A stretch of DNA of 64,000 bases from Ostreococcus lucimarinus (taxonomy: Eukaryota). Position 1 is the first letter of the stretch; each line of letters opens with the position of its first letter. Where the stretch lies: the NCBI GenBank assembly GCA_000092065.1, contig CP000586.1. One strand, given 5' to 3'. The notes beneath the pieces are model-generated. The model worked only from the letters and a program-made list of their open reading frames with translations, did no database searches and was not told the DNA's origin. The translations under genes and the position numbers were made by a program. This document shows, in pieces, positions 1 to 64,000 of this stretch.

Positions 1-1
1 G

Positions 2-1918
2 CAGCAGCAATGCGTCGGTCCTCTGCAAATCCCACTCTCCGACGTCGGTGTCATCTCCCAGACGCACTTTGGCATAACGGGCGGCGCCACGTCCATCGGC
101 GAAGCCCCGCTCAAGGGCTTGGTTGACCCGCGGTCGATGGCCCGTGTCTCGCTCGGTGAGTCGCTCACCAACATGGTCTTCGCGAATACACAAGGCATGG
201 ACTATGTCAAATATTCCGGCAACTGGATGTACGCCGCCAAGCTCGGAGGCGACGGCGCGCACATGTACGACGCGTGCGAAGCGCTTTGCGAAACTATGAA
301 GAAGCTTGGCGTGGCTATCGATGGTGGTAAAGATTCCTTGTCTATGGCCGCCAAGGCTGGTGGTGAGGTCGTCAAGACGCCCGGCACGCTCGTCATGTCT
401 GGCTACGTCGGCGTCCCGGATATCACCAAGACGGTGACGCCGGATTTGAAGCTTCCGGGCACGGGCAAGCTCATTCTCGTCGAATTTGGTAGCAAGGATG
501 GCAAGCGACGCATCGGAGGTTCTGCACTCGCGCAAGCGTACGCCCAGGTTGGTGACGAAAGCCCCGACTTAGATGACACCGCCTATTTCAAGGCGGCGTG
601 GAGCGCGACGCAAAAGCTCGTCGACGGGCGAAAGATTAGCGCTGGTCACGACGTCTCCGACGGCGGCTTCATCACCGCCGTGCTCGAGATGGCTTTCCCG
701 TCCACCACCGCGGGTGTGAATGTGACGCTTCCCGGAAGTGACGCTATTTCTGCGTGTTTCGCCGAAGAACTCGCCATTATTCTCGAAGTCTCGCCTGAAA
801 ACATTTCCGAAGTCATGGCGACGTACGCCTCCGCGGGAGTCACCGCTCGTGCGATTGGGCAAACTACTAACGACGGCAAGTGCACGGTATCCGCTGGCGG
901 CGCGCAGTGCGTCAGCGATTCCACAGCGTCTCTTCGCGATAAGTGGGAGGAAATGAGTTTTGAGTTTGAAAAGCTTCAATCCTCCAACGCCACAGTGGCT
1001 ATCGAGAAGGAAGGCCTGAAATCGCGCAAGGCGCCGACGTGGAAGCTGACGTACACGCCGACTCCGACGCCGCCGGAAGTGCTCAACGCGGCGAACAAGG
1101 CCAAAGTTGCCATTATCAGAGAAGAAGGGTCTAACGGCGATCGAGAGATGGCCGCTGCTGTCACCGCCGCCGGTATGGAGGCTTGGGATGTCACCATGAG
1201 CGACCTTCTTAGCGGTCGCGCCAACTTGAGCGATTTCCGCGGCGTCGTCTTCGTCGGCGGTTTCTCTTACGCCGACGTCCTCGATAGCGCCAAGGGATGG
1301 TCGGGCGGTATTCGTTACAACGCGTCGCTGAAGCAGCAGTTCCAAGACTTTTACAACAGATCGGACACGTTCTCGTTGGGTGTGTGCAACGGTTGCCAGC
1401 TCATGGCGCTCTTGGGCTTCATCCCGTCCGACGGCGGCGTCGGCGCGCTTCCGGATTCCAGGCAACCGCGTTTCATTCACAACGACAGCGGTCGCTTTGA
1501 ATCTCGATGGACCACTGTCGGCATCGACGAAAACACACCAGCGATGATGTTGAAGGGCATGGGGGGATCTCGCATGGGCGTTTGGTGCGCGCACGGTGAA
1601 GGCAAAGTCAAGTTCCCAGATGAGAGCATGCTGCCCGACGTGTTGAAGAACGGCCAAGCCGCTGTACGATACGTCGACGCCGACGGATCGCCGACGGAAC
1701 AGTACCCGCTCAACCCCAACGGTTCGCCGCATGGTATCGCCGGTTTGTGCTCGAAAGATGGTCGTCACTTAGCGATGATGCCTCACCCCGAACGCGCCTT
1801 CATCGGTTGGCAAGTTCCGTGGGCTCCGGCGGACGCCGGCGTCGACCCGTACGGCCCGGGCCCTTGGTTACAAATGTTCCAAAACGCCCAAAAATGGGCC
1901 GCCGAGAACGGTAAGTAA
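2..1918 (+). CDS. PFAS: Phosphoribosylformylglycinamidine (FGAM) synthase, C-terminal part; the 5' end lies upstream of the window
   Basis: The reading frame is open from base 2 with no start codon. The translation matches the FGAM synthase linker and glutamine-amidotransferase domain (IGEAPLKGLVDP..., GSNGDREMA, GVCNGCQLM, MPHPER). ORF track 119..1918 is the same frame. Confidence 0.9.
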   Translation, partial: QQQCVGPLQIPLSDVGVISQTHFGITGGATSIGEAPLKGLVDPRSMARVSLGESLTNMVFANTQGMDYVKYSGNWMYAAKLGGDGAHMYDACEALCETMKKLGVAIDGGKDSLSMAAKAGGEVVKTPGTLVMSGYVGVPDITKTVTPDLKLPGTGKLILVEFGSKDGKRRIGGSALAQAYAQVGDESPDLDDTAYFKAAWSATQKLVDGRKISAGHDVSDGGFITAVLEMAFPSTTAGVNVTLPGSDAISACFAEELAIILEVSPENISEVMATYASAGVTARAIGQTTNDGKCTVSAGGAQCVSDSTASLRDKWEEMSFEFEKLQSSNATVAIEKEGLKSRKAPTWKLTYTPTPTPPEVLNAANKAKVAIIREEGSNGDREMAAAVTAAGMEAWDVTMSDLLSGRANLSDFRGVVFVGGFSYADVLDSAKGWSGGIRYNASLKQQFQDFYNRSDTFSLGVCNGCQLMALLGFIPSDGGVGALPDSRQPRFIHNDSGRFESRWTTVGIDENTPAMMLKGMGGSRMGVWCAHGEGKVKFPDESMLPDVLKNGQAAVRYVDADGSPTEQYPLNPNGSPHGIAGLCSKDGRHLAMMPHPERAFIGWQVPWAPADAGVDPYGPGPWLQMFQNAQKWAAENGK

Positions 1919-2040
1919 GTTATCGTCCGAAGTTATTGTCCGTTTACTCGCATCTTTTACGACTATGACCGATGTAATATCCAAGTTTGGCTGTGGTTCA
2001 CAAAATCTACGCGCGCGTAACCGACGACTCCTCGCGGCGA

Positions 2041-2509
2041 CTACGACGGCGACCGCACGCCGCCGAACGGTGAACCTAGAAACGCGGGCAATCGCGACGG
2101 CGATGGCACCGGTCCCTCGCCCGCTCGCGTCTCGCGTCGAACGCGCGGCGTCGTCACCGCCATCCCCGACCCGTCTCGCGCTCGATCGCGTCGCTCAAAC
2201 TCTTTCCTCGCCGCCCGCGTCGCGTCAATCAACAGCGCGTTCTCCCTTCGCAATCGCGCCGACTCGCGCTCCGCGCGCGCCAACTCCTTCTCCAACCCGT
2301 CGACGATCGCGTTCAACCGCTTCAACTCCCTCGTCGATTCCGCGCGCGTCCCCGTCGCCTCGAGCGCGCGCTCCAGCTCGCGCTTCGCGTCTCGCGTCCA
2401 CGCGCTCCGCCCCTCCAAAATCTCCGCCTCGAGCGTCGCGCCTCGAGCGCGCGACTCCCGCAGCGCGCGCTCGAGCGCCGTCGTCCGTCGTCGCAAATAC
2501 CGCGCCTCG

Positions 2510-2543
<34 letters not shown>

Positions 2544-2703
2544 TCGCGCAGCACCGCGCGAGGCTCCTCGCGCATCGTCGCACGGCGTCCAGCGCGTCGT
2601 CGACCGCGTCGACGCGACCGGACGTCGACGCCGCGAGCGTTTCAAGCGCCGCGTTCGCGTCGACGACGTCGCGCGCGCATCGCTCGAGCGCCGTCGAGCG
2701 CAT
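2041..2703 (-). CDS. Hypothetical coiled-coil protein (Glu/Arg/Ala/Leu-rich) with a poly-Asp tract
   Basis: 220-aa ORF that starts at an ATG and has coiled-coil-like composition. It lies between the FGAM synthase stop and the CaS-like gene. The overlapping plus-strand ORF 1965..2732 is low-complexity Pro/Arg/Ser and looks artefactual. I recognise no homolog. Confidence 0.3.
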
Positions 2704-2794
2704 TTCGAAGCGCGCGCGCGCGAGTGTGGTAACACCCTCGCGATTTTTGTTGTAATGTTGAATCTTGAAGTGAATCTTGAAAATTAGAATGCGT

Positions 2795-3850
2795 CTATCG
2801 GTCGGTAGTCGCGAGACCAGAGCGAGACCACGAGTTGTAGCCCCCTCGCACGGTGAAAACCTTGCTGAAGCCCTGTTTGGCGAGCGCCTTGGCGAGCGCC
2901 TTGGCGGAGCCGCCGTTTTGGTCGAGCAAGATGACCTTTTTACCGCGGCTCACGCCACGAAGAGAAGCAATCTTGAGTGCCGCGACCTTTCCGGCGGCGG
3001 CGTTGGAGAACGCGCCGCTCTTCTCGATGCCACACACGAGAACGCGCTTGTTGGCGCCTCCCGGAAGCTGAACGGTGACTTCGGATCCGCGAGTATCGAC
3101 GATGACGGCGTTCTCGGAAAGAAGCATGTCGTACGCTTCGATCGGACGCAAGTCACCGCGATAACCGCGCGCGATGTCTGCCACCAACTTGAACACCACG
3201 GGCGCGAGGAGGTAGGCCAAAAAGAGTTCGCCAGCCGTCGTCGCCAACTCCTCTCCAGAGGCGTCTGCCAAATAATCCGCGACTTGTTGCGCGATCGGCA
3301 CCGTGGCGTCGAACACGATTTGCGCACCCTCCTCGAAAACCTTAGCGGCGGGCGCGATATCGACGCCTTGCGCCTTCAACGCGCTGTCCGCGGAAGAGAG
3401 AGCTTGGCCGCTCGCGCTCGACGCTTGCTTCAGCGCCTCGTCCGCCGCCGGAACGATCGCCCGTCCCGCGTACGCGCCGACCGCCTCACCGACCGGCGTC
3501 ACCGCCTTCACCGCGCGTTCCGCCACGGGCAAAACAACCGGCGCCGCCTCTTGCGCGAGTTCAACGCCTTGCGCGACGAGATCCGCGGCTTGCGAGAAAA
3601 CCGCCGTGGCCGCGTCCGCCGCGCTATCCGCCGCGTCCAACACCGCCGCGAGTCTATCGCTCACCTGTCCGGCGTGCGCCGCCCCGGCGTGGGTCATCAT
3701 CGTCAACGCCGTCAGCGTCGTCGTCGTCGTCGTCACCGCGCGCTTGTCGCTCGTCGACGCGCGCGCGACGACGCCGGATCTCTTTTCAGCCTTCGCGAAC
3801 GATTTCGTCGCGTTCGTCGCGCGCAGCGCGCATCGCGGCGCGGCGTACAT
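2795..3850 (-). CDS. CAS: Rhodanese-domain thylakoid protein resembling the chloroplast calcium-sensing receptor CaS
   Basis: The C-terminus has a rhodanese-like fold (DTRGSEV...VLVCGIEKSGAFS...VILLDQNGG...FSKVFTVRGGYNSW), preceded by a hydrophobic transmembrane stretch (ELFLAYLLAPVVFKLV) and an acidic, Ala-rich N-terminal region behind a transit-peptide-like leader. The track start at 3877 is GTG; the first ATG is at 3850. Confidence 0.55.
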   Translation of the reverse strand: MYAAPRCALRATNATKSFAKAEKRSGVVARASTSDKRAVTTTTTTLTALTMMTHAGAAHAGQVSDRLAAVLDAADSAADAATAVFSQAADLVAQGVELAQEAAPVVLPVAERAVKAVTPVGEAVGAYAGRAIVPAADEALKQASSASGQALSSADSALKAQGVDIAPAAKVFEEGAQIVFDATVPIAQQVADYLADASGEELATTAGELFLAYLLAPVVFKLVADIARGYRGDLRPIEAYDMLLSENAVIVDTRGSEVTVQLPGGANKRVLVCGIEKSGAFSNAAAGKVAALKIASLRGVSRGKKVILLDQNGGSAKALAKALAKQGFSKVFTVRGGYNSWSRSGLATTDR

Positions 3851-4034
3851 CGTACTTGAAGACGCGCGTGTTATCACCGCTCACGGCGGCGTTCGCTCGG
3901 GTCGTGCGCGTCGGTCGCGCGCGCGTGCGGAAGTGGCGCGGCGCGCGCGGCGCGGTCGGATTAAAATCAGATATTTCCAGCCTGGCTGAGCGTGGCTGTC
4001 GTTGATTCGCGCACACGGGGTTTAAATATACACA

Positions 4035-4994
4035 CTACGAACCGACGGTCGGGTAATGAGATTTATCGATGCAGAAGACGCGACGCGCGTTGCGCGCGCA
4101 CGCTTCGGCGACGACGTCCACGCCGACGCCGTGCGCGCAGGCGATGATTTGAGCGACGCACACGATGTGCGCTGGCTCGCAACGGTCCTTGATCAGAGCG
4201 CCCGCGAACCACTTTTCCTTCTTGACGGGTTTCGGCCACGAGAGCGGCGGCGCGACGGCGGCGAAACCGGCGTGCGTGGGCTTGATCCCGCACCACGGGG
4301 CGTCGGTTTCGAGAACGATTCGATCGAGTGGAATCGTCTTCACCACGTCGAGGTTTTCTTGGGTCTTGAGCGAGCAGCCGTTGAGACCTATGAGGAGATT
4401 TTCGCGCGCGAGCACCGCGGCGGCTTCGCGCGCGCCGCCGGTGAAAGAGTGCACGACTCCCGCGGTGAATCTGTGCGCGTTGCGATCGATAATCTCCAAG
4501 AAATCGTCGCACGCGGCGCGCATGTGCAAGAACAGCGGCAACGACGTCGCCTCGGCGAGGGCAAACTGTTTTTCAAACATTTCCTTTTGCGTCGCCGCGT
4601 CGCAAAACTCGAGCCTGTCGTAATCCAATCCCATCTCCCCGATCGCCACGATCGTCCCGCTCGCCTTACCGTCGAGCGCGACTCGCTTCAACTTTTCCAA
4701 GTGCGCGTCCGCGCCGTCGACGTCGTCCGCGAACGCGCCGCACCTCGTCGGGTGCACGCCGCACGTCGCGTACAGCCTCGGCGCCGCGCCATCCTCCCGC
4801 GTTTCCCTCGCCAGCGCCACCGCCTCGCGCGCTTCCTCGAGCGTGCCCGCGGTGACGATGATATCGCTCACCCCCGCCTCGCGCGCGCGTCGCAGCACGG
4901 CGCCCAAATCGTCCTCGTGCGCGCGTTTTCCGCGGTACACACCGCGAAACATCCCATCCGTCAAGTTCGCCCCGACGTCCACGTACGTCGCCAT
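4035..4994 (-). CDS. TATDN1: TatD-family Mg-dependent DNase/hydrolase (TATDN1-like)
   Basis: Shows TatD motifs (YVDVGANLTD, GEMGLDYDR, LFLHMRAA, IVLETDAPW). The 101 codons of the track ORF upstream of MATYVDV are Arg-rich low complexity. The ATG at 4992-4994 (minus strand) is the likely start. Confidence 0.85.
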   Translation of the reverse strand: MATYVDVGANLTDGMFRGVYRGKRAHEDDLGAVLRRAREAGVSDIIVTAGTLEEAREAVALARETREDGAAPRLYATCGVHPTRCGAFADDVDGADAHLEKLKRVALDGKASGTIVAIGEMGLDYDRLEFCDAATQKEMFEKQFALAEATSLPLFLHMRAACDDFLEIIDRNAHRFTAGVVHSFTGGAREAAAVLARENLLIGLNGCSLKTQENLDVVKTIPLDRIVLETDAPWCGIKPTHAGFAAVAPPLSWPKPVKKEKWFAGALIKDRCEPAHIVCVAQIIACAHGVGVDVVAEACARNARRVFCIDKSHYPTVGS

Positions 4995-5179
4995 GCCGCG
5001 CGGCGCGGCGCGCGCGCGACCTTCGCTCGCGCCCCCGCGCGCGCTCGCGCACGCGAACCGCGCGCACGCGCGCATGTGAAGCGCGGCGCGAGCGAGACCG
5101 TTACGCAGCACATCGCGACGCACCGACGTCGCGCCGCGTCGCGTCGCGCGTCGCGTCGCGTCGCGCGCGTCGAGGCGGC

Positions 5180-5905
5180 ATGCGCGCGATCGCGAGCCAC
5201 GCGCTCGGCGCGCGCGCGCGATGCGTGCGCGCGCGCGCGTCGCGCGAGGACGCGTTCGGTGACCGGAGACGCGATGCCACGTCATCAGCACATTCAAACG
5301 ATACGAAGAAACGACGCGCGCGCGACGACGCGCGACGCGCGACGACGGCGCCGACGGAGGTGCTGTCGCCGTACGTCGTGCTGAACGTGCCGCGGGACGC
5401 GACGACGACGGAGCTGAAGATTGCGTTTCGAAAGATGGCCAAGGCGACGCATCCGGATTCGAGCGGCGACGCGGACGCGAGCGGGACGGCGTTTCGACGC
5501 GCGCACGCCGCGTATGAGGTGCTCACGGATGACGTGCGAAGAAGCATGATCGACGATGGAATCGTGGATACGTGTCATGGGTTCTCGTTCGTCGAGGGAG
5601 AGATTCGCACGTCGTTGGATTACGCGAAGCGCTCGGGGGCGCCTTTGAAAAAGTCAACCGCCGCGGCGCGCGAGCGTCGACGTCGACGGAAGAAGACGAA
5701 AGTCAAAGCGAGCGCGTGGGAGGAAAAGGTGATGTTTTCGCCGAAGAATCGAGACGAGCTCGTGAAAAAGTGGCACCTCGAGCGATGGAATCGCGGATGG
5801 CGGATGTGGTGCCAGGCGTGGTTCGCGCTTCTGACTTTCGGCGCGCCCGTCGGCGTCGCCTACGCGCTCGCGTTCGCCCATCAATTCGCGATCGCGCCGC
5901 ACTGA
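5180..5905 (+). CDS. DnaJ (J-domain) protein with a C-terminal transmembrane segment
   Basis: J-domain with the HPD motif (SPYVVLNVPRDATTTELKIAFRKMAKATHPDSS...AYEVLTD). The C-terminus has a hydrophobic helix (WFALLTFGAPVGVAYALAFA). It lies divergent to TatD with about 185 bp between the start codons. Confidence 0.6.
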   Translation: MRAIASHALGARARCVRARASREDAFGDRRRDATSSAHSNDTKKRRARDDARRATTAPTEVLSPYVVLNVPRDATTTELKIAFRKMAKATHPDSSGDADASGTAFRRAHAAYEVLTDDVRRSMIDDGIVDTCHGFSFVEGEIRTSLDYAKRSGAPLKKSTAAARERRRRRKKTKVKASAWEEKVMFSPKNRDELVKKWHLERWNRGWRMWCQAWFALLTFGAPVGVAYALAFAHQFAIAPH

Positions 5906-6104
5906 CGCCGAGCGTCAGCGCGAACGGAGCGCGTGTACATTAAATCAAGAATTCAAGACCATCTCGAGCGAACGAGCTCTTCCCTCTTGTTGTTGTAACA
6001 TTGACTTCGCGAAGTCGCCGAGCGCCGCAGCCGTCGCGTCGCGACCGCGACGCCTCGCGTCGCCGCGCCACACCACCTCGCACCGCGCGCGCGCGCCATC
6101 GCGG

Positions 6105-7979
6105 ATGACCGCGAAGGCACTCACGCGCGCGCTCGACGGCGACAGCGATTCGGACGACGCGAGTGCCGCGCGCGCGACGGCGTCGAACGATGAGGCGCTT
6201 TTGAGCTCGCTGCAACAAATCGCGACGAAACTGCGCGTGTCGCGCACGCAGTTCGCCGAGTACTGTCGCGCGCGCGCGGAAGAGCTGGATGACATCTCGT
6301 CCGACGGCGTCACGGCTGCCGTGGAGGCGTGCGAGCGGTTAAAGACGGGAAAAGACGGCGCGTTTGAGGACGTGGCGAAAGGGCTGGCGCGAACCGCGCG
6401 AGCGCTCGAGCAAGCGAAGGTCGACGCCGCGGCGACGGCGAACGCGATAGAGTCGGAGTTGGAGGGGGAGAAGAAGAGTGTGGTAACGGTGACGCGGGAC
6501 GAGGACATGGATGACGCGACGGTGGAGGACGCGGGCGAGACGACGGCGACGGCGACGGCGACGGGAGCGCCGAAGACGTCGGATTTCACGGAACGCGCCA
6601 AGTACATCCCGATGCGATTGACGCCCGAGGAGAGGAAGGCGTTGCGATTGTTAGAAGCAGCGTTGCACGTGAGCGAGTACACAGACGTGGTTGATGTGTT
6701 TTCTTATAAATCGAAAACGCAGCGCATCACGAGACAGCTGAAGGAGATTTGCGCGATCATGTGCGGCCTAGTTGTCGCCACGGACTATCGTGCGGGACAA
6801 AAGCTCATCATAGACAAGGAATTCAAGGATAACGAAGAGTTCTTTCAGTACGTGTTCGAGATCGGACGGCGACACAAGGTTATGAATCCAGAGAAGATGC
6901 GAACCGAATACGGGAAGCTCGTATTCTTGTTACAAGATTCTCAGAGTCCAGACGTTCAAGAGTTGCTCGATTTCAAGCTCGTCAAACCTTTGAAGACGGT
7001 TTACACGTTTTTGAAGGAGCGCGGGGGTGAAAGTTTGCTTGCCGATAGCCTCATGGAAACGGCAACGTCGGAGATCATGCACGAAGGTTTGCCGCGTCAC
7101 GAGGTGCAAAAGATGATCAAGAAGAAAGAACGCGCGAGAGAAGTCATCGCGAGCAAGTACTCCTCGGTCTCGCTGAGCAAGGAAGACGTCCTACAGTGTT
7201 TGTACTCCGTCAGTGATAACAACGCGTATTTGCGATTCAATCGCGATCCCGTTGATCGAATGCTTGAGATGTTGACGACGCACTTTGATCCGTCAACTCC
7301 GGAAAAAGGATACGGTTTGGGCATCACGATGGGCATGGGCGGCGCGCGTTTAAGTCACAATCACCAGCGTCAATACACGTATTGCGCGCAGTCGATGACG
7401 CTTTGGCGCGAAGTTTTAAACGACATGTTTAGACTTTGGTACCTCGCAGAGAGCGATTTACTATGCGAAGGTAATCGTTATTCGCTCTCCAATACCGGCC
7501 AAGGCTTGAACCGAGTTCAACACTGCCCGCGAGTCGGCAAGGCGATGTATGGCGTCTTGGCGACGTGCCAGCAAAAGTGTGGCGGATGGGTCGGGAGCTC
7601 GGTCGTGCACCTCGGGGACCACAACGTGCCTAACGCCTTGGTCTTCATCGACAAGTACAGTCAAGTCTCGCGGATTCTCAACCCGATCGTCCTCGTCATC
7701 CAAGAGCTTCCGAACCTAGCCAAAGACCCGGGTCTCAAGGCATACATCGATACTCAATTCGGTAGCGTCGAGGCGTGTCAAAAAACCATTCTCGCCGATT
7801 TCTTCAGGCACGGTTTCGACGGCAGTGGCAGCGATAACTTCTTCGACGCCGGCTCGTGCATCGACGGCCGTCTCACGTCGGCGTGGAACTGGTGCTCGAA
7901 AATAGAAAAGAAGTCATACTACCCGGTTTTCAAGCTCGCCGGTTTCTCCGGTTTCGACGGCGGCGACTTTAGATCATGA
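6105..7979 (+). CDS. Conserved eukaryotic protein of unknown function (DUF2009 / UPF0652-like)
   Basis: 624-aa ORF with an ATG start and non-repetitive, globular-looking sequence over about 450 aa (KYIPMRLTPEERKALRLLEAAL..., NPEKMRTEYGKLVFLL..., HCPRVGKAMYGV...). The family assignment is from memory and has not been verified. Confidence 0.55.
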   Translation: MTAKALTRALDGDSDSDDASAARATASNDEALLSSLQQIATKLRVSRTQFAEYCRARAEELDDISSDGVTAAVEACERLKTGKDGAFEDVAKGLARTARALEQAKVDAAATANAIESELEGEKKSVVTVTRDEDMDDATVEDAGETTATATATGAPKTSDFTERAKYIPMRLTPEERKALRLLEAALHVSEYTDVVDVFSYKSKTQRITRQLKEICAIMCGLVVATDYRAGQKLIIDKEFKDNEEFFQYVFEIGRRHKVMNPEKMRTEYGKLVFLLQDSQSPDVQELLDFKLVKPLKTVYTFLKERGGESLLADSLMETATSEIMHEGLPRHEVQKMIKKKERAREVIASKYSSVSLSKEDVLQCLYSVSDNNAYLRFNRDPVDRMLEMLTTHFDPSTPEKGYGLGITMGMGGARLSHNHQRQYTYCAQSMTLWREVLNDMFRLWYLAESDLLCEGNRYSLSNTGQGLNRVQHCPRVGKAMYGVLATCQQKCGGWVGSSVVHLGDHNVPNALVFIDKYSQVSRILNPIVLVIQELPNLAKDPGLKAYIDTQFGSVEACQKTILADFFRHGFDGSGSDNFFDAGSCIDGRLTSAWNWCSKIEKKSYYPVFKLAGFSGFDGGDFRS

Positions 7980-8068
7980 TTAGACAAATCGAGCACCACA
8001 AAAACGCTTTTTTAACGAAACGAAGACGCTGCATCGAGTTAGTTACGGCCCTCACACCGCCTCGCGCG

Positions 8069-8776
8069 ATGTTCGCCGCGCGCGCGGCCGCGCCGCGCGC
8101 CCCGCGCGCGACGCACGCATCGCGCGCGTCGTTCGCGCGCGCGTCGCTCGAGAAAACGCCCGATTTCACCGCACAAAAGCGCAAGCGCGTCAGCTTCATG
8201 CCTCGACTTCTCGACAACAACCGCGCGAAGCATCTCACGTCAGACATCCAGACGTGGCAGCGGAACGTGCAGCGCGATATCAGCGCCGTGGAGACGGTGC
8301 GGTTCGGCGACGATTGCTTCGTCGGGGAAGGCACGGAAATATTCGCCGAACCCGGGCGGGACGTGGCGCTCGGGGACGGCGCGCGGGTGGCGGCGCGCTG
8401 CTTCATTCACGGACCGTGCGCGATCGGGGCGCGCGCGTCGTTGAACGCGAACGCGCATATCGAGGGAGGAGCCGTCGGGGTGACGATCGGGGACGACACG
8501 CGGATCGGGCCGAGGTTTTCGGCGTTCGCGTTTAATCACGTCTTCGACGACCCTGAGACGAATATTCGCGAGCAGGGCGTGACGAGTCAGGGGATAACGA
8601 TAGGAAAAGATGTTTGGATAGGTGCGAGCGTGTGCGTGACTGATGGAGTGCACATTGGAGATCATTCGGTCGTGGGCATGGGTTCCGTGGTGACTCGAGA
8701 CGTGGAACCCTACGCCGTCGTCGCCGGAAATCCGGCTCGAGTGATTCGGTATAGAAAGCGCCCACCGCCCAAGTAG
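8069..8776 (+). CDS. Hexapeptide-repeat (left-handed beta-helix) acetyltransferase family protein
   Basis: Has tandem hexapeptide repeats (IGDDTRIGPRF..., ITIGKDVWIGASVCVTDGVHIGDHSVVGMGSVV...AGNPARVI). The track start at 7976 overlaps the preceding gene's stop, so I moved the start to the in-frame ATG at 8069 behind a transit-like leader. Confidence 0.65.
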   Translation: MFAARAAAPRAPRATHASRASFARASLEKTPDFTAQKRKRVSFMPRLLDNNRAKHLTSDIQTWQRNVQRDISAVETVRFGDDCFVGEGTEIFAEPGRDVALGDGARVAARCFIHGPCAIGARASLNANAHIEGGAVGVTIGDDTRIGPRFSAFAFNHVFDDPETNIREQGVTSQGITIGKDVWIGASVCVTDGVHIGDHSVVGMGSVVTRDVEPYAVVAGNPARVIRYRKRPPPK

Positions 8777-8833
8777 ACGGCGGGAGTCGAGTCGATTGTC
8801 ACACAAGTAGCGGTGAAGTGTATTAAAAGTAAA

Positions 8834-11545
8834 CTAGCGCCTTCCTCGTCCTCTTCCACGCCCTCCGCCGCCGCTGCGTCCTCCGCTACGTCCTCCGCTA
8901 CGTCCTCCTCCGCGACCACCGCCGCGTCCTCCTCCGCGACCTCCGCCGCGTCCTCCTCCGCGTCCGCCACCGCGATCACCACCGCCGCGACCGGCGCCGC
9001 CGCGACCGCCTTTCTTTTTAGTTTCTTTCCGTTCTTTTCTGATTTGTTCCGCAGATTTGAGTTCGTTGTACGCGGGCGCCGCGGCGTCGACGCCAAAGAC
9101 GCTCTTCGATTCCTTTGCCTCGGATCCCTTCGTGTGCCAACCCTTCTTGAAGCGCGTAGAATCCACAAAAGAGCGCTTGTTCACCGTCGCTTCGTCTTCC
9201 ATTGAACCAGTCGCGGTTATGGATTTGTGTGTCCGCGCTGCCCACTTCTTGTACGTCGCGCCAGCTTCCGCCGCGTTGACGCGCTGTCCGGCTTCGTTTT
9301 TCAGACGCTTTCCGCCGCGCTTGAGATCGATTTCGTCTCTGTTGATGTGGATGTAACGCTTCTTTCGGGCGTCCCAGTGGAAAAGCTTCTTTTGACGAGA
9401 TATTCCCTCGCCGTCTTCTTCGACTAAATCTAGTGTGGCGTCGTTCAGCGCGCCTTCTAAGCCTCGATCGCCGCCTTCGCGCGTAGTGAGCCCAAGTTCG
9501 GTGTGATTTACGGCGCGCGGCGCAGAGTCCAGGAAAAACTCTTGGTCGCGGAATTTCCCGGTGTTGAAAGCATCGTCACCTGCTGTGGCGAGGGTCTCGT
9601 AATCCGCGCCGCCATCATCGTCGGATTCCTCTTGCGCGTCTACGTCAAGAATGGGATCATCTTCCCCTAGCGGGCGCAACGCGCGAGCCGAACCATCCTT
9701 GCCTTCGCGTTTCGCGCGAATAAACTTTTCATCCTTCAAGCGCTTCTGACGCATCGCGCTGCTCGTCTCGGTGATTTTGATCGTTGATGTCTTCGACGCG
9801 CTCGCGACTTCGGCTTCAAGAACAGTGGCTTGAGGGCGATATGCTTTTATGCTCGCCGTGATTTCGGCGAGCTTTTGCGTGTGCTCGTCTACGCCACCGC
9901 TTGCGCACAACAGTGGATGCGGTCCCGCAAGCACGAGAGGCTGCGCGCGACTCATCGATTCGCTTGATGCAGTCCCACGCGTCTTTTGGTACAGTCTATA
10001 AGCGTTATTCGCCGTGCGTTCCAAACCTTCAAATTCATCCTTCGCCTTCATCACCTCCCGCAGGCGATCGGTGAGCATGTCAAGCGCGCCGATGGGGCAG
10101 GTACCTATTATTGACGTAGCAGATTCTTCCGCTTTGCGCGCGATTTCAAGCGCCTCCTCAGTCGAACTCGGCGGTGCTTTCGACGCAGCCGCTATTTTGC
10201 GACCGAGAAACAAGTGCAAGTCAACTAAAAAACCGAGCTCTTCCTTGACGAGGAAGCTGTGCGCGTTACCGGTTCGACCGGCGCGCGCGACGCGACCAAC
10301 TCTGTGGACGAATAACTTGCCCTTTGCGGGGAAGTCGTAATTAATGACGTTGTCGAGCAAAGGAATGTCTATACCGCGCGCAGCGACGTCAGTGACCACG
10401 AGAACATCAGCCTTCTTCGCGCGAAACCTGCCCAGCGCCATTTTACGCGCCATCATGTCCATCGACCCATAAATGCTCGAAACTTTAACGCCTTCGAATT
10501 CGAGTACGTTCTGCAACCACTCAACGTGGTGTCTTGTCGACGCAAAAACCACAGTCTGTTGCCGTTTCGGGATGACTTCGCGAAGCATGTACAACAAAGC
10601 AGCGACCTTTTCGTCGCTTCGCATCAACACAAAGGACATGCGCAAATCAGATGAAATTTTCATCTCAGCGTCGAGGCGCACGACTTCGGGCTCGCGCAGT
10701 CCCACGCGCACAAACTCTGCTAACGCGCTCGGTAGCGTCGCCGAGAACAAAAGTGTCTGCCTGACATCCGCCACAGAGTTCATGATTTGTTTCAACTGGT
10801 CTGCGAAACCCATCTCTAAAAGTCGGTCTGCTTCATCGAGGACGACGTGACACACCGTTCGAAGAGTGAACGCCTTAACTTCATCGATATGATGCAACAG
10901 ACGACCGGGCGTTGCGACGATGACATCTGGGTTGTTGCTCAAATCTGCGAATTGGGCCTCCATGGAATCTCCCCCGACGAGCGCCGCGACGCGCAAATCC
11001 GTAAACTTGGCCAACTCTTTCGCAAACTTGAACGTCTGCAACGCCAGCTCGCGCGTGGGTGCCAATATCACGCACCGCGCGCCAGCTTTCAAGCTATGCG
11101 TCCTGAGTTTACTCAACACTGGTATCAAAAACGCCGCCGTTTTCCCGCTCCCCGTGCGCGCCATGGCGACGACGTCCCGTCCCTCCAACGCCGGCGGTAT
11201 TGCCTTTCGCTGAATCGGCGTCGGCACGCGATAACCCTTGCGCTTGACGGCTCGAAACACATCTGGTAGTATGTCCATCGATTCAAATCCCCCGGAAGAC
11301 TTCTTCTTCTTCGCCTCAGCGGCTTTCCGACGTCCCGTCAGCGCCTCCACGCGCTCGAATCCAAAGTCCACGTGCCCATCCGCGGCGATGCCCTCCTCCG
11401 CCTTCGCGTCCGCGTCCGACGCGCCACGCGGTGCCTTGGCTTTCGGTTTCTTGCCCTTGCTCGTCGTCTCGGCGCCTCGCGCGTCGTCGCGCGGCGGTTT
11501 TGAACGCGCCGGCGGCGCGCCGGTGGCGGCTGCGCGCGCGCCCAT
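8834..11545 (-). CDS. DDX54: DEAD-box ATP-dependent RNA helicase, DDX54/Dbp10-like, with a C-terminal RGG box
   Basis: Has the Q-motif and motifs I-VI (GGFESM, TPIQRKAIP, ARTGSGKTAAF, DEAD, SAT, HRVGRVARAG), a Dbp10-type C-terminal region, and (GGRGG)n at the C-terminus. The start is an ATG. Confidence 0.85.
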   Translation of the reverse strand: MGARAAATGAPPARSKPPRDDARGAETTSKGKKPKAKAPRGASDADAKAEEGIAADGHVDFGFERVEALTGRRKAAEAKKKKSSGGFESMDILPDVFRAVKRKGYRVPTPIQRKAIPPALEGRDVVAMARTGSGKTAAFLIPVLSKLRTHSLKAGARCVILAPTRELALQTFKFAKELAKFTDLRVAALVGGDSMEAQFADLSNNPDVIVATPGRLLHHIDEVKAFTLRTVCHVVLDEADRLLEMGFADQLKQIMNSVADVRQTLLFSATLPSALAEFVRVGLREPEVVRLDAEMKISSDLRMSFVLMRSDEKVAALLYMLREVIPKRQQTVVFASTRHHVEWLQNVLEFEGVKVSSIYGSMDMMARKMALGRFRAKKADVLVVTDVAARGIDIPLLDNVINYDFPAKGKLFVHRVGRVARAGRTGNAHSFLVKEELGFLVDLHLFLGRKIAAASKAPPSSTEEALEIARKAEESATSIIGTCPIGALDMLTDRLREVMKAKDEFEGLERTANNAYRLYQKTRGTASSESMSRAQPLVLAGPHPLLCASGGVDEHTQKLAEITASIKAYRPQATVLEAEVASASKTSTIKITETSSAMRQKRLKDEKFIRAKREGKDGSARALRPLGEDDPILDVDAQEESDDDGGADYETLATAGDDAFNTGKFRDQEFFLDSAPRAVNHTELGLTTREGGDRGLEGALNDATLDLVEEDGEGISRQKKLFHWDARKKRYIHINRDEIDLKRGGKRLKNEAGQRVNAAEAGATYKKWAARTHKSITATGSMEDEATVNKRSFVDSTRFKKGWHTKGSEAKESKSVFGVDAAAPAYNELKSAEQIRKERKETKKKGGRGGAGRGGGDRGGGRGGGRGGGRGGGRGGGRGGGRSGGRSGGRSGGGGRGRGRGRR

Positions 11546-11837
11546 CGCGCGCGAACGCCGCGCCGTGAGCGACGACGAGCGCGATTGCGCGTCTGCGCGC
11601 CCTAAAACGCGCGCGGGCTCGCGCGAGAAGGACGCGCGACGGCGCGGTCGCGGACGAGCGAGGTTGGTTGTGGCGCGAGAACTAACGCGAGGTTGGTTGC
11701 CGAGTTTCGCGACGGCGAACGCGAGCGGTGACGGCGCGTTTCTTTGAATTGACGCTCACTCACAACGACTACTAAGATAAAATATGCGGTGTCGGCGCGA
11801 CTAGTACACGAAATCAATCATCTACGATTCTCGGCGC

Positions 11838-12716
11838 TCACTTTGCGGCGTCGGCCTTTCCCGAATCCTTCGGTTTTTCGTTCTCCTTGTCCGTATCCTT
11901 CTCCGCGTCACTCGCTCCCGGGGCATCCAGGGCGCGCTCGCGTTCCTTGTTCGTCGCCTTGTTGTTGATCAAGTCGTGCAGAGCGATGACTGAACGAATC
12001 AACGAGCTGAGGTACACGACGAGCATGGCGTCGTTCGTGGAGACGTTGAATCCCTTGACGTAATCCTCCAAGTTCAGGTTCGGCAACAGGTTAAACGCGT
12101 CTTGCAGATGACCCATGATCTCGTGATTCATCGGCAACGAGCCGTCGACAACCTTATCCATGTAACTCTTGATTTCTTCTAATCGCGCCTTCAAACCGCG
12201 CAAAGACTGCACTTTTTCGCTCACCTTGGTGCTCAGCGTCGACACCGTGTTATCCTTCACATCGCGCAGCAAGTGCTCGACCCCGATCTCTTCCGCCTCG
12301 AACGCCTCAATCGAGTTCGGCACGTGCACGAACGTCTTCTGTTGCTTTTCCGTTCCATCCTCCTTGACTTCGATTTGCGCCGCGAACGCGCTCGTCGGAA
12401 TGTTCGCGTTCTCCGCCCGCACGTCCACGATCACGAGCACCGGCTCGGGCGTGTACGCGTAAAACAACTCGTGTATGTCGATATCACTCTCCCGCAGTTT
12501 CGGTCCGGTGCTGTACCACCCCACAATCTTCTCCTTCGCGCTAATCTTCTTCGACATTCGATACATGTTTTCCAAGTAACTGTGATCGAGAAACCAAATC
12601 CCGTTATCCCCGTCGTCCTCCTCGAACGGCACCGCGAACGAGCTCGTGACGTCCAACCGTCCCTTGCGCTGTTCCCCGAGCAGCACGCCGACGACGCGCT
12701 TGTTCTCCTCGTCGCC
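11838..12716 (-). CDS. RPN8: 26S proteasome regulatory subunit RPN8 (PSMD7), exon 2
   Basis: Has the MPN domain ([51 protein letters not shown]). The frame extends upstream of the track ORF to ...[11 protein letters not shown] immediately after a CAG acceptor. Confidence 0.85.
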
Positions 12717-12841
12717 CTGCGCGTCGAACCGTCGGAGTCAGTCAAAACTCGCGCGAAGGAAGCGATCCGCGATCGCGCGCGTCTCGCGCGTCCCGCGTCG
12801 TCCCGCGTCGTCCCGCGTCGCGCGCGCGCGATCCCGCGTCC

Positions 12842-12876
<35 letters not shown>

Positions 12877-12897
12877 GCGTCGTCGTCGTCGTCGCAC
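12717..12897 (-). other. RPN8: Spliceosomal intron (181 bp) of RPN8
   Basis: Donor GTGCGACGACG, (GAC)n-rich interior, GACTGAC about 17 nt upstream of a CGCAG| acceptor. Frame continuity was checked against both ORF-track frames. Confidence 0.7.
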
Positions 12898-13029
12898 CTC
12901 GTCGCATCGTCGAAAGTGATCGACGACGCTGAGCAGCACGAGCGGGTGCACGACGACCTCGCTCGCGCTCGCGGGCGCCGCCCGCGGCGCGACGGCGGTC
13001 GCGCCGTCGCTCGGCGCCGGCGTCGACAT
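12898..13029 (-). CDS. RPN8: RPN8 exon 1 (MSTPAPSD...EVVVHPLVLLSVVDHFRRCDE)
   Basis: Encodes the conserved RPN8 N-terminal motif VVVHPLVLLSVVDHF. It ends at a GAG|GTGCGA donor, and joining it to exon 2 restores the MPN N-terminus in phase 0. The start could instead be the upstream in-frame Met at 13107. Confidence 0.7.
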
Positions 13030-13234
13030 CGGCGTCGTCGAGTCGCGCCCGCGCGCGCGACGCGCGGCGACGCGCCGACGACCGCGGCGGTCGATCGACA
13101 AACGCATACATACATGCAGGTTTTAGACACTAAAACATGTATATTCGATCGTACTTAATGCGGTCGAAACGCCATCGACGGCGCACCGCCGCGCGCGCGC
13201 CGCCGCACTTCGCGCCGCGCGTCGCGCGCGCGCC

Positions 13235-16200
13235 ATGGGCGTCCCGAGCTTCTACCGCTGGATCGCGCAGAAGTACCCGAAGATCGTCGCCGACGTCGTC
13301 GAGGACGAGCCCGTCGACGCGCTCGGACGCCGGGTGGAGCTGAACAGCGCCGAGGCGAACCCGAACGGCATCGAGTTCGACAACCTGTACCTGGACATGA
13401 ATGGCATCATACACCCGTGCTTTCACCCGGAGGACCGACCGGCGCCGACGACGGAGGAGGAGGTGTTTGAGTGCATATTCGATTACATCGATCGGTTGTT
13501 CTTGATGATACGACCGAGGAAGGTGCTGTACATGGCGATCGACGGGGTGGCGCCGCGAGCGAAGATGAATCAACAGCGAAGTCGACGGTTTCGAAGCGCG
13601 CAGGAGGCGAGAGAGAAAGCGGAGGAGGAAGAAAAGTTGAGGGAGAAGTTGATCAGGGAGGGGGTGAAGGTGCAGCCGAAACAAGAGTCGGGGGTGTTTG
13701 ATTCGAACGTAATCACGCCGGGGACGCCGTTCATGGGACGGCTGAGCGAGGCGTTAAAGTACTACGTGCACGATAAGTTGAACAACGATCCGGGATGGCG
13801 GGGAATTGAGGTTATCTTTAGCGATGCGAGCGTACCGGGGGAGGGAGAGCACAAGGCGATGCACTACATACGGCAACAAAGGGGGCTGCCGGGGGCGAAT
13901 CCGAACACGCGGCACGTCGTCTACGGTTTGGACGCGGATTTGATCATGTTGGCGCTCGCGACGCACGAGCCCCACTTTTGGATCTTGCGCGAGATTGTGT
14001 TTCAGAAGAAGGATAACGAGGCGCCGCAGACGCTGGGGCTCGGGACGGAGGAGACGAAGAAAAAGGTGGCCATCGCGCGTAAGCCGTACCAGTTGCTCAG
14101 CGTGAGCGTCTTGCGCGAATACTTGGCGTTGGACATGCGCCCTGTCGCACCGACGCCGTTCAAGCTCGACCCAGAGCGGATGTTTGACGACTTTATCTTC
14201 ATGTGTTTCTTCGTCGGAAACGATTTCTTACCGCATTCGCCGACGTTGGAAATCCGTGAGGGCGCCATCGACTTGTTGATGACGCTCTACCGAAACTGTC
14301 TTCCGACGCTCGGTGGATACCTGTGCGCGGACGGCCGTCCCAATCTCTCCATCGTCGAAAAGTTTGTGCGGCTCGTGAGTGAGCACGAGGACGCCATCTT
14401 TCAGAAGCGTGCCAAGAAGGAGGCGCGAATGCGGAGTTCAAGACAACGCGATAAACAAAAGGCGAAGGATTACTACGAGCGCCAGCGCAAAGGGAGCGGT
14501 ACCAACGTGCCGCAACACCGCGTGCTCGGTGGATCGAGAAACGCGAGTGATCGCGCGCCCGCAGCGCCGACAGAACAGCTCGTCGCGCTCGGTCGCGGAA
14601 AACCGACGCCACCTCCGAGCGCGCCGAAGACGGCGGCGGAGAACAAGAGCGCCGCGGATGCGCTGCGCGAACGATTAAAGACGCGAGGTAAGCGCGCCGC
14701 CGAAGCGACGGCTGACGTCGCGCCGGAAGCCGATACCGACGCCAAGAAGGCTAAAGTATCGGACGCGGATAAGGCTGAAAAGGACGAAAAAGCAAAGGAG
14801 TTTTGGAATCAGCTCGCGGAGAAGGCTGAATCTGAATCAGCCACGACGGTTGAAACCATCGACACCGTCGAAAGCGATGAAGTGCCGTCGCACCCTTTTG
14901 TACAATCGACGGCACCCGACGCGCAGCCCGGCGATTGGATGTGTCCCACAGGGTGCGGAAGCATGTACGCATCTAAAGGTTCGTGCTTCAGGTGCGGATG
15001 CCCACGTCCGAGCGAGGTGCGAGAGTTCAAAGCGGGCGAGGTGATGGACAGTAAATCCTTCTTGAAGCAACTTGAAGGCATCGTCAAGGCCATGGGTGAG
15101 CGCGAGGAAGAAACGGACAACATTCGGCTCGGAGAAAGTGGCTGGAAAGATCGCTATTACGAAGCAAAGATGCAGGCAACGCCACAAACGCGAGATGAGA
15201 TCATTCGGGGCATGGTCATTGAGTACGTGCGCGGCTTAATTTGGGTGTGTCGATATTACTTCGAAGGGTGTTGCTCTTGGAGTTGGTTCTACCCATACCA
15301 TTACGCCCCGTTCGCGAGTGATTTATATGACTTGAGTACGATCTCTACCGATTTTGATCTCGGCAAACCGTTCAAGCCGTTTTCGCAGCTCATGGGCGTG
15401 TTGCCGGCGGCGTCTTCGCACGCGTTGCCCGCAGCGTTCGCGCCGTTGATGTCGGACAAAGACTCTCCTATCATCGACTTTTATCCCGAAGACTTCGCGC
15501 TCGATATGAACGGGAAGCGTTTTACGTGGCAGGCCGTGGCACTGCTCCCTTGGATCGACGCCAACCGTCTGCTAGAACAAACGGAGATGCTCGAATACAC
15601 GCTCACCGCCGAGGAAAAGCGCCGAAACTCCATCAACGAGGAGGAAATATACGTCAATGCCGCGCATCCGCTCGCAAAACAGTTTCTCGAGCTCGAAGAG
15701 CGGGAAGACGAAGACGTGGAAAAAACGCTCAAGATGGATCCGAAGCTTAGTAAAGGCATGAACGCCACGCTCGTGTCGGTGAAACGCGACGCGCAGCCCA
15801 CGATGATACCGTCGCCGATGTCGAGTCGCCAAGACATCTCGAACAACAAAGTAGTCGTGGCGTCGATGCGTTTGCCGACCGATAGATTTGTGCCGCCGGT
15901 GCTGATGCCCGGTGCGGTGTTACCGACGCCTATGGTGACGGAGGCTGACTTGCCGCCGCCGCCGCAGTTGTTTCATCAGACGGACAACTACGGGCGCAAC
16001 AACAACAACAACGCGCCTCGAATCGATTACGGACGCGGGATGGCGGGCCATCCCTTGGCCGGCGGCCGAGGTGGTTTTCAAGGATCAAATCAAGACGCAC
16101 ACGCGTTGATGCACCAAAGTCTCGGTCGAGGCGTGCCGCTCGGGATGAATTATCAGCAGAGACTCCCGACTCGTACGCCGCCGCCGCCGCCGCCGGGGGG

Positions 16201-16414
16201 TCCTGCGCTACCGCAAGGGTATCCGCAAGCGTACGGCGCCGGTCGAGGCGTACCACTCGGTGGGTTTCAGCCCGGCGCGCCGCATCCCGGACCTCCCGGA
16301 CGCGGTCCGCCCGCCTCGTACGCCCCCGGCGGAAACCGCTTCGCCCCCTTCAATAACTTACCGCCGCGTTCGCGCGACCCGGCGCCGCCGCGACCGCAAA
16401 CCAAAAAACGCTAG
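13235..16414 (+). CDS. XRN2: 5'-3' exoribonuclease, XRN2/Rat1-type, with an inserted RanBP2-like zinc finger and a Gly/Pro/Arg-rich tail
   Basis: Has the XRN N-terminal catalytic motifs (MGVPSFYRWI, LYLDMNGIIHPC, GEGEHKAMHYIR, YGLDADLIML), the central conserved region (WKDRYYEAKM, CRYYFEGCCSWSWFYPYHYAPFASD), and W-x-C-x3-C-x9-C-x2-C...PRP between them. The start is an ATG. Confidence 0.9.
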   Translation: MGVPSFYRWIAQKYPKIVADVVEDEPVDALGRRVELNSAEANPNGIEFDNLYLDMNGIIHPCFHPEDRPAPTTEEEVFECIFDYIDRLFLMIRPRKVLYMAIDGVAPRAKMNQQRSRRFRSAQEAREKAEEEEKLREKLIREGVKVQPKQESGVFDSNVITPGTPFMGRLSEALKYYVHDKLNNDPGWRGIEVIFSDASVPGEGEHKAMHYIRQQRGLPGANPNTRHVVYGLDADLIMLALATHEPHFWILREIVFQKKDNEAPQTLGLGTEETKKKVAIARKPYQLLSVSVLREYLALDMRPVAPTPFKLDPERMFDDFIFMCFFVGNDFLPHSPTLEIREGAIDLLMTLYRNCLPTLGGYLCADGRPNLSIVEKFVRLVSEHEDAIFQKRAKKEARMRSSRQRDKQKAKDYYERQRKGSGTNVPQHRVLGGSRNASDRAPAAPTEQLVALGRGKPTPPPSAPKTAAENKSAADALRERLKTRGKRAAEATADVAPEADTDAKKAKVSDADKAEKDEKAKEFWNQLAEKAESESATTVETIDTVESDEVPSHPFVQSTAPDAQPGDWMCPTGCGSMYASKGSCFRCGCPRPSEVREFKAGEVMDSKSFLKQLEGIVKAMGEREEETDNIRLGESGWKDRYYEAKMQATPQTRDEIIRGMVIEYVRGLIWVCRYYFEGCCSWSWFYPYHYAPFASDLYDLSTISTDFDLGKPFKPFSQLMGVLPAASSHALPAAFAPLMSDKDSPIIDFYPEDFALDMNGKRFTWQAVALLPWIDANRLLEQTEMLEYTLTAEEKRRNSINEEEIYVNAAHPLAKQFLELEEREDEDVEKTLKMDPKLSKGMNATLVSVKRDAQPTMIPSPMSSRQDISNNKVVVASMRLPTDRFVPPVLMPGAVLPTPMVTEADLPPPPQLFHQTDNYGRNNNNNAPRIDYGRGMAGHPLAGGRGGFQGSNQDAHALMHQSLGRGVPLGMNYQQRLPTRTPPPPPPGGPALPQGYPQAYGAGRGVPLGGFQPGAPHPGPPGRGPPASYAPGGNRFAPFNNLPPRSRDPAPPRPQTKKR

Positions 16415-16482
16415 CGCATTAGTCATTCTGTACACCTAATTAGTAGTTTTGTTGTTACACGAGCTAGACGCTATAGATCAAA

Positions 16483-17073
16483 TCACTCGCGATTCGGCAG
16501 CGACGACTGATTTTGCCACGACTCCATCCGACTCGCCGTGACGAGATTCGTCAACAATTTTATCCTATCCGCCCTATTCGCCGCGTGCGCCTCCGTCAGC
16601 GCCGCCACTCTCGCCGCCATCTTCCCTCTCGCTCGTTCATACGCCCTCCTCAGATCGTCGTCGCCGTCCTCTCCCTCTCCCTCGCCTTCCTCGTTCGCGT
16701 CGCCGTCGCTCACCAGCGCGCGCGCCAACGCCTCCACCGCCGCGCTCGTCTCGTCCGTCGCCAGCGACTCCAACAGATCCCTGTCGCACGTCATCGCCAC
16801 CGGCGTCGCCAGCGCGTCGATCAGGCGAAAGTCTTCCTCGCACTGCGCCTCGCTCGTCGCCAGCGCGTCCTCGAGCGCGCGCGCGCACGCCGCGAGCGTC
16901 GCGTCGTCCGGTCGGTCGAGCGGTCGAATCGTCGTCGCGCGCGGCGGCGACGACGCGCGCTCGCGCGGCGGCGACGCCGGCGCGTGCGCGCGACCGTCCA
17001 TCGCGCCGGCGCGTCGGCGCGCGCGTCGGTGCGGCGCGACGCGCGTCGTCCGTCGAATTCGGCAATTCGGCAT
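16483..17073 (-). CDS. Hypothetical acidic protein (uncertain; could be non-coding)
   Basis: 196-aa ORF with an ATG start, lying divergent to the threonine-synthase-like gene only 25 bp from its ATG. It overlaps the low-complexity, non-ATG upstream extension of that plus-strand ORF. I recognise no homolog. Confidence 0.25.
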   Translation of the reverse strand: MPNCRIRRTTRVAPHRRARRRAGAMDGRAHAPASPPRERASSPPRATTIRPLDRPDDATLAACARALEDALATSEAQCEEDFRLIDALATPVAMTCDRDLLESLATDETSAAVEALARALVSDGDANEEGEGEGEDGDDDLRRAYERARGKMAARVAALTEAHAANRADRIKLLTNLVTASRMESWQNQSSLPNRE

Positions 17074-17098
17074 TCGGCGCGCGCGTCACACGGCGGCG

Positions 17099-18979
17099 AT
17101 GAAGTACGTGAGCACGCGCGGCGGCGCGCCGCCGACGACGTTCGTCGACGCCCTGCTCACGGGCTCGCCGCTGGACGGCGGCGCGTACGTCCCGGAGCGC
17201 GTCCCGACGATCGATTTCAAAAAGATTTTAAATTCGAGCTACGAGACGCTGTGCGTGGAAATCCTGTCGGTGTTTTGCGCGAATGGCGAGGAGTTCACGA
17301 AGGAAACGCTGCGAGAGATCGCGCACGAGGCGTGTAAGACGTTCGCGGACGACGCGATCGCGCCGGTGAAGACGCTCGGGCGAAGAGGCGCGAGAGGATG
17401 GGTGCACGCGTGCGAATTGCATCGCGGACCGACGCTGAGCGCGGAGGACGCGAGCATGCAGATGGCGGTGCGGATGATGGATCGGGCGTTGAAACTACGT
17501 GGGAAGCGAGGAAATGTGATGTGCTCGACGACGGGGGAAGAGGGGGGGGCGTTCGCGCGCGTGGCGGCGGAGATGAAGAATATGGACGCGTGGATCGTGT
17601 ACCCGGGCGACGACGGCGACGTGACCGAGCCTCAGGAACGAGAGATGACGTGTCACGTGGAGGATCACGTGCATCCGGTTAAGGTGAGCGAATGCCCGGA
17701 TGGAATGAGCGATGTGGACGCGGTCGTGATCGATGTGCTGAACGATGAGGCGTTTCGGTTGGCGAACGGGATGGTGAGCGCGAATAGCGCCAACGTGGCG
17801 CGCGTGTTGTGCTTTGTGCCGTTATTTTTTCACGCCTACGGACAAGTGCGCGCGAAGCGCGAAGAGTGGGGGAGACCCGTGGTGTTCAGTATACCGAGCT
17901 CCACGTTCGCGCTGGAGTACGCCGGTCACCTGGCGCGTTTGATGGGGTTGCCGATCACCGTCGTCGCCGCGTGCAACGCCAACGGCGCGGCGCACCGCGC
18001 CATCTCGCTCGGTGAATTGTACAAGACTGATATGGTGCACACGTCGTCGAGCGCGTTGGATGTCGTCGTGGCTGAAAACATGTGGCGGTCGCTGTACTAC
18101 GCCACTGGATCAAATCCGCTGATTTTGAGCGAGCTGCAAGACGATTTCGACGAAGACGGCGAAGTTGAATTGCCACCGAAGATGACGAGTGAGTTAAACG
18201 CCGTGTTCAAGAGCGCGGTCGTGAGCGACGAACTCATGTATAGCACGATACAGCGCGAGGAGCGCATGGGGTACTTACCCTGTCCTCAAACTGCGATCGC
18301 GATCGCGGCGCTGGAGTTGGTCGAGGACATCGCCGAGGACGTTCCGTGTGTGGCGCTCGCGGTGTCGCATCCGAGCAAGTTTCCGACCGTTATCCGTCGC
18401 GCGGTGCCGCAACTGAGCAACGGAGCTTCACATCCTACTGTGGATGGTATGAAGGGCTTGTTCCACCGCCGTCGCACGTGCTCGCTCGAAGAGCTCGAAC
18501 GCTCGTTGCGCAGAGACATCTCAGCGGTGACTTCGCTGCGCTCGCCCGCTCCGGTTAAGATCGAGCGCGTCTTACTCGCGCGCGACGAGTACGAGAAGAT
18601 TTACATGACCACCGTGATCAAGCGCAAACGATGGCGAGGTTTCGACAGTCCACTGTTCACCATCGCCTGCGCCGTCGCGGTCGCCGCGTGGGCCGCCGTC
18701 ACCACGCCGGAGACGAACCGGCAAACCGGGTCCGCGCGCGCCGCCGCGCGCGCCGCCGCCAAAGCGCGACGCGCCGCCGCCAAAGCGAGCGGCGAAAAAG
18801 CGCGAGCATTAGCCAGGACTCAGCGCCAAGCCGCGCGCGACGCCGCCAAGCTCGCCAAAATCCAAGCCGAGTCGGCGCGCGAATCCGCGCGTCCTCGCGT
18901 CTACGCGCGCGACCGCCGCGCGGCGCGTCCACCCAACGAGCACTTCGCGCACCAACCCCATAGAAACATTTATGCTTAA
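17099..18979 (+). CDS. Threonine synthase family (THR4/THNSL-like) PLP enzyme with an unusual roughly 150-aa C-terminal extension
   Basis: The N-terminus MKYVSTRGGAPPTTFVDALLTGSPLDGGAYVP and internal blocks (LHRGPTLSAEDAS, TGEEGGAFARVA, FSIPSSTFALEYAGHLARLMGLPI) match the yeast Thr4 / THNSL layout. In-frame upstream sequence to 16538 has no ATG and is Ser/Pro low complexity. The C-terminal 150 aa contain a hydrophobic helix and an Ala/Arg/Lys-rich tail. Confidence 0.75.
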   Translation: MKYVSTRGGAPPTTFVDALLTGSPLDGGAYVPERVPTIDFKKILNSSYETLCVEILSVFCANGEEFTKETLREIAHEACKTFADDAIAPVKTLGRRGARGWVHACELHRGPTLSAEDASMQMAVRMMDRALKLRGKRGNVMCSTTGEEGGAFARVAAEMKNMDAWIVYPGDDGDVTEPQEREMTCHVEDHVHPVKVSECPDGMSDVDAVVIDVLNDEAFRLANGMVSANSANVARVLCFVPLFFHAYGQVRAKREEWGRPVVFSIPSSTFALEYAGHLARLMGLPITVVAACNANGAAHRAISLGELYKTDMVHTSSSALDVVVAENMWRSLYYATGSNPLILSELQDDFDEDGEVELPPKMTSELNAVFKSAVVSDELMYSTIQREERMGYLPCPQTAIAIAALELVEDIAEDVPCVALAVSHPSKFPTVIRRAVPQLSNGASHPTVDGMKGLFHRRRTCSLEELERSLRRDISAVTSLRSPAPVKIERVLLARDEYEKIYMTTVIKRKRWRGFDSPLFTIACAVAVAAWAAVTTPETNRQTGSARAAARAAAKARRAAAKASGEKARALARTQRQAARDAAKLAKIQAESARESARPRVYARDRRAARPPNEHFAHQPHRNIYA

Positions 18980-19151
18980 CACCACGACTCGCCGCGCGAC
19001 GACTGCCGCTTCCCTTCCCTCACCGCGACACGATTTCCATCCGTCGCGTTCGAACGCCGCGTCCCGCCGCCGCAACTAACTCGCGCGCGCCGTCCCGAGC
19101 GCCGCAGTGCTCGCCGCGCGCCCGCGCCCGCGCACCGGCGGCGCGACCGAC

Positions 19152-20324
19152 ATGAGTCGATCGCGCTCGCGCTCGCGCTCGCGCTCGCGCTCGAGCGCGT
19201 CGTCGTCGTCGTCGTCGTCGCGCTCGCGCTCGCGCGACCTCGCGCGTCGCGTCGCCGCGCTGAGCGACGACGCGCTGCTCGCGCGACGCCGACGGCTGCT
19301 CGAGCGCATCGACGTCGAGCGCGAGATCGCGCGTCGCGCCGAGACGACGCTCAAGCGCGCGCGCGAGGAGGCGAGCGACGAGGAAGAGGGACAGATTCCG
19401 GGCGACGCGCGCGACGCGCCGCCGCCCGCGAAAGTCGCGCGAGGGTACGTGCCGCCGCACGCGCGCGATCGAGGCGGATCGGGCGAGAAAAACGACGGAC
19501 GAGACGATTGGCGACGCGCGGACGGACGCGCGGACGCGGGGGATTGGCGAAGGCGAGAGGGAGAGAAGGCGGCGCGGCCGAAGCTGCCGGTGCCGGGCGA
19601 ACGCGGGTTCGGGCACCGCTCGGTCGGCGTCGGACGCGGACGCGCGGTCGAGGGCGGCGGCGGCGGTCAGAAACCGTCGTCGCTCGGCGGCGGTCCCGGG
19701 ACGGAGGCGCCGGGACGCGCGCCGGTGGAACCTCGAGGACGATTCGAGGACGCGGACGCGGCGCCGAGGCCGAAGACGATTCCCGCGCCTCGAACGGTTC
19801 CCGTCCCGGCGCCGCCGCCGGTGAAGCCGAAGAGTCCGCCGCGCGCGGTCGTCGCGCCCGCGCCGGTCCCAGCGCCGCCGCCGAAAGAACCGTCGCCGGC
19901 GCCCGCGGCCGACGACGACGAGGACGACGACGATATCGAAGCCATCCAAGCCGCCGCCAAAGCCGCCAGAGCCGTCAAAGCCGCGGCGACGAAGCCCGCC
20001 GCTCCCAAGGTGGTCGAAATCGAGGTCGAGATTCCGGATAAACCAAAAGCCGACGCCCCGCGTCGATCCTCGAGGCGTTCGACGTCGCCCGAGCGCGACG
20101 CCGATCCTCCTCGTCGATCGTCCAGACGTTCCGTCTCCGTGGAGCGCCGCTCGACGAATCCGCCGCCGAGCGCCGACGGTTTGACCCCCGTCGAAGGCGA
20201 TCCCGCCAAGCTCACCGTCGTCGTTTTGAAGAAGCTCCTCACCGAGCGCGAGTTGAGCACCGCGGGCTTGAAGGCTGCCCTCGTCGAGCGCTTAAAATCC
20301 GCGTTGGCCGACGAACGCTCGTGA
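19152..20324 (+). CDS. RS-repeat / Pro-rich nuclear protein with a C-terminal SAP domain
   Basis: Has (SR)n near the N-terminus and a proline-rich centre, with a C-terminal LTVVVLKKLLTERELSTAGLKAALVERLKSAL that fits the SAP motif. The track start at 19107 is GTG; the first ATG is at 19152. Confidence 0.55.
   Translation: MSRSRSRSRSRSRSSASSSSSSSRSRSRDLARRVAALSDDALLARRRRLLERIDVEREIARRAETTLKRAREEASDEEEGQIPGDARDAPPPAKVARGYVPPHARDRGGSGEKNDGRDDWRRADGRADAGDWRRREGEKAARPKLPVPGERGFGHRSVGVGRGRAVEGGGGGQKPSSLGGGPGTEAPGRAPVEPRGRFEDADAAPRPKTIPAPRTVPVPAPPPVKPKSPPRAVVAPAPVPAPPPKEPSPAPAADDDEDDDDIEAIQAAAKAARAVKAAATKPAAPKVVEIEVEIPDKPKADAPRRSSRRSTSPERDADPPRRSSRRSVSVERRSTNPPPSADGLTPVEGDPAKLTVVVLKKLLTERELSTAGLKAALVERLKSALADERS
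19166..19235 (+). repeat. (GCGCTC)n / (GTC)n microsatellite encoding SRSRSRSR...SSSSSSS
   Basis: gcgctcgcgctcgcgctcgcgctcgcgctcgagcgcgtcgtcgtcgtcgtcgtcgtcgcgctcgcgctcgcg within the RS/SAP gene. Confidence 0.8.
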
Positions 20325-20435
20325 GCGTCGTCGTCGCATTCAATAGAACTTTATTCGTCAATGCACCATCCCGCACTTCGCGACCCCGCGCGCGCGCGAC
20401 GACGCGTCCGAACGCGACGTGACCGAACGCTCGAC

Positions 20436-21638
20436 ATGACCGCCGTCGCCGACCTGCGTTTCCTCGCCGTGAGCGCCACCGCGGCTCGAATCACGCGCAT
20501 CGGTGTCCCGCTCAAAACCTCCCCCGACGGCGCGCTCGCGACGCGCGACGGCGCCGACGGCGCGCGCGACGGCGACGACGGGCCCGGTGATATCCTTCGC
20601 GATTGGCAAATCATGCAAACCAGGCTCGATCGCGAGGAAGAGGCGGAGGAGATGAGCAAGCTTTGGCACGACGACCCGGCGACGTGGCTCGAGCGAAGCA
20701 AGACGCAGTGGAGCGCGAGACATCGAGCGAGCGTGTACGCGAAACAGAAGGCCATGGGCGTGGCGAATCCGAGCACGACGGGACACGCGTCGCGAGCGCA
20801 GGGAGGGACGTCGAGCTCGACGGTGAAGACGACGAGGAAGAATCGCGCGGCGGGCGAACCGTTGGTGCAACTGGGCGAACGCGGCAAGGCGGGCATCGGA
20901 AAGATATCGTGCTCGCTGGTGGATTTGATCCAGTCGGGGCTGTTGAAGAGTGGTGCGGAGAAAATGTTCATCGTGTATCAAGATAACGTGTGGAAGGGCG
21001 ATCTCGGGGAGGACGGGGTGATCACGTTTCAAGGGCAGCGGTTCACGAGTCCGAGCGCGTGGGCGATTTTCGCCAAACGTTTAACGAACCCGACGAAGAA
21101 GGCTGACGACGGATGGAAGAGCGCACGGTACGGCGATCCCGATGGACCGACTTTAGATCAAGTGAAAGGGGAGTACGCGAGAATCAATCAGTTGAAGTTG
21201 GCGGGGTTGGAGGTGCAAGTGGAGGAGGCGTCGCGAACGCTCACGGCGGAAGCGTCGGCGGCAAAGGCAGCCGGTGGAGCCGCGGATTCGCCTCGCGCTA
21301 CTCGTAAACGCAAAGCAGCCGGCGTCGTTACGGCATCCGCGGACGACATGTCGTGGACGGTAAAGTTTCCAGGATGCGAATTCGGCGCGCCAGAGCCGTA
21401 CGCCGGGACGGTGGCGGACGAAAACATGGACTTCAAAGGCTTAGTGGGCAAGTACGTCTGCGTGTTTCGCGAATGCGCTGGCGATAAAAGCTGGTGGGCG
21501 GCGAAAGTAATCAAGGTGCGCGACCTAGACACCCACGCGGAGGCGGACTTGCTATTTTCAGACGCGAAAATTGAACGAGAGGTCGACGTGGAGTCGCTCG
21601 CGAGCGAAGGCGAACTCGTCGTGTTGGACGAATGCTGA
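20436..21638 (+). CDS. Hypothetical protein with a possible RAMA-like central region and a Tudor/Agenet-like C-terminus
   Basis: Non-repetitive 400-aa ORF (GIGKISCSLVDLIQSGLLKSGAEKMFIVYQDNVWKGDLGEDGVITFQGQRF...; VGKYVCVFRECAGDKSWWAAKVIKVRD). The ATG at 20361 is only 36 bp after the previous stop, so I prefer the internal ATG at 20436. The domain calls are tentative. Confidence 0.45.
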   Translation: MTAVADLRFLAVSATAARITRIGVPLKTSPDGALATRDGADGARDGDDGPGDILRDWQIMQTRLDREEEAEEMSKLWHDDPATWLERSKTQWSARHRASVYAKQKAMGVANPSTTGHASRAQGGTSSSTVKTTRKNRAAGEPLVQLGERGKAGIGKISCSLVDLIQSGLLKSGAEKMFIVYQDNVWKGDLGEDGVITFQGQRFTSPSAWAIFAKRLTNPTKKADDGWKSARYGDPDGPTLDQVKGEYARINQLKLAGLEVQVEEASRTLTAEASAAKAAGGAADSPRATRKRKAAGVVTASADDMSWTVKFPGCEFGAPEPYAGTVADENMDFKGLVGKYVCVFRECAGDKSWWAAKVIKVRDLDTHAEADLLFSDAKIEREVDVESLASEGELVVLDEC

Positions 21639-21805
21639 CGGCGCCACGAAGAGTTCACCAGTAAACCTTAGTAAACCAACAGTACAGTTCTAGAGATATT
21701 CACTCGTTTTCCGCTCGAGATCGGCGGTCGCGTCGAGCGGTTCGCGCGGAACCGAGCGAGCGCGCCGGCGCGCCGTGCGCTGTGAAATGGGCGACCGACC
21801 GCGCA

Positions 21806-23440
21806 ATGGGCGACCGACCGCGCGACCGACCGTTAATCGTCGATCGCGCGCCGCACCTCGCGACGCGCGCGATGCGGCTCGCGTCGCGCGCGATCGATCG
21901 CGTTCCGAGCGCGTCGCCGCGCCGCGCGCGCGCGACGCGTCGACGCCGCGCGCCGCGCGCCGGTCTCTTCGGCTTTGGCGATGCGACGCGAAGCGAATCG
22001 GCGAAGACGAAGGCGAAGACGAAGACGACGATCCTGGGCGACGCGGCGTCGAGCGTCGACGTGAAAGATGCGTACGAGTTCGGCGCCGAGCTCGGACGCG
22101 GACAATTCGGCGAGGTGCGCGCGGTGACGGACAAGGAGAGCGGACGCGCGCTCGCGTGCAAATCCATCAGCAAGCGAGGACTCTCGAGCGAACGGTCGAA
22201 AGAGATGGTGCGGAACGAAGTAAAAATCATGCATCACTTGAATGGGAACGCGAAGGTCGTTGAACTCGTCGCGACGCACGAGGATGCGACGCACGTGCAC
22301 TTGGTGATGGAAAAATTGGACGGCGACGAGTGGTTCGACGCGATGGCGGAGCAGTTTGAGACGGCGCCCTATAGCGAAGCCGAAGCCGCGGCGCAGTTTC
22401 GAAATGTGGCGCACACGGTGGAGTACTGTCATATAATGGACGTCATGCATCGCGACTTGAAGCCGGAGAATTTCGTGTTGAAGAGCGGCGCGAAGGATTC
22501 GCCCGTGTGCGCCATCGATTTCGGGCTGTCGACGTTTGCGACGCGAGACCAAGTGTTCACCGACTTCGTGGGCTCCCCGTATTACGTCGCTCCAGAAGTC
22601 ATGGCTTACAAGTACTCCAACGGAGCCGATGTGTGGTCGTGTGGCGTTATTTTATACATTCTACTCTCCGGCGTGCCGCCGTTTTGGGGATCGAGCGAGA
22701 AGCAAGTGTTCGACGCCATCAAGCGATATAAGACGGGCGCCGAGCCGCTCGATTTGGTGAGCGAGCCGTGGCCGTCAGTCAGCGATGCGGCGAAAGAGCT
22801 CATACAAGGCATGCTCACGGTGGATCCGACGAAGCGCATGACGATCGAAGACGTACTCCAGCATCCCTGGCTGGCCGATCCGAGCGTCGCTCCAAAGACG
22901 GCGCTCGACAACATCGTCTACAAGCGCTTCAAAAACTTCGCCGCCATGAGCAAGTTCAAGAAGCTGGGGCTGCACGCCATGGCGCGCGCGATGCCCGCGG
23001 AAGAGATCGCTGGACTGAGCGTCATGTTCAAGGAGCTGGACAAGGATAAATCGGGAACTGTTTCCATCGATGAGTTACGAGAAGGATTAAAGCTCCAATC
23101 CTCCGACGCCGCGGCGGAGCTCGAAGAGATCTTCAAAGTAGTCGATCTCGACGGCACCGGCGAAATTCACTGGGAGGAGTTCATCGTCGCCACTCTCGCG
23201 CGGTCGAAGCGTGAATCTAAAGCCGCGATCCAGCGCGCGTTTGATTACTTCGACACCGACCACGACGGTTCCATCACCGCCGAGGAATTCCAAAGCGCGC
23301 TCGACACGATGTCCCCCGTCGAGCGTGCGAATCTCGGCGACGTCACCGAGCTCATCGCCACCGCTGACGCCAACGGCGACGGCGTCATCGACTTTGAAGA
23401 GTTCATGACCGCGATGTCCGCCGACTCTAGCGCCCGGTGA
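21806..23440 (+). CDS. CPK: Calcium-dependent protein kinase (CDPK) with four EF hands
   Basis: Ser/Thr kinase domain (GRGQFGEV, HRDLKPENF, DFGLS, GSPYYVAPE), a junction region, then four EF-hand loops (DKDKSGTVSIDE, DLDGTGEIHWEE, DTDHDGSITAEE, DANGDGVIDFEE). The track start at 21782 is GTG; the first ATG is at 21806. Confidence 0.9.
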   Translation: MGDRPRDRPLIVDRAPHLATRAMRLASRAIDRVPSASPRRARATRRRRAPRAGLFGFGDATRSESAKTKAKTKTTILGDAASSVDVKDAYEFGAELGRGQFGEVRAVTDKESGRALACKSISKRGLSSERSKEMVRNEVKIMHHLNGNAKVVELVATHEDATHVHLVMEKLDGDEWFDAMAEQFETAPYSEAEAAAQFRNVAHTVEYCHIMDVMHRDLKPENFVLKSGAKDSPVCAIDFGLSTFATRDQVFTDFVGSPYYVAPEVMAYKYSNGADVWSCGVILYILLSGVPPFWGSSEKQVFDAIKRYKTGAEPLDLVSEPWPSVSDAAKELIQGMLTVDPTKRMTIEDVLQHPWLADPSVAPKTALDNIVYKRFKNFAAMSKFKKLGLHAMARAMPAEEIAGLSVMFKELDKDKSGTVSIDELREGLKLQSSDAAAELEEIFKVVDLDGTGEIHWEEFIVATLARSKRESKAAIQRAFDYFDTDHDGSITAEEFQSALDTMSPVERANLGDVTELIATADANGDGVIDFEEFMTAMSADSSAR

Positions 23441-23906
23441 CCCCTCGCGACCGTGTAATCGCATCGCCCGAGCCTCGCGTCCCGCCGTCCTCGCGCTCAG
23501 AGCGGCACGTCGTCGATCGCGCGTAACTCGAACGCTTTCAACGCGCACGTCGCGCGCGCGTCCATCCTTCGCGTCGCGGCGTCGACATCGCGCGCCGTCG
23601 TCGCGCTCGGTAGCTCGCGCTGTGTCTCGCGCAGCTCGCGGCGCAGCGCGTCGGCGGTCGCGGTCGCGCTCGGTGTGGTCGCGCCGCGTTCGCGTTGCAT
23701 CGCTCGAGGCGTTCGCGCGCGCGACGCGCGCGCGTCGACGACTGGCGTCGGGACGGGACGCCGCGCGCGCGAACGGCGACGGTTTCTTCGTTTTCGTTTG
23801 GTAAAAGTAACTACAAGATGACACTAGGATTGTAGAGTAGAATCGATCAATTAAGCAGTAGTCACGCCGCGGCGAACGCGGACGCGCTCGGACGCGAGAC
23901 GGCGAC

Positions 23907-24611
23907 CTAGGCGTGCGAAAACCGGCACGAATCGCCGCGGGTGCAGTTTCCTTCGGCGAAGGCGTAGCACTTGCCAGCGGGACCGCGAGAGCCCGGACGA
24001 GACGGCGGCGCGTTCGGATCGTGCGAGAATCGACACGAGTCACCGTACGAGCAGTTACCGTTTTGGAAGGCGTAGCACACGCCGCCGCCGCCGCCGCCGC
24101 GACCGCCGCCGCCGCCGCGTCCCGCCGCGCTCCCCGGCCCGTGCGAGAATCGGCACGAATCGCCCCGATCGCACTCGCCGCGTTCAAACGCGTAGCACTT
24201 CGGCACGTCCTCTCCGAATCGTTCCTTTTTCGCCTTTTTACACGGTTCGCACCGCGTCGGTTGGTTCGTCCAGCCCTTCGTCGCGTAAAACTCTTGTTCG
24301 CCGACGGTGAACACGAACTCCCCGTTACAATCCCGGCAGTTCAGCGTCACGTCCTCGTAGTTCCCCGTCGACACCTTACCCGGCTTCAATTCATCCGCGG
24401 ACTTTTTCGCGTGCACCTTGAATCCCGAGTCGCTGTCCTCGCCGTCGTCGGCGTCGTCCACCTTTTTCTTTTTTTCGGCTTTTTCCTCGCTTCCCGATTG
24501 ATCGCCTCCGGACGATTCATCGCGCTCGCGCTTCTCCTTCTTCTCCTTCTTCTCCTTCTTCTCCTTCTTCTCCTTCTTTTCCTTCGGGCTCTTCGGCGTT
24601 TTGTCGCCCAT
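23907..24611 (-). CDS. CCCH-type zinc-finger protein with a Lys/Glu-repeat N-terminus
   Basis: Three C-x7-C-x5-C-x3-H fingers (CYAFERGECDRGDSCRFSH, CYAFQNGNCSYGDSCRFSH, CYAFAEGNCTRGDSCRFSH) and an N-terminal (KEKKE)n. The ATG is at 24609-24611 (minus strand). The 455-aa track ORF upstream of it is Arg-rich low complexity. Confidence 0.7.
   Translation of the reverse strand: MGDKTPKSPKEKKEKKEKKEKKEKKEKRERDESSGGDQSGSEEKAEKKKKVDDADDGEDSDSGFKVHAKKSADELKPGKVSTGNYEDVTLNCRDCNGEFVFTVGEQEFYATKGWTNQPTRCEPCKKAKKERFGEDVPKCYAFERGECDRGDSCRFSHGPGSAAGRGGGGGRGGGGGGVCYAFQNGNCSYGDSCRFSHDPNAPPSRPGSRGPAGKCYAFAEGNCTRGDSCRFSHA
24515..24600 (-). repeat. 15-bp (CTTCTCCTTCTTCTC)n coding repeat giving (KEKKE)n in the CCCH zinc-finger protein
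   Basis: ctccttcttctccttcttctccttcttctccttcttctccttcttttcc read directly from the sequence. Confidence 0.8.
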
Positions 24612-24805
24612 GGCTCGCGCTCGTCGGCGTCGGCGCGCGCGTGTGGCGTCGCGGCGAATGGCGGCGGCGGCGGCGGCGGCGCGGGCGACCGACCGAGATT
24701 GGCGCGTATGGGCAAACAGTGATGTTACACGTGGACGCGCGACGCGCGACGCGGTGCGCGCGCGCGACGCGCGGGCGGCGCGCGCGCGACCGCGAGTCAT
24801 CGCGG

Positions 24806-27397
24806 TCACCGCGCGTCGTTCGCGGCGCGGCGCGAGCGCAGACAGCGGACGTGGCGCATCGTCGGGCGGCCGTGCGGGCAGTTCCACGGCGCGTCGAGCG
24901 CGCCGAGGTTGCGCAAGACTCGGCGCATCGAACGCGCGTCCAGGGCGTCGCCGATCATGATGGACGAGCGACAGGCCTTCATGGCGAGCGCGGCGCGGGT
25001 TTTGGAGGGGCGGAGCACGCGCGGTGAGGCGTCCCGTCGCGACCGCGCGGCGGCGGCGTCCTCTCGCGCGAGGCCGATGGAGAGTTGGCTCTTGGAGGGA
25101 AGAGAATGTTGGCCTTGGTCGAGCATGGACACGAGCTCTTGGACGTCGGACTTGTCGAACGCGACGTTCTTGAGAAATGGAACCGCGTTCAGTCGCAGCG
25201 CGCCGCATCTCGCCGTGGGATCGATGGAGGAGTTGTTCATGTCCGCGCCGGGAACGGTCTCGGCGACGTCGCAAAACCCAAAGCCATTTTGCAAGAATAC
25301 GGGCATGTTTTGCAACACCGTCTGTTCCTCGCTCGCGGTCAAGTCGAGCGGAACCGGGTGTATGAGCGGCTGCCGCGTCAGTGTCGATGTGCGTTGCAAG
25401 CGCTCAAAGTTGTAAATCTCGTCGCTCGCGTGCTGGTCGACGATGAACAAGTCGTCGCCGAGCACGGCGAGGATGAAACCAAGATTGAACTGGCCCACGA
25501 TTCGCATTTTGGCGAAATCGGCTTTGTTGAACACGCGCTCAAGTTCGCTCGCCGCCGCCGCGTGCGTCGCGTGAGACGGTTCCGTTTCGCCATCCACGGC
25601 GGGAATTCGCGCGGCGGCGAACGCGATTTCCGACTTCGATTTGGACGCTTCGTCCACCGTCGTGACGACCTCGCTGCGCACGTTTCGCCTTCGCGCACGC
25701 ATCGTCTCCATCGAAAACGCCAAAGCGCCGCCACTGGAGTCTTCGCGCGTTGAATCTGGTCCTCGAGGTTCTTCCACCACTGCGGCGACCACGACGTCGT
25801 CAAACGTCACTTGCTCGTGTCCCACGTTGGCGCGTTCGTCCTCGGTATCGGGTTCTTTCGTTCGCGTGTCGTCGGATTGACTGTCCCCAACCTTTGGTTT
25901 CTTTACGACGTCTTCCTCGAACGCGACAATCGCCGGAGCATCGCGCATCTCGGTCTCGCCGCCTGCGCCGTCCGCCGTGGCCATCGTCCAACCGCCACCG
26001 ATTGCCACCGCCGTGGTTTCGCGCGTGAAGCCGAAATTTTGTAAACCCTTCTGCGCAGAGCTCGCGTCACGCTTCTTTCCTCTTCCACGAGTATCGTTCG
26101 CGGCAGGCTCCTTTGCCGTGAGCAAGAGTGTTTCAAATGTTTCTTCGTCCATGCACTCGGTTGGCGTCAACTCTTCGTCGTCGTGCTCATCCTCCATAAC
26201 GTCGTCACCGTCATCGCCTTCAAACGATGTCGAAAGTGAGGGACGTTTCTTCGTGTTACTTAGTGGCGCCTGCGATACGGCGTACGTGTATCGACTCGGC
26301 GCGAATGCCTCCGTGAGCTTTTCCTTCATCTTGGTTAGCAATTCTTGCTCTTGGTGTAGCATCACTTTGCGCTTGTCTGGCGTCACATTCACGTCATACG
26401 AGTCCGTGGGGAGTTGAACGTCTAACACCGCCATGGGCGCTTGGTTGGGGTTAAACGAACGGTAAGTCTCGTTAAGAACCTTGGCCACACGCGGTAAATC
26501 CACCGGTCTGCCGTTGACGTAATAAAATTGCCTATCCGTGCCCGCGCGACCACATCCATTTTGCGCCTTGGAGACGTACCCAACGATGCGACACGTCAAC
26601 GATGACGACCCATCACCATCGGCATCACTCAAATCAAAGTCGATTTCTTGCATCGCCGCGACCATCTTCGCGCCGAACACAGTCACGACGTTTTCCCGCA
26701 CTGACGCTTCCTCGCCCCCGCGCGTGTGCAACACATTCGTCCGTCCGTACTTTCCGCTCTGATGCGTGCACAATATCCTCACTGACTTCGACATCAACGC
26801 ATACGCCTGCACGACGTGCAACGCTCTCCCGTACTCGCGCTTCACGTTTCTCAAAAATTCCTTCCTCCGCACCGCGAGCGGCTCGAACAACCGACACACC
26901 GTCGCCGTCGTCCCCACTGATCTCGGCACCACACTCTCGCTCACGATCGCCCCCTTCGCGTCGTACACGATTTTCGTCCCACTCGCATCGTCTGCCGTCC
27001 GCGTGGTGACGCTAAACTCCCCCGATATCCCACATAAACTCGACAGCGCCTCGCCGCGAAATCCAAACGTTCGCAGCGTCTCCAAGTCTTCGAACGCCTT
27101 CAACTTGCTCGTCGCGTACTTGGTCGTCAGCGCCTCGAACGACGCCTTGGGCACGCCCGAGCCGTTATCGGACACTTCGACGACGTCCGCGCCGTGGTCT
27201 TTCAGTCGAATCTCCACGTTCGTCGCGCCGGCGTCCAGCGCGTTTTCGACGAGCTCCTTGACGCAGCTCGCGAGGCTGAGGACGACTTGGCCGGAGCATA
27301 TACGATGCACGACGACGTCGTCGATTCGTTTGATGCCTCGCGGGGGCGCGCTCGATGGGTTTTCGTCCATCGGCGGCGCGTCGGCGGCGCGCGACAT
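24806..27397 (-). CDS. PMS1: DNA mismatch repair protein PMS1/PMS2 (MutL homolog with endonuclease motif)
   Basis: GHKL ATPase N-terminus (VVHRICSGQVVLSLASCVKELVENALDAGAT, VSDNGSGV, GFRGEALSS) and the C-terminal DQHASDEIYNFERL endonuclease motif. The track start at 27457 is TTG. ATGs at 27397 and 27370 are both plausible. Confidence 0.85.
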   Translation of the reverse strand: MSRAADAPPMDENPSSAPPRGIKRIDDVVVHRICSGQVVLSLASCVKELVENALDAGATNVEIRLKDHGADVVEVSDNGSGVPKASFEALTTKYATSKLKAFEDLETLRTFGFRGEALSSLCGISGEFSVTTRTADDASGTKIVYDAKGAIVSESVVPRSVGTTATVCRLFEPLAVRRKEFLRNVKREYGRALHVVQAYALMSKSVRILCTHQSGKYGRTNVLHTRGGEEASVRENVVTVFGAKMVAAMQEIDFDLSDADGDGSSSLTCRIVGYVSKAQNGCGRAGTDRQFYYVNGRPVDLPRVAKVLNETYRSFNPNQAPMAVLDVQLPTDSYDVNVTPDKRKVMLHQEQELLTKMKEKLTEAFAPSRYTYAVSQAPLSNTKKRPSLSTSFEGDDGDDVMEDEHDDEELTPTECMDEETFETLLLTAKEPAANDTRGRGKKRDASSAQKGLQNFGFTRETTAVAIGGGWTMATADGAGGETEMRDAPAIVAFEEDVVKKPKVGDSQSDDTRTKEPDTEDERANVGHEQVTFDDVVVAAVVEEPRGPDSTREDSSGGALAFSMETMRARRRNVRSEVVTTVDEASKSKSEIAFAAARIPAVDGETEPSHATHAAAASELERVFNKADFAKMRIVGQFNLGFILAVLGDDLFIVDQHASDEIYNFERLQRTSTLTRQPLIHPVPLDLTASEEQTVLQNMPVFLQNGFGFCDVAETVPGADMNNSSIDPTARCGALRLNAVPFLKNVAFDKSDVQELVSMLDQGQHSLPSKSQLSIGLAREDAAAARSRRDASPRVLRPSKTRAALAMKACRSSIMIGDALDARSMRRVLRNLGALDAPWNCPHGRPTMRHVRCLRSRRAANDAR

Positions 27398-27524
27398 CGC
27401 GCGCGACGCGCGCGAGGGGCGATGTGTGGCGCCCAGCGCCAGCTGGGATGGATTCAAACGCGAGCGGGACGACGAGCGGGACGCGGGTGGTGATGCTTGT
27501 ATATTGTATCGTCGCGAGGCTAAG

Positions 27525-29075
27525 CTACTTTCGACGCCTGTTCGTGGCGACGTGACGACGTTCGTTCGGGTTGCGACGGACGTCGCCGCCGCCGATTTCG
27601 TACGCCGTCTTCTGACTGGCGAAGTGCTTGGCGTCGGCGTACGATTCCTCGTTGTACTCGGCGGCGAAGACGTCTTCGCCTACTTGTTTCTTAGTCAGCC
27701 GCACGCTCATGAGTTGGTCTTCGCGTAAGATTATTTTCTTTGCGTTGCGACCACCCTTGGGCGCGGGCAAGGTGTACTTGCTGCCGCGTAAAACAAACTT
27801 TTTACGAACGCCGAATTGTTCGACGCCGTCGCGAGTGACGGTGTGCTCGACTTTTTGCAACGTTTGATTGCCGCACTTGGGACAAAACATACGAGTGAGA
27901 TTGCGGGTGATTTCGTTGCACGCGTGGCAGCGAAGAACCCATCGCCGTAGGTGCTCGATGCGCATGCCGTCGGGCGCGACGAGTTTAAGGCCCATCTGCA
28001 GAATGACGTTTTGCATGGCGTAATCAGCCGTTACGGAGGAGACGCACGATTCGAGTTCGACTTCCTCGTCGTCGTCGCTACGAGTGGACGCGTCGTCGTC
28101 CTCTTCCTCCTCCACATTCGCCTCGATTTCACCACGAGAGGTGAAGAAGTCCGTCGCTCGTTTGCTTTGCTCTTCGAGTTCCTCGGGCGTGGCTCCCTCA
28201 ACTTCCGCGTTCGCCGTCGCTCGACGTTCGGCTTCCTCCGCCGCTAAACGCGCGCGCTCCTCTCGCTTTTGGCGACGCACGCGCGTCGTTCGACAAATGA
28301 CCGGCGCCCATTCGTCGGTATCGCCCTCGACGTCCTTAACTATATGTTCCTGCGCCACCAACGCCTCCGCAGCCTTCTCCTTCAACGCTCGCACGCGTTC
28401 CTCCTCGGCGGCGCGTCGTTCCCTCGCCACCGCCGTCTCCGCCTCGCGCTCCTTTCGCAATTCCTCCTCCGCCGCCTGCTCGATCGAAACCTTGGCCATC
28501 TTTTCCCGCATCTCGCGTTCGGCTTCCTCCTGGAGCTTATTCATATCGTCCAACTCCGCCCAATCGTCCGCGTTCGGCACGTAATCCCATCCCGGCTGCT
28601 TCTCGAACCGATTCGTCTTTTTAGCGTGCGTCCTCGGCGGCGCCGGCTCCGTCCTCAAATGTTCCACCCCGTGACATCTTCCCTCCAAGTCATACGCCAG
28701 CGCGATGAGCTTCATGTCTACCCTCGACAGCGCGTGCACGTCTCCGGTCTTACTCGCGAACCGTTTCACCGCTTCGATCGCTTCTTCGCTCGGTTCGGCG
28801 ACTTCGAGCGCGCCCGCGCTCGCCGCCACCGCGTCTCGTCCCTTGGCGTCCCGAATCTCATCCAGCACCTCCGCGATCGTCACGCACAGCACGTTCGGGT
28901 CGGTCAGCGCGTAGCCCTTGAACACGGCGTTGGCGTCGACGACCGCCTTCAGCGTCGCGGCGTCGCGCAGTTTGCTCTCGAGCGTCGCCTCAGCCGCCGC
29001 CGCCGCGGACGCTTCGGCGGCGTCGACCGGCGCCGGTGCGGGATCGTCGCGCACGATTTTGGACCACGCGGACAT
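27525..29075 (-). CDS. NOB1: NOB1 pre-18S rRNA D-site endonuclease (PIN domain plus zinc ribbon)
   Basis: N-terminal PIN domain (VVDANAVFKG...TIAEVLDEIRD...LSRVDMKLIALAYDLE) and a C-terminal zinc ribbon (CHACNEI...CPKCGN), with an acidic, coiled linker. The start is an ATG. Confidence 0.8.
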   Translation of the reverse strand: MSAWSKIVRDDPAPAPVDAAEASAAAAAEATLESKLRDAATLKAVVDANAVFKGYALTDPNVLCVTIAEVLDEIRDAKGRDAVAASAGALEVAEPSEEAIEAVKRFASKTGDVHALSRVDMKLIALAYDLEGRCHGVEHLRTEPAPPRTHAKKTNRFEKQPGWDYVPNADDWAELDDMNKLQEEAEREMREKMAKVSIEQAAEEELRKEREAETAVARERRAAEEERVRALKEKAAEALVAQEHIVKDVEGDTDEWAPVICRTTRVRRQKREERARLAAEEAERRATANAEVEGATPEELEEQSKRATDFFTSRGEIEANVEEEEDDDASTRSDDDEEVELESCVSSVTADYAMQNVILQMGLKLVAPDGMRIEHLRRWVLRCHACNEITRNLTRMFCPKCGNQTLQKVEHTVTRDGVEQFGVRKKFVLRGSKYTLPAPKGGRNAKKIILREDQLMSVRLTKKQVGEDVFAAEYNEESYADAKHFASQKTAYEIGGGDVRRNPNERRHVATNRRRK

Positions 29076-29258
29076 GGCGTCGACGCGGCGTCGACGCGCG
29101 CGACGTCGAGCCGCGCGCGATGGGCGAAGGACGCGCGAGGCGAAGTGGCGTCGGCCGGGCGAGGGAGGCGCGCGGGACGCGCGAACGCGGGACGAGCGAC
29201 GGTGAAAGCGTCGGAGGTTTGGATTACAAAACGAAAGACGCGTGATGGTAATGTGCTA

Positions 29259-30650
29259 TTATTCGCTGAGCTCGGTGCCGGCCTGAATGGACCCCCAGCC
29301 GATCAAGCGCCAATGCTTCTCGACGCGACGACTCAACGCGACTTTTTCGCCAACCTTGGTGCACACGGGCGACGTGAGCTGAAGCTTGGCGAGATCCGAC
29401 TTGACGGCGACGACGCGCGCGCCGGTGCACATGGAACCTATGTTCAACATCAAAACTTCGCTCTTGGCGAGCTTCGATACCTTCCCTTGGCGCTCGCTGC
29501 CTTGGGTGCGAACGCCGAGGAGACGACGGAGGAGGAAAAAGTTGACTTCGAGTTCGGTGAAAACCTCGGGGAGCTTGCCGACTTCGCCGAGCACTTGACC
29601 GACGAGGCGATCGGCGCGCGTGAGCGTCGGGTCGCACGTCGTACCGACGCCGATTAAACCACCCGGGACGGCGTACTGAAGCAGGTTTTGCTCCGCAAAC
29701 AGCGAAACGATGCGAGTCATGATGGGCTTGCACTGAATTTTCCCATCCGCGTCCTTGGTGACGATGCCGGGGCGAACCTCGATGTCTTGACCAACCTTCA
29801 ACACGCCTTGGAGAATCGATCCACCGGCGACGCCGCCTTGAATTTCTTCAACCTCTGCGCCGGGTTTGTTCACGTCGAACGATCGAATGACGATCATGTT
29901 CGGCGGGGAGATGAAATTCCTCTCCGGCACCGGAATCTTTTTGATGATGTACTCGCACACGACGTCGATGTTGTACTTTAACTGCGCCGAGATCGGAATC
30001 ACGGGCGCACCATCCGCGATCGTGCCTTGAATGAATTTGCAGATCGTATCGTACTGGTTCGCCGCCGCGTTCTCTTGCACCAAATCAATCTTATTTTGCA
30101 AAATGATGATGTGCTTCAGTCGCATAATCTCCACCGCCGCCAAGTGCTCGCTCGTCTGCGGCTGCGGACACGTCTCGTTCCCGGCGATCAACAACAACGC
30201 CCCATCCATCACGGCCGCCCCGTTCAACATGGTCGCCATCAAAATATCGTGTCCAGGGCAATCCACAAACGACACGTGTCGCACCAACTGCATCTTTTTA
30301 TCCTCGAATCCCTTCACCTCGCACGCCGGCGCGTCCTCCTTCGTCGACGAGTACGCTCGATAGCAATCCGGTCTCGGGCATTTCTCATCCTCGCACTTGT
30401 ATATCTTCGCGTTCGCGTATCCTAGCTTAATCGTAATGTTTCTCTCCAGCTCATTCTTAAACCGCACCGTCTGCACGCCGGAGATCGCCTTCACCACCGT
30501 CGATTTCCCGTGCGCGACGTGTCCGATGGTGCCGATGTTGATGGTGGCTTGCCTCGAGATCACCTCCGGCGACAGCGGCGTCAGCGACCCGACGTCCAGC
30601 GTCGCCAGGTCTTGCACGCTCAATCCATCGTCACCGCACGCGTACACCAT
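29259..30650 (-). CDS. EIF2S3: Translation initiation factor eIF2 gamma subunit
   Basis: Near full-length identity-level motifs ([29 protein letters not shown], zinc-knuckle region [13 protein letters not shown]). The track ORF extends 173 Arg-rich codons upstream from a TTG. The ATG at 30648-30650 (minus strand) gives a normal 463-aa protein. Confidence 0.9.
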
Positions 30651-30987
30651 CGCGCTTTCGAGCGCTTCAGCGCGCGCTCGCGCGTCCTCGCGCGTCGACC
30701 GATCGGAAACCCTCGCGTCGCCCCGCGCGCGTCCTTCGCCGCGCCTCGCGTCGCTCTTCGCGCGTCGCCGAGACGACCCGCGCGCTGCACCGCGTCCGTC
30801 TCGCGTCGGCGGTCGCGTCCGTCGCGCGTCGTCGAGCGCGTCGCGGTGTGCGCGCGACGCGCGACGACGACGACGCGCGGCGTCAAAACGAACCGCGCGA
30901 TCGACGCGACGCGGCGAGCGTCGACGCGCGCGCGCTCGAGCGCGACGGCCGACGCGGCGACGCGCGCGTCCGACGCGCCGCGCGCGA

Positions 30988-32352
30988 ATGCCGGCGAAAC
31001 GCGCGCGCGAGGCGGCGTCGCGAGGCGATGCGGCGTCGAACGACGACGCGAATCTCGCGCGGGCGATCGCCGGCGCGCGCGCGGCGTCGCTCGCGCGACG
31101 GGAAACGACGTGGACGGACGAACGATGCGACGGCGCGGCGGCGCCGGGCGCGAGGCGCACGGAGATCAACTTTCCGGGGTCGAGGGAGGAGTACGAGGAA
31201 TTGCTGCTGACGCTCGGCGACGGCGACGCGGCGAGACGCGCGGCGAATGTCGAGAAAAAATTGCGCGCGCGCGAGGGCGAAGCGGGAGAGGACGACGCGG
31301 ACGACGCGTGGACGGTGGCGGCGGTGATCGTGCCGGAGAATGGGCGCGCGGGCGAGGAGGGGGGGGGGGAGGGCGCGGCGCGCGACGGGAGGTGGGTGCA
31401 GTCGCACGACGCGGAGAGCGACGCGTTTTATTATTTTCACTCGGTGACGCACGAGACGACGTGGGAACGGCCGAGTGGGGTGGAGATCGTGCCGGACGAG
31501 ACGGCGGCGGCGAAGATGGCGGCGGAGGCGAAGGCGAAGGAGACGAAGGCGAAGGAGGCGCGAGAACGCGCGTTCGCGGAAGCGCGCGCGGACGCCGACG
31601 TCACGACCGACGCGTTGGACGCGTTGAAGAAGCACACGTCCGTGGACGTCGCGCGCGTCAAGTTGCCGGGACTGAAGAGTTGGTATTACGAAGATGATTC
31701 GGGGAATTGGCAGGGGCCGTTCGCCGCGACCGAGTTGATGGCGTGGCGAGCGATGCTTCCCATGGAGCTTCGTCTCTTCGAGCACGGTGACGAAGAGGCC
31801 GAGACGACGCTCGCGAATGTGCTCGGTGACGCGCCCCTGCTCGCGCAGTGCGCCGCGCTCGGGGTTGTTTTACCCCCGCGGTCGACGGCGGCGCACGCCC
31901 AAGCCGCGCTTCGCGAGGCCAAGGGCTCGGCGGCGCTTCCAGAGGACGAAGCAGAAGAGGAGCCTCGAGCGCGAAACGATTGGGAACGGGCCGTCATGGA
32001 AGGCTTACCTCCCGAGCGAGCGATCATGAGCGGCGCCGATCCCGCCGAAGTGGCGCGAAAAGTGATCGAAAAACGCGCCGCCGATTTGGAAGCGTCGTAC
32101 GCTTCCACGGGCGTGTACAACACCATGCTGCATAGAATTACAGACGCATCGACGATTGCGAAATCGACGTCGGTTTATAGCGACATAGGATTAGACAATT
32201 ACGTGGACACGACCACGCTCGACGCGGCGCTGCACGAGATGAAGAATCGCAAGCACGTCAAGTTGACCCCAAAGCAAATCGCGCGACTCAAGGAGCGCAA
32301 ACGCAAGCTCAAAGACAAGTTCAACAACGAATGGTTGCGAAGAGACGATTGA
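30988..32352 (+). CDS. WW-domain protein with a GYF-like domain
   Basis: WW domain ([29 protein letters not shown]) and a GYF-like segment ([34 protein letters not shown]). I chose the in-frame ATG at 30988, which leaves a 337-bp divergent spacer to eIF2 gamma. The track ORF from 30397 starts at TTG and overlaps the eIF2 gamma CDS. Confidence 0.55.
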
Positions 32353-32498
32353 GCGAGCGCTTCGGTGTGGCGAATTAGATATGGATGTGGCGAATTAGAT
32401 AGTTAAGATAGAAGAAGCCAGCTTACAAATGTCGTAGCGTTACACAGTTTGCAATATTGATTGTTCGCTAAAGATTGAAAAATGCGAAGTCGCTCGAA

Positions 32499-33824
32499 TC
32501 AGATGTTGCTCAACCCGGTCGCCGCTCTAAACGCGTCGTTATACGCGGTGTAATTGGGATCATTTCGCCATACTTCGTTCTTACTTTGTTTGCGTTCTTC
32601 TTTCGTGTTGTCTCGGTGCCTCCAAAACGCAGCGAGCATGCTGCCGAGGACGGAGTGCACCGTCGCGGAAATCGCGCACGGCACCGCGACCAACGGATCG
32701 GCAAAGTGTGCGGAGGCGAGAACGACGCCGAGCGCCGAGTTTTGCATGCCAACTTCGATGCTCATCGTTCGCGAGGTCTTACTCGAGAATCCAGCGGAGC
32801 GGGACAGGAAGTATCCCAAACCGAACCCGAGCGTATGCAGCAAGGCGACGGCGGCGATGAGCGTCGGTCCCGCGGCGAGAATCTGAGTCGACGTGCGACC
32901 GATGATGGACGCGCAAATCAGCGCCACCGTGAGAACCGCAGTGATCGGCGCGAATGGCTCGAGCGTCTCGCTGAACTTGGGCGCGTACTTCTTCAACACC
33001 AAACCAGCGACGACTGGAAGCAACACGACTTTGCACGTGCTGACGAATAACCCGCCGCCGTCGACGGGGATCATCGTTCCCGCGAGATGCTGCGTCAACG
33101 TCGGCGTCATCACCGTCGCCATGAACGTGCTCACCGTGGTCAACACCACGCTCAGCGGCACGCTCGCACCGGCCAGAAACGTCACGACGTTCGACGCCGT
33201 CCCTCCCGGACAGCACCCGACCAAAATCAACCCCGCCGCGAGCGATTGATTCGCCAGAAACATTTTCCCGACCAAAAACGCCAGCGTCGGCATCACCGTG
33301 TACTGCAGCGCGACGCCCATCCCAATCTTCCACGGCTGCCCGAACACCGCGCGGAAATCGCTCAAATCGAGCGTGATCCCCATCCCCAGCATCGTCCCCG
33401 CGAGCGCGTACGTCACCGCGTCGCCTCGAAACCAGCTCACCGTTCCCGGCGCGCACATCCCCGCCAGCGCCCCGAGCGCGACGAACACCGGGAAATACCC
33501 CGTCGCCGTCGCGCACGCGTCGATCGCGCGCTCGCGCGTCGTCTTCGGCGTGTCCACGAAGAACCCGCTCTCCCTATCGCTCTCGTGCGTCGCCCGCGTC
33601 TTCGCGCGCGCGCCTCGCGCGCGCGCCTCGCGATCGCGCGCGTCGTCGCGCGTCGTCGCCGCCGCGCTCTCGATCGCGCGCGCGCGTCGATCCGCGCGCG
33701 TCGCGACGCGCGCGCGCGTCGCGCATCGCGCCGTCGCCGATTCGCGTCCCGTCGAATTCCGACGCGCGCGCGCGTCCGCGCGCCATCGCGCGCCGCGCGC
33801 GACGGCGCGCGTCGTCGTCAGCAT
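32499..33824 (-). CDS. Bile acid:sodium symporter family (BASS) transporter, probably plastid-targeted
   Basis: Multi-transmembrane SBF/BASS core (GMCAPGTVSWF, ALQYTVMPTLAFLV, VGCCPGGTASNVVTFLA, GMQNSALGVVLA). The N-terminal about 90 aa are Arg/Ala/Thr-rich and transit-peptide-like. The start is uncertain between in-frame ATGs at 33824, 33917 and 33974. Confidence 0.8.
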   Translation of the reverse strand: MLTTTRAVARGARWRADARARRNSTGRESATARCATRARVATRADRRARAIESAAATTRDDARDREARARGARAKTRATHESDRESGFFVDTPKTTRERAIDACATATGYFPVFVALGALAGMCAPGTVSWFRGDAVTYALAGTMLGMGITLDLSDFRAVFGQPWKIGMGVALQYTVMPTLAFLVGKMFLANQSLAAGLILVGCCPGGTASNVVTFLAGASVPLSVVLTTVSTFMATVMTPTLTQHLAGTMIPVDGGGLFVSTCKVVLLPVVAGLVLKKYAPKFSETLEPFAPITAVLTVALICASIIGRTSTQILAAGPTLIAAVALLHTLGFGLGYFLSRSAGFSSKTSRTMSIEVGMQNSALGVVLASAHFADPLVAVPCAISATVHSVLGSMLAAFWRHRDNTKEERKQSKNEVWRNDPNYTAYNDAFRAATGLSNI

Positions 33825-33915
33825 CGCGCGCGCGCGTTCGCGTCTCGAGCGCGCGCGCGCGGCGACGTCTCGCGCGCGGTGGAGTGATGCTGACGCGGCA
33901 TCACACCGCGACGCC

Positions 33916-34731
33916 ATGGCGTCGAGCGACGACGACGCGCTCGAGCGCGCGACGCGCGCGCGCGAGGACGACATCGCGCGCGTGCTCGGGACGAACCGAC
34001 AGGCGCGACGCGACGCGCGCGCGCGGCTGGACGCGGACGAGGCGCTCGCGCGAAGATTACAGCGCGAGGAGGACGAGGCGTACGCGGAAGAAGCGGCGCG
34101 GCGCGACGTCCGAGCCGCGCAGGCGGGCACGAATCCGTTCGCGGGATTCATGGAGGACGTTCTGGGCGCGGTGCGCGGCGCGGTGGACGGCGAGGTCGAG
34201 AGGGGGACGGGGAGACGCGCGCGGGCGGGCGACGGCGACGCGAGGCGAGACGACGCGCGCGGCGACGACGGCGACGGACGAGGGCGATTCACGCTCGAAA
34301 TCCCGATCGGGAGCGGTGGGGAGACGCTCAGGATCGATCCCGCGGCGATGTTCGGGGACGAGGACGCGGGCGGGGGGGTCGCAGGGTTCGGCGGTTTCGA
34401 CGGGTTCGACGACGCGTTTCGGAGGTTGGGCGCGCCGGGGAGCATCTTGGACATGTTGAACGCGATGCAAGGGATGAATTGGGGCGGGCGCGGGGGAGGG
34501 GGTGGAATGCGCGAAAACGAGCGCGCGGCGATGCCGACGGAGACGTACGCGCGAGGCGCCGATGAAAACGAGAACGAAACGTGCAGCGTGTGCCTTTCGC
34601 AAATGGAAACCGGCGAGGAGGCGAAGAGGCTCGGGTGTAAGCACGTGTATCATCCCGCGTGCATCGATCGATGGCTCGAACGAAGTAGGTTGTGTCCGGT
34701 GTGCAAACGAGACGTTTGTGCCGCGAGGTAG
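33916..34731 (+). CDS. RING-H2 finger E3 ubiquitin ligase-like protein
   Basis: C-terminal RING-H2 (CSVCLSQMETGEEAKRLGCKHVYHPACIDRWLERSRLCPVCKR) and an acidic/Arg-rich N-terminus. The start is the ATG at 33916 (MASSDDD...). The track ORF from 33298 is upstream low complexity. Confidence 0.7.
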   Translation: MASSDDDALERATRAREDDIARVLGTNRQARRDARARLDADEALARRLQREEDEAYAEEAARRDVRAAQAGTNPFAGFMEDVLGAVRGAVDGEVERGTGRRARAGDGDARRDDARGDDGDGRGRFTLEIPIGSGGETLRIDPAAMFGDEDAGGGVAGFGGFDGFDDAFRRLGAPGSILDMLNAMQGMNWGGRGGGGGMRENERAAMPTETYARGADENENETCSVCLSQMETGEEAKRLGCKHVYHPACIDRWLERSRLCPVCKRDVCAAR

Positions 34732-34802
34732 GTTAGCAAAGCTGCTTATGCGTCGTTTAATTCAAATTACAATGCAGTCGCGCGCGCGTCTTCTACGGTC
34801 TT

Positions 34803-36377
34803 CTATCGGCGCGCCGCCATCCAATCGGGCACGAATGCGCGCCGTTTCTTGGTCGATCTCGCGTTATCGTCGTCGGTCGACGCGATCGTCGCCTTTTTCC
34901 TCGGCAAAGGCGCGGTGATGATGTCGAACGCGCGCTGACACCGCGCGTCCCAGTCTTGTCGAATCTTCGCTTCGCGCTCGAGCCACGTCATCTTCTTCGG
35001 CGGTTCGAAGACGACGCCGTTCTCCGCCGCGGCTAAACGCACGCTCGGTTTGTCGGGTACCTTGGGAGGCTTGATCGTGACGTCTTCCACGTTCACGCGC
35101 GATTTCAACACCCCGTGTTCGTCCTTGACTTTGCTCCAAAAGTCCGTGAGCGCTCTGCCGCCGAGTTCGTCGAGCGGGATCGGCGCGTCGGCGTCGCGCG
35201 GATAGAACCCTTCGGAGAACTCGCCCGTGCACAAATGCCCGAAATGAATCAAAGGATCGTGAACTTCTTCGGCGTCGCCATTTACGCGCGTGTTACCCAT
35301 GACGCACCCGGGGCGCACGGCGCGCACGAACGCTTCGAGCTCGTTGTACGGCGCGTGCAGAGAGTACGCCACCGAGACGATGCGCCCCGCGGCGGCGTTC
35401 TCATCGATCGGCACGTCCATGCCGTGCGCGTTGGCGCCGTCGTCGTCGACACGCCCCGTTCCAGTCGCAGTGCCACTTCTATCGCGCACCGCGCTCCATC
35501 CGGTGGGCAAAATCGCGAGCGGCGGCGCGTCCTCGTGCCGCAGTCCCGCGGCGAGCGAGCGCAGCGTCGACGGCCGAACGTGCTGTTTCGGTACGCATCG
35601 TATGTTTGTGCGCGCGCGCGCGTCCAAAGCCTCGTTCGCCGATCGCGTGATCAAAAGCGCCTTTTCGCACGCCCTCGTGCCGTGCATGAAACGCGCGTAC
35701 GACGACACCAAATACCTATTGTCCGCCAACTCCACCGGACACCCCACGGCTTCGCTCACCGCGCACGCCAAATCCTCCTTCCCGAGCGAATCCACGCCTA
35801 ATACGATCGGCCGATCCATGTTCGCCTCGCACAGCGCGATCACCTCCGCCGTCGCGCTTCCGCGATCGGGAAACACGCACGTCGGATGCGCGTACGTGTT
35901 ATCCAGGTACAACGCGTCGATCGGCGCCCGCGTCACGCATCTCGGCAGCGCCGCCCTCGTCCCGAAATCTTCCCGTCTAAAATCTCCCGTGTGCAGCACG
36001 CGTCCGCGCGGTCCATCGATCAGCACCATCGCGCTCCCCGGGCAGTGTCCCGCGTCGATCAGCGTCACCGTGACCGTCGTGTTCGCCGTCAATCGTATCG
36101 CCGTCGGTTCGCCGACTTCGAGCGCGCGCGCGTGTCGCCCCAGCGTCGGCCATCGCCTCACCAGCACCTCTCGCGTGATCTCCGTGCAGAAGATCTTCCC
36201 CCCCGCGCGCGCCGGCGACCATCCTCGGCGTCCCAATCCGACGACGTGATCCGCGTGCGCGTGCGTGCAAAAGTGCGCGCGCACGTTCGTCGCGCTCGTC
36301 GGTGCCCAGAAATCGATCGTCACGCTCGCGTCGCGCGACACCGCGATCGGAAGCGCGCGCAGGCCCGCGGTGGCCAT
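34803..36377 (-). CDS. SNM1: SNM1/PSO2/Artemis-family DNA repair metallo-beta-lactamase nuclease
   Basis: HxHxDH motif (HFCTHAHADH), DAGHCPGS and LHTGDFR motifs, and a beta-CASP-like middle. The start is an ATG. The C-terminal 150 aa are an additional basic region. Confidence 0.75.
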   Translation of the reverse strand: MATAGLRALPIAVSRDASVTIDFWAPTSATNVRAHFCTHAHADHVVGLGRRGWSPARAGGKIFCTEITREVLVRRWPTLGRHARALEVGEPTAIRLTANTTVTVTLIDAGHCPGSAMVLIDGPRGRVLHTGDFRREDFGTRAALPRCVTRAPIDALYLDNTYAHPTCVFPDRGSATAEVIALCEANMDRPIVLGVDSLGKEDLACAVSEAVGCPVELADNRYLVSSYARFMHGTRACEKALLITRSANEALDARARTNIRCVPKQHVRPSTLRSLAAGLRHEDAPPLAILPTGWSAVRDRSGTATGTGRVDDDGANAHGMDVPIDENAAAGRIVSVAYSLHAPYNELEAFVRAVRPGCVMGNTRVNGDAEEVHDPLIHFGHLCTGEFSEGFYPRDADAPIPLDELGGRALTDFWSKVKDEHGVLKSRVNVEDVTIKPPKVPDKPSVRLAAAENGVVFEPPKKMTWLEREAKIRQDWDARCQRAFDIITAPLPRKKATIASTDDDNARSTKKRRAFVPDWMAARR

Positions 36378-36619
36378 CCCGAGACGCCGAGACGTCGTCC
36401 CGCGCGCGGGTCGTCGCGGCGCGCGCGGTCGGCGACGCGACGCGACGCGCGACGCGTTTTACCGTCGCGACGCGCCGAACGGTCAACGACGATCTGACGC
36501 CACTCGACGCCGCGCGTCGGTGAAGCGCGCCCGTCGTCGACGCGCGCGCGACGCGCGCGCGGGAGACGCGAAACGAACGACGCGCGCGAGGCGATCGCGC
36601 GCGCGGCGAACGACGCGCG

Positions 36620-37897
36620 ATGGACCTGGACGCCGCGTTCGATGACGATCAAACGCGCGCGCTCGCGGAGCTCGAAAACGCGCCGCTCGACGACGTCCTG
36701 GCGCGGGCGCGCATGCTCGAGCACGAGCTCCGCGTGCTGCGCGATGAGAGCAATCGCCTGAACCTGGAGTGCCAGGGCGAGCGAGAGCGGGTGAAGGACA
36801 ACGAGGAGAAGATCAAGCTGAATAAGCAGCTGCCGTACTTGGTGGGGAACGTGGTGGAACTCTTGGACTTGGCGCCGGAGGAAGAGGAGCTGGAGGATCA
36901 AGCGACGGCGGACGTGGACGCGCAGCGACGAGGGAAGGCGGTGGTGCTGAAGACGACGACGAGGCAGACGATATTCTTGCCCGTGGTCGGGTTGGTGGAC
37001 GCGGAGACGCTGAAACCGGGGGACTTGGTGGGGGTGAATAAGGATTCGTATTTGATTTTGGACACGCTTCCGGCGGAGTACGATTCGCGAGTGAAGGCGA
37101 TGGAGGTGGACGAGAAGCCGACGGATGATTACACCGACATAGGGGGGCTTGAGAAACAAATTCGGGAGATGCGGGAAGCCATCGTGTTGCCGATGACGCA
37201 CGCGGCCAAGTTCGCGAAACTCGGTATTCGACCGCCGAAAGGGGTGCTTTTGTACGGACCGCCCGGGACGGGAAAGACGTTGATCGCGCGAGCGTGCGCG
37301 GCGCAGACGAACGCGGCGTATCTCAAGCTCGCGGGGCCGCTGTTGGTGCAAATGTTCATCGGCGACGGCGCAAAGTTGGTGCGAGACGCGTTCGCGTTGG
37401 CCAAGGAAAAGTCGCCAGCCATCATCTTCATCGATGAGATCGACGCCATCGGGACCAAGCGTTTCGATTCCGACACCAACGGTGATCGCGAAGTCCAGCG
37501 CACGATGTTAGAGCTCCTTAATCAGCTCGATGGGTTCTCGAGCGACGATAGAATCAAAATCATCGCCGCCACGAACCGAGCCGATATTCTCGATCCCGCG
37601 CTCATGCGCTCCGGTCGACTCGACCGTAAGATCGAGTTCCCTCATCCGAACGAAGATGCTCGAGCGCAAATCATGAAGATCCACTCCCGCAAGATGAACG
37701 TTAACCCCGAGGTGAACTTTGACGAGCTCGCTCGCGGCACCGAAGATTTCAACGGCGCCCAGCTCAAAGCCGTGTGCGTCGAAGCCGGCATGCTCGCCCT
37801 CCGTCGCGACGGCACGGAGATCACGCACGAAGATTTTAACGAGGGTATCATCCAAGTTCAGGCTAAGAAGAAGGCTGACTTGTTTTACTACGCCTAG
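36620..37897 (+). CDS. RPT5: 26S proteasome regulatory ATPase subunit RPT5 (PSMC3)
   Basis: Near-identical blocks to RPT5 along its whole length ([51 protein letters not shown], ending [18 protein letters not shown]). Confidence 0.92.
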
Positions 37898-38039
37898 TTA
37901 GCGCCCCGTTTGAGTTGTAGTTTCGACGCCAGATTTTAGTACACCCTAAACCTGTTAGACGCTAGGGTTGACGTTGTATTTGACCCTACCTCTCGGCGCC
38001 ACATCTCGACGCGCCCGTCGCGGACGACGCGCGATCGCC

Positions 38040-38972
38040 ATGGTGCGCAAGCCGCGATGGGAAGAGATCGACGCCGACGCGTCCACGGCGTCCGTGAACG
38101 CCTCGCACGCGGGCTCGAGCGACGTCGACGGCGCGATCGAAGGCGTCAAGTCGATCTCGATCGGCGGCGCCTCCGCGACCGCGGCCGGCGAGTTACCGCC
38201 GAGCGAAAAGCACGGCCCGGACGCGGAGGGCGTGTGGACGTCCATCACGTATCAACTCAACGAGGCGGGGATGCGGACGAGGACGGTGAAAAAGTACAAG
38301 GAGCACGAGGTGACGAAGAAGGTGACGCCGGGGATGTTGGAGCGAAAAACCTGGGAAAAATTCGGCGACGCGAAGCGGTATAAACCGGGAGATGAGAGCA
38401 TGACGGCGGTGTCGTTAGAAGAGATATTTTTGGAGAAGACTCGCGCGCAGCCGAAGAGTGAGCTTGAGAAGGCTGAGGATCCGCTTGCGGCGATGGCGAG
38501 CGCGCAGACGTCGCTGTTGGTGTGCCGAACGTGCGGAAAGAAGGGCGACCACTGGACTTCGAAGTGTCCGTATAAGGATTTAGCCAACGATGGGAGTAAA
38601 CCGCCGGATGAGGAAGGCGGACTTGGGGCGAGAAAGCCCGGGGGGTACGTGCCGCCGTCGATGCGCGCAGGCGCGTCCGGGGCTGGGGCGTCGATGGATC
38701 GACGTCGGGACGAAAACTCTATTCGCGTGTCCAACTTGTCGGAGGATACGCGCGAGCAAGATTTGCAAGAGTTGTTCCGACCGTTCGGCCCTGTTACGCG
38801 CATTTACGTCGCCATCAACCGCGAGACTGGCGAGGCGCGTGGTTTTGCGTTCGTTAATATGGTAAGCAAAGAAGACGGCGAACGCGCCATCGCCAAGCTC
38901 GACGGCTACGGTTACGACAACCTCATTCTTCGCGTTGAATGGGCGGCGCCGCGCGAGGAGCGCCCGAGATAG
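38040..38972 (+). CDS. EIF3G: Translation initiation factor eIF3 subunit G (zinc knuckle plus RRM)
   Basis: Zinc knuckle CRTCGKKGDHWTSKCPYKD and a C-terminal RRM (IRVSNLSEDTREQDLQELFRPFGPVTRIYVAINRETGEARGFAFVNM). The ATG is at 38040. The track start at 37968 is upstream of it. Confidence 0.85.
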   Translation: MVRKPRWEEIDADASTASVNASHAGSSDVDGAIEGVKSISIGGASATAAGELPPSEKHGPDAEGVWTSITYQLNEAGMRTRTVKKYKEHEVTKKVTPGMLERKTWEKFGDAKRYKPGDESMTAVSLEEIFLEKTRAQPKSELEKAEDPLAAMASAQTSLLVCRTCGKKGDHWTSKCPYKDLANDGSKPPDEEGGLGARKPGGYVPPSMRAGASGAGASMDRRRDENSIRVSNLSEDTREQDLQELFRPFGPVTRIYVAINRETGEARGFAFVNMVSKEDGERAIAKLDGYGYDNLILRVEWAAPREERPR

Positions 38973-39028
38973 TAGTTGATGATTAAGACGAAAATACGTT
39001 ACATGCGTACTATGACACTTTAAGAGTC

Positions 39029-40654
39029 TCACTCGCGCTTTGTCTTCGACGCGTCGGCGAGCGCGACTTCGTGCGCGTTAAATTTAGCGAACAATATGTA
39101 CCCGATCGCGATGCCGGCGATCACGCCGAGAGCGAACGGTTTATCTCTGCGCGCGACTCGCCCGATAGCTGCGTCTTCCATCGCGGCGCACGACTGCGCG
39201 CACGACACCGGACCAGGGGGGTGGTAATCTGGACACGCCTTTGGCGCTCCGCGCTTGCCGCCTCCCGCGCCCAAAATCGCGCTCTCGGTGCACAAATTCC
39301 TCAGCCTCTGCAACGGTTCGGCGCCGAGCACGCGACTCACGTCGTCGATGGTTTTATCTGCGGTCATTCCAGCGAGTTCGGAGATGCTCACAGCGCTCGC
39401 CAACTGCTCTGCGGATTCCGGCGTGGCGCCGAGAATGGCCACCGCGGAGATGGTCCGATCGAGGGCGGGGACGATGTGCTCAACCTTCGCTTCGGTAGCT
39501 ATGATGTCTTCGCGGAGCACGCGAAGGCGCGGTCCGTGCGCTTCGCACTTCACGAGCGCTTCCGAATGAGCCCTCTGCGCGTCGTTCAATCGCGTCGTGC
39601 ACTGCTCGCGAAGCTGCTCCATCATGGCGACCTGCTTCTTTTCGTGCGCGACGCGCTTGCGCGTAATCTCCGCTTTATGTCTCGCCATTTCTTTTCGCCG
39701 CTTATCGTCGTCCTTTTGCGCCTTCTTCTTGTCTTTTCGAGCCTCTCTGGAGTTGGGCTTTTGAGTCGACGTTTCGCTCGGCTTGGCGCCAAACTTCTTG
39801 GCGAACTCTGCTTCGAGCGCGGTAACCTCGCGCGCCATCGCCTCTCGCGCGAGTTTAGCGTCCACTTGCATCGCCTCGCAAATTTCCTTGGACGTTTCCC
39901 ACTGCTCGCCCAACGTCGACGCGATCTCGCACTCGTTCTGCAGTTCGGCGTGCTTGGCCGCGTGCTCGAATCGCTGCTCGACGACGCTCCCGCACAACTT
40001 GTTCATCCTCAAATCGCAAAGCGACGCCAACGCGTGATCGTACGACGCCGCGCGAGACGCCCGTCGTCCCTTCCCACCTCCCAGCGGCACCACGCGCGCC
40101 TCCCGCGCGAACGCCGCGTCGCCCCAGTTCGCCGCCCGACGCAGCGTCGCCGCCGCGTCTCGCGCCGCCGCGCACAAAAACCTCCGCCCCGCCGGCAGCC
40201 TCGCGCACGCCTCCGCCGCGTTCTTCGCCCGCAGCTCCTCCTCGATCACGACGTAATTCAACCTCTCGCAGATCGCCAGCGGCGCGAGCGGGCACGGACC
40301 CGCCGGCAATCCTCGCGCGCCGCGTCCCGCCGCGCGCGCCTCCCTCCCCCCGCCCGCCGACGGCGCGCCGCCGTCCGTCGCCGTCGCGCGTCCCCACGTC
40401 GCACCGTCGCGCGCGAGCGCCGTCCCGCGTCCGCGCCCGCCCGCCGTCGCCGTCGCGATCGTCGTCATCACCGCGAGCGTCATCGCCCATCGCGCGTCGC
40501 GCGCGCGCGCGCGTCTTCGACGATTCCGCGACGCCCGCGCGACGTCGTCCGTCGATCGCGCGTCCTGCATCGCCGTCGTCGCGCGACACGCCCGTCGTCG
40601 GCGTCTCGCGTCGGAATCGCGCGTCGATCCGCGGTCCCGGAATCGCAACGGCAT
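39029..40654 (-). CDS. Hypothetical coiled-coil protein with a C-terminal membrane anchor
   Basis: 540-aa ORF with an ATG start. It has coiled-coil Lys/Glu/Ala-rich segments and a C-terminal hydrophobic helix (FALGVIAGIAIGYILFAKF) followed by a short tail. A possible signal-like segment (MTLAVMTTIATATAGG) begins at the alternative ATG at 40483. I recognise no homolog. Confidence 0.4.
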   Translation of the reverse strand: MPLRFRDRGSTRDSDARRRRRACRATTAMQDARSTDDVARASRNRRRRARARDARWAMTLAVMTTIATATAGGRGRGTALARDGATWGRATATDGGAPSAGGGREARAAGRGARGLPAGPCPLAPLAICERLNYVVIEEELRAKNAAEACARLPAGRRFLCAAARDAAATLRRAANWGDAAFAREARVVPLGGGKGRRASRAASYDHALASLCDLRMNKLCGSVVEQRFEHAAKHAELQNECEIASTLGEQWETSKEICEAMQVDAKLAREAMAREVTALEAEFAKKFGAKPSETSTQKPNSREARKDKKKAQKDDDKRRKEMARHKAEITRKRVAHEKKQVAMMEQLREQCTTRLNDAQRAHSEALVKCEAHGPRLRVLREDIIATEAKVEHIVPALDRTISAVAILGATPESAEQLASAVSISELAGMTADKTIDDVSRVLGAEPLQRLRNLCTESAILGAGGGKRGAPKACPDYHPPGPVSCAQSCAAMEDAAIGRVARRDKPFALGVIAGIAIGYILFAKFNAHEVALADASKTKRE

Positions 40655-41046
40655 CGCGATGCCGCGGTCGCGCGCGCGGGCGCGATCGCGCGTCGTCTAC
40701 GCGCCGAATGTCCGAACAAAACCCAAAAAGTATAAATGTATAAATCTTCGTCGAACGCGACCGTTCCCAGAGATGCATAGACCAATTCCCGTGGGACGCG
40801 TTTTTTTCTCCGAACGGCGAGTCATGACTCAAGATGGGGGACTCGGAAGGTGAAAAACGTCGCACCTGGGGTGCACGGCCGAAATTTGAAACAAAAAAGG
40901 GACGGTTTTCACGTCTCCATCGACGGCGACGTTCGCGTCGACGCGCGCGAGGTCACGGGCGCGCGACGTCGACGCGTTCGGGTTTCTTCGCGCCGCGTCG
41001 CGCGTCGACGCGCGCGCGCCATCGCGCGACGCGCGCGACGACGGCG

Positions 41047-41234
41047 ATGACGGCGACGACGGCGCGCGGCGACGCGCTCCGCGTCGGCACCGCGACGCGG
41101 CGCGGGAGACGCGCGACGCGACGCGCGACGACGACGACGATTCGCGCGGCGGCGACGGCGCCGGCGCGCGCGGTCACGCGCGAGGAGTGCGTGGCGTTCG
41201 TCAGGCGGGGGTGTAAACCGAGAGAGGCGTTCAG
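41047..41234 (+). CDS. GSH1: Glutamate-cysteine ligase (plant-type GSH1), exon 1: transit peptide plus ...TREECVAFVRRGCKPREAFR
   Basis: Ends at TTCAG|GTGCGG. The encoded ...GCKPREAFR, joined to exon 2's IGTEHEKFG, reproduces the conserved plant GSH1 block GCK.KEKWRIGTEHEKFGF. The start could instead be the upstream in-frame ATG at 40834. Confidence 0.65.
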
Positions 41235-41484
41235 GTGCGGCGAGGAAAACGACGCGACACCGGGAGGCGCGCAAAGCGCGGAGGCGGGCGCGCGCGCGAC
41301 GCGCGATGGGCGAACGGGGGATGACGCTTTATCCAGACGCGCGGGACGGCGCGGGACGGCGCGCGCGGATGGCGCCGAGGACGCGCGGGGGACGAGAAGG
41401 AGACGCGCGCGATGCGCGCGCGTTCGATATCGACGCGGGGGGGGGCGAGCGCGAGGACTGACGACGCGACGGACGACGACGCAG
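41235..41484 (+). other. GSH1: Spliceosomal intron (250 bp) of GSH1
   Basis: Donor GTGCGGCGAGG, a G9 homopolymer inside the intron, and GGACTGAC 19 nt before the CGCAG| acceptor. Exon 1 ends in phase 2, which the first base of exon 2 completes. Confidence 0.7.
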
Positions 41485-42751
41485 GATCGGGACGGAGCAC
41501 GAAAAGTTTGGGTACGACGAGGCGACCAAGCGAAGGATGGATTATCCAGTCGTGCGGCACGTCCTGAGCTCGCTCGTCGAGCGACACGGGTGGACGCCGA
41601 TAAACGAAGCGGATAACATCATCGGGTGCACGAAGGACAAGCAAAGCGTGACGCTCGAGCCGGGTGGACAGTTTGAACTCTCGGGCGCGCCGCTGGAGAA
41701 CCTGACGCAGACGGACGAGGAGGTGCGATGGCACATCGAGACCGTGAACGCGCTGGCGCGGGAAAAGGGGCACAGATTCTTGGGAATCGGGTTTGACCCG
41801 AAGTGGTCGGTGGCCGAGGTGCCGATGATGCCGAAAGGGAGGTATAAGATTATGCGCGCGTACATGCCGAAGAAGGGCACTCGCGGACACGACATGATGT
41901 TTCGCACGTGCACGATTCAAGTCAACTTGGATTTCGAGAGCGAGCAAGACATGGTGCGCAAGTTCAGGACGTCCCTCGCGCTGCAACCTCTCGCGACGGC
42001 GATGTTCGCCAACTCCGCGTTCGTGGACGGCGCGGACACCGGGTATCAATCCATGCGCTCCGACGTGTGGCGGGACACGGACGACGATCGCACGGGCACG
42101 CTCGCGTGGGTTTTCGACGACGATTTCGGGTTTGAAAAGTACTGCGACTACGTCATGAACGTACCGATGTACTTTGTGTACAGAAACGGCACGTACGTGG
42201 ACGTTTCGGGGGAATCCTGGCTCGATTTTATGGAGGGAAAGCTTCCTCAACTTCCGGGCGACAAGCCGACGATCGACGACTGGGAGCAACACCTCACGAC
42301 TGTGTTTCCGGAGGTTCGTCTCAAGAAGTACATGGAGATGCGAGGTGCCGACGGTGGCTCTTACGAAGCCATCATGGCCCTTCCCGCGCTTTGGGTTGGA
42401 TTGTTGTATTCCGACAAAGCCTTGGACGCGGCCGAGGCGATGGTGAGCGACTGGACGCAAGTCGAGCGCGACGCGCTTCGCGTCGACGTCACCAAGGATG
42501 GATTGTCGGCCAAGTTTAGAGGCGGCACGGCGAACGATATCGCCAAGAAAATGGTCGAACTTTCTGTACAGGGCCTGCAAGAGCGCGGTTTAGGCGAAGA
42601 AGTGTACTTGCGTTACTTGCAAGACATCGTCGACGACGGTAAGAGCGTCGCGGCGCGCATGTCCGAGATGAACGCGCGCGAGTGGAACGGTGATCTCGAA
42701 AAAGTTTACGAGTACGCCACCTTCCCAGACACGCTTCCGAAGATCGTTTGA
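41485..42751 (+). CDS. GSH1: Glutamate-cysteine ligase (plant/proteobacterial type), exon 2
   Basis: Strong match to plant GSH1 along its length (CTIQVNLDFESEQDMVRKFRTSLALQPLATAMFANSAF, MRSDVWRDTDDDRTG, HLTTVFPEVRLKKYMEMRGADGG). The track ORF 41537..42751 is the same frame. Confidence 0.88.
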
Positions 42752-42793
42752 GTTCTCGGACGACGGTAAAATACACGATTCTTTGTAGTATAA

Positions 42794-43552
42794 CTAAATG
42801 CTAGGTAACGGCGCACAGTCGGTTGGTTTATTCGTCGCCCCTTCGCGTACGATTTTACTCACGGCTCGGAACTGAGGGTGGTTCGCGTCACCCATCATTT
42901 CGAAAACCACGCTCTCCGTGCACGTCAAGATCGCCCCAGCCCGCTCCATCCGTCGCAACGCCACCGCGCGGTCCTCCAATCGAATGCTCGACACCGCGTC
43001 CACGCACACGTAAACGACGCCGTTGGGCTCGTTCGCCAATAAATCGAGCACCGTTTGCACCACGCAAACGTGCGCCTCGAGTCCCACGACGACGTGACGA
43101 ACAGGCGCCTCGTCGAGTGAATTCCGTCCAACGAATGCCTTACCGACATCGTACATGCTGAACGCCGTCTTGGACACGCGGTGACGCCTCGCGCCCGCGA
43201 CGGCTCGGGCCGCGTCCCGCACCGACGCCACCGTCGGCCCGAGCTTCTCCGGCACTTGTTCAGTCATGATGACTCTCGTTCCCCATCCACTTTGCATGGC
43301 GTCGATCGCGCGCAACATCGTCGACGTGTTGTGCGCGACGTGATCGAATCCGGCGACGGCGCTCGAAAACTTTTCTTGAATATCGCACACCCACACGTGC
43401 AACCTCGGACTCGCGGGATCGATTTTGTCCGCGCGATTCATGGCTTCCGCGCGCGTCCCGGAGAGCGCTCTGGCGACTTTCGCGCCGCGTCGACGCGCGG
43501 AGACGGTCGCGGGAACGCGAGACGCGAGCGCGCGCGCGAGCGTCGGGAGCAT
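42794..43552 (-). CDS. Isochorismatase-family hydrolase (ISOC2-like), with a mitochondrial-type presequence
   Basis: Isochorismatase fold motifs (VWVCDIQEKF, VVVGLEAHVCVVQTVLDLL, VYVCVDAVSS). The start is an ATG, and the first 40 aa are Arg/Ala-rich. Confidence 0.75.
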   Translation of the reverse strand: MLPTLARALASRVPATVSARRRGAKVARALSGTRAEAMNRADKIDPASPRLHVWVCDIQEKFSSAVAGFDHVAHNTSTMLRAIDAMQSGWGTRVIMTEQVPEKLGPTVASVRDAARAVAGARRHRVSKTAFSMYDVGKAFVGRNSLDEAPVRHVVVGLEAHVCVVQTVLDLLANEPNGVVYVCVDAVSSIRLEDRAVALRRMERAGAILTCTESVVFEMMGDANHPQFRAVSKIVREGATNKPTDCAPLPSI

Positions 43553-43789
43553 GCGCGAGAGGCGAACTCTGAGGCGACGGGAGCGCGCGCGTTCGCGTAC
43601 ATCCTAGATCCGTTATATTGAAAATACGGGTGCGTAGGGGCGTTTATTTGCTCTAGAAGCTTATTTCGCTAGGTTTATATCGGTACAAGGACGCCGAGAC
43701 GCCGACGCGAACGCGCCGCTCGTCGTAGAGCGACGGAGTCGACGCGATTCGCGCGCGCTCGTCTCGAGCCCACCGGACGACCGCAGTTA

Positions 43790-44170
43790 TTAGATGAGCA
43801 ACTTTTCGATGGCATCCTTCAAGTTTTGAATCTGCTGCTTCAACTGCGACCCCTCGTTCGTGGTCACCGAGCAAGAAATCACCGGTCTCGACACCCCGCA
43901 CGCGCGTCCGAGCGCCTGCTTGCTCGGCACGAAGACGTACGGCACGTTTTTATCCTCCGCCAACAGCGGCAGGTGCAGCAGAATCTCCAACGGCTCCGTG
44001 TCCGCCGCCAGCACGACGAACTCCGATATCCCTCGGTTCAGCGTCTTCGTCGCCTCGTTCGCGCCCTTCTTCAGCTGCTTGTAATTGCTCGCCTGTTGCA
44101 CGATGTCCAGAATGGTGATCGTCAATTGCGCGTCCGCGAGCGGATACGCCTTCGGGTTACCCTCAGCCAT
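43790..44170 (-). CDS. SNU13: SNU13 / NHP2-like protein 1 (L7Ae-family 15.5K U4 snRNP and box C/D protein)
   Basis: Near-identity to SNU13 ([98 protein letters not shown]). The ATG at 44168-44170 (minus strand) gives a 126-aa protein. The track ORF adds 39 upstream codons. Confidence 0.9.
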
Positions 44171-44602
44171 GACGCGTTTCGATGCGGCAACCTGTTCACC
44201 CGCGCGATTCGCCACCGCGCGCGCGTCGTCCGTCAGTCTCGCGCGTCGTCGTCGCCCTTCGCGTGCCATCCCTAGTCGTTCGCGCATTCGTCCGATCGCG
44301 TCTTTCGCGTCTTTCGCCTCCTCCCGTCGTCGCGTCGTCGTCGTCGCGCGCCGTCGTCGCCTTCGCTCTCTCCGCGTCGTCGTCGTCGTCGTCGCTCGCG
44401 CACCTCGTTCGGCTTCACTGCTCGACGACGTCCGTCGCGAGCTCGGCAGTGCGGCGCCGTCGCGCGCGCGCCGCCGGTCGATTCGTGTGCGCGACGCAGG
44501 AGGGAGTTTATTAACGAACCCATCGACGCACGAATTCGTCGCGCGTCCGTGTCGTCGCGCGAGATCGCGACGCGGATCGCGGGCGACGCTTCGCGCGGCC
44601 GA

Positions 44603-46180
44603 ATGGCGGCGCGAACGGCGCGCGGTCGAACCGCGGCGTCGCGCGGCGCGCTCGACGCGCGCGGGCGACGCGAACGGGCGAGAGGCGCGACGAAAAGCGC
44701 ACCGGGACTAGGACGGGGACGGGGACGCGAGCGACGCGCGGCGACGACGGACGACGACACGATCGTCGGCGTCGCGACGGCGGTCGTGGGCGCGGTGGGA
44801 GGCGTGGCGATCGTGCGGCTGAGCGGATCGGACGCGCGGGCGATCGGGGGGCGGGTGTTTCGACGCGCGGGCGGAGCGACGCGGGCGAGCGCGAGCGCGA
44901 ACGCGGCGAACGCGTTCGACGAGAGTCATAAGGCGACGTACGGGGTCGTCGTGGACGGTGATGGGGAGATAATCGATGAGGTGATCGCGTTGGCGTTCAT
45001 AGCGCCGCGGAGTTACACGGCGGAGGACGTGGTGGAGTTGCACTGTCACGGCGGCGCGGTGTGCGTGCAACGCGCGATGGCGCGGTGTTTGGACGAGGGC
45101 GCGCGGTTGGCGAGGAATGGGGAGTTTACGTTGCGAGCGTTTTTGAATGGGCGGTTGGATTTGACGCAGGCGGAGGCGGTTCACGCGCTGGTGAGCGCGA
45201 AGACGACGGCGGCGGCGGATAGCGCGTTGGCGGCGATGCGAGGCGGGTTGACGACGCCCGTGAGCGAGGCGAGACGCGCGTGCGTAGATTTATTAGCCGA
45301 GCTCGAGGCGAGATTGGACTTTGACGACGAAATGGTGCCTTTGGACGTGCGGGCGATCGAAGCCAAAGCCGCGGGCGCGCGAGAGACGATTCGAAAGGTG
45401 CTGACGACGGCCAAACGCGGCGCGCTCCTGGAGACGGGCGTCACCGTGGCCATCGTCGGGCGCCCAAATGTGGGCAAGTCGCGCTTATTGAACGCGCTCA
45501 CTCGAAGTGAACGCTCGATCGTGACCTCGCGCGAAGGCACGACTCGAGATGTCGTCGAGGCGTCGGTGAACATTGGTGGACTTCCCGCCACGCTCTTGGA
45601 CACGGCGGGCATACGAAGCGAAACCGACGACGAAGTCGAGAAAATCGGCGTGGAACGTTCTCGCGCCGCCGCCGCGGGCGCTGACATCGTCGTGCTCGTC
45701 GTCGACGCCGAGCGCGGATGGGTGAGTGAGGACAGCGCTATTTGGCAGAGTGAAATCGCGAATAACGCCCGCGCGCGCGGTTCATCCGTGCTCGTGGTGA
45801 ACAAGACGGACATCGCCGACGCGTCGAACGCGACGCCGCCGCCGGAAGTTCTCGAAAGCTTCAGCACCGTCGTTCACGTGAGCGCGGCGACGGGCGACAA
45901 TTTAGAACATTTAGAGCACGCCATCGTGCGCACGGTGAGCGGCGGTGAAGTCGACGCCGAGGGTGGCGCGTGGGCCGCCAATCAACGTCAGGCCGAGGCG
46001 CTGCAAAACGCGTTGGATTCGCTCGATCGTCTTCGCGACACCATCGCCGCCGACATGCCGCTCGACTTTTGGACCATAGATCTGCGCGAGGCCGCGTTCG
46101 CGCTCGGTAGCGTCACGGGCGACGACGTCACCGAGGACGTGCTCGATACGATATTCGAAAGGTTTTGCATAGGAAAGTAG
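44603..46180 (+). CDS. GTPBP3: tRNA modification GTPase MnmE/TrmE (mitochondrial GTPBP3/MSS1-type)
   Basis: N-terminal THF-binding domain ([23 protein letters not shown]), a G domain ([23 protein letters not shown]) and the C-terminal CIGK motif. The track start at 44549 is GTG; the first ATG is at 44603. The presequence is Arg-rich. Confidence 0.85.
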
Positions 46181-46218
46181 CGATTTATTGAATAAGTACG
46201 CGGGGAAATACTTACAGA

Positions 46219-48315
46219 CTAACTGTTTAATCGCCGCGCGCGTTCTGCTAAAGGAATCTGTGATATCGTATCGCTTTCATCGAAATCGAGACGACGTGCA
46301 CGCGTGGGTGATGGAAGGGGAACGTCGTCGCCCCTCAGGGATGCTCGTCGAGCCGAGCCTGATCGCGGCTCTTGCACGCCTGCGATCGTTGTTGAGGGAC
46401 TGCACCTCGGGATGGTGGACTTAATCACGTCTTGCATATCCGCACAGACGCGTAGACCTTTACCACACGATTGGCACCTCCAAGTTCTGTCATTTTGTTT
46501 AAGCGCCAGGTCATGAACTTCGAGCGTGTGCTCTGGCGGAAATGGTGCTCTACTACGAATCAACGTTTCAAGTATCTTCCCTTGCTGGTCATTGCGATAG
46601 TTCGCCGAGTTGTAGTTCCACCAGCCTCGAGGCGCATCTGGTGTAGTTTGACTCGTTCCGTCGTAGAAACTCTTCGCTACGGGAGACGTTCTCACTGCTT
46701 GCTGGTTGAATCCTGTCATCTTCAATCCGGAGAGACTACGGAGGCGAGACAACGCCACGTAGGCTTGTCCCGCGGCGAAGAAGTTTGAACAATCTACATA
46801 TGCCTCGTCGAGTGACATGCCTTGGGACTTGTGAGCCGTTACCCCCCAAGCAAGCGCGAGAGGAATCTGCTTTCGTATGTTTGAGCCGAGCCCAGCTGTT
46901 TCAAACTCGAAATCGTACGGAAGTATTGGTATGGCCTTCTCGTGAAAGTTGTTGAAAAAGACGTACGGAACAGCGATCTTGTCGTCTCGTTTCAATTGTC
47001 CTTCTAACCACTCGACTTGATCATCGAGAGCCTTTATTCCGTGCTCTAAACTCTCGGATGGGATGTCGCACGCCTTTTCCATGTTCGCCTTCATCTTTCT
47101 TATTTCGTCAAGACATATGACTGCTGACTCCATTCGCGCGATGAAACCACGCGCTCCGTTCACCAGCCGCTTCCGCGTGACGATACCATCGACAACGAGG
47201 CATACGTCCAAATTCTTCAGCATCATTACTTTTGCTCCCGTTTTCAACTCCAATTTTTGAGCGATACGGCACTTCTTCTTGGCGCTCAGGGATACCCATA
47301 AACGATGAAGCTCGCTCATGCGCCTGGCTCTCTCTTGCTCGTTATCAATATCGGGTACCTGGACTCTATCAACAGCAGTGAACGTATAACACTTAGATTG
47401 TAGAGTCATCAATGCCTTTTTGTTCACGCTCTCGGCTTTGTCGTTTGTGCCTACTATCCTCAGCGCCGAGGCTCCGACTTGCACCTCGCGCTCATTCTGC
47501 GTGTACAGCGCTTGGAATTCCTCCACCGCGCCTGGTTCGCCGGTGCGAATGTTTTTTAATGCATTGACAAATGCCATATCACCCTGCTGTCGATACACAG
47601 TCTCGAGGTACACAGTTTTGATGTTCGATTCTCGCCAAGTCCACGACTCAAACATCCACCCGCGATTCAGAAACAGCGCCGGACAGAACCCTCGCCCAGT
47701 CGCCATTCGCTCATCCGTATTATCCACCGGACCGAGTTGCAAAAAGTCACCGAAAAGTATCATTTGGATCCCACCACAGGGACGAGGATCGCTTCGAATT
47801 CGCTTCAAATGGTAGCTGAGTCTATCGAAAAGCTCGCCGCTGAGCATCGAGACTTCGTCGACGAGCAAGGCGTCGCATTCGCGCACCCGCTGCTTCGTCA
47901 AATCGCTAGCAAATCCAAACCCATCGACGGTCTTCGATAATCCCAAGCCACAGAACGCGAACAGCGTCGTCCCATTCACGGCCTCTGCCGCTATCGCCGT
48001 CGACGCCGTCGTCGCCGTCATTTTCCCCGCGCGCTTCAAACTCGTACGAATCGCCCGCAGCACCTTCGACTTCCCCGTCCCGCCCACGCCCGACACGAAC
48101 ACGTTTTCCCCGCGCAACGCGAGTTCGACGCATCGTTTCTGCGCGTCATCCAGGTCTCGCAGCGCGTCGTCGTCCTCGATCGCGTCGTTCACGGGTATGG
48201 CTAAGATCGACAACTCGCGCACGATCGTTTCGATCTCTCGTTCGCCCGCGCCGATGATGGCGTCGCGCGCGTGCGCCATCGACGCCGACGACGACCCGTC
48301 GCCGTCGCGCGTCAT
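46219..48315 (-). CDS. PIF1: PIF1-family 5'-3' DNA helicase
   Basis: PIF1 signature motifs (NVFVSGVGGTGKSKVL, LLVDEVSMLSGELF, ILFGDFLQLGPV, AWGVTAHKSQGMSLD, GQAYVALSR). I prefer the ATG at 48313-48315 (minus strand). Upstream track codons start at GTG and would overlap the divergent GST gene. Confidence 0.85.
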   Translation of the reverse strand: MTRDGDGSSSASMAHARDAIIGAGEREIETIVRELSILAIPVNDAIEDDDALRDLDDAQKRCVELALRGENVFVSGVGGTGKSKVLRAIRTSLKRAGKMTATTASTAIAAEAVNGTTLFAFCGLGLSKTVDGFGFASDLTKQRVRECDALLVDEVSMLSGELFDRLSYHLKRIRSDPRPCGGIQMILFGDFLQLGPVDNTDERMATGRGFCPALFLNRGWMFESWTWRESNIKTVYLETVYRQQGDMAFVNALKNIRTGEPGAVEEFQALYTQNEREVQVGASALRIVGTNDKAESVNKKALMTLQSKCYTFTAVDRVQVPDIDNEQERARRMSELHRLWVSLSAKKKCRIAQKLELKTGAKVMMLKNLDVCLVVDGIVTRKRLVNGARGFIARMESAVICLDEIRKMKANMEKACDIPSESLEHGIKALDDQVEWLEGQLKRDDKIAVPYVFFNNFHEKAIPILPYDFEFETAGLGSNIRKQIPLALAWGVTAHKSQGMSLDEAYVDCSNFFAAGQAYVALSRLRSLSGLKMTGFNQQAVRTSPVAKSFYDGTSQTTPDAPRGWWNYNSANYRNDQQGKILETLIRSRAPFPPEHTLEVHDLALKQNDRTWRCQSCGKGLRVCADMQDVIKSTIPRCSPSTTIAGVQEPRSGSARRASLRGDDVPLPSPTRARRLDFDESDTISQIPLAERARRLNS

Positions 48316-48423
48316 CGAGACGCGCGCGCGTCGGGCGCGACCGCCTGTGCGGCGCGCACGCGTCGAGCGCGTGGTGCCGAGTTTCGAGATGCGGCCGCAT
48401 CCCGCCGCGCGCGCGGCGCGCGC

Positions 48424-49134
48424 ATGCCGCCGACGCTCTGGACGCACACCCTGTGCCCGTACGCGCATCGCGCGTCGCTCGCGCTGTGCGAAAAGGGCCT
48501 GCGACCGCGCGCGTTCGAGCGACACGTCGACCTGTCGGACAAGCCCAAAGATTTGTTTCGAGTGAACCCGCGCGGTTTAGTGCCCGCGCTCGAGTGCGAG
48601 GACGGTGAGATCGTCACGGAGAGCTCGAGGATCATCGTCGTCGTGGACGAGCGCTTCGGCGAGCGACGATCGCTGACGCGCGGGCCGAGGGATGAGATTT
48701 TGGAGTTTGCGCGCGACGCCGACGCGGCGGGCGGCGGCTTCGTGAGCTCGGGATTGAGCTTCGTCGGCGGTGGGTGGGGCATTCGTCGCGGCATGCCGCG
48801 TCAGGGGCAGATTGAAACGTTTCAGCGGAGCGTGCGCGCGCTCGACGATCGTCTACGGGGGAGCGAGGGAAATTATTTATTCGGCGCCGACGTGAGTCTC
48901 GCGGATATAAGCATTTGGCCGTTCGCCGAGCGGTTTCAGCTCGCGATGCGCGAGTTTCAAGGGTACGACATCGCGGAAGGCGCGGAGTACTTTGCCGCAT
49001 GGCTCACGGCGATGTCTGCGCGGGACAGCGTGCGGTCGTTGCGGCCTGATGACGAGGCTTTGTTGCGGTCGTGGCGGCGCACGATGCGGCTTGATTACTT
49101 CGATTACGAAACCGCTTCTCGGGAGTCACCCTGA
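48424..49134 (+). CDS. Glutathione S-transferase, omega/lambda/DHAR-like class (CPYA active site)
   Basis: Thioredoxin-fold N-terminus with CPYAHR (LWTHTLCPYAHRASLALCEKGL...VPAL) and a GST C-terminal domain. The ATG at 48424 lies about 108 bp from the divergent PIF1 ATG. Confidence 0.7.
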   Translation: MPPTLWTHTLCPYAHRASLALCEKGLRPRAFERHVDLSDKPKDLFRVNPRGLVPALECEDGEIVTESSRIIVVVDERFGERRSLTRGPRDEILEFARDADAAGGGFVSSGLSFVGGGWGIRRGMPRQGQIETFQRSVRALDDRLRGSEGNYLFGADVSLADISIWPFAERFQLAMREFQGYDIAEGAEYFAAWLTAMSARDSVRSLRPDDEALLRSWRRTMRLDYFDYETASRESP

Positions 49135-49165
49135 TCGTTAGAATTGTTGTGCACATTAAAACACA

Positions 49166-50119
49166 CTAGCTATTTGACGCCGATTTCGCCTTAAGCGTGG
49201 CCCATTGCAAGTGAAGCTGCTTTTGCAGCTCGGGGACGATGTCGACTCCGGTTTGGATGGCGCGCAAAATCACTGAAACGTTTGTCTTTTCGTCTTTCCG
49301 TAGCGCCTCTATATCTTCGCCGTACGCCTCGATGAACGCCTCACGATACATCTTTGCAAACTCTGTGGCGTCGTCGTCGTCGTCACCACCAGTCGCACCC
49401 GCGGTAGATTCCTGCTTCTCCAAGGCATCCATCGCCGCCTGCGCGCGCCCAAAGACCACGTTGTCGTGTTTGGCGATCGAGTCCCACATTCGACACTGAA
49501 AGTTTGCCGGATCCATGTGATCAACCATGACGTTCGACGACTTTCGCGCGCGTAAATCATCTTCTAAGGACAAGCTCGTCTCCAGCAACGTATCTCGCGC
49601 GCCCATGAGGGATAAATTCTTTCGCAGCGCCTTTTTAATAACCGCGCCGACGCGCATACTGAGTTCCTTGCACGCCTTTTCCATCACCTCTTCCTTCCCA
49701 TCTTTCTCTAACTTCGCCCTCGAGCTCGCGCTTAAGCACTCCGTCGTCGTGTATCTATCAACAGCGGCTCTCAGAGCCTCTCTCGCGCGCCTGAACTCTT
49801 CGCTCGCGTCGTCCTCTCCGACCGTCGCTTCGTCTTCGCTCGCGTCCGACGACTCGTCCGCGCTCGACTCCTCCTCTTCGCTCGTCGTCCCCGCCGAAGC
49901 CGACCTCTCACGCGTCGACATGACCGTATCCATCGCTTCTTTTTCGTCGTCGTCGTCGTCATCGTCATCGTCGCTCGCGCTCGGCGTCTTCCTCCGCGCC
50001 TTTTTACTCTTCTCCTTTTTCTCCTTTTCCTTTTTGCTCTTCTTTTCCTTTTTCGCCTTTTTCGCCTTCGGTTCGCGCGACGGCAGCGCCTCGCTCGCGC
50101 GCTCGCGCGTGCGCGTCAT
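49166..50119 (-). CDS. Hypothetical Lys/Glu/Asp-rich (nucleolar-type?) protein
   Basis: An N-terminal KAKKAKKEKKSKKEKEKKEK run and poly-Asp, followed by a less-biased C-terminal 180 aa (…FAKMYREAFIEAYGEDIEALRKDEKTNVSVILRAIQTGVDIVPELQ). The track start at 50146 is GTG; the first ATG is at 50119. I could not confidently assign a family. Confidence 0.4.
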   Translation of the reverse strand: MTRTRERASEALPSREPKAKKAKKEKKSKKEKEKKEKSKKARRKTPSASDDDDDDDDDEKEAMDTVMSTRERSASAGTTSEEEESSADESSDASEDEATVGEDDASEEFRRAREALRAAVDRYTTTECLSASSRAKLEKDGKEEVMEKACKELSMRVGAVIKKALRKNLSLMGARDTLLETSLSLEDDLRARKSSNVMVDHMDPANFQCRMWDSIAKHDNVVFGRAQAAMDALEKQESTAGATGGDDDDDATEFAKMYREAFIEAYGEDIEALRKDEKTNVSVILRAIQTGVDIVPELQKQLHLQWATLKAKSASNS

Positions 50120-50487
50120 CGCGATCGGCGTCGTCTCCTTCACCACGCCCTCGTCGCCCGTCTGTCGCGCCGCCTGCGTCGTCGTGAAGCAAAAAGTTGG
50201 TCAGAACGGCGGCTCGTCGGGACGCGTCGCCGGGCGCTCGTCAGCGTCGTCGCGCGCGCGCGAGCCGGCGCACCTGAAGCATGCGGGCGATCTCCGCTAA
50301 ACCGCCCTGGTCTCGCAAGTTCTGCGCCATGGTCGAAGCGGACTGACGCGCGCGAAGTGCGGACGGCGGTTGGGGCGGGACGAGACGCGGAGCGGTTGAC
50401 GCGAAGCGGTAAAACGGTACATGTGCGTTGCATTTCATCGCGCGCGTCGCGCGTCGCTGGATTTTGAGAACAAAACAGAGGGCGTGA

Positions 50488-50988
50488 CTACTTTCGCACC
50501 AGCGCGGTCTCCTCCTTGACGACGAAGAAATCCGTCTTCGGAAGCGTCAACGCGCCGATGACGCCGTGCACTTGCAAGTTCAACTCGGTCCCATCCCGGT
50601 ACAACGAAAACGGAGCCTCGATGGACAGGTTATCCGCAATCGGTCGCGTCGGTCGCAGATCGATCGATCGTCCTTGCTGAATCGCCGCCGCCAACCCGAC
50701 CCCCTTCATCGCCGCGCTCTGGGGCATGGCGTCAAAATTAATATACGGCCTTCCGTCCCAACTCACTCCGACCCCGACGTTCACCTCCGTGCGCGCGATG
50801 CCCTCTAAAACGTCAAACTTTTTTTGCAACTCAACGCCCGTGACGTCGACCGCGATCTTCCCAGGCTCCCCGAGCTCGTGCTCGAGCTTGGCGAACACGT
50901 GCGCCTGCTTGGAAGTGTAATCCGCCATGGCGCCGACGGTGACGGACGTCTTATCGTCCACCTTTTCGTGTCCGCGCAGATTGAACGT
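50488..50988 (-). CDS. Hypothetical protein, exon 2 (TFNLRGHEKVDDKTSVTVGAMADYTSKQ...ALVRK)
   Basis: The track ORF 50488..50961 starts at GTG. The frame is open upstream to a TAG that immediately follows a GGTAG| acceptor-like site. It is non-repetitive with a beta-rich pattern. The family is unknown. Confidence 0.45.
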   Translation of the reverse strand, partial: TFNLRGHEKVDDKTSVTVGAMADYTSKQAHVFAKLEHELGEPGKIAVDVTGVELQKKFDVLEGIARTEVNVGVGVSWDGRPYINFDAMPQSAAMKGVGLAAAIQQGRSIDLRPTRPIADNLSIEAPFSLYRDGTELNLQVHGVIGALTLPKTDFFVVKEETALVRK

Positions 50989-51138
50989 CTACCATCACGC
51001 ATCGTTCGTTTCGTCAGTCCGTCGTTCGTTCGCGTCGCTCGTTCGTTCGCGTCTCGCGTCTCGCGTCTCGCGTCTCGCGTGGGAATTGAAGTTGAAATTC
51101 ATCGCGCGCGCGTCGCGTCGCGTCGCGTCGTCGCGCAC

Positions 51139-51324
51139 CTTTGAGACTTTCAGCCCCCACACCGGAACATCGTGTAAACTCACGCGCGGCACCTTTATCG
51201 TGCGCCACCACGGCGCGTCGCCGCTCTGCGCCGCGCCCGCGCTCGTCGCGGCGTCATCGCCGTTGGCGTTCGATCTCGCGGCGGACGGTTTCGTCGCGCT
51301 GTTCGGAGACGCGATGTCGCTCAT
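51139..51324 (-). CDS. Hypothetical protein, putative exon 1 (MSDIASPNSA...VPVWGLKVSK)
   Basis: ORF with an ATG start (track 50995..51324) whose codon 62 is followed by GTGCGCGACGACG, the same donor form seen in the other introns. Joining it to 50988 is in phase 0. The 150-bp intervening sequence contains (CGCGTCT)4 and GGACTGAC 24 nt before the acceptor. The join is inferred, not proven. Confidence 0.35.
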
Positions 51325-51658
51325 CGCGCGTTCGGTCGAGTTCGAGCGATGCGAACGCGCGTGCGGTGGGAGAGTCGCGAGCGAGACGCGTGCGCGTCGC
51401 GCGTCGAGGTGTGCGGACGGCGGGACGCGAGGATTCGCGCTAGACGAGACGACTCGAGAGCGCGCGAGCGCGGCTCGAAGAGGCGCACGCGCGAACGAGT
51501 GAATAAAGAACTAATTCGTTCTCGAATTACAATGCGAAAGCTCACTAAGTGCTGCTGACGCACCATCAAACGACGCCTTCACCACCTCAAAGTCGCGAGC
51601 GCGCGCTGACCAGCGCGCGCGCCGACAAAACACCCCCAGATTCCGACGGAAAAAACGT

Positions 51659-52459
51659 TTAAATCTTAACCGTGGCGCGCTGGGCGAGCTCGCGCGCGAT
51701 GATACGCTCGCGAGCGGCGGTCTTCGCTTGCGACTTCACACCCATGATACCACCACCCCACGTTCTGGACGTCTTTTGGAAGACATCGTTGTAGGAAGCC
51801 TTGATGGCTTCGACGAGCTTGGAGAACTCGAGCTTGTCTTCATTCTTGATCGCGGTGAGCGCCAAGGCGGTGGCGGTCTTCTTGTGAACGACCGCACCGA
51901 GACGAGCCTTACCCTTGACGATGCAGTACGGCACGTTCATTTGCTTGCACAAAGCCGGCAACCACACGACGAGTTCGACCGGGTCGACGTCGTGCGCGAT
52001 GACGACGAGTTGCGCCTTGCCTTGCTCGATGAGGTAGGTGATGTGGTTGATACCAAACTTCACCACGACCGGCTTCTTACTCTCAACATCGGCACCCGCG
52101 GCCTCGGCTTGCGCCATACCCGCGAGGCGTTCCTTCTTTTGCGCCGCGTCCTCCGGTCGGTACTTCATGAGCAGCTTGAACAAATTCGTCGCCAAGTTTT
52201 TATCCAACGTATTGTTGAACTGGTTCACAGCCGGCGGCACCTTCAATCGCTTTTGCAGCACCCGTCGCTGACGTTGAATGCGCACATACTTCGGCCACTT
52301 CACGTAACGGTTCAGCGGCGTCTTCACCGGCAGCGAGTTCCCGATGCCGAAATTCTTCGGCCGGCGCTCGAACAACGGGTTCGTCGGGCCCTTCGGTTCC
52401 TTCTTCGGTTGCTTCGCCTTGATCGCGGCCGGCGCGGGCGCGGGCTTCTTGCTCGGAGC
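51659..52459 (-). CDS. RPL7A: 60S ribosomal protein L7a (eL8), exon 2 ([10 protein letters not shown]...)
   Basis: Near-identity to plant RPL7a ([80 protein letters not shown]). The frame extends 28 codons upstream of the track's TTG start to a TTTCGCAG| acceptor. There is no in-frame ATG before an upstream TGA, so the initiator must be on a separate exon. Confidence 0.92.
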
Positions 52460-52884
52460 CTGCGAAAACAGAAAAAGTGTGCGCGCGCGTCAGTCCACCG
52501 TTCGCGCGATGCGTCGCCCGCGTCGCCGCGTCCACTCGCGTCCACCCCCGCCGCGTTCGCGCCTAGGGCTTTCCCGATCCCCCGCCCCCCCGCGTCCGTC
52601 CTCCCGTCGCCCGCGATCGACCGCGCGCCCGCCGCGTCGCGCCGCGCGATCGATCGCGTCGATTTCATCCATCCGCCCGCGCGCCGCGCGCGCGCGCCCG
52701 ACCGCGACGCCGTTCGCCCGCGCGATCGCCCGCGCGTCCGTCGCGCCCGCGACCCTACCCGCGGCGTCCCATCGTCGCGCCGTCGTCGTCGCGCGCGCGC
52801 CGTCGCGCCGCGCGCGCGCCGTCGTTCGCGTCGCCGCCATCGTCGCCATCGTTCGCGTCGTCGCGTCGCGTCGTTCGCGCGCAC

Positions 52885-52887
52885 CAT
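52885..52887 (-). CDS. RPL7A: RPL7A exon 1: initiator ATG only, immediately followed by a GT donor
   Basis: The minus strand reads GACGACATG|GTGCGCGCGAACGACG, the same GTGCG donor form as the other introns. Joining it to 52459 gives MAPSKKPAP..., exactly the expected eL8 N-terminus. The implied intron, 52460..52884 (425 bp), has GGACTGAC 29 nt before the CAG. Confidence 0.5.
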
Positions 52888-52981
52888 GTCGTCGCGCGTC
52901 CGTGAGAGACGGCGCGCGCGCGTCGACGCGCGCGCGCGTCGCGGCGCCGAAACGCGGCGTCGATGATCCGTGTTGTGCGCG

Positions 52982-53189
52982 ATGCTCGAGTCTCGCATTC
53001 GCCGACCGATGCGTCGCCACTCGGCGTCGCGCGACCGACGCGCGATGCGCGACGACGACGCCGCGACGCGCGACGACGACGCCGACGCGTCGCGCGACGC
53101 GCGCGCGACGTCGACGGCGCGCGACGTCGACGGCGACGCGACGCGACGCGACGCGGAGGATGGAGGCGCGCGAACGCGCGACGACGACG

Positions 53190-53225
<36 letters not shown>

Positions 53226-55102
53226 CGATCGGCGGGAAGCGGAAGAAACCGTCGGTGGGGTACAGGGACATGGCGCGCGGGCACGCGCGGGCGGAGCGCG
53301 GGAAGAAGGCGAGGGACGGCGACGGCGACGGCGAGGCGAGCGGCGAGGCGAACGCGCGAGCGCGGGAGACGAATTGGATCGCGAGCGCGCGAGCGAGGCG
53401 GGGAGAGACGATCCTGACGAAGACGCAGGTGGCGAAGTTGGCGGGGAAGCTGCCGTACGGGTTGGAGTTCTTGGGCGTGGATGGACCGATCGGGCACGTG
53501 TCGCGGGAGGGCGCGCTGTACGGGACGAGCGAGGAGGAGGCGCGGCGGTGGTCGGCGCGCGCGGCGGTCGCGTTGGGGCCGACTGGGGATGATTTTTTAC
53601 CGGACTTTGGGTTGGGTGTGGTTGGCGTCGGGCCCTCGACGTCGAAGCGCGGGATGACGAAGAAGGGCAAGGCGAATGGGGTGGGGATGGCGGCGCGCGC
53701 GCACGCGGCGCTCGCGGCGGATCCGTTTGCGGCGCTCGTCGTCGACGTCGAGGATCCGGTGCGTCCTCCCTCGCGCGGGATCGGTGGGATCGGTGTTGGC
53801 GGCGGTACGACGTCGCAGAGTAAGCGCGCGAGGGCGGAGGATCGCTCGAAGCGCGTCGCGCTGCGAAAGCGTCTGATAGAGCTCGAGAACTTGGTGAATA
53901 ATCTCGGCAAACGCGCGACGGATTTGGTCGAGCGGCGAGACGAGTTGAGCCTCATCGCCCAAACCGCCAACGCCAGCGTGAACGAGATCGACGCGAAGCG
54001 AAAGGTGTCATCGGTCTCTCGAGGGGTCTCGGCGATTCGGCAGAAGTTAGCGTGCAAACCGGACCAACAGCACGGGTTCAACACGCTTCGATACCGATGC
54101 TTATTGGAAATCGTGCACAAGCAGTGCTTGTCCGCGGTGCGGCAATTGATGGCCCACAAGTGGGGGTTTCCGTTCTCCGCGCCCGTGGACCCGGATGCGT
54201 TAGGTTTACCGACGTACAGGGAAATCATCACCGAGCCCATGGACTTGGGGACGATCAAAAAGCTCATAGAGAACGGCGGCAAGTACGTCATGGCGGAGGA
54301 GGTTGACGCCGACGTGCGTCTGACGTTTGCGAACGCGATGAAGTTCAACAATGAAGGCACAGACGTCCACACCATGGCTTGCGGGCTCTTGGACGAGTGG
54401 GAACCGAAGTGGGAGGCGATTAAGCAACGAATCGCCGACGTCGAAGCGTGCGTTTTAGTCGAGCGAGACATGGCGGTGGCGAAGAATGAAGCCGCGCAGC
54501 GACGCGCCGACGTGGTGAGCAAGGAGAAGGAGTGCGCCAAGGCCTCTGAAGCGCTCGATCTCGTAAGTATGCAGCTTCGAGAAGTCGAAACGCAGGTATT
54601 GGCGCTCATGCGCCCGTTGCAGCGCGAAGATCGTCTCGATTTGGCTTCCGATTTGCGATGTTTGCCGGAGAGCTTGCGCTCTGGCGCCAAGGACATCATC
54701 GCCGCAAACACCACCGGATGGAGCGCGCAGGCGCACTTAGAAGACATCGACGCCCACAACGAAATCACGTTACATCTCTTGGCCCGATACACGAAGACGA
54801 TGAATAGAAATAGACTAGCTGTGGTCGCAGGATGGTGCGGTAACGCCACGCCCGAGCACTTGCTCGAAAAGTTAAAGCAGGAACAAGACGTCTCCGCGGA
54901 CACCGTCAACTTCGTCATCGGCCAACCTTTAGACGACGCGACGAGTGGTTTAGGCATACGGTCCATCGATCACATGCAGGATGAGTTCGATTTCGATCCA
55001 TCCGCGTTCAACGACCTCCTCAACGGCGTGCCTCTCGACGTCGACGGAGACGCAATCGACATCGACATCGGCGCCGGCGACCACATGGACTTGGATCTGT
55101 AG
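52982..55102 (+). CDS. Bromodomain protein (BET/GTE-like), with a low-complexity N-terminal third
   Basis: Bromodomain (WGFPFSAPVDPDALGLPTYREIITEPMDLGTIKKLIENGGKYVMAEEVDADVRLTFANAMKFN) followed by a coiled/ET-like region. The N-terminus is uncertain. The track start at 52970 is GTG and the first ATG is at 52982, but the true start may lie further downstream. Confidence 0.75.
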
Positions 55103-55329
55103 CACCGTGATCGGACGACGATATCGATAATGTAATATGACCGCGTGATGAATGATGAACGCGCGGCGCACCGACGGCCGCGTGCCGCATTCTTCGCCGC
55201 GCGCGAGGCTTCCTCGCGCTCGGCGATTCGCCAAATCCGCACTCCCGCGCTCGAACCAACCTCTCGCGTCAACGCCCGTCGCGCTCGATTCATCATCGCT
55301 CGACCGACGCGCGTGCATCGGTCGTCGTC

Positions 55330-57255
55330 ATGGTGCTCTCGCTCCGGCCGCGGCAGCGCCACGCGGTGATAGAGCTGCTCAACTTGACGAAGAATTCAAA
55401 CAAATCATCGATCGCGGCTTCGTTCGGCGCCAACGCCGACGCGGACGCGGACGAAGCGAACAACTACAAGCTTCTGATCCTAGACGCGTTTACGCACGAC
55501 GTCATCGCGCCTCTGGTGACGGTGAAGGACCTGCGCGATCACGGGGTGACGCTGCACCTGCGGCTGCGACAGGAGCGCGAGCAGATACCAGACGTGCCGG
55601 CGGTGTACTTTGTCTCGCCCACGCCCGAGAACGTCAAGGCGATCTCGGGTGATTTTGCAAACTCTCTGTACGATGCGTATCACCTGAACTTCGCGAGCGC
55701 GCTGCCGGCGAGCGCGTTGGAGGAATTGGCGACGAGCGCGGTGCGCGGCGGCGTGGACGGACGAGTCAAGTGCGTGCGAGATCAGTACTTGGGGTATGTG
55801 TCGTTGGAGGATGACTTGTTTGACCTCGCGATTGATGATGGATATCGGTTGTTGCACGATCCGCGCGTGGCGGAGAAGGATGTAGAGCGATTGATCGCGA
55901 ACGTGACGACGGGCTTGTTTAGCGCGTGCGTCACGCTCGGGCAAGTGCCGGTGATTCGATCGCAGCGCGGTGGCGCTGCTGAGATGGTGGCGAAAGAGTT
56001 GGAATCGCGAATTAGAGATGCTTTGGCGCAGAGAGACAATCCCTTCGAGGGCGGACTTCGCGCGCAGTACGGCGGGAGCTCGGTGCAGCGACCGTTGTTG
56101 TGCCTGTTTGATCGAAATTTTGACTTGACGGCAATGTTGCAGCACGCTTGGACGTATCAGCCCCTCGTGCACGACGTTTTGCGAATGCGCTTGAACCGCG
56201 TGGACGTCGATGCCGACGCCCCGACCGGGGTCACCACCGGTGCCAAGCCTAAAAGTTACACGTTGGAGCACAGCGATCCGTTTTGGGCGGAAAACGCTAG
56301 CGCGCAGTTTCCGAAGGTTGCCGAGGAAGTCGAGGCAGAGCTGGCGAAGTATAAAGAGGCGATCAAGCGTGTGAATGCACAAGCTGCGATGGCCGACGGC
56401 GACGCTGATGCACTGGGGAATAGCACGGCGAAGCTCGCGGACGCGGTGCAGTCGCTCCCCGAGCTTCAAGAGAAGAAGCGCGTCATCGACAAGCACACCA
56501 ACATCGCCACCGCCTTGCTTGGAAGCATCAAGCAACGTGGATTAGATGAGTATTACGCCATAGAAGAAGATTTGCTCGTCGGTAAAGGTGATAGGCCGTC
56601 GGTGATGAGTCTATTGCAAGCTACAGGTCGCGGAAGCGCCGAGGACAAGGTTAGACTCGCAATCGTGTACACGCTTTCGGCGACGGAAGGCATCTTGCCG
56701 CAAGACGCCGAGGAAATTGAAGGCGCGCTACGCGCGAGCGGAGCCAATACATCGGCGTTAGCGTACGTCAAGCGCATGATGAGCTTGAATGCAAGTCTGA
56801 AGAATATGTCTGGCGGCGGCGACGCCGGTCATCGACGCTCCAACTCGAGCCAAGGCAACATCTTAGAGTGGGCCGATAAGCTTTACGGTCAAAGTATCAA
56901 CACCATCACCAAGGGTGTGAAGAACTTGCTCAGCGGCGAGCGCGTGCTCCCCATCGCTGTCGCTTTTGACGCGCTCATGGCGAACCAGCCCGGTCCGGAG
57001 ACGGCGGATTACGCGTACCTCGACCCCAAAGCCCCGCACGGCAAACCCGTCGGGCCTCGCGAGGGCGATCCCGCGTTTCACGATGGCATCGTTTTCGTCA
57101 TCGGTGGCGGTAACTACCTCGAGTACCGATCCCTCGTCGAGCTCAAGTCGCGCGAGCGCGCCAACGTGCGTTCCGTCGTCTACGGCTCCACTTCGCTGTG
57201 TCACAGCGAAACCTTTCTCAGCACCTTAGCCAGCCTAGGCGCCGCCGCGTCGTGA
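55330..57255 (+). CDS. SLY1: SLY1 / SCFD1 Sec1-Munc18 family protein (ER-Golgi SNARE regulator)
   Basis: The N-terminal block NYKLLILDAFTHDVIAPLVTVKDLRDHGVTLHLRLRQEREQIPDVPAVYFVSPTPENV closely matches SLY1. It is a full-length SM protein ending in an IVFVIGGGNY...E.-type C-terminus. The start is an ATG. Confidence 0.9.
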   Translation: MVLSLRPRQRHAVIELLNLTKNSNKSSIAASFGANADADADEANNYKLLILDAFTHDVIAPLVTVKDLRDHGVTLHLRLRQEREQIPDVPAVYFVSPTPENVKAISGDFANSLYDAYHLNFASALPASALEELATSAVRGGVDGRVKCVRDQYLGYVSLEDDLFDLAIDDGYRLLHDPRVAEKDVERLIANVTTGLFSACVTLGQVPVIRSQRGGAAEMVAKELESRIRDALAQRDNPFEGGLRAQYGGSSVQRPLLCLFDRNFDLTAMLQHAWTYQPLVHDVLRMRLNRVDVDADAPTGVTTGAKPKSYTLEHSDPFWAENASAQFPKVAEEVEAELAKYKEAIKRVNAQAAMADGDADALGNSTAKLADAVQSLPELQEKKRVIDKHTNIATALLGSIKQRGLDEYYAIEEDLLVGKGDRPSVMSLLQATGRGSAEDKVRLAIVYTLSATEGILPQDAEEIEGALRASGANTSALAYVKRMMSLNASLKNMSGGGDAGHRRSNSSQGNILEWADKLYGQSINTITKGVKNLLSGERVLPIAVAFDALMANQPGPETADYAYLDPKAPHGKPVGPREGDPAFHDGIVFVIGGGNYLEYRSLVELKSRERANVRSVVYGSTSLCHSETFLSTLASLGAAAS

Positions 57256-57561
57256 TCGTCACGGCGCGTGCATTGTATCTCATTCACCACCGTCTTAGCG
57301 TCGAATTCGCCTCCGCACGCCCGATCGCCTCGCGTCGCGTCGCGCGAGACGACTCCGCCTCGTCGAGGCGACTGCACCACACAGAAACGCGTCGCCCGCG
57401 TCACTTGCGCGCGCGCGATGCGAGGCAAACTCGAAGTCAATGGTGCGCGCGCGAGCGCGAGAAATAGCGAAACGCGCGACGCTCGCGACGCTCGCGAAAC
57501 GCGCGCGCGACGAACGAACGCGCGACGGTGACTGACAAGATGAGTTGATTAATGTCTCCGC

Positions 57562-58401
57562 GTGGCAGTTTTAAGCGCGATCCGACTGCGAGACACGCAA
57601 ACGTTCGGGAAACAAGACCCGTACGTCGTGCTGAAATGCGGCGGTCACGCGGATACGTTCCGAACCAAGGTGTGCCGAGACGGAGGCACGGCGCCGAAGT
57701 GGAACGAACGATTCACGTTCGCGCTCGCGGGCACGGAGGGGAATGAGCTGAACTTGAGAATTTGGAATAGGAACACGATGACGAGCGATAAGTGCATCGG
57801 AAGCGCGACGGTGAAGCTAGATGCGGTGTTTAAGAATGAGACCGATGATGTGGATGTAGAGGTGTTTGATACGAAGGGAAGAGCGGCGGGAGTGATTAAC
57901 TTGGTGCTGACGTTTACGCCGAGCGGTTCGTACGTGGTGCAGCAGCAGCAGCAGCAGCCGGCGTACGTGGTACAGCAGCAGCAGCAGCAGCCGGCGTACG
58001 TGGTGCAGCAGCAACAGCAGCAGCCGGCGTACTTGGTGCAGCAGCAGCAGCAGCAGCCGCACGTGGTGCAGCAGCAGCAGAAACCGCGTGGGCTCGTGAG
58101 GCGTCTGACAGGCAGAGGCCAGTACACGCTTGGCGATATTTACGACATAGGGGCCCAACCGCGGCCGGCACAGCCTCAGCAAGCCACGCCGAACGTGACG
58201 TACGTGCAGCTTCCTGCCTATGCGGCGCAACATGCGCCAGAGGCGCCGCCGGGCTACACGCCCACGCCGATCGGCGTCGTTCACGGAGGATACGCTGGCG
58301 GCGGCAACCACATGATGCCGCCGCCGCCAGGTTGGAATAACGCCCCGCAATCAGGCGGGCACGCGCAGTACGGCAACGACGACGACGAATGGGGAGTATG
58401 A
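57562..58401 (+). CDS. Single C2-domain protein (plant SRC2/ERG-like) with a Q-rich 11-aa tandem repeat and a Pro-rich tail
   Basis: C2 fold (FGKQDPYVVLKCGG...APKWNERFTF...LNLRIWNRN...GSATVKLDAVF...GVINLVLTF), then 4x YVVQQQQQQPA. The ORF begins with GTG. The only nearby ATG (57552) is in the +1 frame and is followed by a stop in the C2 frame, so the true N-terminus is unresolved. Confidence 0.7.
   Translation: MAVLSAIRLRDTQTFGKQDPYVVLKCGGHADTFRTKVCRDGGTAPKWNERFTFALAGTEGNELNLRIWNRNTMTSDKCIGSATVKLDAVFKNETDDVDVEVFDTKGRAAGVINLVLTFTPSGSYVVQQQQQQPAYVVQQQQQQPAYVVQQQQQQPAYLVQQQQQQPHVVQQQQKPRGLVRRLTGRGQYTLGDIYDIGAQPRPAQPQQATPNVTYVQLPAYAAQHAPEAPPGYTPTPIGVVHGGYAGGGNHMMPPPPGWNNAPQSGGHAQYGNDDDEWGV
57934..58080 (+). 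repeat. 33-bp coding tandem repeat (about 4.4 copies) encoding (P)AYVVQQQQQQ
   Basis: TACGTGGTGCAGCAGCAGCAGCAGCAGCCGGCG repeated head-to-tail with one or two substitutions per copy, inside the C2-domain gene. Confidence 0.85.
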
Positions 58402-58565
58402 GCATGAAGATGATCGATAAGAATGTCGACGTGTAATCTCAAGTCTAGAAATTTCGCATGGTAGCGGCGCATTCCGGATGGATAGTGGTTGTCATTAAAT
58501 CAGCGGTACTCGCGCGGGGCGGGTTAAAAATCGTGTCGAGTCGATGGAAATCGCGCGTGATCGAA

Positions 58566-59633
58566 TCACACCGGGCGGCCGAACAATTTCTTGATGCCGA
58601 CGTCCGGGGTGTCCTGCTTGACGAGGGACTCGCCGACCAAGACCGCGCCGACGCCGGAATCTTGCAACAAGTTGACGTCGTCGATGGTGAAGATTCCAGA
58701 CTCGCCAACCATGGTGATGCCGCGTCTCTTAACCTCCTCGCCGAGCGGCCCGTTCATGAGATCGGTGGTGACGCTCAAGCTGACCTCAAACGTTCCCAAA
58801 TCCCGGTTGTTGATGCCGAGCAAATCGATGGGAAAGTCTCCGTCCAACACGCGCTTCATCTCCCCGTACGTGTGCACCTCGATCAAGCACTTCATGCCCA
58901 GCGAGTGCGCAATCTTAATGAAGTACTTCAAATCTTGGTTGGGCAAAACCGCGGCGATCAACAAAATCGCGTCGGCGCCGTACTTGCGCGCGAGATAAAT
59001 TTGATACGCGTCCACGATGAACTCCTTGCAGAGCAACGGGCACGTCACCCCAGCCTCGCGAATGAGCGCCAAGTTTTCAAATCCACCCTGAAAGAACTTT
59101 TCATCCGTCAACACGCTCAAACACGCCGCCCCACCCTCCTCGTACGCCTTCGCGATTTTCACCGGATCAAAATTCGGCTGAATCACCCCCTTCGACGGCG
59201 ACGCCTTCTTCACCTCCGCGATCAGTCCCGGCTGTTTCGTCGCCGCCAACTGATCCGTGATCGCCTTCACAAAATCCCTCGTCGGCGGCGCGTTCACCAG
59301 CGCCGTTCGCACCAACTGCAACGGGAATTTCTCCTTGCGTTCCGCGAGTTCCACGTCTTTATACCACACGATCTCCTCCAAGATGTTCTTCGGCTTGTTG
59401 TTCTCGTTCGTCACCCGCTCGCCCGTCGGCGCGACTTCCTCGATCACGAACTCAAACTGTCCGACGCCCAGGTCGTGCTTGGACGGTCCGTTCGGCGGTC
59501 GTCGTCGGATGCTCACCGCGCCGTCGTCCACGCCCGAGGGCGCGCTCGCGCGCGGGCGCGTCGCGCGTCGCGCGCGTCGCGCGTCCCGTCGCGCGCCCGT
59601 CGCGAGCGTCGCGCGTCCCGTCGCGGCGGACAT
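58566..59633 (-). CDS. IGPS: Indole-3-glycerol phosphate synthase (TrpC/IGPS) with an N-terminal transit peptide
   Basis: IGPS motifs (ILEEIVWYKDVEL, GLIAEVKKASPSKGVI, AACLSVLTDEKFFQG, CPLLCKEFIVDAYQIY, IEVHT, LLGINNRDL). The start is an ATG, and there is an Arg/Ala-rich leader of about 60 aa. Confidence 0.88.
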   Translation of the reverse strand: MSAATGRATLATGARRDARRARRATRPRASAPSGVDDGAVSIRRRPPNGPSKHDLGVGQFEFVIEEVAPTGERVTNENNKPKNILEEIVWYKDVELAERKEKFPLQLVRTALVNAPPTRDFVKAITDQLAATKQPGLIAEVKKASPSKGVIQPNFDPVKIAKAYEEGGAACLSVLTDEKFFQGGFENLALIREAGVTCPLLCKEFIVDAYQIYLARKYGADAILLIAAVLPNQDLKYFIKIAHSLGMKCLIEVHTYGEMKRVLDGDFPIDLLGINNRDLGTFEVSLSVTTDLMNGPLGEEVKRRGITMVGESGIFTIDDVNLLQDSGVGAVLVGESLVKQDTPDVGIKKLFGRPV

Positions 59634-59786
59634 CGAGCGCGTCGCCGGTCGTTCGCGCGCGCGTGTGACGCCGCCGGCGCGTCGTTCGCGCGCCCGGATA
59701 ACCTCGTCGAGTCATGACTCGTCGAGAGTCCCTCCCGGGCCGCGCGTCCCTCGCGCGCGCCGCATCGCGCGACGCCGACGCGAGGC

Positions 59787-60632
59787 ATGCTCGCGCGCGG
59801 CGCTTCGGCGGCGGTGCATCGCGCGAGCGCGAAAGGTGCGCGCGACGCGCGCGCGCGACGGGACGATTCGCGCCGCGCGCGACGCGACGACGATTCGATT
59901 CGCCGACGTCCGTTGAGGGTTTCCGCGCGCGACGTCCGACGCGACGGCGGGACGCGCGGCGCGCGGGAGAGACGGCGCGAGGGAGGGACGGCGCGAAGGC
60001 GACGCGCGCGCGCGGCGGGCGACGTCGCGCGCGCGGACGAAGCGCGCGCGAACTCGGAGACTGACGAAGGCGACGCGGCGACAGGGACGCGAACGGGACG
60101 CTCGAGGACGGCGCGTCGAGCGAACGCGAGCGCGAGCGCGACGCGGGACTCGGCGTCGAACGATGAATCGACGACGTCGTCTTTCGTCGCGTTGACTGGA
60201 TTCGTGCGCGCGCGGGAGGTGATGGCGGTGGCGAGCGACGCGGCGCGACGCCAACGCGCGCTCGGCCGGGAGATGGTGAGCGCGAAGTCGACGACGAAGA
60301 TGTCCGCCGTCGCGCCGTTGTTCACGCTCGCGGCGGTGACGATGGTGGACAGGAAAATGATACAGTTAGTGACGCAGTCTGTGGCGTCGTTCATCAAGTT
60401 GTATCTCTTGTTGCTCTTCGTGCGGGTGTTGCTGACGTGGTTTCCAAACGTCAACTGGATGCGCCAGCCGTGGACGATGCTTCGTCAAGTCACCGATCCG
60501 TACCTGAACTTGTTCAGGAACCTGATTCCACCCGTGATGGGGCAGATTGACTTCACGCCCATCCTCGGTTTCATGGTTCTGCAATTCCTCGCGCGCGTCC
60601 TCTCGGCGGATTCCGGGATGGGTAAATTCTAG
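59787..60632 (+). CDS. YLMG: YGGT-family membrane protein (YlmG/Ycf19-like), probably plastid
   Basis: The C-terminal 100 aa match the YGGT signature (LLLLFVRVLLTWFPNVNW..QPW..LRQVTDPYLNLFRNLIPPVMGQIDFTPILGFMVLQFL). The N-terminal 150 aa are Arg/Asp-rich and presequence-like. The start is an ATG, 153 bp from the divergent IGPS ATG. Confidence 0.7.
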   Translation: MLARGASAAVHRASAKGARDARARRDDSRRARRDDDSIRRRPLRVSARDVRRDGGTRGARERRREGGTARRRRARAAGDVARADEARANSETDEGDAATGTRTGRSRTARRANASASATRDSASNDESTTSSFVALTGFVRAREVMAVASDAARRQRALGREMVSAKSTTKMSAVAPLFTLAAVTMVDRKMIQLVTQSVASFIKLYLLLLFVRVLLTWFPNVNWMRQPWTMLRQVTDPYLNLFRNLIPPVMGQIDFTPILGFMVLQFLARVLSADSGMGKF

Positions 60633-60743
60633 TACGCTCGTGATGTAACGAAGAAGGCTCGTATTTTTGACTGGACGAGACGTTCGCGCGGTTGAACAAT
60701 TTCGATGCGTGCGTGAAATGAATCGTGTATTGTACAGAATGTT

Positions 60744-62888
60744 CTAAACCCCGTCGACGTCGCCGTCGTCGTCGTACTCGAGAATGTTATACTTTCGCTG
60801 CGACGCCTTCAAAGCCCAGTGGCGGTGCGCCAACCAGGCGCCGATGGCGAGCGTCGCGCACACGAACGTCGCCATGACGTACGTCGTGTCTCGCCACGTG
60901 CGCAAATCATCCGTCAGATGCGCGAGCTTTCCCGCCAGCGACGACAGATCGTCATCGCTCTCGATTCGATCGCGAACGATGAAGAAGGCGTCGAGCACGC
61001 CGCCATCCGCGCTGGCGTCTTGATATTCGCCGTACAAGTGCGTGCGATTGAACGCGGTGAGCCGAACGTAGCCGTACTCATAGAGCTCCTTCTCCATAAA
61101 CGATGCGCCGATCGCGTTTTTCGTGTGAGGTGCGCCGCCTGTGCCGACGAGTACGCTCACTGGTGCGCCGCCGGGATGGGAATACGTCGCCACGCCGTCA
61201 ACGAGTCTACTAAACGCCGCGCACCCTTCGTCCGCGGAGACATTGAACGAGGTCGATCCTCTCCACGCGCACGAGCGCTGGTAGGCATGATTGTGTCCCC
61301 AAAACACCGCGTTGACATCGTACTCGACCAACAGCGGCCAGACGTGCGTTTGGATCTCTCGCATTACGCTCAAGTCACTCGGGTTTTTCATCCCTGGTTT
61401 CGTCTCGCGATCTTCGGGACCGTCGGTGCTGTCGACCAAACCCGGTCGGTGTCCGCCGAGCACGACCCACGGCGTCTTTGCGCGATCGATGCTCGAAAGT
61501 TCGCGCTTGAGCCACTCGCCTTGCGCCGAAGCGGGCGAAAAGTTGACTTCGGTATTCATCGACACGACGCGAATCGATCCGAAAGTCACCGCGAACCAAT
61601 CGGCGTCTGGGCCGGCGCGAGGCGTAGGGTACAAGCGCGTCGCCGGCACCGCGCATTCGCCGCCGCTGTCGTCGACGCCGTACTCGTCCGCAACGCGAGA
61701 CTCTGGCCAATTCGAGCTGTCAGCTTCGTGGTTGCCGAGATTGGAGATGAACGGCACGCGAGACGCCCACGGCGTGATTTGTGCCGCCCATTCGTCCCAA
61801 ACGCTGGCGTATCCCGTGGCGTAGGACAAGTCGCCGAAGAGAAACACGGCGTCGATGGCATCATCGCGCGCGTCGCGCTCCAAGGCGGCGCTGACGTTGA
61901 GCGAAGGTTGACCGTACGCGCGCCACGTTTCGGCGTCGTCGTTCGATCCACGACCCATATCCGCGAACAACGCGAGCGTTGTCTTCGCATCTTTGCTTTC
62001 TGCCGGAGGCATGCGCATCGTGAACCGATCGCTCTCGCCGTGAGCGTCGCGCGCGAAGTACTCGATCGAGTCGCCTGGGCGCGCTACGATGGCCGCGGTG
62101 TGCACGTACCCCGGATGTCTGTATCCAAAACTGTTCGCCGGCGCCCCGCACAAATCGCGCGCGTCGTACGTCGTCGTCGTCGCCGGAACGTGCGCGTACG
62201 CGCCGTTACCCACGCGATACGTCAATCGCGCGCCGTGACTGGCGTTTCGTCCGCTTTGCCACGTCACGCGAGCCGACGCGCCGCGTTCGGTCGTCGATCC
62301 CCCCCAACCCGTCGGGAGCGTCACCCGCGGCCACACCGGCGCCAGTGCGTCCTCGACGTGAACCGGCGCGCTCCTCGCCACCTCCATCATAGTCGTCGCG
62401 TTCGGCGCGTTCGCGAACAATACGAAATCGTACGTCGCCGCGCGATGCGTCAACGTCTCAAACACCACGCTCGCCGACCCCGTCGTCGCGTAACCGTCCA
62501 CGCGTCCCAACACCGCGTATTTTACCGGCGCCGTCTTCGTCGGGTCCGCGCCCGCCGGCGAGTACGCTCCGATCCAATGCTCCGCGAACGTCGCGTTCGC
62601 CGTCGCCGTCGTCGAAACCGTCGCGCGAACGCGTCCGCCCGACCGCGTCGTCGTCGCGTTCGTCGTCAGCGTGAATCCGAGATCGGTCGACGATAACACC
62701 CTCGACCGGGCGACGATTCGACGCCCGTCTATGCGCCAGAGCGCGTTGTGCGCGGCGCGTTCGAGCGCTCGCGCGTCGACATCAAAGAAGGAAGATTTCG
62801 AAACGTCACGCGCGTCGAGCGCGCCGCTCGCGCCGTGGACGACGCAGAGGAAGATTACGAAGGCGACGATGCGGGTCGCGCGCGCCAT
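60744..62888 (-). CDS. Purple acid phosphatase (metallophosphoesterase) with signal peptide, N-terminal FN3-like domain and C-terminal transmembrane anchor (AtPAP2-like)
   Basis: PAP metal-ligand blocks (GDLSY, GNHE, VLGGHRP, WGHNHAYQR). The signal peptide MARATRIVAFVIFLCVVHGASG starts at the ATG at 62886-62888 (minus strand). The C-terminal hydrophobic helix is VMATFVCATLAIGAWLAHRHW, followed by an acidic tail. The track start at 63092 is upstream of the signal peptide. Confidence 0.85.
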   Translation of the reverse strand: MARATRIVAFVIFLCVVHGASGALDARDVSKSSFFDVDARALERAAHNALWRIDGRRIVARSRVLSSTDLGFTLTTNATTTRSGGRVRATVSTTATANATFAEHWIGAYSPAGADPTKTAPVKYAVLGRVDGYATTGSASVVFETLTHRAATYDFVLFANAPNATTMMEVARSAPVHVEDALAPVWPRVTLPTGWGGSTTERGASARVTWQSGRNASHGARLTYRVGNGAYAHVPATTTTYDARDLCGAPANSFGYRHPGYVHTAAIVARPGDSIEYFARDAHGESDRFTMRMPPAESKDAKTTLALFADMGRGSNDDAETWRAYGQPSLNVSAALERDARDDAIDAVFLFGDLSYATGYASVWDEWAAQITPWASRVPFISNLGNHEADSSNWPESRVADEYGVDDSGGECAVPATRLYPTPRAGPDADWFAVTFGSIRVVSMNTEVNFSPASAQGEWLKRELSSIDRAKTPWVVLGGHRPGLVDSTDGPEDRETKPGMKNPSDLSVMREIQTHVWPLLVEYDVNAVFWGHNHAYQRSCAWRGSTSFNVSADEGCAAFSRLVDGVATYSHPGGAPVSVLVGTGGAPHTKNAIGASFMEKELYEYGYVRLTAFNRTHLYGEYQDASADGGVLDAFFIVRDRIESDDDLSSLAGKLAHLTDDLRTWRDTTYVMATFVCATLAIGAWLAHRHWALKASQRKYNILEYDDDGDVDGV

Positions 62889-63117
62889 CGGCGGCGCGCG
62901 CGGCGCGGCGTCGACGAATAAAGTCACGAGACGCCGCAGACGCGAGCCGCGCCGACGACGAGTCGCGGCGAGCGAGCGAGCGACGTAAACGCGTTCGTTT
63001 GGGTTGAAATAAAAAATACTGTAATCAGCGCTGACTAGATCAGGCGTAATCCGCGAGCGAGCGATGTCAGGGTACAAGAACAACAACAACAACAGACGGT
63101 GAGGTTGGTCGGTTTGA

Positions 63118-64000
63118 TCACGCGGCGAGGAGCTCGGTGCGCTCGGCGCAACGGCGCCAGACGTCGGCGGCGACGCCGGATTCGGCGTTCGGGGACGTCG
63201 CGCGCGCGAGTCTGGCCGTGGATAGTAAAGGTTTGATCGGCACCGACGGGCGCTTCAAGAAATCCACCGCTTCGCGCGCGGCGGATTCGTCCTTGAAGGC
63301 GCCGGTGGAGAGCAACACGCTCGACGCTTGCTCGAGCGAAAGCGCGGGAATTTCCACGGCGGCGTCGATGACGCCGCCGGCGCCGAGACCGAGACGTTTG
63401 AGCGTCTTTGGTGACGACGTCGTGAGCATCACGAGCAAGTGTCGGCCTGGAGGTGGCTTACGCTGTAGCAAAGCGCTGAGCGTCGCGAGCGCCTTCGGGT
63501 GCGCGACGTTGAGAGACTCGCTTCCATCCGCCGGGGCGACGCCGACGAGCGTCTCCACGGAGTCGACGACCAAGCAACTCAGCGTAGACTTGAGCGCATC
63601 TTCGAACGAGGCCTTGAGCGCGGCGGTGAGCACGTCGTCTGTGGAGCCGGAACCACCCGGCGCGTTGGCGATGACGGTGTCCGGCTTGACTACTTTGACG
63701 TACGGGAACTCGCTCGCCAACGCCACCGTGGCGGCGAGCGCGGTCTTCCCGCTCCCCGTGGGTCCACTGACCATGCACGTCATGTGATCGGTCGCGCCGT
63801 CCTGTAACGCCTTGACGAACGACTTCAATTGATTTTCTGCGACGACGTGCTCCGATTGCGATTCGAGCGTAACGTACCCATCCGGGCGCATCGCTTCGAG
63901 TGTCGCGGCGTCGGCGCCCATCGCCGGCGGCACTTCCTCGAGTGCGTTCAGGAAGTCCTCCATGAGCACTACCGGCGCTTCCGCGCTCTCTGCTTGGTCG
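63118..64000 (-). CDS. NSF: N-ethylmaleimide-sensitive factor (NSF) AAA ATPase, C-terminal D2 part; the 5' end lies beyond the window
   Basis: The frame is open to the window edge. It matches the NSF D2 domain (EDFLNALEEVPPAMG, MVSGPTGSGKTALAATVALASEFPYVKVVKPD, LSCLVVDSVETL, PPPGRHLLVMLTTS). Confidence 0.85.
   Translation of the reverse strand, partial: DQAESAEAPVVLMEDFLNALEEVPPAMGADAATLEAMRPDGYVTLESQSEHVVAENQLKSFVKALQDGATDHMTCMVSGPTGSGKTALAATVALASEFPYVKVVKPDTVIANAPGGSGSTDDVLTAALKASFEDALKSTLSCLVVDSVETLVGVAPADGSESLNVAHPKALATLSALLQRKPPPGRHLLVMLTTSSPKTLKRLGLGAGGVIDAAVEIPALSLEQASSVLLSTGAFKDESAAREAVDFLKRPSVPIKPLLSTARLARATSPNAESGVAADVWRRCAERTELLAA

Follow-up and report, generated by a model that had tools for sequence, protein, structure and literature searches.

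A strict GTGCG–ACTGAC splice-signal consensus in introns of the Ostreococcus lucimarinus nuclear genome

Can introns with an unusual, GC-rich donor be read correctly from raw sequence, and what would explain the signals that they share? The question arises in a 64,000-nt stretch of DNA (hereafter, the window), in which a preliminary description based on the letters alone had placed four introns with a G/GTGCG donor, a (G)GACTGAC motif and a YAG acceptor (slashes between residues mark splice boundaries). The window belongs to a nuclear chromosome of the minute marine green alga Ostreococcus lucimarinus CCE9901, as five of its encoded proteins match GenBank entries exactly (818,664-bp contig). 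Its GC content of 62.5% and its intron density of about one per 8 kb are compatible with the normal genome compartment, as opposed to the low-GC, intron-rich half of chromosome 2.

Results

The four proposed introns

Direct reading located all four introns where they had been proposed, each with the three signals:

12897..12717, minus strand: first intron of RPN8, which encodes a lid subunit of the 26S proteasome; 181 nt, phase 0, following codon 44; gacgag/GTGCGAC, TTGACTGACTC, CGCAG/; GACTGAC at 12743..12737 (sense strand)
41235..41484, plus strand: intron of GSH1 (plant-type glutamate-cysteine ligase), 250 nt, phase 2; gttcag/GTGCGGC, AGGACTGACGA, CGCAG/; GACTGAC at 41456..41462
51138..50989, minus strand: intron of a hypothetical gene (228 aa, without a Pfam domain), 150 nt, phase 0; tcaaag/GTGCGCG, CGGACTGACGA, GGTAG/; GACTGAC at 51019..51013
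52884..52460, minus strand: RPL7A/eL8 intron, 425 nt, phase 0, right after the start codon, so that exon 1 gives the CDS only the ATG; gacatg/GTGCGCG, TGGACTGACGC, CGCAG/; GACTGAC at 52495..52489, with a T-rich stretch

In each case the first YAG lay 20–29 nt past the motif, and the intron ended 20 nt beyond GACTGAC in RPN8, 22 nt in GSH1, 24 nt in the hypothetical gene and 29 nt in RPL7A; the earlier estimate of 15–29 nt was about right. The interiors were low-complexity sequence of the (GAC)n/(CG)n type, as had been claimed.

Transcript-type sequences carried exactly the proposed joins of three genes. Contig L018 links position 41234 straight to 41485, and the resulting 484-aa GSH1 protein is identical to XP_001418312.1. 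Five independent short contigs (L005–L009) read ...ACGACGACATG/GCTCCGAGC, colinear with RPL7A exon 2, and one of them (L009) terminates in a poly(A) tail of 24 nt that is not templated. Judging from their structure, the short spliced contigs probably derive from RNA, the tail being confined to L009. The hypothetical-gene intron has an in-frame TGA close to its end, and its removal gives a protein identical to XP_001418560.1; two transcript-derived proteins, P0017 (UniRef, Ostreococcus sp. 'lucimarinus') and P0018 ('merc', run ERR1712216), read uninterrupted through ...GLKVSK/TFNLRGH..., with P0018 additionally including translated non-coding sequence upstream of the window's start codon. These joins are the opposite of the unspliced mRNAs or displaced junctions that the preliminary description had named as contrary evidence. 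They also overturn its ranking: the two calls that it trusted least, in the hypothetical gene and behind the ATG-only RPL7A exon, are among the best supported, through transcript-derived proteins and spliced contigs, respectively.

Alignment to solved orthologues across the joins, which had been suggested as a check, bore out spliced RPN8, GSH1 and eL8. Compared with plant GCL structures, GSH1 has no gap over ...CKPREAF/RIGTEHEKFG, and the RPL7A product aligns with eL8 structures over its full length. The RPN8 join is aligned in comparisons with the spinach and human proteins, broken only by an indel of one or two residues in a variable loop; the alignment with Micromonas orthologues is gap-free, and the Pfam JAB domain bridges the join.

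For the RPN8 junction we found no O. lucimarinus transcript, and a junction search of metagenome contigs gave only a chance bacterial match. Three other Ostreococcus lineages have orthologous introns at the same codon, and a fourth Ostreococcus lineage supplies a spliced contig (L015). The sister-lineage introns keep a GTGCGCG or GTACGCA donor, (T/G)GACTGACG and a CAG acceptor, and their interiors cannot be aligned. Since the position is common to four or more lineages and the interiors are unalignable, the intron is old and not a recent insertion.

A composite motif and further introns

Taken singly, the two motifs are not enriched: The window holds nine copies of GACTGAC (8.4 expected) and 73 of GGTGCG (67.9 expected). 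A composite motif (G/GTGCG, GACTGAC at most 600 nt on, then YAG within 10–45 nt) is enriched, with seven occurrences in the window versus 0.92 ± 0.94 in 300 dinucleotide-preserving shuffles, none of which reached seven. Seven of the nine GACTGAC copies sit in the sense strand of introns, which total about 1.6 kb. Five of the seven composite hits in the 64 kb have transcript-type confirmation, one is supported by homology and one is a candidate, making the composite motif a good intron predictor for the O. lucimarinus genome. The original tally of four concordant introns out of four proved an understatement, as at least three further introns and one candidate in the window have the same donor:

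57443..57568, plus strand: 126-nt intron behind codon 8 of a C2-domain gene, phase 1 (motif scan); ATG/GTGCGCG, GACTGAC at 57530..57536, GGCAG acceptor
59836..60084, plus strand: intron of a YGGT/Ycf19-family gene, 249 nt, phase 1 (motif scan); AAG/GTGCGCG, GACTGAC at 60059..60065, GACAG acceptor
50174..50273, minus strand: 100-nt intron behind codon 19 of a 'Ribosome assembly protein 3'-like (RSA3-like) gene, phase 0 (relaxed scan); CAG/GTGCGCC, CGCAG acceptor
44192..44403, minus strand: candidate intron of 212 nt in the 5'UTR of SNU13 (composite motif hit); GAG/GTGCGCG, GACTGAC at 44238..44232, AACAG acceptor 21 nt ahead of the ATG

The YGGT intron is in frame and has no stop codons, and gene callers report an unspliced 281-aa read-through ORF on 347 contigs; contig L010 links 59835 to 60085 and encodes a spliced protein of 198 aa. 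Joining the C2 gene yields MRGKLEVN/VLSAIRLRDTQTFGKQDPY, after which the Pfam C2 match begins at profile position 1, and a 48%-identical homologue (P0232) reads RRGTLEVNILNAIRL uninterrupted; a transcript across this junction was sought and none was found. The spliced RSA3-like protein (354 aa) is identical to XP_001418559.1, a support that consists of a gene model. Its intron is the sole exception among the eight in its branch site, TTCTGAC (50205..50200) or GCTGAC in place of ACTGAC. In two closely related strains the SNU13 candidate has identical signals and flanks, with small indels inside; a same-species transcript for its junction did not turn up.

We give virtually no credence to the reading that the genes are interrupted by frameshifts, errors of assembly or lesions in pseudogenes and that the shared motifs are a coincidence in GC-rich sequence. 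Chance frequencies of the single motifs would fit it, as would the low-complexity interiors, where sequencing errors are common. However, independent contigs omit the exact segments base for base (GSH1, RPL7A and YGGT), identical genomic sequence occurs in several metagenome assemblies, the composite motif is far above chance and sister lineages have orthologous introns. The spliced contigs refute this reading.

Extremely unlikely, too, is a common origin of the introns from mobile introner elements like those of Micromonas pusilla CCMP1545, in which case they would be copies within one family and the motifs would be shared by ancestry. Micromonas introner elements do carry AG/GYGCGT donors, one class of them with a GACTGACG branch motif (PMC3879977), and the interiors here are superficially alike in being GAC/CG-rich. 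Yet no pair among the eight introns showed similarity with the low-complexity filter on, and turning it off brought up nothing but (GAC)n/(CG)n matches in multiple registers. The variable lengths and the shared RPN8 position with its unalignable interiors likewise argue against such copies.

Consensus of the eight introns

All eight introns begin with GT, end with YAG and have a GTGCG donor, with position +6 being C in six, A in one and G in one. ACTGAC, and indeed GACTGAC, is present in 7/8 introns and GACTGACG in 5/8; CTGAC is found in every one, 20–40 nt ahead of the intron end, where a CTRAY branch-site box is expected 10–50 nt before the acceptor. The spacing from motif to AG is 17–38 nt, the acceptor is always the first YAG past the branch motif, and it reads CGCAG in five introns. 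Lengths range from 100 to 425 nt, A+T content is about 27%, and every intron is located in the 5'UTR or no further than about 190 nt into the CDS.

U12-type introns have the donor (A/G)TATCCTT and the branch site TCCTTAAC; we rejected this class for the introns of the window, which have GTGCG donors and CTGAC branch sites. Also rejected was the BOC1/outlier-chromosome class of Mamiellophyceae, whose introns are about 40–65 nt long, AT-rich and without a discernible branch motif (PMC3879977), on the grounds of length (100–425 nt), A+T content (about 27%) and a strong branch motif.

A lineage-specific consensus in a GC-rich, intron-poor genome, as the preliminary description had suggested, agrees with what has been published for O. 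lucimarinus itself. Irimia and Roy (2008; PLoS Genet 4:e1000148, PMC2483917) described EST-confirmed introns outside chromosome 2, of which 87.2% had ACTGAC and 66.5% GACTGACG; their 5' consensus was an atypical GTGCGTG, CGCAG was the preferred acceptor, and the branch-to-AG distance had a broad peak at about 20–35 bp. The introns of the window resemble this class in the GTGCG core, ACTGAC/GACTGACG, the CGCAG preference, low intron density and high GC, and their spacing is 17–38 nt versus the published 20–35. They differ at position +6, which is C in 6/8 (GTGCGCG) as against the published T, and in the one intron with TCTGAC or GCTGAC. Both deviations are within sampling noise, given eight introns, a weakly conserved position and a published ACTGAC frequency of 87%. 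The four introns are thus real and ordinary, and their strict consensus is already known, having been published in 2008; position and signals are conserved across sister lineages. The present results add no new biology beyond that work and serve mainly as validation, namely that a reading of raw sequence recovered a real and unusual splice-signal consensus with exact coordinates.

Discussion

Spliceosomal origin of the introns

The introns are almost certainly ordinary U2-type (GT-AG) spliceosomal introns in the normal high-GC, intron-poor part of the O. lucimarinus nuclear genome. Precise removal from mature mRNA was found for GSH1, RPL7A, YGGT and the hypothetical gene, and for RPN8 in the sister-lineage spliced contig only. 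The restored frame is evident from the RPN8, GSH1 and eL8 alignments and from the C2 and JAB Pfam domains that span the joins. On general knowledge of the spliceosome, the donor AG/GTGCG(C/T)G would pair with U1 and then with U6 snRNA. The branch site (G)ACTGAC(G) would act as a strong form of the CTRAY box, the universal branch-site form, pairing with U2 snRNA and offering the A of CTGAC as the branch nucleotide. Scanning would then select the first YAG, often CGCAG, about 20–40 nt past the branch site. The interiors are unconstrained, low-complexity GC-rich sequence. The few remaining introns carry near-invariant extended signals much as in yeasts and other intron-poor eukaryotes.

Alternatively, the high-GC genome could be served by snRNAs or a spliceosome that had co-evolved or formed a second set, distinct from the machinery that splices the outlier chromosome with its short AT-rich introns, and this would account for the atypical donor (C at +4) and extended branch site; we consider it very unlikely. 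G+1, U+2 and G+5 are all retained in GTGCG, in which G+3 is able to form a wobble pair with U1. An Rfam scan of the window detected no snRNA gene. Irimia and Roy raised the idea as worth exploring, as two very different signal classes share one cell, but favored a single spliceosome, with only single snRNA copies in O. tauri (PMC2483917).

Comparison with other lineages

In Micromonas, a sister genus within the Mamiellophyceae, canonical introns have an AG/GTGCGT donor and NCTGAC (Verhelst et al. 2013; PMC3879977). The likeness to the introns described here extends to the donor, the branch motif and a coexisting low-GC outlier region with different introns, whereas the branch-to-acceptor distance is 43–52 bp, compared with about 20–40 nt here (PMC3879977). 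Micromonas CCMP1545 also has thousands of repeated introner elements, unlike the introns of the window.

Hemiascomycete yeasts (GTATGT ... TACTAAC ... YAG) are similar in having a near-invariant extended donor and branch site, a 5'-biased intron position, introns that in ribosomal protein genes often directly follow the ATG or lie close to it, no requirement for a long polypyrimidine tract and use of the first YAG past the branch site. The sequences are different (GTATG and ACTAAC there, GTGCG and ACTGAC here), and the yeast introns are AT-rich in contrast to the GC-rich ones here. The likeness is convergent and not due to common descent. The O. lucimarinus consensus is a textbook case of convergent 'strict' signals, in an intron-poor host, one chromosome of which also has introns of a second, lax class.

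Gene models

There is a small chance that the local preference for GTGCGCG (C at +6, G at +7) in place of the published GTGCGTG reflects real coevolution with a divergent U1 or U6 snRNA, or that a composite scan of the whole genome would yield a sizeable number of 5' exons and genes missing from the annotation; either, if true, would alter the intron and gene counts of a model picoeukaryote.

The expectation that gene finders would overlook such introns held in part. GenBank models hold the GSH1 and hypothetical-gene introns exactly, contrary to the expectation. On the other side, GenBank has YGGT in a truncated form of 91 aa, and for the spliced proteins of RPL7A and RPN8 no NCBI accession was found. 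The composite motif lays bare such weaknesses of the 2007-era gene models, with YGGT truncated and the spliced RPL7A, RPN8 and C2 proteins unfound. As a side observation, the unannotated 5' exons or genes of this kind in the window are the C2 gene, the first exon of YGGT and the RPL7A exon that gives no more than the ATG.

Splice signals of four introns

A preliminary description of the window had inferred introns in four genes, each with a GTGCG donor, a branch-like motif and a YAG acceptor. Direct reading of the sequence bore out every detail of this observation. One of the genes (GSH1) lies on the plus strand and the other three (RPN8, RPL7A, and a gene encoding a hypothetical protein) on the minus strand, with the following introns (a slash marks a splice junction):

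12897..12717 (−), 181 nt, RPN8: donor gag/GTGCGAC, branch motif TTGACTGACTC, acceptor CGCAG/
41235..41484 (+), 250 nt, GSH1: donor cag/GTGCGGC, branch motif AGGACTGACGA, acceptor CGCAG/
51138..50989 (−), 150 nt, hypothetical gene: donor aag/GTGCGCG, branch motif CGGACTGACGA, acceptor GGTAG/
52884..52460 (−), 425 nt, RPL7A: donor atg/GTGCGCG, branch motif TGGACTGACGC, acceptor CGCAG/

GACTGAC is found 20–29 nt from the intron end in these four, and intron interiors are built from runs of (GAC)n and (CG)n along with short tandem repeats rich in GC.

Evidence for the splice junctions

The alternative, that frameshifts or sequencing errors take the place of introns at these four junctions, is contradicted by spliced contigs for GSH1 and RPL7A and by uninterrupted proteins for the hypothetical gene. 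Sequence of the window is abundant among marine metagenome assemblies. A public contig of 1,562 nt (L018) fuses position 41234 to 41485 of GSH1 (...GGCGTTCAG/GATCGGGACG...), and the encoded join (...CKPREAF/RIGTEHEKFG...) aligns without gaps to plant glutamate–cysteine ligase structures. Five independent contigs of ∼1 kb (L005–L009) read ...ACGACGACATG/GCTCCGAGC at the RPL7A junction and are colinear through exon 2; one of them (L009) terminates in a poly(A) tail, 24 nt long, with no counterpart in the genome sequence. The RPL7A coding exon consisting of ATG alone, initially a conjecture, is therefore confirmed, and the spliced product aligns to eL8 over its full length. For the hypothetical gene, the join (...GLKVSK/TFNLRGH...) is uninterrupted in two more members of the protein's 90% cluster, namely a UniRef entry from Ostreococcus sp. 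'lucimarinus' and a 'merc' entry from run ERR1712216 (P0018), the latter also containing a translation of the non-coding sequence found upstream of the start codon in the window.

In RPN8, the frameshift or sequencing-error alternative is opposed by homology across the join, by same-codon introns in three other Ostreococcus lineages, and by a spliced contig from a fourth. The join falls within the JAB domain, and across it the spliced protein aligns to Micromonas orthologs without gaps and to spinach and human RPN8 with an indel of one or two residues in a variable loop. The three lineages (contigs L012–L014) carry an intron at the identical codon; interiors are unalignable, and position and signals are kept (donor GTGCGCG or GTACGCA; T or G before GACTGACG; acceptor CAG). 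The fourth lineage (L015) reads CGACGAG/GGTGATGAGGAG. Given junction evidence for all four genes, we therefore rejected frameshifts and sequencing errors in favor of introns; the ortholog alignments of spliced RPN8, GSH1 and RPL7A that had been proposed as a check hold across the joins, with the loop indel in RPN8. Conservation of the RPN8 intron fits the pattern expected of old introns selected on their signals alone.

A search of metagenome contigs for the RPN8 exon–exon 23-mer found no same-species transcript; the sole match (L011) was attributed to chance because this bacterial contig, with 68% GC, resembles neither the window nor RPN8. Contigs L001–L004 come from the same population; their RPN8 sequence differs little or not at all from that of the window and was uninformative about intron conservation. 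The GTACGCA donor, which departs from GTGCG, belongs to L014. In L012–L014, prokaryotic gene callers begin the RPN8 ORFs within the intron, so that the proteins start ...ARARQ/GDEENK, with Q encoded by the CAG acceptor.

Several smaller features were seen around RPL7A. The genome match of contigs L005–L008 ends ∼10–12 nt upstream of the ATG (window 52885..52900) with unrelated sequence beyond, which in L005 we take, by eye, to resemble the RuBisCO large subunit; this suggests that the RPL7A 5′ UTR is very short and that these contigs are chimeric upstream of it. The RPL7A poly(A) site lies at ∼51504 (−) in L009, and other contigs extend to 51366; the hypothetical gene comes next, and its transcript P0018 begins upstream of ∼51417. 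The 3′ end of RPL7A thus overlaps or abuts the 5′ end of that gene. P0018 lacks nine residues, AAMKGVGLA (hypothetical protein ∼154–162, window ∼50500..50530, −), flanked on both sides by AA, probably through a 27-nt deletion polymorphism.

A composite signal and further introns

Taken alone, neither signal is enriched in the window, with nine copies of GACTGAC (8.4 expected) and 73 of GGTGCG (67.9 expected). We defined a composite motif as G/GTGCG followed on the same strand by GACTGAC at most 600 nt away and, 10–45 nt after that, by YAG. This composite is strongly enriched, far over shuffled sequence: there are seven matches in the window versus 0.92 ± 0.94 (maximum 5) in 300 dinucleotide-preserving shuffles. 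Both strands together (128 kb) contain nine GACTGAC copies, and all but two of them fall within ∼1.6 kb of intron-like sequence. The depletion outside introns (two copies vs. 7.9 expected under a dinucleotide model) is not significant, since a maximal-order Markov model expects just 3.7. The three remaining composite matches were checked singly, and a relaxed scan contributed a fourth extra call:

57443..57568 (+), 126 nt, intron of a C2-domain gene (57418..58401, +): composite match
59836..60084 (+), 249 nt, in-frame, stop-free intron of a YGGT gene (59787..60632, +): composite match
44403..44192 (−), candidate 5′ UTR intron of SNU13: GAG/GTGCGCG, GAGACTGACGG, CAG; ends 21 nt before the ATG
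50273..50174 (−), 100 nt, annotated intron of a ribosome assembly protein 3-like (RSA3-like) gene: CAG/GTGCGCC, CGCAG; branch site TCTGAC or GCTGAC

Joining the C2 exons (MRGKLEVN/VLSAIRLRDTQTFGKQDPY) restores the first C2 strand, and the Pfam match then begins at profile position 1; a 48%-identical homolog reads RRGTLEVNILNAIRL without interruption. The YGGT intron is removed exactly in a contig (L010) that encodes a 198-aa protein. The SNU13 intron is a candidate based on its motif and on small indels, confined to its interior, in two related strains. The RSA3-like intron has a short T-rich tract and is the window's single branch-motif exception (no ACTGAC). The C-terminal half of the C2 protein carries tandem repeats (VVQQQQQQPAY) in numbers that vary among environmental variants, two of which (P0217 and P0218) have at least one unit fewer.

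One further stretch, at the 5′ end of a bromodomain gene (52975..53428, +, 454 nt; ATGATCCGTGTT/GTGCGCG ... CCTGAC ... CGCAG), is T-poor, GAC-rich and intron-like, with bounds GTT/GTGCGCG and CCTGACGAAGACGCAG/. It was treated as a non-intron because its branch-to-AG gap is just ∼9 nt, the GenBank model (XP_001418315.1, matched exactly) starts at a Met within it, and an exact-sequence look-up of the spliced protein found none on record. Other ACT(G/A)AC or CT(G/A)AC sites near donors (e.g., 866, 5901, 8043, and 10393; also 7214, 19075, 22774, and 50341) were treated as chance occurrences, since they lie inside long ORFs, are antisense, or lack a YAG or donor.

Window GC is 62.5%, and T makes up 7.4% of the sense strand of the introns. 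The seven introns other than the RSA3-like one are T-poor and G-rich (A 19%, C 30%, G 43%, T 7%). T-depletion is not a specific intron detector, because low-complexity stretches of coding sequence often contain T-poor 100-nt windows as well. No snRNA gene or intron-hosted RNA turned up when the window was scanned for Rfam families and for tRNA genes; both scans were empty.

Intron class and published consensus

Among the eight introns, counting the SNU13 candidate, the GTGCG donor is preceded by G in all eight, GACTGAC is present in seven and CGCAG in five, and the acceptor is always the nearest YAG downstream of the branch motif (8/8). All are located in the 5′ UTR or no more than ∼190 nt into the CDS. 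A polypyrimidine tract is seen in the RPL7A and RSA3-like introns and is absent from those of GSH1 and YGGT. Introner elements were ruled out, as no pair of introns is similar under a low-complexity filter; the unfiltered comparison gave multi-register simple-repeat matches only. Nor do the introns belong to the short AT-rich class of the outlier chromosome or to the U12 type. They belong to the U2 type, and their signals are extended and unusually strict. From general knowledge of the spliceosome, the donor would pair with U1 and later U6, and the CTGAC box within the extended motif GACUGACG, a strong CTRAY branch site, would pair with U2, presumably with its A as the branch nucleotide; the first YAG downstream would serve as acceptor.

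These signals match those published for 319 EST-confirmed O. lucimarinus introns outside chromosome 2 (Irimia and Roy 2008; PMC2483917), which have an atypical donor consensus (GTGCGTG, 4.8 bits), ACTGAC in 87.2% and GACTGACG in 66.5%, a preference for CGCAG, and a branch-to-AG peak at ∼20–35 bp; the weak signals of chromosome 2 introns were discussed there as a contrast. Micromonas introns have AG/GTGCGT and NCTGAC, and GACTGACG has been cited as a known Ostreococcus branch motif (Verhelst et al. 2013; PMC3879977). A lineage-specific splice-signal consensus, as first proposed for the four introns, is therefore the correct interpretation and is already known. The sole small difference is at position +6, which is C in six of the eight introns (GTGCGCG) and in two of the three orthologous RPN8 introns (L012 and L013), whereas the published string has T; we read nothing into it because the sample is small and the position weakly conserved.

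Gene models

The expectation that gene finders would miss such introns held in part. The YGGT model in GenBank (XP_001418318.1) is truncated to 91 aa, starting at an internal Met, and because the intron is in frame without stops, gene callers give a 281-aa read-through protein (347 contigs). On the other hand, GenBank entries match the spliced GSH1 (484 aa; XP_001418312.1) and hypothetical (228 aa; XP_001418560.1) proteins exactly. Exact matches were also found for SNU13 (XP_001418557.1) and the spliced RSA3-like product (XP_001418559.1). With the bromodomain protein, these five matches place the window in O. lucimarinus CCE9901, on a contig of 818,664 bp. A search for NCBI accessions of the spliced RPL7A, RPN8 and C2 proteins found none; the C2-domain gene may be unannotated in GenBank, as its close matches include no NCBI-sourced protein. 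As by-products, the analysis thus yielded four additional intron calls and indications that gene models are imperfect. Retention of the YGGT intron would lengthen the presumed transit peptide by 83 residues.
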